A DNA stretch of 64,000 nt, taken from contig CAJINV010000001.1 in the NCBI GenBank assembly GCA_905178155.1, positions 15,438,142 to 15,502,141 on the forward strand, given 5' to 3'. The position numbers and the translations under genes were made by a program. Source of the DNA: Amoebophrya sp. A120 (Eukaryota; Protista; Dinoflagellata). A model generated the notes under the pieces. The model saw only the letters and a program-made list of their open reading frames with translations, was not told where the DNA came from and searched no databases. This document shows, piece after piece, positions 1-64,000 of this stretch (position 1 is the stretch's first letter; the number at the start of each line of letters is the position of its first letter).

Positions 1-2
1 CA

Positions 3-236
3 CAGAAAACGAGAACGATGGCAGCCGCACCGCAGCTGAACAAAGTCAAAAATAAGTGTTTGAATTTGTTTTTGGACGATTCGGTTTTGTCCGAAACGGC
101 CGCGGAAACGTACCTGAACAAGATTGTGGAGAGGAGCAAACAAGAAGATTCGGAGGGGGTTGGTGGCGGTGGCCGTGGTGGGGTCGGGGGACGAGTGGTA
201 AAGACAAGTTACAATCCGAATCGGTACAACACGTAG
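3..236 (+). CDS. Probable 3' end of a gene running in from upstream (hypothetical protein)
   Basis: Frame is open from the window start to TAG at 234-236 (...NKCLNLFLDDSVLSETAAETYLNKIVERSK...), same strand as all other genes; no recognisable domain. Confidence 0.35.
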   Translation, partial: QKTRTMAAAPQLNKVKNKCLNLFLDDSVLSETAAETYLNKIVERSKQEDSEGVGGGGRGGVGGRVVKTSYNPNRYNT

Positions 237-1066
237 TGACGACCACACGATGCGTTTTGTATCTACTTTGAGGATAACCGAGGAACGCGACAAGAACACG
301 CTTGTCCAAATTGGTTCTGGACTGGACGTGAGTCGTTTCCTTGTCGAGGGAGCGCACAGATTCAAAGAATACAATTAGAGCATACGAATAAGAAAAAAGA
401 CGTCTTTAGCGACGCCCTGCTCACCGGTGTCGACACGCTAGTAGTCAGGTTTCTTCGCGAAAATCCTCCCAAGTGAGTTTAAGTAAGGCAAGCAGTTGGT
501 TTTGATAGTTTAGGACTGAGATCATGTCGCTGCCAAATAATAGAAGTTGCCGGAAATCAAATAAAAACGATGTCAAGATCGAAGTCATGTTCATGATGTG
601 CAGCGCAGGTGTCGTCTATCGGCGGCACGAAGATCGTAGAAAAGTCAGCCAAGTGATTTTGAACAGTGAGGCACTCAGATCTGCGTTCAAATGTGCAACA
701 TGCAATCTAGATCCCAAATAGAATAAAACGGGCTTAATAATCGTCGCTCCGTCACGATCACGTGCCTTACCAGAGCACGGCGGTTCAGAATTTGCAAATA
801 GTGGATCAGCAGATCGCGGCTCAGAATTCATGTGGTAGCTCTCGAACCATTACTGGAAAATTCAAATTGTTGACTACGACCAAACTACTTCTCTCGATTG
901 ACTTTCTTAGTTCGCAATTGAAGCTATGACCATCATCATTCTCACCACCCCAGCATAGAACATACCGGAAACGAATAGCGTTCTAACACACTAGCGTCTT
1001 CAATAGAGCCTATCCGTATTTTAACCTCCCGCACAGCGTTTCTCGCAAAGCCCAGAAGCAATCAAA

Positions 1067-3025
1067 ATGAAGGTGAAGATGAAGAAGAAGGTTCTGGTGA
1101 AAAAGAAAAAAGGTTCGCTCAAGAAGCAGGCCGCTCCTGCTGCTCAAGAGACTGTCGCGCCTTCCAAGACTACTGCTACCAAGACTAGGCAGGTTGCGGA
1201 CATTGCACCCGTCCACTTAATACAAGAAGAGAAACAAGTGGCAGCAGATGAAAATGGTGCAAGCGAAGATGCTGACATGGAAAGCGATGAGGAAGGTGCG
1301 GCATCTACTGGAGACAACGATGACATCGACGAAATGGATGCTGATGATGTCGTTCCGGTTGAGCAGAAAAACCAGCAGAAAGGCGGTTCTTCGTCCTCCA
1401 CAGGCTCTTCTTCAAAAGTAGATTCTAATGAATCCGAAAACGCAAAGCAAGACATCGAAAACGCAACTTTTGCCTCGCTCGGCGTGTGTCCGGAACTTTG
1501 TCAGGCGGTCGAGGTTCTCGGATGGAAGCAGCCCACGGAAATCCAGCGTGTCAGTATTCCCCCGGCACTGGAGGGCAGGGACATTATCGCGCTGGCGGAA
1601 ACGGGAAGTGGGAAGACCGGCGCGTTCGCACTGCCGATCGTGCAGGCATTGCTGGACAAACCACAGCGGTTTTTCTGTGTGGCGCTGAGTCCGACGCGAG
1701 AACTGTGCGTGCAAATCGGGGAACAGTTCAAGGCACTCGGTGCAGCGATCTCATTGCAGGTATGCGTGCTGTTGATGAAGATACAAAATGCGGCTGCTTT
1801 TTAATTTTCTGAATCATTCCGTACGGTTCTCGTTTTTCAGTAAATTATGCAAGAAACGAAAATGTTCATCCGATAAAAAATCGATTTTCAATATGACACC
1901 TTCATCAGGTTTGCGTAATTCTCGGTGGCGTCGACATGGTGACGCAAGCTCAGCAGCTGGCCCAGCGGCCGCATGTTGTGGTCGCGAGTCCGGGTCGGCT
2001 TGTGGACCACTTGGAGAACACAAAGGGGTTTCACCTCCGCACGCTCCAGTACTTGGTCATGGACGAGGCGGATCGGCTCTTGTCCGAAGATTTCGAAGAA
2101 GCGCTGGACAAGATTTCGCTGGTCGCCAACCCGAAGGAGCGGAAGACCTACCTTTTCTCCGCCACCATGACCAGCAAGGTGGCCAAGCTGCAGCGGGCGT
2201 GCCTGAAGAAGCCGGTCAAGTTGGAGGTCTCGTCAAAGTACGGCACGGCCAAGGGGTTGATTCAGAACTATCTTTTCCAGCCGCTGAAGTACAAAGCGGC
2301 GTGGTTTGTGGCGCTGGTGAACCACTTTAGCAACTACTCCATGATGGTGTTTTCCGACACTTGCAAGGAAACGCACCGCATGGCCTCCATTCTGCGGGAG
2401 CTCGGCTTCTCAGCTGTGGCCCTGCACGGACAGATGCCACAGGTTCAACGACTCGGGGCACTGAACCAATTCAAGAGCGGGCAAAAAAAGATCTTGGTAT
2501 AATACTTAAACTTTTTTTTTGAATCTTGTTGCGCGAAATTAGAATTTATTGCATGGCACACTTTCTGAAGTTGAGTACTATCTCTGTCTTCCATGATCGT
2601 CCTGCTTGTGACAAATAAATCCAAAAAACATCACTTACCAGATCGCTACGGACGTTGCTTCCCGAGGTCTGGACATTCCGTCGGTGGATGTCGTCATAAA
2701 CCTGGACATTCCGAAGAACAGCAAGGACTACGTGCACCGCGTTGGTCGAACAGCGCGCGCCGGGCGGGCGGGCCGCGCCATTACTTTCGTTACACAGTAC
2801 GACGTCGAGGGCTTCCAGAAAATCGAAAACTCGTTGGGCAAAAAACTCCCGGAGTTGCAGGACGTCCGGGAGGAACAGGCTTTGGCTTTTCACGACCGAG
2901 TGCAGGCGGCCTGTCGCAAAGTCGACCTCGCGGAACGCGAAGAGCGTGAGGAGGGCGGGGGTAAGGGGAAAAAGAAAATGCTGCAGCATTATTCCTCCAA
3001 GAAGCACCGGGGAAAAAGGAAGTGA
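1067..3025 (+). CDS. RRP3: DEAD-box RNA helicase DDX47/Rrp3 (18S rRNA processing); exons 1067-1759, 1909-2496, 2642-3025
   Basis: Q motif (GWKQPTEIQ), [42 protein letters not shown]. The segment [21 protein letters not shown]...[13 protein letters not shown] is typical of DDX47. Two GT-AG introns (1760-1908, 2497-2641) join the frames. Confidence 0.93.
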
Positions 3026-3538
3026 ACTTGTTGTTTCCATCGAAAAGATGCTCCGCACTCTCTGGATCTTCTCTTGTTGCGACGCGACTTTCTGAAACAC
3101 TGCATTTTAGAACGACAAAACTAACGAATTCAATTATAATGCGAAAATCCACTCGCACTCGCGGCACGGCGACACGCGGATCAGCCGGTTCTTGGTCGAC
3201 ACGTGCATCGATTCGTGCTGATGTTCAGTGGGCGACGGATTGTTCTCAATCCACAATAGTTGTCGTTGCTTTTATAGGTTTTCTGTTCATCATATGTTCT
3301 TTACTGCTTTCGAATGCGACAGCGAAACATCGATCGCGGTGATGATTTTTGCTTGGTACCTAGCCAATTTCTGATTTACAGCTAGAGTCGCTCTTTTGGA
3401 TATTTGGTGTGTGTTAAGTGGAATCCCGTATTTGGTATTGGTCAGATATCTGTCTTTTTGATGATTTCGTACGGTTCTTGTTGATTGCGCTTGTAAATAA
3501 TTGACGTTTTTGGCAAAACTGCAAGAAACGCGTTCAAG

Positions 3539-5578
3539 ATGCCTCGGGAAACGGCTTCACGGTCACACAGACTGCGTGATCATGAAGATGTCTACTACGA
3601 CGAGGAGAGCTTCTCGCGGAAAAGAGAACATCTGCTGAACAGGAACGCAAGCCACCACGGTCACACTATTGATTCCCGTGACAGAAGAAGAAAGAACTAC
3701 GCGACCGAGGGAGAATTCTTGCAGGACGAACATGGAGACACCTATAACTACAGCACCAAGGAAAACTCCAGAGGCGGGCACCATCAAAGCCGAAGCGGGG
3801 GCAATAGGACAACAGCAAGAACGCGGCAAGACAGGGTTCAGGGCGAGTGCGACGCCAGTCTGCAGCGGATGTGTCAGTATCTGGAGCAATCCGACGAGAT
3901 GAAAAACGCGATTTTGCATCGCATGGCAACCAGCTCCGAGAAAATGGAGCGGATCGCCCGCAACAACGAATACATCAACGCCGATATCGACCGGGGAGAC
4001 GCGTTGTTGGACCAAATGTCCGGCAACAAGTGCAGCCAGGCGCTGGGCGACCTTGCGGACCGGCTGGATCCGAAGAGCGCCATGTGGAAGAGCATGGTTC
4101 CAGGTGGTGCCGGTTCCAGCGGGTTTCTCCCTCCATCTGTCAGCGGCTTGTTCGGAGACGGTGCGGCAAAGAATTGTTCCGATCGCAATCTCCCCTCGAC
4201 GGGGTCAACTACACCGGAGAGGCCAGGTGGCGTTTCTGCATCGAGCAGCAACAGCAGCGGGAAAAAATCCAGAAAGGGCTTGGGGACGATCGAGGAACAA
4301 GCGGCTCATAGAGCAGGCGGTGCAAGCGGGGGTACAGCTGCGATAGACGTCGGCTCGGAAGAACAGCACGGATTAGACCGTGAAAAGTTCGTGTACGGAG
4401 ACACGTTTAAGATCTACTCCGTCGTGCATCCCTCCCGAAGAACCGCAGGGACGAAGCACAAAGCAGCTGCCAAAGTAGAAGCAGATCATAACAAGACGAG
4501 TGATCAAGACGTCATCGATTGCGACTTTCAGACGACGCCCATTCTGCACCAGGGCTGGCTGCAGAAACGCGGCCGCTATTTCTGGAATGGAATGAAACCT
4601 CGGTACGCCGTGCTGGCCGGCCACACATTGGCCTACGCACCGAGCCCTGGCGATTTGATTCGGCGCCAATTTTCCGGAAAGATCGTACTCGAACCCGGGT
4701 CGGAAGTAAAGGCAACTACACCCTCATCGTCGGCCACTTCCAGTAAGGAAAAGAGTGGAGCTGGTACAAACGGAAACCAGGCCGCCGACGATATGGAGAA
4801 GCCTAGCACTTCAACCGCCTCGTCGACCACGTTCAGCATTACGGGGTGGGATTATTTCGAGTTTGAGCCCGACCTCGACCTGCAAGGGACAACATCGGTG
4901 ACAGGTGCTACAACAGACGCCGCGACAGGCGAAAAGTCTTCCTCGTCAAGTGCAGCGGATAGTCGGTCGAAAAAGCGAATCAAGCCGAAGTGGCGAACTT
5001 GGTTGTTTGAGGCAGAGAATCCAGATTCTTGCCGCATTTGGATGCAATTGCTGTCTCGAGCCGCGTCAGGTCACTACAGCACGGCACTGGTGCCGGGAAA
5101 AGGTAAGTATTGTTTTCGTCCCCTCATTATCATTTTGACGTGCCGGCGCCGCGCGCCTTTCGAGGTTGATGTAAGCGCTGCGTCACGCCTTATTCTTCCA
5201 CTCAGTTACTGACTCCTCGTCCAATGGCCATAATGAAAATGAAATTGCATTGCAGGCATGACCGCTGTTACGGAGGCGCGGCTGCAGAGAGCAGAACTTA
5301 CCGATCGGGAGCGTCGTGCGCTGCTGCAGGGTTACGATGGCGCAACTGGGGCAAACCAGGGGGCAAGCACGAGCTCCTGCACACGCAAATCAAAGGAGGA
5401 CAACAGGTGGGATCGTTTGGAAGCTCTCCTCGACGGGCTACACTGCGGTGCGCAGATCATCGGCCAGGAAGCGAGGAAGCAGTCCCACCTGATCAAAAAC
5501 ATGAATGCCAACTTATCACATTCCGATCGCAGGCTGGCCGACCAACAGGCCCGCATGAAGGACATTATGCGGAAATGA
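3539..5578 (+). CDS. SNAP-25/Sec9-like Qbc-SNARE with an inserted PH domain; exons 3539-5102, 5256-5578
   Basis: N-terminal SNARE-like heptads (SLQRMCQYLEQSDEMKNAILHRMATSSEKMERIARNNEYINADIDRGDALLDQM), PH motifs (LHQGWLQKRG...PRYAVLAGHTLAY; WLFEAENPDSCRIWMQLL), C-terminal Qc-like helix (WDRLEALLDGLHCGAQIIGQEARKQSHLIKNMNANLSHSDRRL). GT-AG intron 5103-5255. Confidence 0.72.
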
Positions 5579-6670
5579 TTATGTGAATGTGAAGCAAAGG
5601 CTGGAGGTCCTGGTGCTGTTGCAGTTGATCTCACGCAAGTGCTTGACGGGCGAACCGAAGAGGCTGCAATGGTCCAGGTTGGGTTTATGCTCACACTAGC
5701 ACGTCGCAACTTTGTACTGAGTAATTGCAGTGTTTAATTTGAATGAGTCTTGGCGTTGCAGTGATGCTACGACTGCTAGGTCTACTTCTCCGAAGACGTG
5801 AGAATGAAAAACAATACAAAAAAAGAATGTGTGCGCGCGGAGATGAATTCTGAGCGGGATGCTCCGCAATTGCTTGGCAGGAAAAGATTTTGCTGTTCAC
5901 TTCTAGTAAAAATCAATGTCAATGTGGTACCGGTGGATGTGCAAACTTTATGTCACCAAGGAAGCAGAACAAGAGAGGCGGTCTTTGCGACACAGAAACG
6001 ACCACGAGTTCAGTCTGCTTCTGTTTGCGTGAAGGTCTTTACTACACAAGCACAGCTGCTGACTTTTGCGCAATCTCTTTACCAGTACTACTCTACAAAA
6101 CTAGGCTACGGGAGGAACAAATTGTACATGTGCAATGATGAAATTTCAAAACAAATGTAATGCTTAAAAACTGGACCGGCACGCTCACACACTCATTAGA
6201 AATGAACATGATGGATTGAGCTCGGACAAAACGCACCCGAAACCCTTCTGCGGCGATCTGCAGCGACGTAGAACAACGGCAGTGACCAACAGAATACCGG
6301 GAGATCAATCCGTAATTGTTCGTGTCTTGTCTCCTTTCCTACTCCGCCGCAGACGTCACCACAGGGCCAAGCAGTCCGTAACTTCGCTGACGCGCAAGGC
6401 TCCATAGCATACCCGGCTTTACAACCTCAGCTCTTGCCCATGCTTCTAGACACGATCGGTGTAGATTACAAAGCCGCGCCATCTTCTTCTAGCTGCACCG
6501 GGGGAACTTCCTCAAGTTGTTCCCTTCCTAGGCTTGCAGACATTCTCGCAAACAAGGAAAAAGAAGCTCACTCTCCAGCTTGTCCTGGAGATATAATTTC
6601 CGTCCGAACCAAATTCCGCTGCGTCAAACCCGAGCAAGTGCTGGCGTAAAAATACCGCAAGAAGAACAGA

Positions 6671-8346
6671 ATGACCGAGCCAACCCTGGTGGACTGCCCA
6701 TCGGCAAGCTGGGAGAAGGTGGACAGCAGCATATTTCAAGTCCGGGGCGCGGAGTACCTTTCAGACAAGGTCAAAACAAACAGTCTCGAAAGCCTTTACG
6801 AGTGCTACCATGTGGCATTCGTTCGGGGAAAGCACGGAAAAATCGACAAGTCAGAGATATACTCCGCTCTCGTACAGCAGGGCAAAGTTAACCTGCGAAT
6901 GAGCAAAACAGGTACATGCACATCAGCTGAGAAGAGCTTCGTCTTTCAATCATGGTGCTGCTATGTTTTTCTGTACGCGTCACCAAGTTCAGGGGCATCC
7001 TGATTTTTCTCACGCAGATACGCACATTGGTATAGACCCACGCATGCATGAGCAATTTCATTCAAAACCACAGAAGCATCAGTACCCGAGTACCTCGTTG
7101 TACACGGCCAGATGCCATGCGTGGGACCCAGCTTACTCGGAGGGAACAGCAAGGACGACTTTGGGTGCTCCCTCATAGCATGGTTCAAGCTGCGAGACGG
7201 TGTCGACCTCGACTGTCCCGCTTTGTCGCTCCTGCAACGAATGCTGGAGCATGGATCGAGTCAGCGAAATGGTATAAGTAGAGTTGGTGTTGTACTCATT
7301 TGGCTGCGCACGTTAATCATGCCAAGGGCATTCGCGTTGTCATAGATTTGATATTTTTGAAAACCAAAAATATCAGGCGTGTCCTTCAAGGCAATAGGAT
7401 TTTGCGAAACGTGGGAGAATCTGGGTATTCCGGACGCTGCGAAAGGCTACAACGGCAAGCCATCACTCATCGCAGATTCACTACGCTTGTGCCACGAGTA
7501 CATATCTATCGTTCTGAGCTCTTGGAGATAAATTGTGGAGCCGAAGCTGAAAGCTTTTTGTGCACTTTCATGTCCTGCCTTTGAGAAAATCGTGGACTAA
7601 CCTACAAAACTCCCCTCTTTGAATGATACAGTAGAAAAGTTTATTGTTCTGCTGTGCGAATTTCACAGCAAGCCTATTAATCCTAAAAACAGAAACAACG
7701 TGGCGATACTAGAGTTTGACGTGCGAAAATGGTCCTACCTTGCGAGGAATTGCCTTCATTCCGCGATGACCAACAAGGAAAAGTCAAAGCTGAACCGAAT
7801 TCGCATCGGCTACCTGATGGAGGGAAAGACGCCCGAGGAGCTGCCGGAGCAGCTCCTGGGATGTTTCGTGATATCGAACATGGTATCAAATGCAAAATCC
7901 TCGTACTCGTACTAATCGCAGATATGCATGACAAATCTGGTTCCCAAGGTAAATCAGCATGACAAATTCCATTTTCCATTCTGAGAAAATTTGTCATGCG
8001 ATTTATACTAGTGCGATACTTTTGCAATGCATACATGGATGTGGACGAGTTTCCCTTCATAGACGCGGGCTCACCCGTATGGCGTTCTCAAGCGTTACAC
8101 TCTCAACTGTTACGTGATTTGTCATGCAGAATGACCATGAGCCGCAAGACGATCAAGCTGCTTCGCATGACAAATTATCGAACGGCTAAACAGCATCTAG
8201 ATCCGTGCCAAATTTGTAATGCAAGACTTGCAAGCTTTCCCCTTTTCCCATTGCTGTTTTCGCATTATATGGGTTTGGGTTGCGTTTGTGGTTTCGGTCG
8301 GTTTAGCATTACAAATCCATGTAACAGTTGCGAATGTAACAGTTGA
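6671..8346 (+). CDS. EDR2 C-terminal (DUF1336-type) domain protein; exons approx. 6671-6911, 7074-7271, 7377-7497, 7669-7883, 8039 onward (3' end uncertain)
   Basis: WEKVDSSIFQVRGAEYLSDKVK, FKAIG, YNGKPSLI, LEFDVRKWSYLAR and IGYLMEGKTPEELPEQLLGCF match the EDR2-C pattern. Three GT-AG introns plus one introner at 7884-8033. Confidence 0.75.
7884..8033. mobile_element. 150-bp MITE-like introner, family A, in the EDR2-C gene
   Basis: TSD CATGG at 7879-7883 and 8034-8038; imperfect TIR (TATCAAATGCAAAA...TTTTGCAATGCATA); homologous to 28120-28269 and 42404-42571. Removing 155 nt joins ISNM to DVDEFPFID. Confidence 0.88.
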
Positions 8347-9147
8347 GAACGCCACAACCCGAAAAGCTGGACAGCGGGCGTCGCGGCAGCGGGATTTTAA
8401 AGAGCCTGTTTGGTTGACTGGGTTTTCTTTATCGATATCGTTTGCGTTCCTGTTCGGAATTCAGTGGAAAGCTTGCAGCGTGCCGCTCGTTCTAATGAAC
8501 TGCGTAAGGAATAATTTTAGATGCGAATCGCACGATCGCAAAATTCGCTGCTGCGGTCACAAATGTTGACACTTGTGTTGCTCACAGCCGTCGTGGTCCC
8601 AGGTTGCCGTTATAATTTGCAGCCGTTAGACCACTCCGAGTCACAGCCAAGCATATGACCGGTAGTGTGAATACGCCAAAGAACAATCCGAGATGACACG
8701 CTGCTGTCGGAGCCGGGGGCGTGGATGACGCGCTCCCTAGAAAAATGCGAACTTTTTCAAAAATTAGTGCCTGTGGCTTCCACCAGGCGCAGGGTAGGCC
8801 AGGGGTTGATTCTTTGTTCAACGAAAAACTTGTACCGGTGGGTGCCGTCCACGGGATTACCGAAGCTCAGTTCTTCTGTGGTTCGCTGAACACGGGCGTG
8901 GTCCTCAGATTTTCGTAGAAGTACCGAAGAGCAGCAGGAGCAGCTGCAGATGGCGCTCTTGTCGTGGTTTGTAGTTGATAATAGTAACTACAACTTGGTC
9001 GCGGCGACGGTCCCGTGTAGGCAAACAACATCACTCACTGGTTCAATTTATCTCGGAGCACGACCAAAATTTCCTAGAATATGCGTTGTACCTTCGAGTT
9101 TGATCTGAACAAGCCACGCCTTCGTTAACCTTTTATGAAACGAAAGA

Positions 9148-12100
9148 ATGTCAGCCAGTCCGGATTCGGGGACCCGGGACGATGAGGCCCTTGCTTTCAT
9201 CCACAAGCAGCACGACAATCTTTTCGCAGAATGGGTGTCGCTGGAGCTCCAGAGACCAGTTTCGGACATTTGGGCACTCAAGCCAGAGGACTTCTGCACA
9301 CTGGTTGGTTGTGGGGGTGGAACAGATTTTGCACGACACACCGGCGAGCAGCAGAAGACGGACATCGGGCTATCCCTGTCCTTCGCAAAGGTGGCCGAAT
9401 CCCATGGCAGGTCTGTCTGCGGAATGGATCTGCTCCGCGCGCTGGACAAGTATGAAAGCAGTTGTCCACAAGTCTTCATACCACCATCCGACGCCGCAAC
9501 ACAAGGCACGAATGAGGAAGATGTTGTAGCAACAGAAAGTGCTAGTTGTCCTCTTGCCTCGTCGACTACCGCACCGCCGGTGCAGATGAAAAGTGGTGAT
9601 GCTACGACCGAAGAACCGGAGGCGGCTACACTGAAGCGGCCGCGCTTGTCGACAGCGGAATCCTGGGACAACGAACACGATCAGTCGCGAGAGGAAGACC
9701 ACATGCTAGAAGCGAGACGCACAGTGCCGTCCGTCGTGATCCCGCAAACAGAACCATTTTTGCCACCGAGTCCTCTCGAAGATCGATTCATGTTCACGCG
9801 GCGCTGTTTGGGGCTGCTCGGTGAAACAAGTTCCCTGTCTCTGATCGCGAAAGATGAAAAAAATTCTCCCGAAGTGAAAATCGCACCTGCGCCAACGCCG
9901 GTCAGCCCTTCGCGCGCAGCTAATGGGACAATTACAAACGGCTGCAATAGCAGCACTGCTACAACACCAACTGCGGCGAGCGAAACTGACCTTCCTGCTT
10001 ACTCAGGAACAGGATTGCAAACAGAAAAGCAGGCAGTATCCGCGTCATTTTGTTCTGTGCAGGAGAAAGAAAACCTGGATGTTCACAAAAAGACCGATGG
10101 TTCCTCGTCAAGCAAGAAGTGCGAAATTCCGTGGTATCTCCTTTACTGCGAGGAAGAACAGCCGCAGACCCCTGCAGTCGCTGAAGGCGTTCCCGTCATC
10201 TTGGAATCCCTCCTAAACAGCCCGACGGAATTGTCTCGTTGGCGATTGCGCCGCTTTTTCCACACCATAATTTTACAGACCTGCCGTGATCGCGGTTTTG
10301 CAGTCAGCTCAAGCGACGAAACTGCTCTGCAAGATGCGCAATGGGACAGATTTCATCTTTCTGTGAAAAGTGCAGACACGACGGAGGAGCAAAAGAAGAA
10401 AGACGAAAAGAGCTGCGGCTTTGATGAAACTGAAAATCTGCGGAAATACGTTTCGCTACTGGTAAAACAGCAGGGGAACGTAAAGGCTGGAGGCGTTGGA
10501 GATGACGTTGTTGATTCCGCCACCTTCTTCGGCCAAAGAAAGTCGTTTCATTTGGGTGCGAAGCCACGCAAGAGCTGCCTGCGAGCGCCATCGCGAGCCA
10601 CACTGCGGCTCGATCCAAAAAGCATAGCGGTACCCGCCATGGCACGGGCTTCATTGGCGCAACAGAAAGGCGTGAAGTTTCTTCAGGTTTTCGCAGACGA
10701 CCAGGCACAGCAAAAGGAGCAAACGACGAGTCCGGCCTCGGCCACCGCAGGAGAACTTTCCGAAAACCTCGCGATTGCCGACCAAAAGGCCGCGAAACTT
10801 TTCGATTGGATAAACGAGGTTTTGATGGTCAAGGAGGCAGAGCGGGCCAGTTTCGTCACGGCACAGATTCAGCTGAAAGCAGAAAGCACTGAGAATATTC
10901 TCGTCGGGGTCGAGCCGGGAATCGGGAAGGAGGAAGGGGAGATGAATCAGGCTGGCGAACAAGAGCCGACTCCGGCAAAAGCCAGCAGCAGCAGCAGTTG
11001 CGCCAGCGAGTTGCGAACGTCCACGTCTGTTGCAATCACTTCGCAAACAGCGAAAGAAGACACGCTGCATAGGCGCAAGAGCCATTTTTCCTCGCATTTC
11101 TCAGAATACACACACAGAGTTGGCAGCTTTACCGACCTGTTGAGCGGCGAAGTTTTGTGCGACCTGGTGTTGAAATTGCTGTTTTACACGCACGACCGGC
11201 CACAGTGGACAACTGCAGTACTTCTGGACTATTTTGATGCTGTACACGGTTATTCCGCAGAAAACAGATATACCCAGCTATCGACTTCTGGCACCCGCAC
11301 CAGGACCAGCGGCACATCATCCTCATCATTTTTGGCCGCTCCTTCGTCAGTAAGGCGTGGCGAGGTCCAACACCTAGACAACATGCGTCGGTTTCTGACG
11401 ATAGCGCGCGAAGTTTGCCGCGTGCCGTTGGAGCTGCTTTTCTCTCTACAGGATTTTCCGTCGCGGAGTGTCCACACCGCGGCTCTGAGCAAAGTTGCCA
11501 GGTGTCTCGAAGCTCTGCGCTATCTCACGATTCCGAAAAGTTGCAGCGTCATCAAGCCGGATCCACTCCCACTTCTCAAGGATGAGAACAAAGACGCTGG
11601 TGAACGTCTTCTCGTACAAGCCACTACAACGAGTCGAGTTCTTCCAGGATCCTCATCGGACGAAAGCGTGATCGCGAAACTTTTGTTTGACAGTGGGCAC
11701 CGCCTCCATGGTGGGCTGTTGGGCCATCCGCAGAGCACCTGGCGAAGCGGAAAGGGCGATCGGATGATGCACCGGCGACTCAGCACCCAATTCACTGCGG
11801 CACACGGAAATCAACACGCTCACCTGTCATCGTCTCGCGACGAGCGAAGCAGTCAACTGAAGAAATCTGGATCGATCCTGGTCCGTGGTGGAAATTCATG
11901 CTCGTTCCCATCTACGCTTTCCCCGCGCAATAGTGCAGTTGCTAGTCTTACTGGCATCGTAGCCGGTGTTGGCTGCAGCAAGCTTGACGTTGGCGGTTTG
12001 CAGCATCAAGACAATAAATCTGATGTTGACCTCGCGCAGCCACCGCATCTCTTCGGTGCCGGCACACTGCTGCGCGGGGATACGAAGTCGTGGTTCCGGA

Positions 12101-13998
12101 GCGAGCGCACGCGCAGCGTGTTTGTCAGCGTGAATTCGGGAGTGTTGCGGTTGTTTGAGAAGCAGGAGGACTACCAGAAATGGTGTGCGTCAACCAATCG
12201 AATCGAGGAGTTTGTAGGTATTCAGACGCCAGAAGCGAGTGCTGCGTCGAAGAAGAGAAGCGGTGCGGAGGATGTGAAAAATGCTTCAACTGCGGAAAGA
12301 AATGCAGCTGCATTTTCCTCTACGTCCGGTGAATCCACCTCTTCAGCGTCCTCGTTTGAAAAGAAATTTGTTCGGAAACACCGCGACGCTTTGAAGCAGG
12401 TGTTCGAAAAACAGTGCACCGTCGACGACTTCTTGACCCTTGGGGACGATCACGAGCACCTCAATGAGCTGGCGCAGGAGGACAAGGTGGCCGACCTTGC
12501 TGCACTGGAAGATGAGGAAGCAGAACAGCATCACGAGGCCGTTGCAGCCCACCTTGAGGACGCTGCATCTGTGTCATCTCAAGGCAATGCGCGTGCCGAG
12601 GAAGGAAACACAAAAAACCCCGAACCTCGCCTGGAAGATGTCTGCACCTTTCCCCTCCTCGAGGAGATCTTTTTGGACCACACAGTCACGCTTGTAGTGG
12701 ACGACGCCGCGCCGAACACGATCGCCCTCAGGATTGCGTTTCACGACACCGACATGCTGGGGTGTGGCGGCGGAACAAGTACAAGCGTGTACGCATCTGG
12801 TGGTGCATGTTCAGCAACAGAGATAGGCCAGCAGCAAAATCTAAACTGTGGTCAGCTTGTTTCGGCAAAAACCGCTCTAAACCAGCAGCCGGACAATGCG
12901 GAACCGAATCCGACCACAGGTGGGGACAACATCATTTCCACCTCGCCCGCAGACCAGATAAGCAGAGTCGCCAAGGTGAAGCAATTTGCGTCCAAGTGGC
13001 GCAAGCGCGGTCTCCTCGGAAAATTGTTTTCGCGACGGGACGACGCGGCGATGGACGAGAATGTTAATTCTGCACGGAAACACGAAGACTCAGTGAATGC
13101 ACCCAACATCGACGACAGCACGGTCGTCGACGGAGGGGGCGGGCACACCCCTGGAGGTACGTCGGCCCCTGGGTCGTCGACGCCCCTCCATGGTCCCCCT
13201 CGCGAGTGGTCCACCTCCACCGCGCGTGGCATCAGCTTCTGCCGCCCTTTGCTGACGTCGTTCAATGATGTGCACGTTATTCGGAAGAGTCTCGGGTCGT
13301 TCGGAAAAACCGTGCGCGTTTCGCAGCGAAACAAGGCAGGGACCACACAGCGTGCTCTGTACCACCGCTCTTATCTGGAAGTGGTGATTGACCTGAGTAA
13401 GTTGCAACTGCTGTCGTGCGGCGTGTCGGCGAATTATATGGTGGGATCTTCTGGGCGAGACGGGGAAGCAGAAAATAATGTGAGAGCGGCCGAGGATAGT
13501 ACAGCGGCATCAAGCAGCACTTCCATCTTGCAGCGTCTCCACGAGCACAAGCGATACTTCGAGGGGATTTTCCACGTTTTACCGCAGGACCGCGTTTACT
13601 CCGGAAGTTGTTTGCCCTTGCTTCCCCGGGTCGAGCTCACACCCTACGCGTACACCATGCCAACCGTCACCGTGCCACTGTTAGACCATCGGAATCCGCA
13701 CGAAGACCGCGTTTTCCTGCAGGATCCGAGTGAGGACGAGGAGGAGGACGAGGACGAAGACATCGTGCACTTCGACAGCAACAATCTGCAGCAGCAGGAG
13801 CAGCAGGGTTTTCCGGGCGAAACGACCGGGAATAGGCAAGATCACCATGGAAATCAGCTGAGAGTGGATGGCGCTCCTGTTGGAGACAGAACGCCGCAGT
13901 CAGCAGGACGCGCAACTCCATTGGTGAAAACCAAGAGCAGTCCACCGGCCCCAACGCCGCGGCAGAAAGCCATGATGCAGGAAGCATACCAGCATTAG
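9148..13998 (+). CDS. Large single-exon protein (1616 aa) with a calponin-homology-like domain and a possible PH-like segment
   Basis: 4.85-kb uninterrupted ORF. DLLSGEVLCDLV...QHLDNMRRFLTIAREVCRVPLELLFSLQDF...LSKVARCLEAL resembles a calponin/IQGAP-type CH domain; GTLLRGDTKSWF...VFVSVNSGVLRLFEK resembles a PH N-terminus. Confidence 0.7.
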   Translation: MSASPDSGTRDDEALAFIHKQHDNLFAEWVSLELQRPVSDIWALKPEDFCTLVGCGGGTDFARHTGEQQKTDIGLSLSFAKVAESHGRSVCGMDLLRALDKYESSCPQVFIPPSDAATQGTNEEDVVATESASCPLASSTTAPPVQMKSGDATTEEPEAATLKRPRLSTAESWDNEHDQSREEDHMLEARRTVPSVVIPQTEPFLPPSPLEDRFMFTRRCLGLLGETSSLSLIAKDEKNSPEVKIAPAPTPVSPSRAANGTITNGCNSSTATTPTAASETDLPAYSGTGLQTEKQAVSASFCSVQEKENLDVHKKTDGSSSSKKCEIPWYLLYCEEEQPQTPAVAEGVPVILESLLNSPTELSRWRLRRFFHTIILQTCRDRGFAVSSSDETALQDAQWDRFHLSVKSADTTEEQKKKDEKSCGFDETENLRKYVSLLVKQQGNVKAGGVGDDVVDSATFFGQRKSFHLGAKPRKSCLRAPSRATLRLDPKSIAVPAMARASLAQQKGVKFLQVFADDQAQQKEQTTSPASATAGELSENLAIADQKAAKLFDWINEVLMVKEAERASFVTAQIQLKAESTENILVGVEPGIGKEEGEMNQAGEQEPTPAKASSSSSCASELRTSTSVAITSQTAKEDTLHRRKSHFSSHFSEYTHRVGSFTDLLSGEVLCDLVLKLLFYTHDRPQWTTAVLLDYFDAVHGYSAENRYTQLSTSGTRTRTSGTSSSSFLAAPSSVRRGEVQHLDNMRRFLTIAREVCRVPLELLFSLQDFPSRSVHTAALSKVARCLEALRYLTIPKSCSVIKPDPLPLLKDENKDAGERLLVQATTTSRVLPGSSSDESVIAKLLFDSGHRLHGGLLGHPQSTWRSGKGDRMMHRRLSTQFTAAHGNQHAHLSSSRDERSSQLKKSGSILVRGGNSCSFPSTLSPRNSAVASLTGIVAGVGCSKLDVGGLQHQDNKSDVDLAQPPHLFGAGTLLRGDTKSWFRSERTRSVFVSVNSGVLRLFEKQEDYQKWCASTNRIEEFVGIQTPEASAASKKRSGAEDVKNASTAERNAAAFSSTSGESTSSASSFEKKFVRKHRDALKQVFEKQCTVDDFLTLGDDHEHLNELAQEDKVADLAALEDEEAEQHHEAVAAHLEDAASVSSQGNARAEEGNTKNPEPRLEDVCTFPLLEEIFLDHTVTLVVDDAAPNTIALRIAFHDTDMLGCGGGTSTSVYASGGACSATEIGQQQNLNCGQLVSAKTALNQQPDNAEPNPTTGGDNIISTSPADQISRVAKVKQFASKWRKRGLLGKLFSRRDDAAMDENVNSARKHEDSVNAPNIDDSTVVDGGGGHTPGGTSAPGSSTPLHGPPREWSTSTARGISFCRPLLTSFNDVHVIRKSLGSFGKTVRVSQRNKAGTTQRALYHRSYLEVVIDLSKLQLLSCGVSANYMVGSSGRDGEAENNVRAAEDSTAASSSTSILQRLHEHKRYFEGIFHVLPQDRVYSGSCLPLLPRVELTPYAYTMPTVTVPLLDHRNPHEDRVFLQDPSEDEEEDEDEDIVHFDSNNLQQQEQQGFPGETTGNRQDHHGNQLRVDGAPVGDRTPQSAGRATPLVKTKSSPPAPTPRQKAMMQEAYQH

Positions 13999-14665
13999 GC
14001 AGAGCATGAACACGCTCAAGTTCTACTATTGTGCGAAGTCGGGGTGCTGTAGATCAAATGACACATAGCACTCCATGCTAGTATTCTGGTTCTTCAGAAG
14101 TCACAGTCGGTCCGCCACAGAAATGTCGAAGTTTCCAACGATATCGGTCCGAAATTTTGCTCCTTTACGTGAAGATCGTCTAAAAATGTAAGTCTCGGAC
14201 AAAGAAACAGAAAGTAGAGAAAGTAGTAGAGAAACTTTTGATCGTTTTGGAAAAGTGCTGAACCAGGCCCAGGCGGCCACTTCTGGAGGAAAAATGGAAC
14301 CTTCTTTTAGCCTGCGGCTGCACGATCACAGTTCAATGAAACTGCGCGATGATTAAAACTGCAGAATCTGTTCCTTCGTGCTGGTGCTGGTGGGTGTGTT
14401 TTGAGGAGAATCAGTGCCGCAGTTTTCTCCAGTGAATTTGCGACAAAGATATAGACGATTTGACATCAAGGCTTAGGGTTTGACATTCCTAGTGTCCTCG
14501 CAGTTTTGATATCATCAAGCTTTCAATATAATATTAGATTTTGATATCAAGACCAAGAGCGTAATACTACTCTGTGTTAGTGAGACAAGGTCAGAGTAGG
14601 AACAAAGAAGAGAGATTGACTTTACGACTTCACCAGCTTCGCTTAGCTATCCAAACGCCGCAGAG

Positions 14666-15878
14666 ATGACGCGCTCCGAGGCGTTCAATATTGACACGCT
14701 CGTGCTGAAATTTGAGTCGTGTGCGGATAAGCTGGAAAAGACCGGAGACGTCGACCTTATCCTCTTCGGGGACGGTTTGAAGGAAATGCGAAAGGTACCG
14801 AAGTAAAGCTTGGTGTAGTCCTCCTGTTGGCACTATACTGCTGCAGATTGTCATCTACTGTCACTGTCTTGTTCCTCTGAAGACTCTGTGTGATTTCTTC
14901 CACACGGACTGCTTGTCCTTTTTCTGCTTCCGGTGCAAATTGTCAAGTTGAAAGATGATCCCCCACAAAAGACGTGCCACGTAGTAATGTTGTAAAACAA
15001 TAAATCTAAATCACAAAAGGTTTTCGACAACATGGGCGACACCTTTGCTTTTGCCTTCAAAGATTTGGACGATAAAATTGAAACACTGGCAATACATTCG
15101 GGAAAGTACCCCACAGCCGGTGGCATGCTGGATAACGAAGTAGCACGAGGGAGCAAGCCACCAAAAGACAGCGTAAGGATAAATTTGATGTCTTACTGCA
15201 TAGAGTTGAAGTAGATTTTGATTTCGCTTTGGGTAGTAGGTATTCACCTCTTTGTCGTCTAGTACCTCTACCTGCAGCATACAGCTACAATAGCAAGGGA
15301 GATGACAAACCAATAAGAATACCGCCAAAACTTAAACTAACAGATTTTAGACGGCCAGGGTCCGGTGTCCCCAGCAAGAGCGATAAACCGAAGTACGCAC
15401 GTGTGCATGTTCATAACGAAGATTCTAGAGGAGCTGGAAAAGGATAAGAGCGCAACCATGAAGACAGCCTGCAGCAATGCGTATGAACCGACCTTGTGCA
15501 CCATCCACGGATGGTTTGTACGAAATTCCGTGCGGCTTGCGTTCAACATGCTGCCGGACCGCGTCATGTTTATGCACAACTGCAACATGACCGAGCAAGA
15601 CCTTGCAGAGAAGGGACCAAGATTTGTCAAGGCATCCATGGTACTACGAGCGACATACTTAGTTTATTTAACGCTTTCGCGTTCGCGAACAGGAGATGCG
15701 TATACCAATTCAAATCGATATTTGGTTCATTTGTCCGTGTTAGTGTTATTTTCTCCGTCGATATCTTCACCACCTCAATGAATTGTAAATCTCGACGAAT
15801 GCGAACACACAATATCAGCGCCTGACGCAGCACATGAAGAGTCACTTCGACAAGCGATCATTGAACTGGGTCTTTTAA
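14666..15878 (+). CDS. Glycolipid transfer protein (GLTP/CPTP/ACD11 family); exons 14666-14794, 15020-15172, 15344-15640, 15819-15878
   Basis: Spliced product contains KVFDNMGDTFAFAFKDLDDKIETL, SPARAINR and ACSNAYEPTLCTIHGWFVRNSVRLAFNMLPDR, the GLTP-fold signature. Three GT-AG introns, all phase 0. Confidence 0.82.
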
Positions 15879-16863
15879 GTCTGACGCGAATTCCCTCCAC
15901 CCGGCGCGGCACGACATGGCATCTCGTTCTGGAGCACACATTTCATTCGAAATTTTGGCAATGTTACCCCTCGGTCTCGGCCTCCCAAGGAACCAAAGCA
16001 GACGCTAGGCACGCTGTACGGAGCAGCACCGCGCTGCAGCGCAGCCGCAGCTGGCTTGTGACTAGCTAGGCATACAAACGGTTTTTGTTGCGCGCTGACC
16101 GCACTATCCCCAAACAAGTCCCCCATCCTCCCCCGTCGTAAGAAGGTACTTTCTACTTTGCGCACGAAGATCTATCGTATCGAGGACGCTCCTCCTGCTG
16201 ACGCATATAACAAGATTTTGCTGTGATTGCGGGGGAAGTACATGTTGCCCTCGAGATGACAATAAATTGTTCCCCCCACCACGACACACCATTTGTACTT
16301 CGCAAGGGACTACCCTCGATTAGTTCTAGACCCTGTAACAGCCGTTGGTTTATCGCACACTGAAAACTAAGCGACAGCTGTTGCGAGGATCTGGAGAAAA
16401 CTTTTTGAAGTGTTGAACGCCTCGCGGAGATTGGCAAGACGAAGCGACAACTGTACTTATGGAGGCCGTCAAGCAAACTACACGATGACACTCTATTGAA
16501 CGGAACCCTGCGAATCATTGTGATCGCGATGTTCATCTTATTCTAATTCTTTCAGCGAGTTTTGCAGGATCCTCTTTCATACATTTGTGTGGTGCATTGG
16601 GCTTGTGATGGGGAATGCGAAGGAACTACAGGAGGATCTACACGTTCAGATCAAGAAGACAAGTGTACAGACCGCATGGCTCTATTGGCGAAGTTTGTGA
16701 CCTCCAGTCGTTTCTTGTCACTGAGGATCTCCATCTCGTCGATCTCGGATTGACAGATCAAGATCTTGAGACTTTTTTTTATCCGCATTCGCTTCGTCAC
16801 GAGCCTACTGGCATCTTATTAGGCCTTAGAGATGTTCATCCGGCACCAAAACACAAACTGAAA

Positions 16864-18918
16864 ATGTTCGTGTTCGTTAATATTTGCAACTTCCGAGGCT
16901 CGTCTTTCGTGCTTCTGTGGTCGCTCCTTTTGTCACTGACTGTGTCGAAAGCCGCTGTGAGCTATGATTTTGCGTTGCACTTTGTCGATCTGGATTTCGT
17001 AATCGCTGGCTTTCCCCAAAGCGGCACCTCCTCGCTGGTCTACTACTTGCGGCAGCACCCTGAGATCTTCGTCAGCGACGAATTCGAGGACAACATGTTT
17101 TGGCGCGCGAACTACACCGCCACCTCGTTTCACCGGTGGCGCAGAAAGTACTCCCACCGTGGCGAACCGAAGAAGAAGAGTCGGGCGACCAAAGTAGAGG
17201 TCGATGCAGATAATTTTGTGGCAGGAGCTGGTGCGGCGCACAAGTACGAGGCACTACAGCAGGCACGTCTACATCCAAGCTCCCAATTAGAAGGTGAAAT
17301 AAATACAGAAGAGAAGGCGTTTTTATTCGCGGAGGAAGATCATGATGCGCCTGTGTCGAAGTCGCAAGAAGGCCCTGACACTACAACCCCACCAGTAGTT
17401 CGGCTGCTTGGTCTGAAGGACCCGTTGCTGGGGTTTACACCCGAAGCGATGAAGCTACTTGGGGAACGTGTGAAGCTCGGTTGCAAGATCATTTTTCTGA
17501 TCCGAGACCCGCTGGAGATGCTGATTTCTTGGCTGCAGGGCGGTGCGTCTTGGCTGACCCCGTGGAACACACTACTCCACCTGGGCGCCGGCTACTTCCT
17601 GGAGCACCTGGCCATTGCGAAAGAGCTCTTCAAGAAGGGCCAGACGGTGTCCCTCGGCGCGCGAGATGCTCTGGAGGAGCAGACCCGGATTGAGCAAAAT
17701 TTCCTTTTCGTTCCCACTCACCAGCTACTCAAAAACACCGACGACGTTCTTGGAAAAATCCTGCAGTTTCTCGGTTTGGACCCCGCCTTCAAGTTCGATA
17801 CCAGGAAGAAGTTGCACGTCGGTTACTCGACGAGGGCAGTCCACCAGCCAGCGCGGTTCTCGGATGCTGCACAAGCGTCCAGAAAAAGAGCGACGGGACC
17901 GGATAAGGGCGAAAAGAACCCCAACGACCCTTCTGTGACATCTTGTACATCTTCCTCTTCGCCCGCCGCCCTGACGAAGCAACCGTTTTTCCTGCCGCAC
18001 CAGCTTGACGTTTGCGGCTTGAACGTTCTTCCCTTTCTGCAAGCCGCTTTCGAGGGACAGCAGGAACAGCTGACGACGCTGCTTGCCGACCAAACGCGAA
18101 AAAATTCCATCAGCTTCGAAAGACCGTACTTTGCACCTGACTCGCACGGGATCCCAAAGCAGTGCTTGAATCATCAGAAAAGAATAACTGGACGTGGACC
18201 CAGTTCAAGTTTCGGAGTATCTTCACCTTCATCTCCTCGTCGGACGCAGTACGGCTTCCTTGCGTTCAATGCTGACAGGAGACCACGGCAGCAGACGCGA
18301 CGGAGTAGAAAAAGACAGCGTTACATTCCCCTGCGGTACGCGCTGCCCCAGTGTCGGGCGCCGCTCGCGAATATCGCGATCGAACCTATGAAGCACATGG
18401 TGCTGCGGCCGTCCACCGATGAGCTTCGGGAGCATTCGCATTCGCATTACGACGTGGCACGACAAGCAGCTTCCCAGTTCATTTCCGTCCCGTTTCTGTA
18501 CGGGAATGTGCCGCGAACGCGAAGACCCGACGTTTGCAACTCTTTAAAAGAGGTGCGCGAGTACATCCCCTCTTCAATCCTGGACCAGCTGGATTGCCAT
18601 CTGCAACTCAGTGGTACTCGAGTTATGAAGGGTAGCACAACTAGCGCGATTTCTTTAGATGAACAACACGGCGCAGGTGTTGATCATGATGGAAGGAAGA
18701 AGCATGAGGCTTCTGACCTCTGCAGTAAGTGTTGCATTTTCTTCTCAGCCGAATGCTGGGACGATGAAAACGCGCCGAAACTCCCAAAATGCTGCATCCA
18801 GCGTCTGAGCATGTATCTTTCGGTCGTGTCATATCTCCTTCGGATGGAGATTTGTGGGCAAGATATGGGCTGTAGTGGCGTGCGGAAAAATTTCGTGACC
18901 ATGGAAAATTTGAATTGA
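16864..18918 (+). CDS. Secretory-pathway PAPS-dependent sulfotransferase (heparan-sulfate sulfotransferase-like)
   Basis: Hydrophobic N-terminus, 5'-PSB loop DFVIAGFPQSGTSSLVYYLRQHPEI, 3'-PB KIIFLIRDPLE, and LGKILQFLGL. Start set at ATG 16864; the ORF is open from 16615. Confidence 0.8.
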   Translation: MFVFVNICNFRGSSFVLLWSLLLSLTVSKAAVSYDFALHFVDLDFVIAGFPQSGTSSLVYYLRQHPEIFVSDEFEDNMFWRANYTATSFHRWRRKYSHRGEPKKKSRATKVEVDADNFVAGAGAAHKYEALQQARLHPSSQLEGEINTEEKAFLFAEEDHDAPVSKSQEGPDTTTPPVVRLLGLKDPLLGFTPEAMKLLGERVKLGCKIIFLIRDPLEMLISWLQGGASWLTPWNTLLHLGAGYFLEHLAIAKELFKKGQTVSLGARDALEEQTRIEQNFLFVPTHQLLKNTDDVLGKILQFLGLDPAFKFDTRKKLHVGYSTRAVHQPARFSDAAQASRKRATGPDKGEKNPNDPSVTSCTSSSSPAALTKQPFFLPHQLDVCGLNVLPFLQAAFEGQQEQLTTLLADQTRKNSISFERPYFAPDSHGIPKQCLNHQKRITGRGPSSSFGVSSPSSPRRTQYGFLAFNADRRPRQQTRRSRKRQRYIPLRYALPQCRAPLANIAIEPMKHMVLRPSTDELREHSHSHYDVARQAASQFISVPFLYGNVPRTRRPDVCNSLKEVREYIPSSILDQLDCHLQLSGTRVMKGSTTSAISLDEQHGAGVDHDGRKKHEASDLCSKCCIFFSAECWDDENAPKLPKCCIQRLSMYLSVVSYLLRMEICGQDMGCSGVRKNFVTMENLN

Positions 18919-20755
18919 TTTTTGTACGGTAGTTCCTGCCGCCCGGGCCCGGAGGTGTTTTTTACGCGGCAAGGATCTGCTCTGGGGCTGAGGTTTGGTT
19001 CTGCCTGTTCTGTGGTCGTGGTTTGTGTGGCCGGTGGTCGTGATCATTATCTTGTTCAGTCGTTATCTTGTTCGATAATTTTTCGTGTTCCAGGATATTG
19101 TGATTTGCATTTGATTGTTCCAATTTCGCAGTGTGCCGCACTCGCACAGCATTCTTTGCTCGCAAGATAGTAGGTAGGACCAACATCGTTTTCGTCGTTC
19201 TTCATGCCACGTCGTCGATATTCGTCCTGCTTTCGCATTCGTAGATTAGGAGGAGAAAGTAAATAATGGTGGTGGAAGGAGAAAAGAGGAAGAGAATTCT
19301 AATTCAATTGTCGAGAGAGTCAGAGTCGTCGTGAGTCGAATAAATTCATTCGAAACACCAGTAGGATCGCAGGGAGGAGTTGAGGACTTGAAGCATTCGC
19401 CTCGGCTCGATTTTGAAAGCCTGCCTCACTTCAAGTTCAAGGAATGCAAACGTTCTGTAGCGCCTGTAACAGAACTTTGGAAAACGAAACGATATCAATT
19501 AAGAGACCACAGATAAAAATTTCATTATCATTTCTCGTTATCGTTGCCACACACGCACACGCAGCCGAGCCCGTGGTTCGACCGCACGCGCCGAAGAGGA
19601 GCACCAGGCATTTTTGCGGTTTGGGCTACCAACAACTTTCACATTTTTGCTGCACGACCGAGGACCTGCACCAGCATCCATCGGCGCGACTTTTTTTTTT
19701 GAAATTCCGCATCAACGTCATCAGATCCTTCTCCTAGCGCCAGGGCCAGACCCGCCACAGCTGTGGGCTTTTCATCTGATCAGATCTTCACGACCAGGTG
19801 CGAGTCCTTCCACCATCTTTCGGCCGCTAGGCTGTTTCATCTTCTGGTTCCGGAAGCATCGCTGCGAGTCGAGAAGCAGTTGGATCAACAAGTTTGTCAG
19901 ACATTGCAGCAAAGAGAAGAGCAGGTAAAATCGAAGTACCCAACGCCACTGACCTTATTCCGGACACAGAAATCAGAAAAAGTTGTGCTTGCTTCCCTGC
20001 AAGAACATTGCTACTCAAAACAACAACTACTTTTAGCCGAATAGTCGTCCGACATCCACAACACTAGAAGACGAGAAACGAAACCGGTACGGCGCCAGCT
20101 TGAGCAAACGCCTCTCGCCTGCGGCACGTATTCTTGTCATCGCGAAGTTCTGGGTTTTATCCATCTTCTTGAACAAAAAGACAACTACAAGAAGGGGGTA
20201 AAGTCGTGCAACTCGTCAATTTCATTTGAAGAATCCGGCTTTTAGCACTACGCGAATCAATTCCAGGAAGGCCGCAAGTACTCCAGTCAAAGGCTAAAGA
20301 CGGTGGAGGTAGTACAGCAAGCCGTCTAGCAGAGGAAAAACCCTGAACCAGCACAGCTGCGGTGCAAAAAGCAACTCGCGCAGAAGTGCGTTCTCTCTTT
20401 GTGCCTCTGCTTATCGAGCTCCTTCTTCCGTGCACGGATTGCGGCAGCGGCAGGAGTTGTTCCCTGCAGAAGAGAATTACCCAAGCCGCGCCGAAAAGGT
20501 AGCCAGCAGCACATAGCGACGCATCCGTGCTACAGCTCCTTTGAAAATGACGAACCAACCGGTGCACCGCGATGCGGTGTATGACACTTCGATGTCCTCG
20601 CTGCTGACACCTGTATCACTCATTGAATACGGCTTGCGAAGAGAAGGTAAGTATTGGCTGCTTTTTTATGCCAATCGTTCTTTTTTTGATTGTGATACAT
20701 AGCATGAGCACCGTGCAGCTGAAATCAACAACGTCGCAGGTCCAGCAGGTGGTCT

Positions 20756-22542
20756 ATGCACCAAAATGAAAACCCTTTCTCTTTCGGATTAAAAACAGCA
20801 TTTGGCGAGGGTATGCTGGCTATCACTGATGAAGGCGTGCTAACAGCCGGAGCCGCACAGAAGTACCCAGCGAGACAAAAGGCTTTTCTCGAATACAGGA
20901 GATCACTGCCATCGGTAATAAATCTTTTTTCAGACAATATTCCTACTTCCACACTTCTGCTTTCGCTGCGCGCTACTGCACTCTGTGATGATGTTGCGAC
21001 CTCACGACACAAATATACTTACTGCTTTGACTTGAAGAACATTGTTCAATGAACAAAAATTTGAATTACACACCTCAGCTGCAAACTCGGCTAAGGCAGA
21101 TCGCACCGCCACGAGAAATCGCAAACCCACCGCTGACACCCTCTGCGGCGCCCCTCTACCCACCGTCAAGATGGCAGGATGCACAGGTTTTGATGCTTTT
21201 CTGTATTGGATAGAGGCTTACTTTTGTCTGTCACCTATCAACGTTCGTCGTGATGATCTTTTCTTCCGTTGTGATTCGCAGGGCGTGTAATGAAAAATTC
21301 AGATACCTGGTAACGTTGGCGTCTCGCACAAAAGGAAGGGCTCAAACTACAGTCTCCACGGAAATCTGGGTACTGGGAATCCCTACTCCAGTTACGTCTT
21401 CAAAGCGGGGAACCGCGAGGACACAGTGTTTTCAGACACGTTGATAAACCGGGCGGAGAAGCGAGTCACGAACGTAAGGGATTTTTTGGAATAATTTTTC
21501 CTGAAATACTTTAAAACATGCACATTTTTGCTCAACATGATCATCTCCGTCTCGCCCGTTTTCTCAGAGTTAGCCGAACGGCCATGATAAGTTACTCATA
21601 TGGTCTCCCACTCTAGGATTCAAATACGTAACAGGAAGAGCGCAAGATTCTGCGAGCGCAAATTGCGTACGCACTCCGGCGGGTAAAGCATTTGACGAGC
21701 CAGCAACGGGTGCGCCAGTACCAGGGCATTCTCGAAAAGTACTTCATTCAGCACTTCCATATGAATCGTGCGCTGAAAACCGAGTTTTTCGCTGCCGAAT
21801 CCTTCGCAGAAACCCTTTGCAGAGAAATCGTGGATGAAGTGCTCGTATCAACGATTTTTCTTTCTTCTTCCTGTTGAGCATGATCTTGATCGGTATGCAT
21901 AGCGATGCCCTCGTCCTCCGGTGGATTCATGATGAATCGCTGCTGAAAATGTGCATATGATGTCATTCGGAAAATGAGATGAAGTAAGTTATTTGCTCTT
22001 TCTACACGTCGTCTGATTTACTTCTGGACAATTTTCAGGTGAAGAAGACCGCACTGAAGGAGAAGCTGTTTGCCATGCGGAAAGCCAATAGTGTGCAATC
22101 TATCCCGGCGTTGGAAGAGCTTTTCAAGGAGCAACGAGGCTTGTCGGAAATCGAGAAGCGAATCCAAGAAATAAAAGACGCGGATCTGACGGACCCCGTA
22201 ACAGACGCCGGGCAGTTGACAAGAGGTACAAAGATGAGCTGTCGTGGTTGTTTTTTTCGTTGCTGAACACGTTTTTTGCTTGCTTCGTGCAGCTCTTTTG
22301 CGTAAATTTATGCGAAAAGGCTCTCCTACACAAAACTTATACTCACATCAGGGCGCCTCGACTACTACCGCTGGGACTTCGACAACGCCATTAAGGCGGA
22401 TCCACCAACCATGCAACCGAAGGAGGATTTCATCGATGGTTTTCAAGCGGGGAGGCAGGCTCTGATTGACGACATCGCCGCCCGCCTCCGGCCAGGCCGC
22501 GAGTCGCGCTCCAAGTCCATGTCCACTCGGCCGATAAAGTAG
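20756..22542 (+). CDS. Multi-exon hypothetical protein (5' exons uncertain; supported exons approx. 21636-21845, 22039-22225, 22352-22542)
   Basis: Coding-like blocks (EERKILRAQIAYALRRVKHL..., VKKTALKEKLF..., GRLDYYRWDFDNAIK...) joined in frame by GT-AG introns; no domain recognised. Confidence 0.5.
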
Positions 22543-23675
22543 GGCTTGTGCTGTGCGGGAGGTTAATATCCTACTTTATCGCGACGGCGACATTAAGTTT
22601 ACCAAATCCAAATCGAATCATTGCCAAAAACCTTAATAGTAGTACATTCACAATTATCACCCAATATCTTTGACGTTTAACAATCACAATTAACAGAAAG
22701 TCTTCACACAGGTCGATCATCTAATAGTTCTCGCTGAATCCCTCGGCAGATGAAGATGCCTGTGGCAGACTGACTGTCCTTTTGGACAGTTTTTACGTTT
22801 AGGATCACAGTCCGCCGTTTGTCGTATGTGTTTACGCAAGAGCGGCATTGTGAAGACCGTGAGCTCCTGTACACCTTGAAACAGAAGTAATGTCGATGAT
22901 GTGCTCATGCGGTTTTCTAGAATTTGGAAAGAATGCACCTGCTAATCCTTCTAATCGTGTTCCGCTGTATAATATCGAAGAAGCAGCAAGGCAACCAGAA
23001 AGAAAATCAGAATAACACAGACGGACAGGACGAGGCTGCATAGGCGTGCAGTTCCGTGTCGTGTTCTTTTGGCATGCGGTCCACCTCAAAAGCCTCGTTG
23101 TATGAAATCAATGTTGACTGCTCGCAGCCACCATCGACGACAAGGTTTGTGCGGAGAGTGCAAAACAACAGTCGGACGAGATAAAGCAGTTTTACTGCTG
23201 TGCCCGAGTTCGTCAGTAGACGACATAGAGATACCAGCGATAGATCGACGAGCGTGCTGCATTTACGTATAGCAATGTCTCATGAGAGGCTCCTACGTCG
23301 CGCTTTTGGAGTTAGGACTCGCAGAGCATCTTTCGAGTATGACGAGAACTCGTCTGCGAAAATAGGTCTATCGTTTTGATGGCGCGACGAGCAGTACGCG
23401 CTCGGCTCATAAAGCCGGTCGATGTCGTCTGTACTATTTCGCAGTAAAACAATAACGCAAATGCAAATGCAAATCCGTGCCGTCACCAGCAGCCGATAGA
23501 ACGCATTCACTTATGTCTGAATGCATGGAAAACCGAAAGACAATGCTCGTCCCATTGTCCCGTTCGACGAGACGAGGCAGTAGAGGCCCGCTTGACGAAC
23601 CCGTAAGGTCGTGATAGGGATCCAGCACCTGCATCGCGTAGCGTCGAGGCCGCCGCCGAGCGCAAACAACTAAGT

Positions 23676-25247
23676 ATGGGCGCACGTAGTAATTGGCGGA
23701 AAAGCAAAAGTCGTAGGCAAGGACCACGTCCTTTCGAGTCCGAGTCGTCCAATCATGCTGCGACTCGTTTGGGAGGCCTGCCCCTGCGCCTGCTATTCGT
23801 TGGGTCGTGCTTCACCCAGTTTCCGTTTTGGAAATACGCAAGCGCCACCAATGGTCCGCGTACCGTCTCCGAAAGCGCTGACCCGCTGCAAAAGGCCCAT
23901 ACACCTTCTTCCGAATCTTTCGCAGCACAGGATGAAGCGCCTCAAGTAGAAGTTGGCCGTTCTTCGTCTCCTAGTCGATTCGTCCGGCGGGAGAGTAAAA
24001 TCCGTGAGATGATGAACAAGAAGCAGAACTACACCAGACCGAGCGCTAGTCATGCTGCTGCAGCACCGGACGCACAAGCACGCGGTCAAAAGATGCAGGA
24101 CCGACCACTCGAAAATAAAGACATCGACAGTCTGCACAGAGTCGGCGAAAAATTTGCGGACCGCTCGGACGAAATAGCTGGTAAACAGTTCAACCTGTCG
24201 AGGAGGACATCGTTCTTGGATACCAGTGGCGAGGTGTTTTTGGGTGTAGACGAAAAAGAACATGATGCTGGAACGCGAGAAAGAAGCTGGATGGCGGGCA
24301 CGCAAGAGTCGGGGACTGCCTCGGAATTATCAGTGACAGCGTCATGCGACCTCAGTGCTACGTTTGACGTAGTCGGCAGTAATAAACTTAGCCAGCAAGC
24401 CGGCATCGAAACCTCCACTTGCCCGAGTTGCGCAGCAGGGACGAGCTCCTCGCTATCCTTGGAAGAACAGCGTCAGCTGCAGCACACGAATAAGTCCTCG
24501 CTTTCCCTTCCAGCCGCCAAACCTGATGCCTGTGATGCACAAACGCGGTGGTGGAAGGTTCCGATTTGGAGTGCGTGGCAGAATTCCGGAAGTTGTGTGT
24601 CGAACTGCAATTGCGGCTACCAACTCCAATACCGTACCTGAACCCACAGCGTAAGCAGTTCCACGACAAAGTGTGACGCCGTGTGGTCGTCCGGGAGCGG
24701 CGCCGGATCGGGCATGCAGTGGATCTACGGAAAGAATTCGCCCCTGCGGGAAGAACGGAAGAAAAAATGCGATGCGAGCGACGTACCCGTACTCTGCACC
24801 TACAGGGATTGGGGCCAGTGGTCTGCCTGCAGCTCGACCACCTGTGCGGAGGGAACAAGACAGAGAACGCGGACCGTGTCCCAGCACCACAACGACTGCG
24901 CCCCTGAAAGCAGTCGGTGCGTTGGCGAAGACGACCCGTTGCGGAAGGAAACGGAGACCTGCATCGGGCAAACGGTGGAATACTGCGGTACCACGAGCAC
25001 GACTACCACGACCACGACCACCTCGACGACCACCTCGGCAACGGTAGCAAACACAACGACGGAAGGTAATGAAACAGACGTAGGAGCGATAAACGCCAGC
25101 TCGAGGACGGAAGGCGGCGAAGAGGGTAATAATGCTGCGGGCTCCGGGAGCAATTTGATGATAGCCGGCGGAGTCGGAGGGGCAGTGGTCCTTGGTGTCA
25201 TCGCTTATTCTCAATTCGGGGACGCAGCACAGGGGTTTGCGTTTTGA
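23676..25247 (+). CDS. Thrombospondin type-1 repeat, TRAP-like type I membrane adhesin, interrupted by one in-frame TGA (24639-24641)
   Basis: Two TSR-like modules (WSAWQNSGSCVSNCNCGYQLQYRT; WGQWSACSSTTCAEGTRQRTRTV), Thr-rich stalk, TM LMIAGGVGGAVVLGVIAY, short tail. ORFs 23676-24641 and 24681-25247 share a frame with only the TGA between them. Confidence 0.72.
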
Positions 25248-26355
25248 AGCGATTTGATAGAGGTGATGGCGCTGTTGATCACGATTCATGGTCGCGAAAG
25301 ACCTCCCGAACAGGTGAAAATCGACGCATTTTAGACAAAGACGAGAACTATTTCTCTCAATAACTTCAGATAATTCCATTCCACAGTCGAACGCGAACTG
25401 AAACGAAAGAACCAACTTGAACTCATGTGAAGTGGAAAAGATAACGCAATAGCCGCGTTAGCGTTGTGCTTATCTATGTTCATTATGTCGCTAGTATTGC
25501 AATGTTCCAACATGAGTATGAAAATGAAAAAGCGCCAGACTGCCTTGCCATACATCAAACAAAGGGCGTGCAGTTTACAGTGCTTCGCATAGGACATGGA
25601 GAGATGAGCGTGCTTTTGAGAAGATTTTCGCTCGGTCGCTAGGTTTACCCTTTTGCGGATGCATGCTACAATTACGTCCACAAAAACATACCTGTTCGTT
25701 GAGAGAAGTCAGATAGAGTGATTTTGAGAGGAACCGCGAGTGGTTTCTTTGTCAGGATAGGAGTGATCATTTCCGATACGGAACAAGAACTCGCAGGCCA
25801 CCTATTTTCTCTTCCCTTCGTTCCCATCATTACTGTACCCATTCGAGGACTTCGACTAATATACAATCATTCATAAAAAAATTTCTCATCTTCCAGTTCC
25901 ACCTTTCTTTGCATGTGCTCTGCTTGCTAACTTGTCTTCATCTGACGGACGAAAACGAATCTACCTCGTCACTCAGATATATTTCTAGGTCTGAATTAGA
26001 AGAACGACGACTTTTTTTGCTGAGCGAAAGCAGTTCTTCTTCTTCTATTGGTGTTTTTTCTTGAAGAAAAAGGTATAGTACACCACCATAAACTGGTACC
26101 TACTGGCTGCGAATTTGAAGTTGAACATTAAGAGCATATCAATTTGAATTCCGGCCTCTTTGCCAGTGTTGCAAAAATATTTCCTAGTGACCAGTATGCA
26201 AAGCCGTTTTCGAGAAGATCTTCTAATTCTATCCCGTTGCGGCGGACCACAACTGCAGGCAGAACCCTTCGGCAACCGCTACCGGCTCGGAGCAAAAATT
26301 GCTTGAAGATATCGTGGCCACCAGCAAGAGAAGAGCGTGGTGAGCGACGAAAAAA

Positions 26356-29300
26356 ATGGCGCCCCGCGCACGGCTAACATCGCTGGTGCTGACAGGCGTG
26401 TCCTGCTGGGACGCGCAAAATGACCCCACCCGGGAGTTTCCGAACGTCAATTTTGCACCGACGAACTCGCCGTCTTTGCTCCGAGAAAAGTATTTCACGT
26501 CCGGCGGATCGAGTTCATCTTCCGCTGGAGGTTCGCGGGCCAGCAATGCTGCGGGAGGTGGAAATAAGCAAGGAGATACAAATTCAAATAAACACAACCA
26601 TCAAGATGCGAATCAAAGACGAGAGAGGCGAGCCGGTGCGCGCGACCACGAAAACAATAATTACAACAATCCCTTCAAGGACTGGAGGAATAAAAAGCCG
26701 ATCACCGAACTCGAGTTATCGCCTGAGGACATCATCCAGCGGCGGGCGCTCCGACAGGCGGCGATCGAATTTTCCAATCGAAAAATGTTTGCCAAATACG
26801 GCCACGCCAGGAAGTACCTGAATCCGCGAATGGACGAACCGGGCCAGGATGAATATTTGAGTCCCGACGAAGTGGCGGCTCTCTCGTTGCAAGACTTCAC
26901 GCACGCTCCAGGGGAAGCGCGGGCGACCGAGGAAAAACACCTGGGTGCCGCTGCGGCCGCGGCCCTGCAAGTTGATGGGCCGACCAACCACGATAGGTCA
27001 AGCGATCGGAAGTTGGGGATTCAAGAGCCGGGAGTCGTGAACCCGGACGGTGTGGAAGCAGGAGGAGGTGTAGCTTCTCCGGATGTAGTTGTTTCGGCGT
27101 CGTCTGCAAGCAGCTCAGTGGACCAGACCGAGGCTGTCTCCTCCTCCGGCACAGCGAGCAGCCGCGAAGAGGATACTAGTGCCTCTGCGCAGCAGCAGCA
27201 ACGACAGAAACTTTTCGAGTCCGTGGTGCACAATGCACGGGCCTCAGAGCGAAAGCGCATGTTGCAGCACAAACCGGCGATGGTGAAGTCCGTCACTGAC
27301 ATAGCGAGACAGTACCTGAGTCAGATCGTAGAAACAGCGGCAACAGACGCATCGTCACCGAACGAAGCTGGTGAAACTCCATCGCGGCGGTCCTTAGGAG
27401 ATCCTAGTAGTAAAACAGCCGGCATTAAGAATAGTGCTGTACCTCCCGTCGTACCAGGAGGACTAGCAACTTCCAGGCGCGGCTACTTGAATAGTCTTGT
27501 GGAGAAAACACTTTCCGTGCTAGAGAAGACACACGACGACCGCGAGGCTCACAAAGACCCCAAAACATCTTCCTCACCGGCGGCTTCAACATCAAACATA
27601 GCAGCAAGGCCAGGGGAGAGCGGCAGCGACTACGCGCGCAGACTGCAAGCAGAGGTCGACGGCGCTTTGAATACCGTCGTTTCCGAGGAGGAAAGGCAAA
27701 CCGCCGAAACCGCAAGTCACGATACCGACTACAAGGAAATCGACCGTTCGGTGTTCTACAGCCAACTGGCCGAGGTAGAAGCGGTGCTTCGGCACCTAAC
27801 GACCGGGACTTATCAAATGTAAAAATGTCTGGGTCTGGAAGATTGCGAGATTTGTCATGCAGATTTTCCATGACCCATGAGGTCTGGAATGCCGGGCCTA
27901 GCATGACAGAGTCTGTAAGGTCTCTGCCATGCCTATCCCGCATGAGAAACTACCTCCCAACTTGGTCGAAAGTGGACAGCTTTTGGCACTCATGCAACAC
28001 AGATTTTTGCATTATTCGGATTTAGCATGACAAGTTTTAATCTTCCAGACCCAGACATTTTTACATTTGATAGGACCGGGAGCGCCACGACCGCGCCGCC
28101 TGGTGGAGCAGTAAACGCGTATCCTGTGCAAAAGTATCGTACTCGTACTAATTGCTTTTATGCATTGCAAATATTTTTCTTAAGGCAAATCCGCATTACA
28201 AATTCAATTTGTAATGCTGAGCTAATTTGTGTTGCAATTTATACTAGTACGATGCTTTTGCAGTTCATAACGCGACGTCCACGACAACGACCACAACCTT
28301 GGGATGCATCCGCAACTGTTGCGAGGACGTGAAAATATCCGTGCGCATCCTCGCGGACGAATACATGGATTTGGGGCTGGGAGTGGTATTTTTCTCTTTT
28401 CCTGCTGGGCTGGTCAGCTGCTTTTCTTTGAGAACACGACTTACCAGCACAGCACGAACACAAAGTTCTGCTTCGAAATTCAGGTCGTCCTTGAGGACAT
28501 CGTCGAAGTGTCATTGTCGGAAATAACAGAAAAAAATTACCCTTTTTACTGACCAAAACAGAACCTGCGCCAGACCTGGTCTGACTTGAGCAAGACGGAG
28601 TGCCAGAAGGTGGACTGCCAGTGCGAGATGATTTCCGACTGGGTCGAAACACAGTGCATTTTTTACGTGTCGCAAATCATAACGTCCGGCACAGAAGTGC
28701 AAAACTACTGTACCGGTGCGGGTGGGACAAGGTCACTCTTCGAAAAAGCATACTGTCCTGCCGCTTGCTTGCCCGTAGATTGCAACGACCAGCAGGGCCA
28801 ACAGTGCATGGGAACGTGCGGCGACTTTCTCGGTATAGGGAATTTTGGAATACTATTGGATTCTTCGCGAAAAAGCGAAAGAAGATGCGAGGTTGTTAAT
28901 AGCATACTGGATGTGACTAGTCTCAGGTTGCTCTTCAATCTCCTTCTCTCTAAAACAAGTATAAAATCGCACTATCTACTACAGATTGCCGCTGCAGTAA
29001 CCGTTTAGGAGGCTCTAAGCCGCCACGGTGTGAGGGGCTTACGGAAATCACGAAGGAACCGTGTTACGAGCCACCGGGAATCTGTGCCATGCACACGCCC
29101 TCCGTCGGGCAGTGCGCGCCTTACCACTTTTGTCCGAAGAATTTGTGCAACATTCTTAATGTGGTGTGTGTGCCAGACGATATGTGCCAGGGGGACGGCA
29201 TTTGCATTCCTAGCACTGGACAATGCGTGTACCCCAACCTTGCAAAAGGGACGCCCTGCGAGGATAATATCTTCTACACCTACAACAAAACCTGCAACGG

Positions 29301-31340
29301 CATGGGGACATGTGTCGGTATAGTGAATTTACTTTTTTAGCTCTTCATCACCATCTACACCGGCCAAAGCCGAAAATCGATGTTGCTTACTGCATTTTGA
29401 ACATTCTTGCATTGTTTTTGTTTTGATGCAAAAAACTAAAACAAGCTTTAGCTTACCACCAGCAGTACCCACGCCGGAAATTTCAACTTTTCAGGTTTGG
29501 TGAACATGTGCCAGCAGCACAACATACAATGTCGCTCGGGCGTCCCAGACTGCACCTTCCTTCCAGGGAACTGCCAGCCAGAAACAGGGCGGTGTGTCTA
29601 CGATTTCAAGCCGGACGACACGGAGTGTGATGACGCGCGCCCGTACACAGTGGGCGACCAGTGTCAAAAAGGTGCTTACAAGTTGTTTTGGTTAGTACAA
29701 CAAAAATCGCACGATAATTTTCCTGTTTTTTTTTCCGTCAGACGTAGATTGCGCATCTTCGTACCTACTATTTTCTTCAGGTCTGTGCGTTGGGACCATA
29801 GTGGATCTCTGTGCGAGCGTGGACTGTGCGCCGGTGCAGTGTCAAGACGAAGGGACCTGCCACGATACGTGTTTTGGTACCTGTGACAAGTCCACTGGTG
29901 CGTGCATCTATCCAAGAAAACCGAACGGGGTTCCATGCAACGACCGACAGCCCGACATTGCAGGCAGAAAGCCCGTTTGCATTGACGGTGTTTGCGTCGG
30001 AGACCCATATTTTGGCAACCCGCAGTACAGAACCGTAGGGGAGGGCCAATGCGTGGACAACCTTGGTATAACAGCTATTTTCTTCACTACAGATGAGGAT
30101 TCTAGATCTAGTACATGATGCAGAGAATCTGATGACTTCATGTTTTTTCTATTTGAAAGAAAACGTAGACGAAACTGAACGGACGCATTTAAGTTTCTTT
30201 TCGTGAATAGAATTCTTATCCACCACCACTACTACAAAAACGTAGGTTTCCGCATGAACGCGCAGCAGGGAGACGTGGGGGAGGAAAAGGAGTGCAAGAG
30301 GCTGTGCACGATGGATAACCAGTGCAAGGGTTACAGCTTTGCCTTTCCTGTGTGTACGCTCTTCGGGACGGTACGGTCCACGACAGACATGCCTGGGTGG
30401 AACATGCTCGAGGGGGACCAGACCCCAGCGCTAGAGATCGAGCAAGTTCTGAAGCCCCGCCCCGGTGAACCGCAGTTCGTGTGTCGGAAAAAGGTAAAAG
30501 TACAAATTTGTGTTGTCGTGTTAGTCTCATGTCAGATTCAAATCTCTCAACGACTTTTGCTGGCTGAACTTCTGCCTTCGTGAACAAGTTGTTGATCCAA
30601 CACATGACGAACAAAAACGATCCACAGGCTTTTGAGGGCGATCCCGAAAGTGTCGGATTTACGGCGCTGAGTATCCTGATAGGCTGGGGTGGCTTTTCGA
30701 CGATTTTCAGCATAATACTCATTTTCTACTTCCGTGTGACGATATGGGAAGCCATGCTCGAGGGGAAGGACGCCTTCATGCGCAGAAAAGACGCCATGAT
30801 GGAGAAATACCGTGCGGGTCGCCAAGTCGACCGTACTTTTTGTTCATGATTTTTTGATGAATAATTTTCAGTTGATCTTCTCATATGAAATAAAAAATTG
30901 AACGTGCTGCACTGTAATATCATCCGATGACAGACTCTACTCATGATGTACATGATAGACAAAGGCAAAGTAAGGATTGATTTCCTCCTAAACGCCAAAC
31001 AGCATATTTCGGCGAGGAAGTTGAGTTAGAGATGGTGAAGGACCGGGACGCGCAGGGTGCCATACAGGACACGAACCCGCAGGGCGAGGTGGTTGAGAAG
31101 AAGGCCCGCGGACGCAAAATAGTCCAAGACGACGAGGGCAACGAGTACAGCGTCAGTGGGACCCCTTCCAGTGGCTCACAAGGGTCGGCAGGAGGGTCCG
31201 AGGAGGGGGACGAAGCACGGTCCCGGAGTCACGAAAGCGGCCAGTCAAGTGGCGGGGACCGACCGGACCCGGCCACGATCGGGAGCCCCTCCAAAGTGAC
31301 ACCCGAACCCGGGGAGGAAGGAGGGGAGGACCAGCCGTAA
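26356..31340 (+). CDS. Cys-rich repeat + PAN/Apple-like single-pass membrane protein, paralog A; about 10 exons
   Basis: Repeats of the type GTPCED...YT..C.G.G.C.G, PAN-like EKECKRLCTMDNQCKGYSF, TM LSILIGWGGFSTIFSIILIFYF. GT-AG introns 28386-28561, 28833-28984, 29318-29494, 29672-29780, 30066-30245, 30494-30627, 30833-31002, plus two introners. Confidence 0.78.
27811..28072. mobile_element. 262-bp MITE-like introner, family B, with a perfect 34-bp TIR
   Basis: TATCAAATGTAAAAATGTCTGGGTCTGGAAGATT at the left end and its exact reverse complement at the right; TSD GGACT/GGACC (27806-27810, 28073-28077). It contains an in-frame TAA; removing 267 nt gives HLTTGT-GSATTAPP. Confidence 0.9.
28120..28269. 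mobile_element. 150-bp MITE-like introner, family A
   Basis: TSD ACGCG (28115-28119, 28270-28274); TIR core TGCAAAAGTATCGTACT / AGTACGATGCTTTTGCA. Removing 155 nt gives GAVNA-TSTTTTTTLGCIRNCC. Confidence 0.9.
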
Positions 31341-32407
31341 CGGCGGTGGGTTTATCCACGACTCAGATTTTTTTCGAAACCACAGTTTCAAGAACCTTCA
31401 AGAAATGATCTGTTTTACTACTTAGTCAGAGAACTCAATTTGAAAGCTAAAGCATGGCTTTTGCTAGCAACGGAAATCCTAAGTTTGACTCAATTTGACA
31501 CGAAATAGTTAAAAGCAGAATACAACGTCCCAGGGAGGATTTCCCTTACCTGGGCGAGTCCGCTCGTCGCGCTCAGATGCTCATCATTCTTTGGCTCTCT
31601 GCGCTTGATGAAAGGAAATTTTTACAGTAGACGCGGCGAGAGCTAGGAAAGACGAGTTCGGGCGGGCGAAATATGTTGTATGAAGAAATACGATGTTTTT
31701 GAAACTTCGTTTGACCTTTAATCCTTTTACGAATCAAAATCCAAATTATTGCATTTGCACCAGCCAGTGGTAGCTCGTCATCCCCTTGATGTAGATGCCA
31801 TTGTGCATATTGTCACAACACTTGACAAATTTACCCCAGAATTATTGAAATGCCTTGTATTTGCATTGTGAAGTAATTCTAATTGGACAAAGATCCCTTC
31901 CAAGGAAAACGAAAACAAGCTACACCAGCAATCCACAACTTGGAGCAGGAGCTTTGTTCGCCCGCTCCAGGATTTTTTCTAATGCTGTCACGACAAACGA
32001 TGTTCCTGATGTGAGTGCTGCTGATTTTGTGGACTTCTTGTGTTTCTTTCATGACCTACTAGTCGCGAAAAAAGAGAGATCCTGATGCAGTGAAGAGATC
32101 ATGATTTCTTTTTCGTGTGTAAGTACTTATTAAATTCATCTGAGGTCTTCGGAGTGATGAGTGCAACAGCAGCTGTTAAAAAGTACCCTTGGAACAACGA
32201 ACCACGACGCAGATCTGATCATCTGGAGAAGAACAACGGACCAGAACAAGGGATCCGGAGCATGGCAGCTTGGGAAGCTGGCTCGGAGATACTGAAACAT
32301 CATGACATCGTCGAGCGCGGCGCCACGACGGGGACGTGCGATATTGTTCGAACCGTGCGTCGTGATTTCTGGTGAGCGACCGTGCCTCGGCACCGCGCGG
32401 CATCAGC

Positions 32408-35400
32408 ATGGCCATGGGCATGATGACTACCTCGAAACCGCTCATGAGCAGGTCAATTTTTTCCGGAGAAGCCGCGCCAGCTCGCATTTGCTTCCGACGC
32501 CGGAAGAAGATACCATTTCATGTACTTCTCCCGACGGTCGTCGTCGTCCTCGTGATCGCTGCAGCGAATGTAGGTTGTTCTACGGTCGACGACGAGGCGG
32601 CCCTCGAGGGGCCGCCGAGCTCCCCCGGAGGTGAAATTCTTCGATCGCTGCAGAGCACGTCCTTGGACGCCGGAAACACAACGGCCGATGGCACGGTCAC
32701 CGGGTGCACGCAGTCCTGCTGTGCGAACGTGCGGAAAGCAGTGGAGGTGCTTGCTTCGGAGTTTTCAGACCTTGGCGTGGATGCAGTACTGGTTTTGCTA
32801 TACGATTGTCGGAACACGATCACATTTGACATGGACATTTTTCGTTTTGATTGAACATGCACCTAATTATCACAATGAATGTGGATCATGTCCTAGTAGA
32901 TCTAGAACTAGCTCTGGGTTTGTGCTGTTGATTTCCGTTTCCCATATCGTCTCACATTTCAGCAACACACTATATATCGCAGGAAGCTCAGAAGGAATGG
33001 GCGCGGTTGGCCGAAGACCAGTGCCCGTTGCTGAATTGCGACTGCGAGGAAATGAGCGCGTACGTGGAGACGCGGTGCAACTTCCACGTAGGCGCGGAGG
33101 TGATGTCCGTGGACGAAGCAAGAAAGTACTGCGCGGACACGCGGGCGCTGTTCCGCGACGGGTACTGCCCGGGCGCCTGCCAGGTCACTCACCAGGAGTG
33201 CAACAGCGTTCCCGGCCAACGGTGCATGCGTCAGTGTGGCAACTGGCAGGACTGCAAGTGCAAGAACCGCCGGGGCACGACCTTTCCGGTCCAGTGCGAT
33301 GGGGTGGTGGAGATCTCGCGCGAACACTGTGTGAACAATCCGCCGCCGCCGAGCTGCGGCGCGCACCATGTGGAGGCGAGCATTTGTGCGCGGTACCACT
33401 TCTGCCCGAAAAACCAGTGCCTGATCCGCAACGTGTTCTGTCAGGCCGACGACCTCTGCCAGGGGGAAGGCATCTGCATTCCCAGCACCGGAGGCTGCGT
33501 ATTTCCGAACCTCCCGAAAGGTGTTTTTGGCTCGTTCTTTCATCAGTACGAGGCACAAGTGACGAGAGCATTCTTTGCTTTGCCGTTGCTCATGTCCTCA
33601 GAATGTCATTCGTCGTTTTCCATATGAACAATTTTGTTCCAAAGATTTCTTGTTCAAAATCAAATCCAAATGTGAGATCACACCATCAAGGTACGCCCTG
33701 TGACGATAGCCTTTTCTACACGCCTCGCGAGAGCGATAAGTGTGACGGGCTCGGGAAGTGCGTCGGCGTGCCGGACCTCTGCGAGCTGCACAATGTGAAA
33801 TGCCTGGACGCGGATCCGGCCTGTGCGGTGCTGCCTGGTACCTGCAGCCCGGACAGCGGGAAATGCGTGTACCAGTTTCGGCAAGACAGCACGATTTGCG
33901 ACGACAACCGGTTCTACACGGTCGGTGACCAGTGCAGAAGCGGGCTGTGCGAGGGGGTGATCGTGGACCTGTGCGCCAATGTGGAGTATTGAGAGGAAAA
34001 ATCCCCCCTCCCCATATTGAAAAGGTATGTTTCCAAAAATTTGTGTTGCGGATTTGAGGTCACAAATCACATCTGTCTTGCAAGAAGACAAGGGCAGAAG
34101 CTTCCGCCCCATTATGGAAGCGGTTTGCCATGCTGTTGGGCCTAAAGGGGGGCCGTTTGCCATGCTGAACTACTAGACCCATACGCCCCTACCTAGCCTG
34201 GGGATCTGGCCGCAGTGCCTCTCTGCAATACAAAGCTGATTTGTGGCCACAAATCAGCATCACGAATTTCCGTTTTGATATGGGGACGGGGGATTTTTCA
34301 TTTTGATATGGAGTGCGGAAAACCCGCCAACGACCCCTGCCGGGGGGACGGGCGGTGCCAGCCCGCGACGGGGCGGTGCGCCTTCCCGGAGCTGCCGGAC
34401 GGTACGAGTTGCGGCCGCCACTCGCAGTGCATCGAGGGCTTGTGCATGGCCGACGAGTTTCGGGGCGCGCCCAAGTGGCTCACGGTCGGCCAGGGGCAGT
34501 GCGCGGACTCGTTGGGCAAGCGAATGGCCGCGTTGCAGCGCGATGTGGAAGACGAGTTCGCGTGTCAGGGGTTGTGCGGCGGGGACGTCTCGTGCAAGGG
34601 GTACAATTACGTGTTCGAGTCCTCCAGCTGTACGATGTATTCCTCGATCAGGACAGTCGCGCCCACCGGAGGCATCGCGTTCGGGTTTGCGGCGGTAGAA
34701 GAGTCTTATTGGGTTTCGTTATGCTGTATGGTTCTTGCTTCAATCTTGGTGCGTAGTTCTCGGTTTCGCGTGAAGTAGATCCTTTTTGCTTATGTCATCG
34801 CACAGAGTTATCAGAGATTTGCTCAAGAGCATGACACGGCCAACAACATCAACACAGGCCGACATTCCGCCCTCGCTGGAAATCAGCCACGTTCTGACCC
34901 CGCTTCCCGGCGAGGCGGGCAGCGTGTGCAAAAAGAAGGACCACAAGGGAGACCCGGCCGCAGCAGGAAGCCTCTGGCGGGAGTTCTTCGACTTCATGCA
35001 AGGTCCGGGGATCATTCTGCTCACGGCTTTAAGTCTCCTCGGCTACTTTTGGGTATCCGTGAAGGAGGCAAGTTTGGCATTCAAGCACAGTGCCGCCAAG
35101 GTGCTGTCGCCGGCCGGCCGGAAGGCGGCAGCTGCGCGCATGCAGGAAAGGATGCAGCGGCAATCGCGAAAGTTCGAAGAAATGGTAGAAAACTCCCCGA
35201 CCCTTCGCACGGTTCGCGACAAGACGCTGCTGACCTTGTCACCAAAAAATGGTGTGCGTGGTAGTCCGAAAAAAAAGAGCCCGAAAAAGAAAAAGAAGAA
35301 GCAGGACCAGCACGGTAGAGGTATTAGGAAAAGAAAGAGCCGACTATACAAGGTAGATCCGGAAGAGGGAGTCGGAATAGAAGATGAACAACACCGACAA

Positions 35401-36255
35401 GAAGAAGAAGATTTTGAAACAACTACACAACATCAAGCCGACAGGCAGGTGTCAGACATTCTCCAAAAGAAGAGAGAGACCGCAGAGCAAAAGAGAAAAA
35501 AGCAGCCGCAATCTCGGGCGAGCACATTGCGGTTTGAATCAGAAGCGGAGGTGGCGGAATACGATTACGAGGACGGTTCGTCCGAAGGCGAAGAAACCGA
35601 TTCATCATCGGACGCCGATGCAAATCTCGACGGCATCGAGTCGCTTGAAGATGCAGAGGGCGTTGGGCAGAGAAAATCCTTCTACAAGAAGGCCGTGACG
35701 AGGTTGTCGTCGATGTTTCAGTGGAGTTGGCGCACGACACGGCTCAGCTTTCAAGAGAGTACGACAAGTAGCTTCTTTCTCCGCCGGAATAACAACCGGG
35801 AGAAAGGCCCGTCGGATCATGAGGAGAAAGAGGATACCAGTGTGGAAGTGGTTACAACTGGAAGCAAGGCAGAACAAGAAGGCTCAGCATCCGAGCTGCA
35901 ACATCAAGCTGATGATAGCAAAGCCGTACCGGCGGGGCGGCAATCGAAGTCCTCCATGCACCGACCGTCCGAAAAATCACAGTCGGGCAGGGTATCGCGC
36001 AGCGGAAGAAGTAGGAGCAATGCTGATGAAGAGCTTGACAAGAACGCAACAACAAACCGCAAGTCGAGGAAATCTGAGCAGCAAGGGAACGACCAAGCGC
36101 AAGCACCATCTGAAGGACCAGAACCTCTGCGACAGGAAGATGTAGTGCGGCATCACGAAAATAAGATGAAAATCGAGGATTTTGACGACGATCTCGACAA
36201 GGGCGGACGAGGAACTGGCAGTCCTGTAAAAAGGACGATCATCGAAGAAAGTTGA
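32408..36255 (+). CDS. Cys-rich repeat + PAN/Apple-like single-pass membrane protein, paralog B; exons approx. 32408-32785, 32983-33520, 33691-33986, 34314-34694, 34858-36255
   Basis: Collinear with paralog A (YHFCPKNQCLIRNVFC vs YHFCPKNLCNILNVVC; TVGQGQCADSLG vs TVGEGQCVDNLG); N-terminal hydrophobic segment, TM GIILLTALSLLGYFWV, long charged tail. Start codon uncertain. Confidence 0.78.
33987..34308. mobile_element. 322-bp MITE-like introner, family C
   Basis: TSD TGGAG (33982-33986, 34309-34313); ~39-bp imperfect TIR with core GAAAAATCCCCC(C/G)TCCCCATAT. It contains an in-frame TGA; removing 327 nt gives DLCANVE-CGKPANDPC. Confidence 0.88.
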
Positions 36256-37074
36256 AGCGGCTAGTAAATTAAGTTTGGGAAGGAAGTAGTAATTATCGTC
36301 ACACGTGTCTAGTAGTTGCTGTGCACCACGCGCAGTCATTGCAAAAATGTTCTGCTGCTGGTTTTTAATATTTAAATCGTACTAATTGTAGTAGAGTAAA
36401 AAAAGTGACAGTGACTGCTTATAGGGTAGAACATGCGCTGCAAGCGCATGCAGAACATGAATGCGAAGTTTCGATATGAGGTTGCTTCGAGTAGCAACGA
36501 ACTGCAAAGGTATTTGGAACTACAACATGCCACCGGCCTCCTGCTGGCAAGGTTTTTTTTGGCATAAGGGTCGTGTGAGTGCTACTTTGGAATCTCAAAA
36601 ACGATTGCTGAGAATCTTCAATTTTCCAGGACGGCGCAGGGAAAGAATGAGCTCTTCACTGCAACAAGTAAATTGTTGCGGTTGATGAAGAGACTAAGAC
36701 CGTGAACCAGAAGCAACATGTTGAGGAGCTGCACACAATGACGCGGCGCGGGCGCCTTACCTGTACATGGTAGCGTGTTCCGAGTTCTCCTCCCAATTGC
36801 TTCGAGTCTCAAACTCGGCTAAGCTGCGCCGCTTCTTCGTTCCGCAGCTTCTGCCGTCGATACCCTTTAATTCCCATCGATGCGGAGATCAAAGTTACAG
36901 TTAGCATGGAAAAGTGCGTGCAGGTGGGAACAGATCGCAACGGGGCGCGTCATTGATTGAAGACCTTGAAAGTTCAAAAAACTAGGATCAAAAAAAGTAA
37001 AAAACGATCCCCTCTGTGTAGTAATTCTTGTTGCCGTCTCTCTGCTTCGCAACCCGAACCCGAATACGTCCAAG

Positions 37075-38364
37075 ATGAGGTCTTACGCAGCTTCTGCCGC
37101 AGCCTCGACGGCTGCGGCTTCATCGTCTTCCTCCACTGCGGTGCGTAGAAGTACCACTTCTGCGGCTATGCAGTCCTCCAAAATTTCAGAGAACGGAACT
37201 TCCCAGGCCCTGTTTATTGAGTGCCTGAACAAAATCCGGGAGACCCGTTTGAACGTGGAAAACCACGCGACACAGAATCTGATGCGGCGCGCCAAGGAGG
37301 AGATTCGAAAGCTGACAAACGACGAAATTCATTTGGTTCGGAAGCAGTTTGAACGGTTAGAGCACGGGGACCACGTGCACGAACTGAAAAGCAGCACTGT
37401 GAAACCGGACACGACGGCAAGGGTGATGCAGCGCGACGGAGGCCAGTTGGCGGCGCGACTGCTGCCCGGAGGGGACCCCGCGAGTACCAAAGCAAGCGCT
37501 TCGACTTCGGTTGGGGCTGGCAGCACCTCTTCGGCGTTGAACGACCCAACAATCGCAACACCTCTTCGGCGTTCGTTCCAGGAGCACAACATCGACCCGT
37601 ATTGGGACCCTTTTTTTGAGGTGCAGACCGAAAAAGAGCGGGTGAACGCTGAGTTTGTCGAGTATGCAAAGGTCGTGTCCGCCGCCGAGGCCCGAGAGAA
37701 GCGGCTGGAGATTCGGCGCGCGGTCCGGCGCGCAGTGGTGTTGAGATACGGCTCCCGGTACGACCCTCTCAAGTACCACGGCGGCGAACAACTGCCGCAG
37801 GACGTACCGAAGCCCCACCGACTGCACGAGCGCTTTTGGACCCCGAACGACCGGCAACAAAAAATCAACGCGGAGCGCGCCATCACGTGGCGCGACGTCG
37901 ATTTGCTGCAACACCACCTGGCACCGAACGGCTGGATCCTTCCGCGACGCACCACCATGCTGTCCCGCAAGAACCAGCGGCGCATGACCAAGGCGGTAAA
38001 CACAGCACGCGCCATGGCGTTACTGCCGTTCGACTGGCGGCCCTCGGATTTTGAGTCGATGCCACTGATGGATCCGCTGCAGTTTACGGTGGACCGATTG
38101 ACGAACGAGGTGGCCAAGCCGCGGGCACGGGCGATGCTGGAGGTGATGCAGGAGAAGTATCCGGAGTTGAACTTTCGTGCGTACGACAAGTGGAAAACGG
38201 AGCTTTTTAGAGACGCTGCAAAGCAAGAAAAACGAAGTAGTAGGGCTGCATCAAAAGAGCCGTCGAGAACAGGAGCTGCAAGGGGACACAAGACAACCGG
38301 ACGGGACGGGGATGGCGGGGAACAACAATCCGCGGAAAAAGGCGACGCAGCTTTTGAGGAATAA
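37075..38364 (+). CDS. Mitochondrial ribosomal protein bS18m, extended form
   Basis: S18 core ITWRDVDLLQHHLAPNGWILPRRTTMLSRKNQRRMTKAVNTARAMALLPF; Ser/Ala/Arg-rich, acid-poor N-terminus resembling a mitochondrial presequence; single exon. Confidence 0.82.
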   Translation: MRSYAASAAASTAAASSSSSTAVRRSTTSAAMQSSKISENGTSQALFIECLNKIRETRLNVENHATQNLMRRAKEEIRKLTNDEIHLVRKQFERLEHGDHVHELKSSTVKPDTTARVMQRDGGQLAARLLPGGDPASTKASASTSVGAGSTSSALNDPTIATPLRRSFQEHNIDPYWDPFFEVQTEKERVNAEFVEYAKVVSAAEAREKRLEIRRAVRRAVVLRYGSRYDPLKYHGGEQLPQDVPKPHRLHERFWTPNDRQQKINAERAITWRDVDLLQHHLAPNGWILPRRTTMLSRKNQRRMTKAVNTARAMALLPFDWRPSDFESMPLMDPLQFTVDRLTNEVAKPRARAMLEVMQEKYPELNFRAYDKWKTELFRDAAKQEKRSSRAASKEPSRTGAARGHKTTGRDGDGGEQQSAEKGDAAFEE

Positions 38365-39420
38365 AATGCTGATGTTGAAGTAAACAATTACGAGCAAGAC
38401 GATGATCGATTTAAAGGCAACGATGTATATCAACAATAAAATAGGTCCTGCTCAAAATTAAAATGTACGTCTACTACTAGCAGAACTATCTCCGCGAAGT
38501 AAGTAATTTTTTTGTCTGAAATGCTTCTTCCCGCGACGAGAATTCCAATTCACGGCGGAGACGGTGGCGGACTGCAAACGTGGCAATAAAAACTTCGGTA
38601 CCGAAGAAATCACATTTGTTGAATTGACAAGGCCGTATTGAAGGTGTTCGCGTTCATTGTTGTGGCATGTACTTACGAGAAATAAGTGCGAAATAATCTC
38701 TCCTCTCTGTCATTTTTGCTATCGGTCGGAGCAAGCCTTGATCTGCCACTTTACTTTTTTTCCTAGTGCAATTTGAGTGTGTATTTTTAAAGCTAGGCAA
38801 AGCAACATGAAACAGTTCACAAAGAACCAAGCGAGCGCGAGACTTTCCCTGCGAGGGCGCAGCTGGCTCTGCTTCACGCTGTTTCTGCTGCGACAGCCAC
38901 CCACATAATCTATCCTGGTATATAATTTCAAGCCTCGTGCAGGTGCACGAGCACGTGCGTATCTTCTCTACTTACGTACGGAAGCATCATGATGATACTC
39001 ATACATGTGTATGTGTATGTGCTGGAACAAGCGAAGTATGGCTCTGCTCCGAGCACGTGCGTCTACCGTCACGACGATAACAGACTTTGCAGGAACAAAT
39101 GTAGACATAGAGTGTGATTTGTTTTTGATTGGTCGTCGTCAGTGTGTAGAAAAACGTGTATCAAAATCATGTCAAGACCGAACATTTCCGCAGGAAGACA
39201 TGAGCTGTCTGACTCCGAGTGTTTGAAGCCGCCGAACAGGTCGCCGCCTTAACAAATGCGTCCCATTTGGATGAGCACATGGCCATCGACCGACGTGGTT
39301 CGTCCGCTCCAATAGCATTGGCTTGGTGCCAACACCCGACACGTTAGCAGGCGTTGCGTTTCGCTTTCCACTCGGCGACGAAGCCCACACAGAACCACCT
39401 CTACTTCCACAGACGAGAAG

Positions 39421-42400
39421 ATGCTGGTGCCCGTTACTGCGGAAAAATGCCTGCACGCCAATCTCCGCCTGTTGCGCAGGCTCGTGCAGGCGGCGGAGGT
39501 GTGGGCACTTCGCACGGGGCAGCGGTTCGGTTTTCAAACTGCGTCTTCTTCTGTTCTGGCAATTCTGGTCGTTCTGTACATTGCCATGTCGCGAAAAGCG
39601 AGGAGCGTTGCCATGTTTGACGTTTTTGTCCGCTTGCCGATTTTCCTGGTGCCCTTCGTCGCGTTGCGTCGCACGGTCCGGTTGTTGATGACCCGGCTGC
39701 AGCGCGAGATGTTTGCGGCGGAGGGGTTGGGCGAGCACATTTGGCTGAGTGGGGGAGACTCGTCGGTAGGCTTTGATCAGCACGTACCGACAAAAACAAG
39801 CAAACACGTGGACCCCTACGTGTCGGACCTTCTTCCCACCGCGGCGCTGATGATCGGGCGGCAGGGCACGCAGAAGCTGGATTTCTATGTCGCAGTGATC
39901 CGCGACTATTTGAAATCTGTTTTCCGCTTCAGCCAGGGTGTGGGGAAAAGCGCCTTGAAATACCTGGTCGGCGTGTGGCTCTCCGTGGAACTCGGGTTCT
40001 ACATCTGGTTCTACTTCAAAAAACGCGGACTAAACAAGCGCGAGCACCAGTTTCCGCTCCACTCGTCCAATACGAAAACACGCCTGGAGCTGCTCATGTG
40101 GTGGTTGGACACGCTCGACCGTGCGGCCCTGGCGCGGCTCGAAGCGGCGTCACAGCACGAAGCGGAAACAGCACCGACGCTGACCTCGGAGCTACACGAA
40201 AACGACAGCATGCGATCGTCGTCTCTTCACGACCTCAGGGTACTGATTTATTTTGTGGCCTCGTTTCTTTCTGAATCAGTAACAGTATCAGAAAGATCAC
40301 AGGATGTCTCGCCGTGTCATCTCACAATGAAAGAATAGAAAAGATTCATTAAGACTAAGTTAGTAGATGTACGAAGCTACAACATGTAAACGTACTCCAG
40401 GAGCACTCCGGTATTGGTGTGGTTTCCAGTGCCGAGGAGCTTGCGGATGCCCACGGCTCCAGCCCACGCCTTGTGCGCGCTGCGCCACCGCCGAAAGTGG
40501 CGAGCAGAGCTCGACTGCTTCTTGGGCAGCGGTTGAGCGTCTTCGACGAAGGTGACAACACAAACTCTTCCACTGTCGGCCGCTTTTCTAAACTGGCGCG
40601 GAGCTACAGTATGGCCGACGCGTTCGCTTCTGTCAATAACAGTGTTAATACGCCCACCGGCGCGAGTAACGCTACGACTAGACCGCTCAGCAAAAGCGGC
40701 AGCTTCACCAAGCACATGGTCCGGCGACAGGCAAGCTTGGACACTTCGGGCTCCGACGGCGGGCCCCCACTCGTCATTCCGGGTGGAGGGCGAAGTGGCC
40801 TTCAATCGACCAACTCGCGCAGCCACGGCCGAATCACACCCATCGCCGGAAGCCGGAGTCACGCAGTCGTGTTTCCTCCACAACTTACAACATCGAACGA
40901 TCATGGCGCAGCAGTAGGGTCTACTTCATCATCTTCTAGGACGTTGCAGCGACGCAGCAAGGATTTTCTGCAACTCCGGCAAACTATGTCGTCGAAAGGA
41001 GTGCTGCTTCCTTCTGTTTGCAGCAAGGTTGATCTGCAGGCCTACACATGTATGATGGAACGGGAGTTCAAGTCACATTTCGATGAGTCACAGCTCGCCG
41101 GTATAGGAAGGCGCGGGGAGGACGACCTTGACCTGGATGACGACGTTCCCGCACTGGATTTGCCGCCTAGAGAGGCTCGCTCACGCGATGCGTCGAAGGA
41201 GTCAGCTGGGACGCGACAACAGGACGTAATCGAGAGGAGCCCGAATGCCCACAACAGAAAGCTCGGTGAACAAAGTGATACAGGGGGACCAATGTCGAAA
41301 AAAACCGCAGGGCCGATTGCGAGGCCAAGGAATAAGAACGGGGAGCTGGTGCACGAAAGAACTTCTGTGGCCTCGAACGCGTCTGCGTTAGGTACCGCAC
41401 TCGAATTTGGTCCTCGAAGCAAGAATGAATTGACAAAGCAACTCACTCGCATGGCGTCGATGCTTCCGCGCGCGTCGCAGGTCAGCGTCATCGCGCCCGC
41501 CCGCCATGTCGTCTCCAAAAGCGTGTTGGCATGGCGAGACGTGCTGAAACTCTTCATCGTGCAGATCCGGCGGGCCTTGCCGTTTAGCTTGGCTATTAAG
41601 GTTGGAGACTTGTCTTCGGGAATAATTGGCGTGTTTAAGCCACTTCTAAATCTCCTGATTAACATGAACCCGCTGCTGAGCGACGACCTGGTTTCCGTGC
41701 TGACGGTCGACCTAGAGTTCGCAGCGAGCGGGTACGGCCAGGAAACGCAAGGGATGGAGGCAATTCTGCACGCGCTAGAGAAAGAAGACAACGTCATGCT
41801 GCTGCCGACCTCGTTGATGGACCTGCGACGTGCGGAGTTCGCGTCATGGTATAGCAAATCGTTATTTTCTTGAGCTCGACCACGAGGACGACGAGCGCAG
41901 CTGAAAGAAGACGTTAGAAAGTTTGACCATGCAGCCTAGAAACCAGTACAACTTAGCTTCGAAACTTAGTAAGTTGTACTCTTTAGCCATTTTATTTGCA
42001 ACGGCAGCTGCACCTTATCATGCTTTGTCACTATCAGGTTCACCGACGACCTGGTTTCTAACTGGGCCGACATCTACCGCCCCGTCGACCTGCGCCTGGT
42101 GTCCCGAAAAGACGTGGAGGAGTGGGTTGCAACGCACTGGTTCGAAGCCCGCCTGCTCGCGGACATCATGCGCGCGTCGCCAGAAGAGTACAGCGAGCTG
42201 AAGGAGATGGCCAAATACGTCATCAACTGGGCCGAAGTGGGGCAAATTTTGTCCAAGAAAAAAGTGAAGGCCTGGTGGAACTGCTACCATGACGAACTGC
42301 CCGTGCTCTACCGTCCGGCGCTGGTCTACTTCACCACCACACTGGTGCTTCCCGGCGTGGAGAAGTACCTCTTTTCCCTCGATTTTCAGCCGGAACGGAT

Positions 42401-44476
42401 CCATATCCTGTGCAAAAGTATCGTACTCGTACTAATTGCATTCATGCATTACAAATCTCTTTCTCAAGGTAAATCAGCATTAGAAATTGAATTTTTAATG
42501 CTGGGCTAATTTGTAATGCAATTTCTACTAGAACTAGTACGTGTACGACTACGATGCTTTTGCATTGCATAATCCAAGCGAAGAAAGCCGAGTTGTTAGT
42601 CTTGCAGAGAAGCCGGAGAAATGCCGAGAAGGAGAAGTCAGGCAGCAAGCGAAGTGCAGCGAAAAAGAACTTGAGCGCACTCGTCGCGGCGGAGGAGCTC
42701 GCGCAGAAGAGTCAGAGCATGCTGCCGGCGTTCGTCCAGTCACTAGTCGGGTTTGGCGGCTTTGAAGAGAAGTATCGCGGCACGATGCGATACTTCTACC
42801 GGCGCGCGACGAACCCAAAAGCGACCCCAAAGCGGACGAGCCGTGTAGCTTTTTCGTCCTCTACAGGCGGAAAGATGACCAAGATGAGAGAAGAAGATCC
42901 GGAAATCACGACGAGCAGCAGCCCGGAGAAGCCAAGCACGCACGACCAAGAATATAATCTGTTACACGGTGCTGGCGGAACATCAATGTCTTCAAGCGGA
43001 ATGAGAACAACTAACTCCCGAGGCGTACAACTGGCTGGTCAGAGCAGCATGATGCCAAATAGCAGTAGCCGTACCACCCTGAATATCGGGACACGCGTGC
43101 CGTCGCAAGCGACGTTAGACTTGACGGGAAACCTGGCGACACCCTCGCAGCCCATGCGGTTTTCGCGGCAACACACGTCCGAAGACGGCCCGAGTTCTCT
43201 ATTTGGCAATGAGAAGCAAGAAGAACAACAAACTTTCGTCGAGAACAACAATCGGCCTCTCCCCTTGGTCCTGTGCCACGGGTTGGGGGTCGGTTTGGTG
43301 GGGTATGGTACCATGGTGCGCGGTATGGTCGAGACCTTCGGGGAGGAATACGACTTGTTTGTGTTGTCAGAGCCCTGGGTGAGCATGCGGGTCTACGACG
43401 CAGTTCCCACGGGAAGGGAAGTCGCGCTCGCGATCATGCATGTGCTGGATTTCCACGGCTACCAATCCGCGCATTTTGTCGGTCACAGCTACGGCACGGC
43501 GATCTGCAGCTGGTGCGTGAAGCACGCGCCCAGCATGGTAAAGAAGTTGACGTTGCTGGATCCGGTGTGCTTCCAGACCCTGAAGACCGCCTTGGGCACG
43601 ATGTCGGGCACGTTCCGCGAGCCCGGAAACATCGTGGACGCAGTGATTTCCTACGTCGCGTTTCGCGAGTTGTTCACTGTCTTCGCCATGTCGTGGATTC
43701 ACTGGCAGGACACGGAGCTGTTCCCCGAAGTGTTGCCGCAGGGCCAAACGCTCGTGTTTTTACAAGAAAACGACAGCATCGTTCCGGTGCAAACCGTCCG
43801 CGGCTACCTCTCCGAGTACGAACCGTTGCTGAAAATCGTCTACAACCCGGGCACGTTTCACGCGTGCTTCCTGCTACCCCAGTTCAACTACCTCCTGCAA
43901 ACGGTGCTGTGCGAGATCCTGAGTTTGCACGAGAAACCAGATCATGCTTTTGGGGGCGCTAGCGCCATGAACGACGCAGCTCTACTACCGGGGACGAGTA
44001 ACAACGGAGGCGCTGGAGTAGAAATGCAAATGAATGCAAGTTCTTTGAACGATTTCCCCTTGACTTTGACCAGCGACTTGACGATCCGCAGTTCGGGGCA
44101 GGATTTGAGCGCGTTGTACCAGCAGCATGCCCCGGTGATACTAGAAGAGGACGACCACGTGGAGGAGGAGATCGCCCATCTCCTGAAAGTCGGGCACGAA
44201 CACGAGGAAGCCATTGCCGATCTTAGTCGAGCGACAAGCAAGAACTACAGTGAAGACGACGAGCGCGAACGGGAACGGAGAACCAAAATATCCAGCCCCC
44301 GCAACGTAATCCTAATCAGTCCACCGCCGGGAACTACAAAGCCTACTCTCGATTCCGTACTAGTGCAACCTCCACCGGTGTCTACCCCAGGATCCGGCTT
44401 TGCCACGAACATCGTCCAACAAATGAGCTCGCCGACCGAGAGTGACAGCTACAGCAACAGCGCCGCCAGTGATTAG
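39421..44476 (+). CDS. Membrane-associated alpha/beta-hydrolase fold protein; exons approx. 39421-40239, 40401-41848, 42038-42403, 42577-44476
   Basis: PLVLCHGLGVG, nucleophile elbow HFVGHSYG, LLDPVCF, QENDSIVP, GTFH; N-terminal hydrophobic helices. Two GT-AG introns (40240-40400, 41849-42037) and one introner. Confidence 0.78.
42404..42571. mobile_element. 168-bp MITE-like introner, family A
   Basis: TSD ATCCA (42399-42403, 42572-42576); the first ~36 nt are identical to the 28120 copy (TATCCTGTGCAAAAGTATCGTACTCGTACTAATTGC). Removing 173 nt gives QPERI-QAKKAELL. Confidence 0.9.
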
Positions 44477-45423
44477 AAATCACTTGAATGATGTTGTGCG
44501 AGAAAGAGCATCTCCACCAGCCTAAAGTGGGGGACAGTACTCGCAGCACTGTCGCATGCTGCCTCCTGGGACTGCAACATGGGCCGCCACGACGACGCCG
44601 TCGCTCCCGTTTCGGTTTCGCATTGGAAAACTGATTGTTTCGCAAATTTTACCAATACTGTTCGTTCTTGTATCGAGCTACTCGCTCCATCTTTCTCCGC
44701 TACAAGGAAGTATGTTTGTCTTGTATAGATATCTGTACCCAGCAACAGCATCCACAACGCACAATTTGATAGTTTGACAAAATGTAGCTGTGTCATAAGC
44801 GGTCGCTAAGCCTAAATGTCCCTCCACCCTCACCACATAACCACCGGATTCGCCAGAACCTCTTCGACAAGTTTCCGTTTCAAGTTCCATTTTATCCGAA
44901 TGCATACATTTGATGATGCGAGTTCGGCATCTTCTTCAACTATACAGGCTTTGCCCCAATTTGAGGATGCCTGACGCCCCAGAGTGTGACAGGTTTTTGA
45001 AAATTGACCGTGTTCGCAAGTACTTAGTTTGTGTTCGAGTGATGATGGTGTCTCCGCGGCATGTTGAAAAGAGTGAATTGGTGTTGTGGACGTCTTGAGA
45101 GAGCACGAGGGAACTACATTTGAATGAGCGTGTTCCATTGCAAAAAACCCAGCAAATAACGCAAAATGAGGTAGAAGATGAGACACGAGAGGACGTAAAC
45201 AAAAAGCGGTGCTCCCTGTCACTTGTGTTTACAACTGAAGCAGGGATGATTCTCTAGGTTCCCAGTATTTCTGTTCAGCCAAAGAATCCGATCGAAGGTG
45301 AGAGCTGCGCTATCACAGTCAGATGGATTAGGTTTAGGACAACTGACTCTCCGAAGCAGGAGGTCTTGTTACTTGTTCGTCAATTTTTAGGATCAGTATT
45401 CCCGCCCGCGCGACGGACCAACG

Positions 45424-46158
45424 ATGGATGAATTGGACGACGGGCCGACCTACGCCTTGACTGACCAGCAGCTCGAGTCTTTTCGAAATGTTTTCACGAT
45501 GTATGCCGAACCGGTGGCCAGCGAGGAAGAGGAACCCAAGTGCAAGTGGGAGCACTTTCCCGCCATGTTTCGTGCGGTCAACCAAAATCCAACCTTGAAG
45601 GAACTGGATACTGTAATCGCGGAATTCAAGAAGGGCGAGACCTTCGACGTCGACTGCTTTTTGAGAATCATGGACTCCCCCTTCAATGCGGTATATTCAG
45701 TGCAAATTCATCAACATCAGCTAGACATAGAGATATATTGGACGTTTTGATTCTGCTGCTACTTTTTTGCCGCGGCCTGCTGCATGTTGATCACCGTTTC
45801 CATCCAACCCCTACAAATGCATTGAATCTACCACTAGTACACCTAGAATGATCTCCATTTCTGATATTTCTACATCAGGATCCATCCACTACTACTACTA
45901 CATCAGGATCCTTCCAAGCCGGAGGTGTTAATCGAAGCATTCCGAAAGTTCGACCGGGACGGGGCGGGCATCTTGAAAGCTGCGGTGATGCGATACGCCC
46001 TGGGCTGCATCGGCGACGCACTGGAAATAGAATCGGTCGATGAATTCATGGACTACGCACACAGTGTAGCGGACAAGGAGAAAACCGGCGAAATCGATTA
46101 CGAGCTGCTGGTGAAGAACCTCTTCGAGAAAGACCCGGGAATCACGGCTTGCTTGTGA
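45424..46158 (+). CDS. Calmodulin/myosin light chain-like EF-hand protein; exons 45424-45690, 45907-46158
   Basis: LTDQQLESFRNVF, MFRAVNQNPTLKEL, LIEAFRKFDRDGAG, IGDAL, DKEKTGEIDYELLV follow the calmodulin fold, with degenerate N-lobe EF loops. Confidence 0.85.
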
Positions 46159-46279
46159 CAAGAGCACAACTTCTTATTACGTGTGAGCAGGCGATGAGTG
46201 TGCGTTCGCGTCAGTATCCGATGCTGGTAAAATTTCCTCTTCTACCCGGTTGCATTTGCCTTGCTGTGGTTACTCCAGT

Positions 46280-48668
46280 AACGGGCCCCCAAAACAGGAG
46301 CAGAAGAAACTTGAAAAAAACCTTAAAAAAGCTTGAGCATTTTTGATTTATAGCAATTCAAAAAGCAAAAACCAAGAGGGGCAGCCGGAGGAGAAAAAAA
46401 ACGCACGGAACGGGCGCGATTTCCGGTCTCTGGAAATCGCAATCGCGCCGGCGATTTTGAAAAACTAAGCGAGGTGAACGGCTGGCGCAGATTCAAAATC
46501 AAAGGACTCGAACGGGAGGAATTTTTTTCATTTTATGGCGCGCCAAAATCCAAATCTGTGCTGCAGGAATAGCCATCCATAATTTTCGCGCGAAGGCGCG
46601 CCACTTTCAAAAGTTTACGAGTGCGACTCGGGGCAGATATTTTCCGCAGACATGGGGCAGCATTTCGCACGAACTTGACGGCCGCGGGGCGCGGTTCTTC
46701 TTCATTTGGGTGGGGGCCGCCTCGATGCATTCACTGCGCCGCGTGCGGGGGTGTTCAAAGTCCCTGCCTCGCACGGGCGCCGGCTGCCGGGGTGCCCGAG
46801 CTTGGCGGGCGGTGGGGTTCTGGCTCTTGCGAGGCCTTTTTGTAGTGCCGAAGCGGCCCCACTCGGAAGGCTTGCCGGCACAAAGGGCGGGCGCAGCGGG
46901 CCGTCCTTCCCGGGCCCCCCCGGAGGCCCTTTCATAATACACAAAGCCCCGCGGCCAGCGGGACTGCGCAAGCAGCTTCTGGCCCCCTAGGCTTGTACGC
47001 ATAGGGGCGCCCACGCGCGTGGGCAGGCGGCCTCTTTGTTCCCCGCGCCGTGTTTGCGCGGGTGCGATCCGGCCCGGAAAATGAAGAAAATCAAAAGTGC
47101 CACACCATCGGCCGGAGGGTGTGATAGTATCACACCCTCCCATCAAAAGTATCAGATACTTTTTGCCGCGGTGCTGTCATGCATGCGAAAAAACACGCAG
47201 AACCCGCGTCGACCATGCCATTGGCTCTGGGGTGTGATACTTTTTGGCAGGATGAGTTCACGGAGGCCGAAAATGATGAAAGCGACGCCGGCCATACCGT
47301 GGGCTCTAGGTTGTGATACTTTTTGCCAGGCTGCTACGGCGTTCAAACTTGCAACCCGGCGAAAGTGTTGGCGAAAATGCGTCACCTCCGCCGAAGCATC
47401 TCGGCAACAGGCGAAAACAACTTGGATCTGCCGACGTTTTTGGGCCAAAATCTGAAGGGCTCCGTCCACCATACCACCGGGGCTAGCTTGCGATGGCTTC
47501 CAAGCACGCGACCCGGCTTGCAAGTCTTTTCCAAGTTTATTTCAAGTTTTTGCTGCGATTTCGGCCGCCCGCGGGCGTGCCCAGTTTTGGGCTACTTCCT
47601 GAGGCCTGTCCACGGGCTGACGGAGCCGATTTGCGAGTCGCAAAAGCGGCGGCGCCTTCCGAAGGCGCCGGCCGAACTTGGGAAGGGGGGTAAAGTCCTG
47701 ACTTTTGCTGGTTTTCTTCGCCCATGGTGCCGCCGTGGTAAAAAGTATCACACCCTAGCGCCGCTTGCATGGCGAACGCAGGTTGCCGCGATGGCGAAAG
47801 GGAAAACCTTCGCCCGCGTGCCCGCCCTGCGAAAAAGTATCACGCCCCAGCGCCCATGGTATGGTCGGTCGGGCTTTCCGCCATGCCCCCCGGCTGCTTG
47901 CTAAGCACGCCGCGCCCGCTGGCGCCGCCAGCCTGGGCGCGGCCGGCCCCCTCGCTCGCCGGCCCCGGCGGCCCACGGCGTCCCTTCGTGATTTCTACCG
48001 GCGCGCCGCGGCCGCCCCCGGCCCATCGATCGGCAGGCTGCGCCGGCCATCCGCCAGGGGCGGGCACCGACGAGCCCGGCGCACGCGGGTGCGCCGGGCT
48101 ATTCCCAACAAAGAAAGGGACGAACCAGCGCGCCACCCCTAGCGCCCACCGTCGTCCGCCCGGGCGGGCGCGCCCCCTCCGTGTGGCCTGCCGGCCTTTT
48201 TGGGGCATCTATCAGGCTCGGCGTTCTTTTCGGCATTGGCGGCGCGGAGCCAGCTTCTCGCCAGTGATCGGGCGGATTGATTAGTGGTGGGCGCGTTCTG
48301 CTTTCTCTAGGTATAACGAAAAAGCAGCGAAGGCGGCACCCAAAACAATCCGCGCCCGGTCTAAATCTCGACAATAGGCAGCTTTGGCTGGAGCGGCCAA
48401 CTGTCCGGATTCGGATCGTGTTTTGATTTCAAAGCAAAGCGGTTTTGGTTCCTGGCATTAAACGCGAAAAACAATACGAAGAGGCACAGAAAGCGTCGCG
48501 CCGTGCCATAGCTTGTCCTCCTGTTGTTGGTTTCAAAGTTGGGCGCGTCACAGGTGCGCTCACAGAACAGCTCACTTTGAAGCCGTCGCGACCCTCTCGA
48601 ATATGGGTCGCGCAAGTCTTTGGCAACTTGGTTGCAAGTTTCGATCTCCATAAAATTGGGGGTCCGTT
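46280..48668. other. GC-rich non-coding island, possibly a non-autonomous mobile or structural element
   Basis: Composition shifts abruptly to G/C runs mixed with A/T tracts; only short low-complexity ORFs. Bounded by a 12/13 inverted match, AACGGGCCCCCAA (46280-46292) / TTGGGGGTCCGTT (48656-48668); no clear TSD. Confidence 0.4.
47093..47866. repeat. Array of about 9 full or partial AAAAAGTATCACACCC motifs, with palindromes and nested ~40-bp inverted repeats
   Basis: GGAGGGTGTGATA-G-TATCACACCCTCC (47114-47140); AAAAGTATC-A-GATACTTTT (47145-47163); units at ~47211-47251 and ~47291-47330 are inverted relative to ~47732-47773 and ~47826-47866. Confidence 0.85.
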
Positions 48669-49289
48669 CCACCAGTAATGTGGTAAGAGCCGACTGCTTA
48701 TTTTCTTGTGAGCACTGCGGCTGCGGCTGCGCTGCACTAGTATTCTATCCGGGCTGCAAAGTTTCTTTTTGTTCAAGCTGATGCTGAACGAGAGAGTGAA
48801 GACGTGAAATTTAGAGAGTAAAGTGAATGGTGGGCCGCGAGATTATGCTCCGCCGCAGAGAAACAGAACCAGAAGCCGAAACGTGTATGGTTGACTCAAC
48901 CGAAGAACAAAGTCATGATAAACAAGAAATAGTAAGTGCGCAGGTCCCTGTGTCGCCAAGCGCGCCCGGTTGCGCGCTCGTATGGTTTTTTTTTGTTGCG
49001 CAGGAGTAGGAGTACCATTCGCAGCTCGTTGTTCTTTTTTTTTCGACATTGTTGTATATGCTGACACACGCCATGCCGCTTTACCTTCACGCTTTCTCTT
49101 TCAATTTCAAACTGACGCAGAAGTAGATCATTGGTTCTTTTCACCTCACTTGAAGAGCAACGCAGTTACAACTACGCCGCATAGAGAGTAAGTGCCTAGG
49201 TTCTTTTTAAGTAAGTAGTTCTCCTTCTTCAACTTTATTTTTGAGTAATTTTCTGCAAACCAGTGTGAGCAGATATAGAGTGGAGAAAA

Positions 49290-51528
49290 ATGGCGGTCGA
49301 AATAACCGAGACCGGTCGCGTTGTATCATCTGGGAGTTCTGTTTCTCTTTCGTCATGGTCTGCTTTTTTGCCTGGTTTGCGGAGCACCAGCGGTGAAGTT
49401 GGTTCTCCAAGTCGTGGAGCGGTGTCATCGTCTTTTCCACGCCCAAGACAACCGGCAGAAAACTACGAAAAAGCTAGAGTGGACGGCATGGAAACCTCGT
49501 TTATTGCATCGGCGTCTCGGAGGTGGATTTCTGGCAACGGAACAAGAATACGTTCGTCCGCGGCTTCGCAATCTTTACCGACGCGCATGGCGAGACGACT
49601 ACGACACAGAAAGAATAAAGAACGAAGCAGGTGGCACAGCGATGTCGCCAAGCCTGCACCTAGTGAACTTAAGACTGTGCAACTGAAGTTTGTGGTCGAT
49701 CCGGCAGCTGCTACTACCCGCAATGTGAACGAGCAGGAGCCCGAGCCTGACAAGGCCGTCTTCCCCATCGTAACAAGAGCGCGCTCTGCTCTAGCAAGAC
49801 TTGCGGGCCATGCGGCCATCACTGGCAAAGAAATCGCACCTGTGCTGCGGACTTGTTCCACGCGCCAACGAAAGCGGTGCAAGAGAACGCAAAAGACTTC
49901 TACTTTCCCTTCGCTGAGGTCCTTTTGGATAACGACTGTGGTAACGGTTTCCGCGTTTTTGAGTGAAGACCCCTGTGGCTTGTTTGGCGACTCTGCCTTC
50001 GAAGACGCGGACGAGTTCTACGAGTGCGCCGCCCGCTTTCTCGTTTCGCACGAGGACACTCTACGAAAGACGCGGGACTACGGGCTGGCCGGTGGGTATA
50101 AGGCGACCATCCAGCGGCTGTGGTACCTAAGACGGGATGACCTCGCCGAAAAGATCTTCAATCAGGCCAAGGCGAAAAAAGGACTGACGTGGCCTTCGGT
50201 ATGATGAATTCGATTTGATTATTGATTTATCAAGATGCGTGATGAATACTGCTGCGTGGTCGAGGCGCGGGCGCCCACAATTATGGCGAACCTGTATTAA
50301 CATTTAGTGACATACAAAACTCCTCATGACACTTAGGTATACTGGACACCCACCGTATTTTTCGAAGAAGCCGACCAAGGCAGTACGGGACTCTACGATT
50401 GCGAACGCGCCTGGGACGGTGACAGTATCTCGAACTTCGCATGGCCGTCCGGCCCGTCGGGCAAGGGCGGCCGGGACGGAAAAGGCAAGGGAGTGCAGAA
50501 ATCTTCGGCAACTGGAAAAGAGAAAAGCGTAGGAGCTTCTTTGGTTTCTTCCCACACGACGGCACTTCCTCGCACGCTGCCGCAATTGCTAAAGGAGAAC
50601 TTTTCCGCACTGAAGAAAGAGTACATGTCCGTGCCCCGCTCGTTGTTTCAACCTGCCTTCTCGTATCTGGACCGCGACGGGTCTTGGGAGGTGCTTTGGG
50701 TCTACCGCAAGTCGCGCTGGGAGAACGAGGAGCTGTGTGCGCAGTACCTGCCGGGGTTGTGCGCGCTGCTGAAGCAGGTGCTTCCGTCGCCAGAAGCATC
50801 TGACTACCCTTCCGTCCGTTGCCGGTTCCTCGGTTTGAAAGGAAAGGAATGCGATAAAAAAGTCCGTAAGTCGGCGGATTCGAGCATGCAGAAACTGCTA
50901 AATTCGCGAGCCGAAGCGCTAGACAACACCGAGGAAGTTCTGTTTCTCCGCATGCAGGGCAGCGCGCGCACCTCGCCGCATTGCGGTCGCTCGAATTCGC
51001 AGGTCAACCTCCACTTGACGCTCGAAACGCCACAGAGTATATGACTTTGCTTCTTTTACGTTTGGAAACCTATCAAAGTTTTTAGCAAGTGATTCAGAAA
51101 TAACCCAAGCCGTAGCCGTCAACACCGTCTGTATCTGTCTACGGACTAGGATAGTTTGAGCGCTTCAGAAGCAAAACCATGCTCAAGATAAACCCTTTTT
51201 CTATTTCTTTTTTGCAATCTCTATCTCTTCAGGCTCCAGTTCAAAAGCTTTGCTCACGGTGGGCGAGGAAAGCGTGGAGCAGGTAGCGGGAAGCATGTAC
51301 TGTTTCAACGACGGAATGCGCCACATTGCGGAGTTTACTAATCCCGAGAAAACCGGCGTCCGGACCGTGTTGGTCATCCGGGTCACCAAATTTCAAGCGA
51401 AGTCCGCCGCCATCTCCGCCACAGAGTCCGTCCGACAAGCGACATTGCCTGCTTCCACGGACGTGAATACCAGGGCTGCTGGGTCTAGTTGGGTGGATGA
51501 AGCTTCAGGCCGCACCGACGAGTTGTAA
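49290..51528 (+). CDS. Aspartyl/asparaginyl beta-hydroxylase-like 2OG-Fe(II) dioxygenase; exons 49290-50198, 50337-51036, 51233-51528
   Basis: LKENFSALKKEY, GSWEVLWVY, PHCGRSNSQVNLHLTL, LTVGEE, CFNDGMRH, RTVLVI match the ASPH catalytic domain with both metal-binding His; internal hydrophobic segment. Start uncertain. Confidence 0.82.
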
Positions 51529-52574
51529 TTGTATTGTTCTTCGGCGGGGGCGGCATAACAGGACGAGGAGTTGCTTCGAACTATTTCTATTGGGGTACGT
51601 CGCAGTCTCCGGTTCTGCCGGTTCGTTCTGGGGGTCGTGACAGGAATCGGCATGTCGATCAACGGAACGAACAGAAAAAGTTGTATTACACCCGAATGAG
51701 ACGCTCCTCCGTACCCCTGGTTGTTCTTTAGCGGGCGTTGTCGAGGGGCTCTCTTGCATACCAAATTTTTTATTTGAAGACAGCAGTTCTTAGTTACTCT
51801 CGCCCAGGTAGTTCTTTTTGACGCCATACTCATGAACCGCTTCGCCTCATGAAAACTTTTCATGGCAGCTAACTCAGTTCTTGATGTCCAAATCAATCGT
51901 ACGGCCCGTTCTCAGATGAAGATGAAGTTCAGAATTGTTGGAGAAACGCAATTCTGAGATGAACTTCTCCGGCAAAGTGTAATGTTCGTGCCTTTGTTTG
52001 CCAATAGCAACGAATACGAATACGAAATCGTAAGACAGAAAGATCACGACGACCCTGCACCTCCAAATTTGACAGCACCAACACAAGAAGAAATTGCTAA
52101 AGAAAGTGAGTTCAGCCTCTTTGCCGATCCGTACACCCAAATGTTGAAGATCAGTATCATGATGATGCCTCCAGTCCTTATGGATCTGTTACTTCAACGA
52201 TCTAGATGACCATTGCTCGGTAATTTCGAGCGCTTTATTGATTGCGATCAGAATTCGTGCAGCACTACTTCTGGAAAAATTCTTTTCCATGATGTCATTT
52301 TTGTCTCTCAGGTTCGTTGAGGCGGTACATAACAGATCTAGCTCTAGGAATTCATTTCTGTATCCGCTGGAGAATATTCACGACATCTTTTGGTCATCTA
52401 CTGTACCTGTACCATCCGACAATAACAAAAAAAGTGAATCATTGTTCTATGAAAGAACCTCATCAAAAAAATGGTGATATACGACGACTTCTGTTCCGAG
52501 ATAGTGTTTTGAAGTTGGATACGGTCGTATTTACCAAAGTCGAACCGCCCATTTAGTATTAGCACTCGCGAAAA

Positions 52575-55500
52575 ATGGGCAATAAAAATAGGTTTCGACA
52601 CCAGGGTGGGCAGCACCCTGCCCGGCACAACGGTGGTGGGTTCCATCGGAATGGAAACAGCAATTTCGTCCCGGGCAATAGTGTGATCAAATCGTTTGAC
52701 AAGCAGCATAACTTCCCGAACAACAGCAACAAACCGCATGGAGGAGCAGGCTCAAACCCAACAATATCATCGTCTTCAACAAATAAATCGCGGTCGTCGC
52801 CTGCGCGAAAAGTCGGCTTGATAAACCCCCGATTTTTCTGCTTCTACAACAGTTTGCTGCAATGTCTGTACCACACCGACGATTTTAGAGAATACGTACT
52901 CTCGGACACCGCGAGCCGCGACCTCCGAAACGCGACAGAGCGAAATAGCTCGATTCCGCTCGATGCGAAGAAAAGTGGCTGTCCTCTCGGGGACCACAGG
53001 CGAAAACTGGTGCGCGTCCAGGAGGACCTTCGCAGCCTGTTTCACAGCATGAACAACTGTCCCAGGAACGCACTGAAACCCAGTGATCAGCTGGTATTTT
53101 TACTAATTTCACGCTCGAGAAGTTTCAGGATTTTGAAACACGGTATTGCTCTGAGTTCGCCTCGAATTTCTGACATGAGCATCACAAGGTCCACAAACCG
53201 CAGCTTTTGATGTTGCGTGATCCAACGCATTTTTGCAGTTTTCGAAAACCAAATTTCATCAGATTCAGAAGCTGTTCCAGGGGAGAAATCACCACCGCTT
53301 GATGCAGGACTCTCACGAACTGTTTAACCGAGTGATGGCGCGTTCACACGAAGAAGTCTGCCCGCAAGCGGACCGCCGCAGTGAGGTGGAGAAGCACAGT
53401 TTCGGGCCGTACACGGTTTTCGGAGGCTTTCTGCAGCAGAGCGTCGTGTGCCAGAAATGCCATACGGTACTTACGTCGCTTGGGATTGTAGTTAGATGCA
53501 TCCCGAACGCAGATGCAGAAAATGTGAAGTCTCACTCCTATGGTCATGTCCTGCGTGTTGAATAATTGCGGCCAACTCGACATTGCAGCAGTGTTTTTCT
53601 TTTTCTCCAAAATAAGTACGACAACTTGATCAAAAAAAAACAGGCTTCCAAGCGCACTGATCCTGTGATGGAAATTTCTTTGAGCTTTCCCGTCGAGCAG
53701 AGGAACGGAGGTGGGCGGTCGTTTGGGAACAACAGGAATCGCATTCAGATGCAGCAGCAGCAGCAGCACGGTGGCGGAAGCCAGAAAGTCAGTGTGTACG
53801 ACCTGTTGCAGCACTACTTCAGGAAGGAGCACCTGTGTGGAGAAAACAAGTAATTTGAATTCCGCATTTCTTGTTCCTAATACCATGCATGGAATTCGTC
53901 CTCGACCCGGAAAAAACCTATGTACATTAAGCTGAAACATCGCAACAATGGAACATCATCCTCTTTTTCAGGTATCTTTGTTCGCACTGCAAGAGCAAGC
54001 AGAACGCGACCAAATTCCAGCAAATCCACCAGATTCCGAAGCACATGGTTTTTCATTTGAAGCAATACGACGACTGCGGCCGCAAGGTGAACAAAAAGAT
54101 CGAGTTGCCGCAAGTCATCAAAATGGGCAAATACACTACGGCACCCGATGAGGAGTGTGAGTACCAGCTTTACGCGACCCTACACCACAGCGGCGCGACG
54201 ACCCAGGACGGCCACTACTACTCGTTCACGCGTGACGGGGCAGAGTGGTACTATCAAAACTAGTTTTACTAGGCGTGGTTCTACTATGTGAAATGCAGTT
54301 CTTCACCTACATGCCGTGGACGAGCATGTGATGTTTCATAGGAAAAGGTCATGGCAGAGTAAGCAAGGCTATTCCACCAAGCCCCAAGTACTCGACGCAA
54401 CTTGATTCCCACTATCTCTATCTACCAAACTAACAGGACCTGCTTCGACGATTGCCGAGTGAGCCGGAGTTCGTATGAACAGGCGACGAAATACAACATT
54501 TCTCAGGGGCGGGGAATGTTTGGCGGTAATATCACCGGCCCGTACATGGCTTTTTACGAGTTAGTGAAAGGAAAACCGCGCAGCCTCCTGGAGGAGGAAA
54601 TGTCGCAGAAGTGCAAGAAGGCGAATTTGGACAAGAAAATCAAACAGCGCGCCGCGCAGGCTGCTGGCGGCGTGGAGAGGGAAAAAGGGAGGTCCGCCTC
54701 CGTCACTGCTGGCGGTGCGGCTGGACCGGATGGTATTCAAGTTAAGGTCGAAATTAACGGTTTGAAATGTAAAAAAGAGAAGCCATCAGCAGTGTGCGGA
54801 AGCAAGGAGGAACCGCATGAACAGGATCTGCAGAAACAAAGCCCAGTTGTCGCTAGTACCCCCGCAGCTCAAGCGCAGCTCCCAGGCGACCAAACGTCCT
54901 CGGTCACAAAGCAAAGCAAAAAAGAGAGAAAGCTGATGTTGAAGAAGTTGAAAAGAGCTGCTCTTCTAGAAAAGGACCCGGCTGCGGCTGCCAACGATTC
55001 CCCTGAAGTTGAAACGACATCAAGTACGACTGCAAAACCGAATGAAGAAAAGAAGCGCGACGTCGCGACTGCTAGTTCCAATACTTCCGACACAGTTCTA
55101 CCCCCTGCACTACAATCTCAACTACCTGGTGCTAAAGCGACTGCACCCGCCACCAGCGCGACGTCATCTACTTCCTCTGCTCTACCGGCGACTGTTCGAC
55201 CATTGAACACTTCCAACTCCTCGTCTGGAAAAATTATGTTAGCAACACCTTGCCTGCTCCAAGGCGAAAAGAAAGAAACCTCCGCTAACGCCGCAACAGA
55301 AGCTAATAGTTCCGGCGCTGCACCAGCACCACCAACTTTGCAACAACTTGCCTCAGATCAGACGAACGAAACCAAAGTGAAGAACAAAGGTAGTCGTGCC
55401 ACTTCTTCTAAGCACGACGTCGAGGCAAGTGCCACATCCTCCACGACCGCAGGAGGAGAACCGCTTTCCCGCTCTTGCTCTGCGACATCGGAAGCGGCGC

Positions 55501-57131
55501 AGCAGGTGAGCCACCCGAATGCAATTACCGGCATTGTCCGACCCGGCACAACAGCGGCCTCCTCCTCCAGTACAGGAGGATCTTCAACTGTGGGCAGCTC
55601 CACTCTGCAGCTGACTTCCAATTCTTCCTGTGGAGCGGATCAGATCGATGTGACTCCCTCGACCGCAGCTGGATCCCCGTCGTACGGCAACGGAGGCGCA
55701 GGGGAATCGTCGGTAGAAGAACCGAAGACGGAGCCCCCTGCGGCGGTCTCTGAGCCTCGCATCGAAGAGAAAATCGCTGTCGCTGGGAGCTGCGGCTCTT
55801 GTTCGTCATCGTCTGGTCTGTCTGGATCTACACCGTCTGAAGCGGGTGCGTCTGCAAAGAAGCGGAGACCACCGAGCTGCAGAGATGACAAAAGAGATGA
55901 CGAAGTTGTTGAACGACCGAGTGCAACCGCAACGGCAACATCTGTTGCTGGTGGCGTGGAAGTAGAAGAGCCTCCAAGAAAGAAGAAAAAGAAAAGACAA
56001 GAAGCGAAGGAGGCTCGCGAGGCGACAAAAGATGAGCGAGAAGTTCTCCGAAAGCAGCTGCAGTTGTCAGACGCGAAGAAACTTGTCGTGCGTGATGAAG
56101 CAGCGCCTGTACAAATTTCTAGGGACCAGGCACCAGCAGCAGCCGCAGTTGTTTCGAGCAAAGCAGTCTCCGTGGGTGAAGAAATGTTGTCGATGCACCA
56201 GGACCACGCGAGGCAAGCTGCAGCTGAAGCATCGACTTCGTCAGCCGCAGCAACGACTGAAAAGAAAAAGAAAAAAAAGAAAAGAAGCAGAACGTCAGAA
56301 GTGAGTCAATCAAGGCTCCACCTGTGTGAAGAGGGAGAGGATCACGCTGCTGATGCTGTGGAGATGAAGAAATCCAGCGCTACATCAACATCCGCCACGT
56401 CAATAGAAGCTGAAGTGCATGATCAGAAGAGCGAGCTTGATACGGAGCCTGTCGAACCCGAAAAGAAGAGAAAGGTGAAGAAAAGCAAAAGACGGAGCAC
56501 CTCAAGTGCCAGCTCTATGATGAAGGACAAGATTCCAGAGCCAGAGCAGATCGTCGATGGAAACCGCGACGTCAACTCTGCTCGACCGACTTCCGATAAA
56601 ACCGGAGCTACTGAAAGAAAACCTGTCGACGGGAAAGATGGAGACAAGGTAAATTCTCAAACCGTGGTGGCTACATCGAGAAACGAAGACTCTAAGGGCG
56701 CAGCGTCAGCCCCGGTTCTCTCGGACATTACTCATTCCAGCGAACAAGGAACGAAAACCGATGCTCAGGGGCCATCGAGGAAAGCTGCAAAGAAACTTAA
56801 AAAAGGAGATGTTGACTACAGAAAACGAAAATCAGGGGATCACAATACCCAATATGGGCTCAATTCCGTGTCTGCTTGGTCGTCCGATGAAGAAGTAGAA
56901 AATGGCCCACAAAAGAAGCTGGTATCGAGTGCCAATTCCGATTTCCGAAAGATCCAACGGCAACTGCAGCCCAGCATTGTCCAGCGAGATGCGCATGATA
57001 TCGAATACGATCAGGGTAAGCGCAAGCACAAAGCAAAGAATAAGATGCGACAAAATTTCCAGGGCCACCAGGAGGGCTTCAATAGTGCTGGGCTGTGGAA
57101 ATTTGAGCAGCGAAAAAGCAATCGGCACTAA
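52575..57131 (+). CDS. Ubiquitin-specific protease, USP36/42-like; exons approx. 52575-53093, 53263-53466, 53644-53849, 53972-54247, 54437-57131
   Basis: Cys box GLINPRFFCFYNSLLQCL, QDSHE, CxxC pairs, His box YQLYATLHHSGATTQDGHYYSF, WTCFDD; Lys-rich tail ending in RDAHDIEYDQGKRKH as in USP36-type nucleolar DUBs. Four GT-AG introns. Confidence 0.88.
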
Positions 57132-58121
57132 GCGAAAATTGCTTGAACAAATTGCCCGCCTTGCGAAATGTATGTTTTACTGCGACGACATAAATAAAGA
57201 AAAAGAAAAACTGCACAGAAGAAGCGAATTATATGCAAAGGACTGCAATAAAAATAAATCCAAATGATGAGGGTGTTCTGGAGGTTTCAAAGACAGAGTG
57301 GGCCGGCGGGGTCTCATTGTAAAAGAGGCCCCAACCGGTCGCGGAAGTGATGCGTTTTTGGCTTTAAAACAGTAAGTAGCGCCAACATCCAAGAACAAGT
57401 AGCATGTTTGTGCCCTTAAGCCCAGTGGATCATAATCATACCTCTTAGCATGGTGGACCCGATCTAAATCTGCGTCTACATCTATCAAAATATTGCTCAG
57501 CATCAATTTAGATAGTACTATGTGGCTTTGCTTTCTTTGGAAACGACGGGCGCGGGTCAATGCAATAAATTGCGTACAAATTTTTACGAGCGATCATAAT
57601 TGCAGAAAATTATGCTGCAGCTGTGCAATCAATATCAAAATCATAACTTGAAATTATCTTGCTTTTCACCAAAACGAAATTCTTTCTTTTGCATGGATTT
57701 TTTGATCGTTCTTCTTACTTTTAGACGTAAAAAATGTTTAGCTGGTTCAAGAGAGATTTAATGTTAACCCGTGTCGTCTTCCTGCGCTTCAGTTTCAGAA
57801 TTCTACACTCGTGCATGATTTTTTTTGTCCGCCCAAAAAACTCTCACCAGGCCCGCGACCACACAGGACTATCTCCCACCCTTCCTGTGTGCACTTGTAC
57901 CTGTTTTGAAAGCAACTGGAAGCACAGCGAACGCATATGAGAAGCAATAAAAATTGACACTGATATGATAGTAGTGCTAGCAAGTCGACAGTGAAGAACA
58001 AGTACAAGTAGAACTAGAAGACAGCGGGAATTAAGTAATGCGAAGAGTACTTAGTAGTCCGAGCTTGCAGATGAATTATAACAAGTAAGAAGGTACTTTT
58101 TGATATCTCCTTCTCACCAAG

Positions 58122-60043
58122 ATGGACGCGCAACGGGCTCTGCTTGATAGTTTGATGGGGGCGTCTCGTAACGACGCCAAAGCCTCGAAGGAACACTACA
58201 CAGACCGGAATGTGTGCAAATTTTGGTTGATCGATTTCTGCCCGCACGAGTGCTTTCACACCAGCGTGACCGGTAAGGCAGCGGTGAACAGCCCTCTGGG
58301 CGAGTGTCCCAAGCAGCACAGCATGCATCTGAAAACCCAGTTTCAGGAGGACACAAAAGACGGAGAAAAGAACCGACGAGAGTACGAGAAGGATCTTCTA
58401 AAATACCTGGATCGCATGGTATCCGAGTGCGATGCGAAAGTGCAGCGCGAAAGGCGGCACTTGGAGAGCAAGGGCTCCCTCACCAAAATTCGGCGCCATG
58501 CGGGGCTCACACCCATGAACCAGGAGCAGCTTGTGGAACACAAAATTATCCAGCTAAAGCAGACCATCCAGGAGAAAATAAAAGCGGCAGAGTTGCTCGC
58601 GGAGGATGGTAAATTGAAAGAGTCTCAAGAAATTATGGCGGAGGTACGATTCACTTACTTTGACTTTCCTGTTGTAGCTGCGATGTTGGTGTTGGAAGAA
58701 CAAGGATTAATAGATTTTGGCGACGCGGCGTATCGCATAGTCGTCAATGATGAAGAAAGTTTTCAGTAACAAACCTCGACACGTCGCATCGCGCCTTCTC
58801 GACGCACAGGTCGCTGCTACCTTTATTCCACTTCCTGCAAATCAACGTTCTCATTACTGTACAAACGAAATAGGACGATCATGGCGATGCGCCCCGCGGC
58901 TAGATTGAGCTTTGAGCAACAGCTTGCTACACCTTCCAGGGCCACAAGCAACATCGACACTCAACTGGAGAGATCGGTGTTAAACATTACTAGTTGGCAT
59001 GCATGTTGTTGTGCTGTTTGAAATATTGCGCTTTTGAACATCGAGCGAACTCATAATTTCATGGATGCTGCACTGATGAAGAACGCTTCATCGATCCAAA
59101 TGATGTATCCACAGCCCCGATGGCCCGGCACGTCTGCTCGACTTTCGATCCTTACTGGCGGAGGAAGCGAAGTCCAAAAAGAACAACGCATGCGTATCTT
59201 CATGCGTACCTACACGCGGAAAAATGTGAAATTATAGGCCGCGAACGGATAGAGCAGGGCAAGTTTTCTAGTCCTGCTCTCCGAACGAGCAAGGAAGCTA
59301 AAACCGATTTGATCGAAGTAGAACTACCACTTTCCACGCACTCACAGGTGGAGTCTTTGAAAGCGACTATGGTCCAGCAAGGCGCAGCGGCGAAGCCCGC
59401 CAGCCTCGGCGTCGAGGGACTGGATGACACGTTTCAAGAGGACGTGTGCGACGTCTGCGGCCTGACCATTGACTGGCGCTGTGCAATGGAAATCGAAAAC
59501 CGCCGGAAAGGTAGTTACTATACTGTGGTTGTAGCGTTGCTGCATGTAGTAGTTGTAGAAGTTCGCGTTCCTCGATAAACCTCCGCCCGGTAATTGTACC
59601 AGCGCGCATTCAGAGCCAGCTGTATCTTGTAGGAGAAGAAGTGTCTGATTTTGTCGCGTGGTAGCCACGAAGATGCTTGCAGAAAAACCTACAAGAACAA
59701 CCGACTATAGAAAATGACGTACCTGCGACTTCATCTTAACACAGGTATTCCACACCCACACACCTCCGGGACGTACCACCAAGGCTACGCTATGATGCGC
59801 AAGAAGCTTTTGGAATTGAAGGAGAAGTACGGAGAACCGGACCGGGACGAAATGGTGTTCAAGACGAACGGTCGGGATCGGGAGCGCGAACGCGACCGGC
59901 GGGGTGACCGCCGACGGGACCAGTCCCGCACCCGAGATCGCAGGGAACGCTCGCGCGACCGCGGGGGGAGGAACTATTCCGCCCGGGACGAGCGAGGGGG
60001 CGGAAGAGGGGACAGACGAGGTGGATACCGCGATCGGTATTGA
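58122..60043 (+). CDS. LUC7: LUC7-family U1 snRNP-associated splicing factor; exons 58122-58643, 59348-59510, 59745-60043
   Basis: MDAQRALLDSLMG, VCKFWLIDFCPHECF...LGECPKQH (ZnF1), VCDVCG...HTSGTYHQGY (ZnF2), RD/RS-rich tail. Confidence 0.92.
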
Positions 60044-60653
60044 TGACGGTGTTGTATCATTTTCATCTTCTCCAGCTGCACAAGTGCTGCTCAGCTCCTG
60101 CTTTTTTGCTGCTGCTCCAAAAAGCAGAGAGAACTTCACGAGAGCTGAAGGAAAAGATGCTCCCCAACGACTGGAAGTGCTGGCATTTTGTGATGTAGAC
60201 CCACCAAAGGCAATGCGACACAACGAACAATCAATAACCAAAGATAGAAAAAAAGTAAAGCTAAAGCAAGGAAATCTTGTTTGGAATTTGCAGGGGCTGG
60301 TCAAAATCCAGGTGGTTCTAAGCCTGTTCTCTGAAACCAGTTTAGCAGTAATCTGCGCGACACCTGCTTTCGATCTACATGTTTTTTTGATGCGCGTGCT
60401 TCAGCTTTTGGTTTTTGTTCGTTGTAGGAAATCGCGGGAAGAAGCCGGAGCTTCGCGGGTCCCTTCTTGAATGGTCTCAACAAAAACGTGGTCCCTTCTT
60501 TCATTGTCTGATCATGAAGACACAGCTCGCAGATATAATTTTTCCTTCCGTTCTGTCGCCTGCAAAATCGATTCTGCTTTGGATGCTGTGCGATTTCATT
60601 GTTCTGCGCACAACGAATAAAATATCCATGACACCTGGACAGTCTCCACGAAG

Positions 60654-63600
60654 ATGATGTCGAATGCGTTTTCCGCGTTGCTCGTTTTCTTGACAGTTCT
60701 GCACTATCACTGCCATGTCGCGTTTGCGGGTTTTGAGCACGAGCAGGAGGACTTCTATCCCTGGCTGGTGCGCGTAACCAACACCGTCGGTTTCGAGGAC
60801 CGGTTTTCGGAGGGCGGCGCCGAATGGTTTCCCTTGTACGATTGCGCGCATGCGCGCGACAAGGAGATGAACTCTGCCCTGATGAACAGCGTTCGCATAA
60901 ACTGGCTCGACAACTACGCGCGGTCGCTGCCGGACGGCGCTTCCTGTCCAGAGGACTACTTCACAATTTCCTCTGTCGCAGACGGGGACGACGGTCAGGA
61001 AGAGGACGCAGTCACCCAGATGCGCCGGATACAGGCGAATGAGAACAGTGCCTACCAGCAGTGCGCGGGCATCTTTCTCGCACCGGCACAAATTCGCGTG
61101 CACCCGCCGGCGCAGAGTCTGCGGGGGATCTTTCAGAAGTTCGGCAACGCGTTAGCCAACCTGCATTGGAACTTGCGGCACTACTGCTACATTTTGAACT
61201 TTCTTTACCGGCATTTTGGAGCGGTGCAGGACTTCGTACGACTGGATGATCGCAGAATTCTGGAGCTGCGGGGAAAGGAGCGTGGTCCGACGCAGGCCTT
61301 GTCTTCCGAGCTTGCAGATGCCGTACGGAAAGAGGCTGATGAATCGTGTGAGGCGACGAGTGTCGTGTTGGGGGCTGACGAGAAAACCCTGAATTACTAC
61401 CACTGTCGGACTTTGCCCGCGGCGGAAGCGAAAACGGTGCAGAAATTCGCGTTCCAACGAAGAGGTGACCACCTCCATGGGCAACGAACTGAGCGCGAAG
61501 ATGGACAAAAAGCTTCCGGCATGGAGGAGCCGCGGTCGTCCAGCAGCGCCATCAGGTTCGCAACTACTGGTACTATCATAGTTTTGCACTTCACGTTCGC
61601 TTGCAGGTTTATAAATGTGAAGCTCTCCACTTATTTGCGCGGTCTCGTCAGAGTCTTCGATGTGTGGCTTTGGTTTTTCTTCGTGCAACAACTCCTTCCA
61701 GCACTAGCTGAGGCCGCCAAGCCCCGATTTGAAAAGTGCCAGCCCAAGTTGTGCCCTAGCGCTAACTTGTTCAGCTACAATTCGGGATCTACAACTTCCT
61801 GACACAGAAATCCTTCAGGCGCAGCTCCATGGCAGCGGAGATCACGGCGATTTTGAAGTATGCCGACTCTTCGGGCCATGTCACGGTATCTGCCGTGCGA
61901 GAATACCTGCGACAGGAGGTTTTCAACACTGGAATAAGCCCAAGCGTCCTTGTGCCGCCCCCCGAGGATCTGGAAAGTTACCCGGACAACCATGATTACA
62001 CTAGTGTCAGTGAGCTTCGCGACGAAAATGGTAGGAACGTTGGCACTGGCGCCGAGAATAGTAAAAGTTTGTACCACACGACCACCCAGAGGATCATTCC
62101 CTCCCTGCTGGTGCAGGATGCGGAACTTCTGAATCTGATCGCGCGCTCGCTCCACCTTATCCTGACCAACGAGAACCTGCGACTGCCGGCGGAGATTTAC
62201 CACGGTGAAGAAAAACCGCAAGCAACGGAGGAATCCTTTGCACGGCAGGCTAGGGACTTGGAAACCGCCGACCTGGCTTACCTCGGGTACCGGTCACGCG
62301 ACACACTTCCGGCAAAAGCCTTCCGCCAGGATTCGCACGCACTGGCCGCGTTGATGAGCCAGTGGCAGGATCTGACGTACAGGTTCCTCGCCTCGCACCA
62401 CGACCTAATGCAGCGCCGCCACACAGAAAGGAAAGACCGCGACCAGAAAGAAAACCAGCGCCTCATCGATACGATCAACTTGGGGAATGGCGGCAAAGCT
62501 GAAGGTGGAACGCGCGAAGAAGGCCGCCGCCGCGAGAAAATCACTACAATTTCTGCGGGTGCAGCGCTCTCAAACGAAGCAGGGGCTGCATCTGCTGCGC
62601 CAACAGAAGACGCGGTGCGAGAAGATGTGATCGCGTACGCATATCGTGTTCTGGTCTACCACTGCCGCATATTGCACCGAAAATTCGCCGAGACGAAGTA
62701 CATTGGTAGCCTGTTTGGTAGTTACAACACAAACCGCTATTTCGCAGCCGTGCCGCGGCCAGCCGAAAAGGTAGCTGCGCTAATTCCTGGCTTCAACTTT
62801 ACAAACCTGGCCTTGAAGTTATCGCACGACATCGCCTGGGCGCAGCGGGCTTTTAGGCAGCAAGTTGGAGAACTAGCAGAAGTTCTGGACAGTTTTCCGT
62901 ACAATTTGTCCTCGCAGCAGGGCTACAATAGAGAGGACACAGGGAATAAACGAGCAGCGTTTTCACGAACAGCAAATGACGAGGATCCGAATAAGAAAGC
63001 AGGAGCGCAGCAAGGACTTCTACAAGCCAAATTTCCGCATTTATCCACACACTACGAATACCATGCGAGGTTGCTTCCAGAATTCGAAAAAAACACGAGA
63101 GTGGGCACAGATGACGAACAACTCAGCGCACTTTCCCATTGGATCGCACAGCACATTCTGTTTCCGCACCATCCACAGAGCTTCCGGGAATCCATCGCGG
63201 TGAGGATAAAGAACGTCGCTGAATTGCAGCAATCCGTTGCGAAGCGCGAACTCGGCTACGTAACGCGTGTGGCTGTGCCGGTCCTGAAGGCCCTGCGCGC
63301 ACTCCTTTCAGAAATGTTCGAAGGCGCGGACTTTCCGAAATTTCGCAAACTACATTATTCGGAAATGAGCACGCCGAGGAAGGAGGACAAGAATCTACTC
63401 ACCTACGATTCCCATTCCCTCCTACCCGTGTGGACAGACGGGCACTCCCCGCTGTTCCACGACTACCGCAGTGAGGTACAGGAACTGACGCCGGCAGTGC
63501 ACCATGCGTACGACGAGATGCTGCCCCGGTTCGACGCGTACTACCGGCTGTTTGCGACCGCGATCGCCGCGGAAAACGCGGAGCGCATTCTGGAAAACGG

Positions 63601-64000
63601 CTATGACATCGATTTGGAGGTCCGACACGCACAAAAAGGTTTTGTCGTCACCTGCCAGCGGGAAGTCTACAAAGCGCTGGTGCGCGCCGCGCAGAACACG
63701 CAACTGCTGCATGAACCGACGCTGATGGCGCGGCGGCTGGTTCCCCGGGACGAAGCGTTCGTCCGCGAGAAACAGACCAAGCGGTGGGAGGACGCGGGGC
63801 AGCACCAGGTCCAGTGCTACCACGACCCCCACTTCGCGGCCGACGTGGCGGCGTTTCTCGGCCGCAACCACTCCGCCATGTCCAGGCGGATGCTGCAGGT
63901 GCCAGCAAAGGTCGTCGACTACGAATTCGTGTCCGACTTTCCGGCGCTCGTGAAGAAAACGACGTCAGTGAAGGAAGCAGTAACAGTAACAGAGGGAAGC
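60654..64000 (+). CDS. Large secreted hypothetical protein, runs off the window end; probable intron about 61556-61818
   Basis: Signal-peptide-like MMSNAFSALLVFLTVLHYHCHVAFA. A second frame starting after ~61766 shows no stop in the stretches I translated and reaches 64000 (it would be missing from the ORF track for lack of a stop). A GT-AG junction within a TCAGG repeat joins the two frames. Confidence 0.65.

Follow-up and report, generated by a model that had tools for sequence, protein, structure and literature searches.

The window analysed here, a stretch of 64,000 nt from Amoebophrya sp. A120, has a GC content of 51.7% (51.2% is published for A120) and carries six small, transposon-like inserts, elements 1–6, which are spread over four genes (Table 1). 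All 281 residues of P0002, an annotated protein of Amoebophrya sp. A120, map to the first of these genes, in six pieces.

Table 1. Host genes and inserted elements in the window.
Feature	Position	Strand	Description
Host gene 1	6671..8417	+	EDR2 C-terminal domain protein (PF07059) of 281 aa in six exon pieces; carries elements 1 and 6
Element 1	7884..8033		150 nt; 150-nt family; CATGG repeat on both flanks
Element 6	8078..8356		279 nt; TAT...ACA; repeat ACCCG; fourth TIR family, without A-run
Host gene 2	26356..31340	+	Cysteine-rich, weak PAN-domain match; carries seven GT-AG introns besides elements 2 and 3
Element 2	27811..28072		262 nt; perfect 34-nt TIR; repeat GGACT/GGACC
Element 3	28120..28269		150 nt; 150-nt family; repeat ACGCG
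Host gene 3	32983..36252	+	PAN-domain paralog of gene 2; 5′ end undefined; carries element 4
Element 4	33987..34308		322 nt; repeat TGGAG
Host gene 4	39316..44476	+	Long protein, alpha/beta hydrolase match; carries element 5
Element 5	42404..42571		168 nt; member of the 150-nt family that has additional sequence close to its 3′ end; repeat ATCCA

Anatomy of the inserts

Elements 1–5 each begin with TAT and end with ATA, and the outer 24 nt of their TIRs agree at 17, 24, 19, 19 and 19 positions respectively. All six elements are flanked by 5-bp repeats, the single mismatch falling in element 2. The initial annotation had listed five such inserts, and each of them is real: the window contains 10,076 TAT..ATA pairs, and a filter for a flanking repeat with at most one mismatch, a TIR identity of at least 15/24 and a length of at most 500 nt was passed by elements 1–5 and by no other pair. 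Twenty shuffled windows yielded no passing pair in 18 cases and one in the other two, so that the real set lies far above chance. Element 6, 44 nt behind element 1 and with a TIR identity of 20/24, had been overlooked. The motif TAT-N7-AAA fits all ten ends of elements 1–5 and neither end of element 6, while TAT itself stands at 11 of the 12 ends. The annotated scheme of three internal families under one terminal rule thus holds for the shared ends but not for the count, which rises to four with element 6, and the families have an inner motif in common besides their ends.

An open-ended TIR scan that allowed any termini gave 21 matches, against 1–7 in three shuffled windows; apart from the six elements with their inner registers, none of these was notable. 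Terminal stems are predicted for all six (z of −4.4 to −12.9; 60 dinucleotide shuffles each), with the outer 3–7 bases of the stem pairing poorly in the 150-nt family and the last 25–35 nt of the elements predicted to be locked in duplex. Rfam models run over the whole window produced no match at the gathering score, i.e. neither a group I/II self-splicing intron nor any other Rfam RNA. The elements resemble MITEs in being short, non-coding and bounded by TIRs and a TSD of fixed length.

Joints in likely-RNA contigs and restored reading frames

Contigs of runs X1–X4, which come from one sample of one study and whose RNA origin is a guess, contain 15 joints in the window, of which 12 are GT-AG and three lie at elements. 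The latter run from 27805 to 28073 (element 2, 267 nt skipped, with the downstream repeat copy kept), from 28113 to 28269 (element 3, 155 nt) and from 42398 to 42572 (element 5, 173 nt); each was found in all four runs, and together they cover three of the four elements that fall inside aligned stretches (elements 2–5). These exact skips bear out the proposal that the inserts are lost scarlessly at the RNA level, for which mapping of the junctions had been suggested: loss of the element together with one repeat copy in contigs that are likely RNA is supported for elements 2, 3 and 5. The joints listed for X1–X4 include none at element 4; this blank carries no evidential weight, because coverage of the gene is thin and contigs at the next intron extend no more than 102 nt toward the element. 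Likewise, the raw-read RNA runs X7 and X8 are uninformative on the window junctions, since their reads reach just 2 and 4 of 30 bins, and these mainly through other copies of element 2.

The reading frames agree with these joints. As initially annotated, each of elements 1–5 interrupts the coding sequence with a stop or a frameshift if left in. Taking out the element plus 5 nt (155, 267, 155, 327 and 173 nt for elements 1–5) leaves the host frame open, and removal of 4 or 6 extra nt shifts it. When joined at the read joints, gene 2 gives an open frame of 1158 codons and gene 4 one of 1545 codons; for gene 3 the joined frame was followed as far as position 35400. The claim that deletion of an element and one TSD copy restores an uninterrupted protein therefore stands for the five frames, with the qualification that in gene 1 the supposedly uninterrupted protein runs into element 6, so that the annotated C-terminus of P0002 is obtained only with elements 1 and 6 both removed (155 + 284 nt). 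Removal of 155 nt at element 1 agrees with P0002 and is colinear with P0003 and P0004, and the homolog P0001 aligns without a gap over the element 4 junction only when 327 nt are taken out, not 324 or 330. For elements 1, 4 and 6 the support for the predicted removal comes from colinear homologous proteins only.

That the joined forms could instead be DNA, derived from alleles with an empty site or from cells in which the transposon had excised, with the insert-bearing genes broken, is suggested by the guessed RNA status of X1–X4 and by the lack of a count of joined forms from other runs. We consider this hardly credible. The contigs with element joints in gene 2 also skip that gene's seven GT-AG introns, and contigs of the DNA-like run X5 enter each element from its flanks with no differences and at a flat depth near 28 (its 18,968 aligned records are heaped on the elements, and this figure is not a copy number). 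Moreover, in a second assembly two uninterrupted frames, of 862 and 1264 codons, run across five and six removed elements respectively.

Relatives, published introners and mobilization

The second-assembly survey covered 33 loci and 119 elements, found by a scan that required TAT or TGT ends; TAT was present at 237 of 238 ends, and each window element has between 1 and 55 relatives in the set. The 5-bp repeat is exact in 71 of 101 motif-defined elements and within one mismatch in 92, with repeats of 3, 4 or 6–9 nt accounting for at most one of 101 each. An inner box of the GCATGACAAAT type recurs across families (116/119). As a branch point this box was rejected because its distance to the 3′ end varies: the forward box lies 40 to >110 nt away from that end, and no more than 58 of 91 oriented elements have it. 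Removed lengths are evenly spread over the three frames (38/36/45), and removal of the element plus 5 nt places 94 of 123 junctions within frames of at least 150 codons, compared with 68–74 for +3, +4 and +6, a weak control with a high background. Insertions occur in both directions (21:18), a ratio that cannot separate shape-guided from sequence-guided cutting since TIRs show the same end sequence both ways. No target preference emerges clearly (the fifth repeat position is G in 34/91; p = 0.08), and few gaps between neighbouring elements are shorter than 43 nt, possibly an effect of the assembly.

The system is already known: the six inserts match the published A120 introner elements, which answers the question, left open initially, of whether the families had been described. 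Farhat et al. (2021; PMC7789003) reported 29,850 copies in 1,954 families, with an inverted repeat of TAT, seven nucleotides and at least three A, the same motif as in elements 1–5 (element 6 lacks the A-run). Their exon-border direct repeats (5 bp in the legend of Fig. S19), non-canonical borders validated by RNA-seq and hairpin model are likewise similar to what we see. The repeats are described there as 3–5 nt long and variable in position, with the border position left unknown, whereas here they are strictly 5 bp; the parts of that paper drawn on here make no mention of a cross-family inner box, insertion orientation or spacing. The strict 5-bp duplication, the cross-family box, the two orientations and the scarcity of gaps below 43 nt are thus possibly new details. 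The 58 A120 family rows of Gozashti et al. (2025; PMC12130899) are, as given there, mostly TIR DNA elements of ∼105–330 nt with mainly non-canonical borders. Taken together, we put at about 0.88 the probability that the six inserts are A120 introner elements, i.e. TIR-bounded copies with 5-bp duplications that are likely non-autonomous DNA transposons and probably leave the pre-mRNA by cuts at the base of the hairpin predicted from their ends.

Such short elements would probably be spread by a transposase encoded elsewhere. Pfam identified none among the 30 window ORFs scanned, and the lone 1000-nt relative has no frame longer than 138 codons. Farhat et al. (2021) reported no transposase in A120 and argued against general mobilization by such an enzyme. 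We nevertheless think it quite probable that the elements are inserted, in either orientation and with little target preference, by a DDE transposase whose cut is staggered by 5 bp. An integrase-like enzyme of the Ginger/TDD type is the best candidate, at somewhat less than even odds. Gozashti family 38 is labelled ‘Ginger; 5-bp TSD, TA/TA Termini’ and is ∼810 nt long with ORFs similar to Copia and Gypsy; none of the six window elements has coding capacity, and this comparison is one of family descriptions rather than consensus sequences. Ginger2/TDD elements are TIR DNA transposons with an integrase-like transposase, and the TSD is 4 bp in Ginger1 and most Ginger2 but 5 bp, as here, in TDD-4 and TDD-5 (Bao et al., 2010; PMC2836005). 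In contrast, Ginger termini read TGTNR, compared with TAT at 11/12 window ends and 237/238 other ends, and the TIRs here are shorter than those of Ginger2/TDD.

Removal from pre-mRNA and the position of the cut

None of the equivalent registers of the six elements is GT-AG, in agreement with the initial annotation; yet there is a GA-AG register in element 2 and an AT-AC register in element 1. These registers, and a G preceding TAT in four of six elements that would create a GT donor, are what could be expected if an ordinary spliceosome used nearby or relaxed G[TCA]-AG sites, with nothing unusual needed. This explanation is very improbable and largely refuted by elements 3 and 5, which are exactly skipped although they have no register ending in AG. 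Among oriented elements of the second assembly, a GT-AG register exists in 3 of 91 and any G[TCA]-AG register in only 10 of 91, and the minor spliceosome is reported absent.

The reading that we favour, by a modest degree of confidence, is a modified spliceosome (U1 not found) that cuts within both repeat copies, in each case at a set distance from the stem. The element would then take one copy along, and the exon would be restored regardless of which dinucleotides are present. The TIR stem would guide this removal. Published accounts have A120 retaining nearly all spliceosome proteins together with U2, U4, U5 and U6; U1 was not detected there in A25 or A120, while strain Kv has both U1 and GT-AG introns. 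Furthermore, 8 of the 12 canonical introns in the window start with GTAY (five with GTAT), which resembles the N-TAT of the element end. These three observations, i.e. the retained machinery, the loss of U1 going with such introns across strains and the GTAY starts, also speak against a spliceosome-independent pathway that would read the hairpin of the same elements, cut and ligate, and release full-length circles. Such a pathway, which we regard as rather unlikely, was suggested for the nonconventional introns of euglenids. Like the A120 elements, these have a TIR stem that joins their ends, TSD-like border repeats, no GT-AG and a probable MITE origin, and they were shown to exit as circles; they differ in belonging to an unrelated lineage and in their CAG/CTG stem motif (PMC11282704). 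A cut-and-ligate route would also suit the lack of conserved dinucleotides in any register, the predicted duplex at the 3′ end and an inner box unlike a branch point. Introners of Micromonas and Aureococcus are similarly MITE-like, with TIR and TSD and one TSD copy leaving with the intron, but carry or recruit canonical splice sites, which the A120 elements do not (PMC7789003, PMC11282704, PMC9860276). A literature search by title and abstract opening found no paper resolving the removal mechanism.

Element 2 helps to place the cut. Because its repeat copies differ and the downstream copy is kept, the RNA must be cut upstream of TAT, and a cut placed right at the 5′ end of the TIR is ruled out. 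Counts of which repeat copy drifted to A/T lean to the downstream one at position 2 (6 versus 2) and to the upstream one at position 5 (4 versus 1) and are flat elsewhere, with one locus counted twice. For fam2, Gozashti et al. (2025) list GT/CT/AT/TT starts at 69% and AG/AC/AT/AA ends at 68% of borders; these NT/AN counts probably reflect an aligner preference for GT/AG plus reverse complements, and were for that reason left out of the placement. A speculative and, on balance, improbable extension is that the ‘unrelated’ A120 introner families, by virtue of their TAT ends, strict 5-bp duplication and inner box, form one superfamily that is cut throughout by one ruler. This ruler would set the 5′ cut one base ahead of TAT, where N-TAT would imitate the GTAT/GTAC donors of this organism except that the initial G is relaxed; the 3′ cut would come four bases beyond the stem and need no acceptor sequence. 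Neighbouring elements would have to be separated by ∼40 nt of exon. If true, mismatched repeat copies would map the cut genome-wide from existing reads and fix the border left open in the 2021 paper.

Since the system was described in 2021 and further classified in 2025, the window adds examples rather than a discovery. It also offers a cheap handle on the removal chemistry of A120 introners: wherever the repeat copies differ, the transcript reveals which copy stays. Being removed without splice signals, transposon-like inserts can be tolerated in the exons of this organism by the tens of thousands.

Inserts and their host genes

The five inserts proposed by the initial annotation, each starting with TAT and ending in ATA, are all present at the coordinates given, with terminal inverted repeats (TIRs) matching at 17-24 positions in the outer 24 nt. 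The 5-bp flanking repeats described with them are exact in four of the five, element 2 having GGACT/GGACC. As claimed, the host frame is kept when each element plus 5 nt is taken out, and no equivalent register offers a GT-AG pair, other registers including GA-AG in element 2 and AT-AC in element 1. In a combined test just these five passed among 10,076 TAT..ATA pairs of the window, while 20 shuffled windows gave 0 or 1. The count of five was nevertheless incomplete, as a scan without fixed ends revealed a sixth element. Folding predicts long terminal stems in all six.

Features of the window and of three loci (L025, L027, L028) of a second assembly
Feature	Position	Observation
Element 1 (gene 1)	7884-8033	150-nt family
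Element 6 (gene 1)	8078-8356	TAT...ACA ends; repeat ACCCG
Element 2 (gene 2)	27811-28072	267 nt skipped
Element 3 (gene 2)	28120-28269	150-nt family; 155 nt skipped
Element 4 (gene 3)	33987-34308	
Element 5 (gene 4)	42404-42571	150-nt family; 173 nt skipped
Reads of RNA run X7 (~200)	27988-28072	element-2 relative at another locus, unspliced, foreign flanks
12 canonical introns	28384-42037	starts GTAT (5), GTAC (3), GTG (2), GTAA, GTAG; rather than usual GTAAG
Two tandem paralogous genes	26356-36252	cysteine-rich, PAN-domain; elements at different positions in each
Ribosomal S18-domain ORF	37192-38226	joined to PAN gene in one 858-aa model (P0001, gene 3 homolog)
Intergenic repeat region	46300-47880	nested inverted repeats; four spaced 13-nt motif copies, two per direction
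ORFs for Pfam scan	1-64000	all 30 on + strand, the strand covered by the scan
Nested elements	L025:1371-1741	150-nt element (1415-1564) within another; own 5-bp repeat on each
Interrupted element	L027:729-1728	150-nt family, carrying an insert of ~850 nt; no frame longer than 138 codons
Element cluster	L028:63-3364	eight elements in 3.3 kb; removal places all within one 423-codon frame

With the exon upstream of element 1 as query, three proteins matched among 7 candidates, the top one being named Amoebophrya sp. A120. This protein aligns over 281/281 residues on the window, split into six pieces, elements 1 and 6 each coinciding with a break, and its C-terminus is obtained only when both are removed, each plus one repeat copy; the public A120 gene model thus treats both as introns. 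Homologs from strain A25 and from transcripts align gap-free across element 1. The GC content of the window is 51.7%, versus 51.2% published.

Pfam matches among the + strand ORFs comprised DEAD helicase, PH, sulfotransferase, TSP1, UCH, LUC7 and others; this set, drawn from + strand ORFs only, agrees with the blocks of co-oriented genes that have been reported in Amoebophrya. The S18-PAN joining probably reflects syntenic neighbours fused in the gene model. In the intergenic repeat region, the 13-nt copies lie within two mismatches of the 150-nt family TIR core and the depth of the DNA-like run X5 rises at 46318; the region is possibly a long degenerate relative, or another repeat.

Probable removal from transcripts

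Contigs from four runs, all of one sample and only guessed to be RNA, gave 15 joints over 27500-42900, namely 12 GT-AG introns and exact skips of elements 2, 3 and 5, each present in 4/4 runs. One contig skips elements 2 and 3 plus seven canonical introns, resulting in a frame of 1158 codons. Contigs of a DNA-like run with flat depth read into the elements without differences. Element 4, where cover is thin, had no joint among the contigs; across its junction, a 57% identical homolog is gap-free only with 327 nt removed, not 324 or 330.

In the element 2 joint it is the downstream copy of the repeat that is kept (overlap 4, not 5). The 5' cut therefore falls one base or more upstream of TAT. 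Counted from the stem, the two cut offsets invariably add up to 5. We propose, with a probability of roughly 0.55, that a modified spliceosome would remove the elements, guided by the predicted terminal stem. This is favoured because U1 is undetected in A25 and A120, according to the accessible text of Farhat et al. 2021 (PMC7789003), while strain Kv has both U1 and canonical introns, and because canonical starts, GTAY in 8/12 introns of the window region, resemble the N-TAT of the elements. The main rival, a spliceosome-independent pathway by analogy with that suggested for euglenids (PMC11282704), is less likely. Orientation independence cannot choose between the two, because TIRs give identical end sequence either way. 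Searches of the literature gave no paper that resolves the mechanism.

Transposon traits in a second assembly

An exact 29-nt pattern of the 150-nt family matched 33 loci; all belong to a single other assembly, and none overlaps the window flanks. After cross-element end pairs, five duplicates and those long pairs whose repeats were mismatched had been discarded, 119 elements were kept (~50-55 of the bait family), a set that may still include two or three near-duplicate loci. Among the 101 elements defined by end motif alone, the 5-bp repeat is exact in 71 and within one mismatch in 92; lengths of 3, 4 and 6-9 occurred at most once, and length 2 in 11. Base composition of the 5-bp repeats is near flat, and removed lengths spread evenly over the three frames. 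Host strand was callable for 91/118 elements by a rule correct at 6/6 window junctions; 3/91 have a GT-AG register and 10/91 G[TCA]-AG. The 150-nt family lies with the host gene in 21 cases and against it in 18, and putative single frames of 424, 862 and 1264 codons each contain both orientations. An inner box that was defined from the six elements of the window recurs in 116/119 (0.9 in shuffles). Only one of 84 gaps between neighbouring elements is below 43 nt and 27 fall between 43 and 73; in the window itself the two gaps measure 44 and 47. This scarcity of short gaps could partly be a short-read assembly effect; run X5 has some gaps of ~20-37 nt elsewhere. A 7-9-bp repeat was sought at the edges of the L027 insert and none was found.

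From the TIRs, the fixed repeat length and the two orientations we infer, as the most likely route of insertion, cut-and-paste transposition by an enzyme acting in trans that makes staggered cuts of 5 bp. Pfam revealed no transposase in the 30 + strand ORFs of the window, and Farhat et al. 2021 report none in A120. An integrase-like enzyme is the best candidate, because an A120 family described by Gozashti et al. 2025 (PMC12130899), with TIRs, 5-bp target-site duplication and TA/TA termini, has ORFs similar to LTR elements. The ends of the elements analysed here do not follow TGTNR, the rule given for Ginger elements (PMC2836005).

Relation to described introners

The initial reading of TIR-bearing, introner-type inserts acting as non-GT-AG introns was correct, and the system was already known for A120. 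As far as its accessible text goes, Farhat et al. 2021 (PMC7789003) describe non-canonical introns whose inverted repeats start with TAT, followed by seven variable bases and then three or more A, a motif that fits 10/10 ends of elements 1-5, and which have 3-5-nt direct repeats, in 29,850 copies and 1,954 families; 5-bp repeats stand in a supplement legend, and the authors give the position of the borders as not known. Its figures and consensus sequences may already show the inner box common to the families, the result on orientation or the spacing. What remains of value is a testable cut-site model, to which we give a fairly low probability.

What the first reader, a model, noticed from the sequence alone, without database searches (positions are those of the whole stretch)
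42399..42576. An intron that can have neither a GT/GC donor nor an AG acceptor
Seen: with TSD ATCCA the six possible precise excision registers give ends AT..TA, TC..AA, CC..AT, CA..TC, AT..CC or TA..CA. The downstream exon carries the entire hydrolase catalytic region and shows no decay. Inference: if spliced, neither the U2 (GT-AG) nor the U12 (AT-AC) rule applies, which points to a relaxed spliceosome or a structure-guided excision mechanism. This is the most diagnostic junction in the window.
Basis: partly seen in the sequence, partly recalled or inferred. Interest (0 to 1): 0.8.

Follow-up and report, generated by a model that had tools for sequence, protein, structure and literature searches.

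The report
Transposon intron lacking normal splice signals
A repeated 168-base element, likely a small transposon, sits inside a hydrolase-fold gene of the marine parasite Amoebophrya and is missing to the base from the messenger RNA although it has no normal splice signals, likely because its paired ends mark the cuts; this kind of intron was described in this organism in 2021, so this is an ordinary member of a strange class whose cutting enzyme remains unidentified.

Summary
A 168-nt element (42404-42571) with 29-nt terminal inverted repeats lies between two ATCCA copies, and none of the six precise registers offers GT/GC or AG. Transcript contigs from two samples of one study skip exactly 173 nt (42398->42572) on the same contig as two GT-AG introns. 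A DNA-like run holds both element borders. The host protein is 100% identical to a 1510-aa Amoebophrya sp. A120 protein whose public model already has this junction. The ends (TAT-N7-AAA, 5-nt duplication) match the A120 introner elements of Farhat et al. 2021 (PMC7789003), who report about 65% non-canonical introns. Related copies (53 metagenome loci) have free 5-nt duplications and appear in both orientations to the inferred reading frame. Only 4 of 46 strand-called elements can be read GT/GC-AG, and 10 of 46 lack even a half site. The paired ends are the likely signal; the enzyme is unresolved (relaxed spliceosome slightly favoured over a separate nuclease/ligase). The scan noted similar elements in other genomes. 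Already known; interest low to moderate.

The parts
42399..42403 (+). Left copy of the 5-nt direct repeat ATCCA (target-site duplication, inferred)
   Evidence: direct repeats of free sequence flank 45 of 53 related copies
42404..42571 (+). 168-nt repeated element, 34% GC, MITE-like introner; it and one repeat copy (173 nt) are absent from the mRNA contigs
42404..42432 (+). 5' terminal inverted repeat, TAT-N7-AAAA type; with the preceding A it reads ATATCCTG, a partial look-alike of a U12 donor
42543..42571 (+). 3' terminal inverted repeat ending ATA; 24 of 29 bases pair with the 5' arm
42475..42503 (+). Internal hairpin within the predicted long stem
   Evidence: self-match; fold
42532..42549 (+). 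18-nt insertion relative to the modal 150-nt family length
   Evidence: alignment; length counts
42572..42576 (+). Right copy of the direct repeat ATCCA
38941..40239 (+). Host gene exon 1 as far as the transcript contig reaches; start ATG at 39421
40240..40400 (+). Canonical GT-AG intron of the same gene
40401..41848 (+). Host gene exon 2
41849..42037 (+). Canonical GT-AG intron of the same gene
42038..42398 (+). Host gene exon 3 (its 3' border lies somewhere in 42398-42403)
42572..44476 (+). Host gene last coding exon to the stop codon (5' border somewhere in 42572-42577); alpha/beta hydrolase domain with GHSYG at 43481-43495, conserved Asp motif at 43763-43777 and His motif at 43850-43864 (triad assignment inferred)

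Best explanation
This is an introner element of Amoebophrya sp. A120: a likely non-autonomous DNA transposon that duplicated 5 bases on insertion, and that is removed to the base from the messenger RNA, likely because its inverted ends pair into a stem that holds the two duplicated copies side by side so that both are cut at the same offset. Shown: the anatomy, the family of copies, and the exact 173-nt removal that restores the 1510-codon frame. Inferred: insertion by a transposase encoded elsewhere (ends TA..TA and a 5-bp duplication point to an integrase-like DDE enzyme); the stem as the signal; use in both orientations. For the catalyst I commit, weakly (about 0.5), to a relaxed major spliceosome that reads the stem instead of GT and AG. 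The cut offset within ATCCA cannot be read from this junction.
For: Exact joint in contigs of two samples, on the same contig as two GT-AG introns. DNA-like run X6 has unbroken contigs across each border at genome-average depth. The host protein equals an A120 protein, 100%, 1510 aa, the length of my spliced model. End motif and repeat length match PMC7789003 section 11. Family: copies at 28120-28269 (88% over 131 nt) and 7884-8033 (80% over 121 nt); 53 metagenome loci, 45 with an inverted match of at least 15/25 and a 5-nt repeat of at least 4/5, 30 perfect. Removing element plus 5 nt leaves an open best-scoring frame in 24 of 43, against 9-12 of 43 for frameshifting offsets (26 of 43 for +2, the same frame). 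Orientation to the inferred frame: 12 same and 11 opposite of 23 called (20 of 43 uncalled); 18 and 13 of 31 called of 41 after neighbouring elements were removed. Terminal TAT/ATA pair in 43-44 of 45 copies. No junction preference: GT/GC-AG possible in 4 of 46, no half site in 10 of 46 against 12.6 expected. CTRAY near the 3' end is no commoner in sense (6 of 23) than antisense (5 of 23). For a spliceosome: A120 keeps all but six of 89 proteins and U2, U4, U5, U6, while U1 snRNA was not found (PMC7789003 passages); a review reports spliceosomal removal of TIR/TSD non-canonical introns in Fritillaria (PMC11282704 section 6).
Against: No experiment ties removal to the stem or to the spliceosome. 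Inverted repeats are conserved for transposition anyway, so their conservation does not show an RNA role. Positions 4-7 of the arms mostly do not pair (3-24 of 45), and 5' positions 8-33 were fixed by my search pattern. Orientation rests on codon scores in a related assembly with no RNA. Free terminal dinucleotides and no conserved branch point are hard for known spliceosome chemistry (own knowledge), and U1 proteins are present (Table S6), so U1 snRNA may simply be undetected. RNA support is assembled contigs from one study; raw-read runs gave no test (X9 none at the target; X10 0 laid). No empty site in DNA was obtained, and no transposase was found.
Confidence: 0.75

Rival explanations
1. 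Same element and same stem signal, but a non-spliceosomal nuclease and ligase cut at a fixed distance from the stem and join the exons, releasing a circle or linear RNA, as suspected for euglenid nonconventional introns.
For: Free junction dinucleotides, no branch-point bias, both orientations inferred. Euglenid introns with TIRs and TSD-like repeats leave as circles without lariats (review PMC11282704 section 6).
Against: No candidate enzyme is known. PMC7789003 reports the same repeat layout in 15% of canonical A120 introns, which fits one machine handling both but also fits chance GT-AG in the duplication.
Confidence: 0.35
2. The end sequence itself (TAT-N7-AAA at each end) is read by an RNA-binding protein, and base pairing is a by-product of the transposon's inverted repeats.
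For: Terminal TAT/ATA and the TGCAAAA block are nearly invariant at each end while positions 4-7 keep end-specific, non-complementary sequence.
Against: Different families with different inner arm sequences are removed (27811-28072 and 28120-28269), and a 2.4-kb element ending TTA..TAA appears removed too. All six small window elements fold strongly (z -5.6 to -12.9 forward).
Confidence: 0.15
3. A U12-like intron: in register 4 the intron starts ATATCCTG, close to the minor donor RTATCCTTT.
For: 7 of the first 7 bases fit RTATCCT (consensus from PMC2846911); the copy at 28120 starts GTATCCTG.
Against: No U12 branch core upstream of the 3' end (3 mismatches of 7); the end would be CC. TATCCT sits at the sense 5' end in 9 of 23 copies and at the antisense 5' end in 7 of 23. 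The spliced element at 27811 starts TATCAAA. PMC7789003 found no U11, U12, U4atac or U6atac.
Confidence: 0.04
4. The mRNA uses nearby canonical sites, or the hydrolase exon is a separate transcript.
For: Frame-keeping GT/GC..AG pairs exist nearby on paper. Contigs drop rare variants, so a minor form is not excluded.
Against: Single contigs of 5443 and 5301 nt cross the junction at 42398->42572 with no other letters; the public protein and two homologues join both regions.
Confidence: 0.02
5. The element is lost at DNA level (an empty allele or excision), so the joined form is not splicing.
For: X1 and X4 are RNA by guess only, and the joint table was cut, so absence of a DNA joint was not seen directly.
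Against: The same contigs lack two GT-AG introns. X6 contigs run unbroken 34280-42427 and 42495-46298 at depth 42-46, like the rest of the genome, so no fork at the borders was kept.
Confidence: 0.02

Closest known systems
Introner elements among the non-canonical introns of Amoebophrya sp. A120 (Farhat et al. 2021, PMC7789003)
   Same: Same organism by protein identity. Inverted repeats starting TAT, seven freer bases, then three or more A; 3-5 nt direct repeats over the borders; repeated copies; hairpin; RNA-supported removal without fixed splice dinucleotides.
   Different: Nothing of kind. The paper leaves the border position unknown and does not, in the text I read, test orientation or half-site dependence; which of its 1954 families this is could not be checked.
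Euglenid nonconventional introns (as reviewed in PMC11282704)
   Same: Terminal inverted repeats that bring the ends together, TSD-like repeats, non-canonical borders, unknown enzyme.
   Different: Different end motifs (CAG/CTG) and a pyrimidine|purine border preference; released as circles, which is untested here.
TIR/TSD introners of Fritillaria, Micromonas, Aureococcus and Polarella (PMC11282704, PMC7789003 section 16, PMC12130899)
   Same: Non-autonomous DNA transposons that act as introns and are removed with one duplication copy.
   Different: Those keep specific splice dinucleotides (AG-AC/AT, GT/GC-AG); here none is needed.
IS3EU/GingerRoot and Ginger2 DNA transposons (PMC10045372)
   Same: IS3EU ends are TA..TA; Ginger2 makes 4 or 5 bp duplications. 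PMC12130899 reports A120 TIR introners with homology to LTR-type integrase-like proteins.
   Different: IS3EU/GingerRoot duplications are 6 bp, not 5; no transposase is encoded here, so the superfamily is not assigned.

Membership tests
Amoebophrya A120 introner element (Farhat 2021) | Lies in the A120 genome | tested here: met
   Host protein 100% identical to a 1510-aa protein that its sources label Amoebophrya sp. A120
Amoebophrya A120 introner element (Farhat 2021) | Non-canonical intron supported by RNA | tested here: met
   Joint 42398->42572 in contigs of X1 and X4; contigs, one study
Amoebophrya A120 introner element (Farhat 2021) | Inverted repeat joining the 5' and 3' ends into a hairpin | tested here: met
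   24 of 29 terminal bases pair; fold z -6.9
Amoebophrya A120 introner element (Farhat 2021) | 3-5 nt direct repeat over the exon/intron borders | tested here: met
   ATCCA on both sides
Amoebophrya A120 introner element (Farhat 2021) | Inverted repeat starts TAT, seven variable bases, then at least three A | tested here: met
   TAT CCTGTGC AAAA at 42404; mirror at the 3' end
Amoebophrya A120 introner element (Farhat 2021) | Repeated in the genome | tested here: met
   Two more copies in the window; very high summed depth over the element in X6
Amoebophrya A120 introner element (Farhat 2021) | Assignment to one of the 1954 numbered families | not testable with these tools
   Family sequences are not in the supplement text that I saw
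U2-type spliceosomal intron | GT or GC donor and AG acceptor | tested here: not met
   None of six registers; RNA joint is the 173-nt one
U2-type spliceosomal intron | Removal through a lariat by U2/U5/U6 | not testable with these tools
   No raw reads of this strain covered the site
U12-type intron | Donor RTATCCTTT | tested here: inconclusive
   Register 4 reads ATATCCTGT, 7 of the first 7 and 8 of 9; no sense preference among copies
U12-type intron | Branch site UCCUUAAC near the 3' end and AC or AG end | tested here: not met
   Best core match has 3 mismatches of 7; end is CC
MITE / non-autonomous TIR DNA transposon | Short, non-coding, terminal inverted repeats, constant-length duplication of free sequence, many copies | tested here: met
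   Modal length 150 nt; 5-nt repeats of varied sequence in 45 of 53 loci
MITE / non-autonomous TIR DNA transposon | Empty site in a relative and a cognate autonomous transposase | not tested
   No genome held; no locus of the orthologue fetched; six frames of the 2.4-kb element gave no Pfam match
IS3EU/GingerRoot superfamily | TA..TA ends with 6-bp duplication | tested here: not met
   Ends fit but the duplication is 5 bp

The most novel reading that the evidence does not exclude
Amoebophrya has a second, non-spliceosomal RNA splicing machine that reads only a terminal stem, works in either orientation and at any flanking sequence, and so turns any insertion of its TIR transposons, from 150 nt to over 2 kb, into a seamless intron.
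Probability: 0.35. Interest if true: 0.85.

Novelty: already known. Interest (0 to 1): 0.25.

Why it matters
The class is published for this genome and the public gene model already contains this junction, so the site itself is not new. How these introns are cut is still open in the papers I could search, and a specialist would care about it: removal with no conserved splice dinucleotide has no accepted mechanism. This junction is a clean test substrate: no register offers a half site, the gene is expressed, and two canonical introns in the same transcript serve as controls. The small additions here are inferred use in both orientations, no detectable need for a half site, and one case showing that the 5' cut is not flush with the TAT.

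Tried and rejected
1. Register 4 as a GTAT donor mimic. Four of six window elements have G before TAT, but only 5 of 23 and 16 of 46 strand-called related elements give GT/GC there; not supported. 2. Selection for at least one canonical half site. Other strand calls gave 3 of 30, 3 of 27 and 3 of 23 (P 0.013-0.053). After removing neighbouring elements it was 7 of 31 against 8.5, and the replication set written down beforehand gave 3 of 15 against 4.0; overall 10 of 46 against 12.6 (P 0.25). Rejected. 3. U12-type donor; rejected. 4. A conserved CTRAY branch point near the 3' end; none. 5. Rfam at E up to 1 over 42300-42700: 0 matches. 6. The family motif in viral contigs: 0. 7. Raw RNA reads: X9 had none at the target and X10 had 0 laid; the estuary metatranscriptome X5 held only short pieces and no spanning contig, so it is no evidence. 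8. No whole genome is held and the contigs behind the loci are not held, so no genome-wide count and no larger replication set. 9. No transposase match in six frames of the 2.4-kb element. 10. Rows dropped: 8 of 53 loci failed the end/repeat filter; 2 of 45 had short flanks; 4 near-duplicate loci were left out; 2 duplicates and 1 long call out.
Full report
Observation. The window is eukaryotic DNA of about 51% GC. ATCCA stands at 42399-42403 and 42572-42576 around a 168-nt, 34% GC insert. The join reads in frame, while retention stops at 42507. The insert ends are inverted repeats (24 of 29 bases), and the region folds as a long stem (-61.9 kcal/mol, z -6.9, 0 of 200 shuffles). Five TAT..ATA elements of this build occur in the window against 1 in 60 shuffled windows; a sixth ends ACA.

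Is it spliced? The run search listed 11 runs; I laid 6 of them. Contigs of X1 and X4 (two samples, one study, RNA by the tool's guess) run from about 39,000 to 44,900 in one piece and skip 40240-40400 (GT-AG), 41849-42037 (GT-AG) and exactly 173 nt at 42398->42572, with no other letters. Because the same contigs lack the canonical introns, they are mRNA. In X6, which covers introns and spacers evenly at depth 42-47, contigs run unbroken across each border of the element (34280-42427 and 42495-46298), so the DNA holds it; that joint table was cut, so I did not see directly that X6 lacks the joined form. Raw-read runs gave no test (X9 had 85 reads, all on another repeat; X10 had 0), and X5 had no spanning contig. 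Contigs hide rare forms, so minor retention or minor canonical cuts are not excluded.

Host gene. The spliced model has 1510 codons from the first Met. A search with the hydrolase region among longer proteins (230 candidates, 3 hits) returned a 1510-aa protein labelled Amoebophrya sp. A120 at 100%, a transcript-derived protein at 75% and an A25 protein at 66%. The A120 protein reads through this junction as predicted, and all three join the upstream and hydrolase regions; the insertion lies at the edge of a poorly conserved linker. Pfam gives Abhydrolase_1 above its cut-off in the last exon.

Family. Two more copies lie at 28120-28269 and 7884-8033 (88% and 80%), each with a different 5-nt repeat; the target has an extra 18 nt. 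One scan of metagenome contigs gave 53 loci, all from one assembly prefix. Of these, 45 have both ends and a 5-nt repeat of at least 4/5, 30 of them perfect, with free repeat sequence; they are up to 91% (median 83%) identical to the target. Removing element plus 5 nt leaves an open best-scoring frame in 24 of 43, against 9-12 of 43 for frameshifting offsets. Orientation to the inferred frame is split: 12 and 11 of 23 called, 18 and 13 of 31 called of 41 after neighbouring elements were taken out. This is inferred from codon scores trained on the window; no RNA was available for those loci. The same loci hold 30 further elements of the same build.

Junction rules. Among 46 strand-called elements of 71, GT/GC-AG is possible in 4 and no half site exists in 10, against 12.6 expected from flanks. 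An early depletion (1 of 23 against 6.6; weaker) did not replicate. CTRAY near the 3' end shows no sense bias. Register 4 of the target begins ATATCCTG, like the U12 donor (consensus in PMC2846911), but there is no U12 branch core and no sense preference. One element limits the register: at 27811-28072 the repeats differ in the fifth base, and the RNA contigs keep the right-hand base (joint 27805->28073, 4 letters fit either side; sequence). If that gene is on the + strand (weak codon support), the 5' cut lies at least one base before TAT. This is one case, and the tool marked the joint 'between: not known'.

How it likely works. At DNA level, short non-coding copies with inverted ends and a constant 5-nt duplication behave as a MITE moved by a transposase encoded elsewhere (inferred; no empty site or enzyme found). 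TA..TA ends recall IS3EU/GingerRoot, which duplicate 6 bp, while Ginger2 duplicates 4-5 bp (PMC10045372 passages); A120 TIR introners with LTR-type homology are reported (PMC12130899 passages). At RNA level the only feature shared by both orientations and all families is the paired end: a near-invariant TAT/ATA pair, a mostly unpaired four-base gap, then a long helix (with the caveat that my pattern fixed 5' positions 8-33). The stem would hold the two repeat copies together so that equal-offset cuts restore the gene. The catalyst is open: about 0.5 for a relaxed major spliceosome, 0.35 for a separate nuclease and ligase.

Known work. PMC7789003 (I read the abstract, sections 11, 12 and 16 whole, passages of sections 5, 10, 25, 32 and 36, supplement passages and part 3 of 5 with Tables S4-S6; no figures) reports about 65% non-canonical introns in A120, 29,850 repeated introns in 1954 families, 3-5 nt direct repeats, and inverted repeats that start TAT, then seven bases, then three or more A. 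It found no U1 or minor snRNAs and leaves the border position unknown. The target meets every feature I could test. Eight of the nine predominant A120 site types in Table S4 are NT-AN, which is what TAT/ATA ends give when an aligner slides within a 5-nt repeat (my inference). PMC11282704 (section 6 and passages) treats the mechanism as open and describes the euglenid and Fritillaria parallels; I saw those primary papers only through this review. Searches for a later solution listed none, but the library lacks most subscription journals, and unseen figures and supplement parts may bear on the register. Earlier notes of this scan describe similar elements in other genomes; I did not test them, and none covered this genome.

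Verdict. Observation confirmed; interpretation supported as far as it goes; the feature is an already known kind of intron in the genome where it was described. Interest 0.25: the open mechanism is of real interest and this junction is a clean substrate, but the site adds little by itself.

Noticed in passing
window 46265-48683: A 2409-nt, 60% GC element (46270-48678) with ends TTACT..AGTAA between two TGTGG copies, in the 3' UTR of an EF-hand gene. The RNA contigs stop matching at 46270 and go on with sequence found at 48685, so it appears removed to the base. It holds inner inverted repeats around an AAAAAGTATCAC motif; six of its frames gave no Pfam match. Its TTA start resembles the A25-type end motif rather than the A120 one.
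   Followed up: partly
window 27806-28077: 262-nt element with a perfect 25-nt inverted repeat and unequal direct repeats; the mRNA contigs keep the right-hand fifth base, which limits the cut register. Such elements could fix the register genome-wide.
   Followed up: partly
window 28115-28274: Family copy (150 nt) removed in RNA contigs (joint 28113->28269), 41 nt from the previous element. Its retained form has one frame with no stop.
   Followed up: partly
window 7879-8038, 8073-8361, 33982-34313: Three more elements with 5-nt direct repeats; the one at 8078-8356 ends ACA instead of ATA. RNA removal was not checked.
   Followed up: no
window 45245-46270: Calmodulin-like EF-hand gene with a canonical 216-nt intron (45691-45906) whose 3' end repeats TACATCAGGATCC about 27 nt apart.
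   Followed up: no
L001-L053: Elements cluster densely, up to four in about 1 kb; the two end types (TATCCTG and TATGCAT) appear at either end of different copies.
   Followed up: partly
window 27988-28072: Raw reads of run X9, which otherwise does not cover this region, match part of one element at 95-99%, so a related strain may share that family.
   Followed up: no
window 29113-29279 and 33385-33721; 46950-48300: A 137-nt direct repeat pair at 72% (29113 and 33385) with further short shared blocks, unexplained.
   Followed up: no
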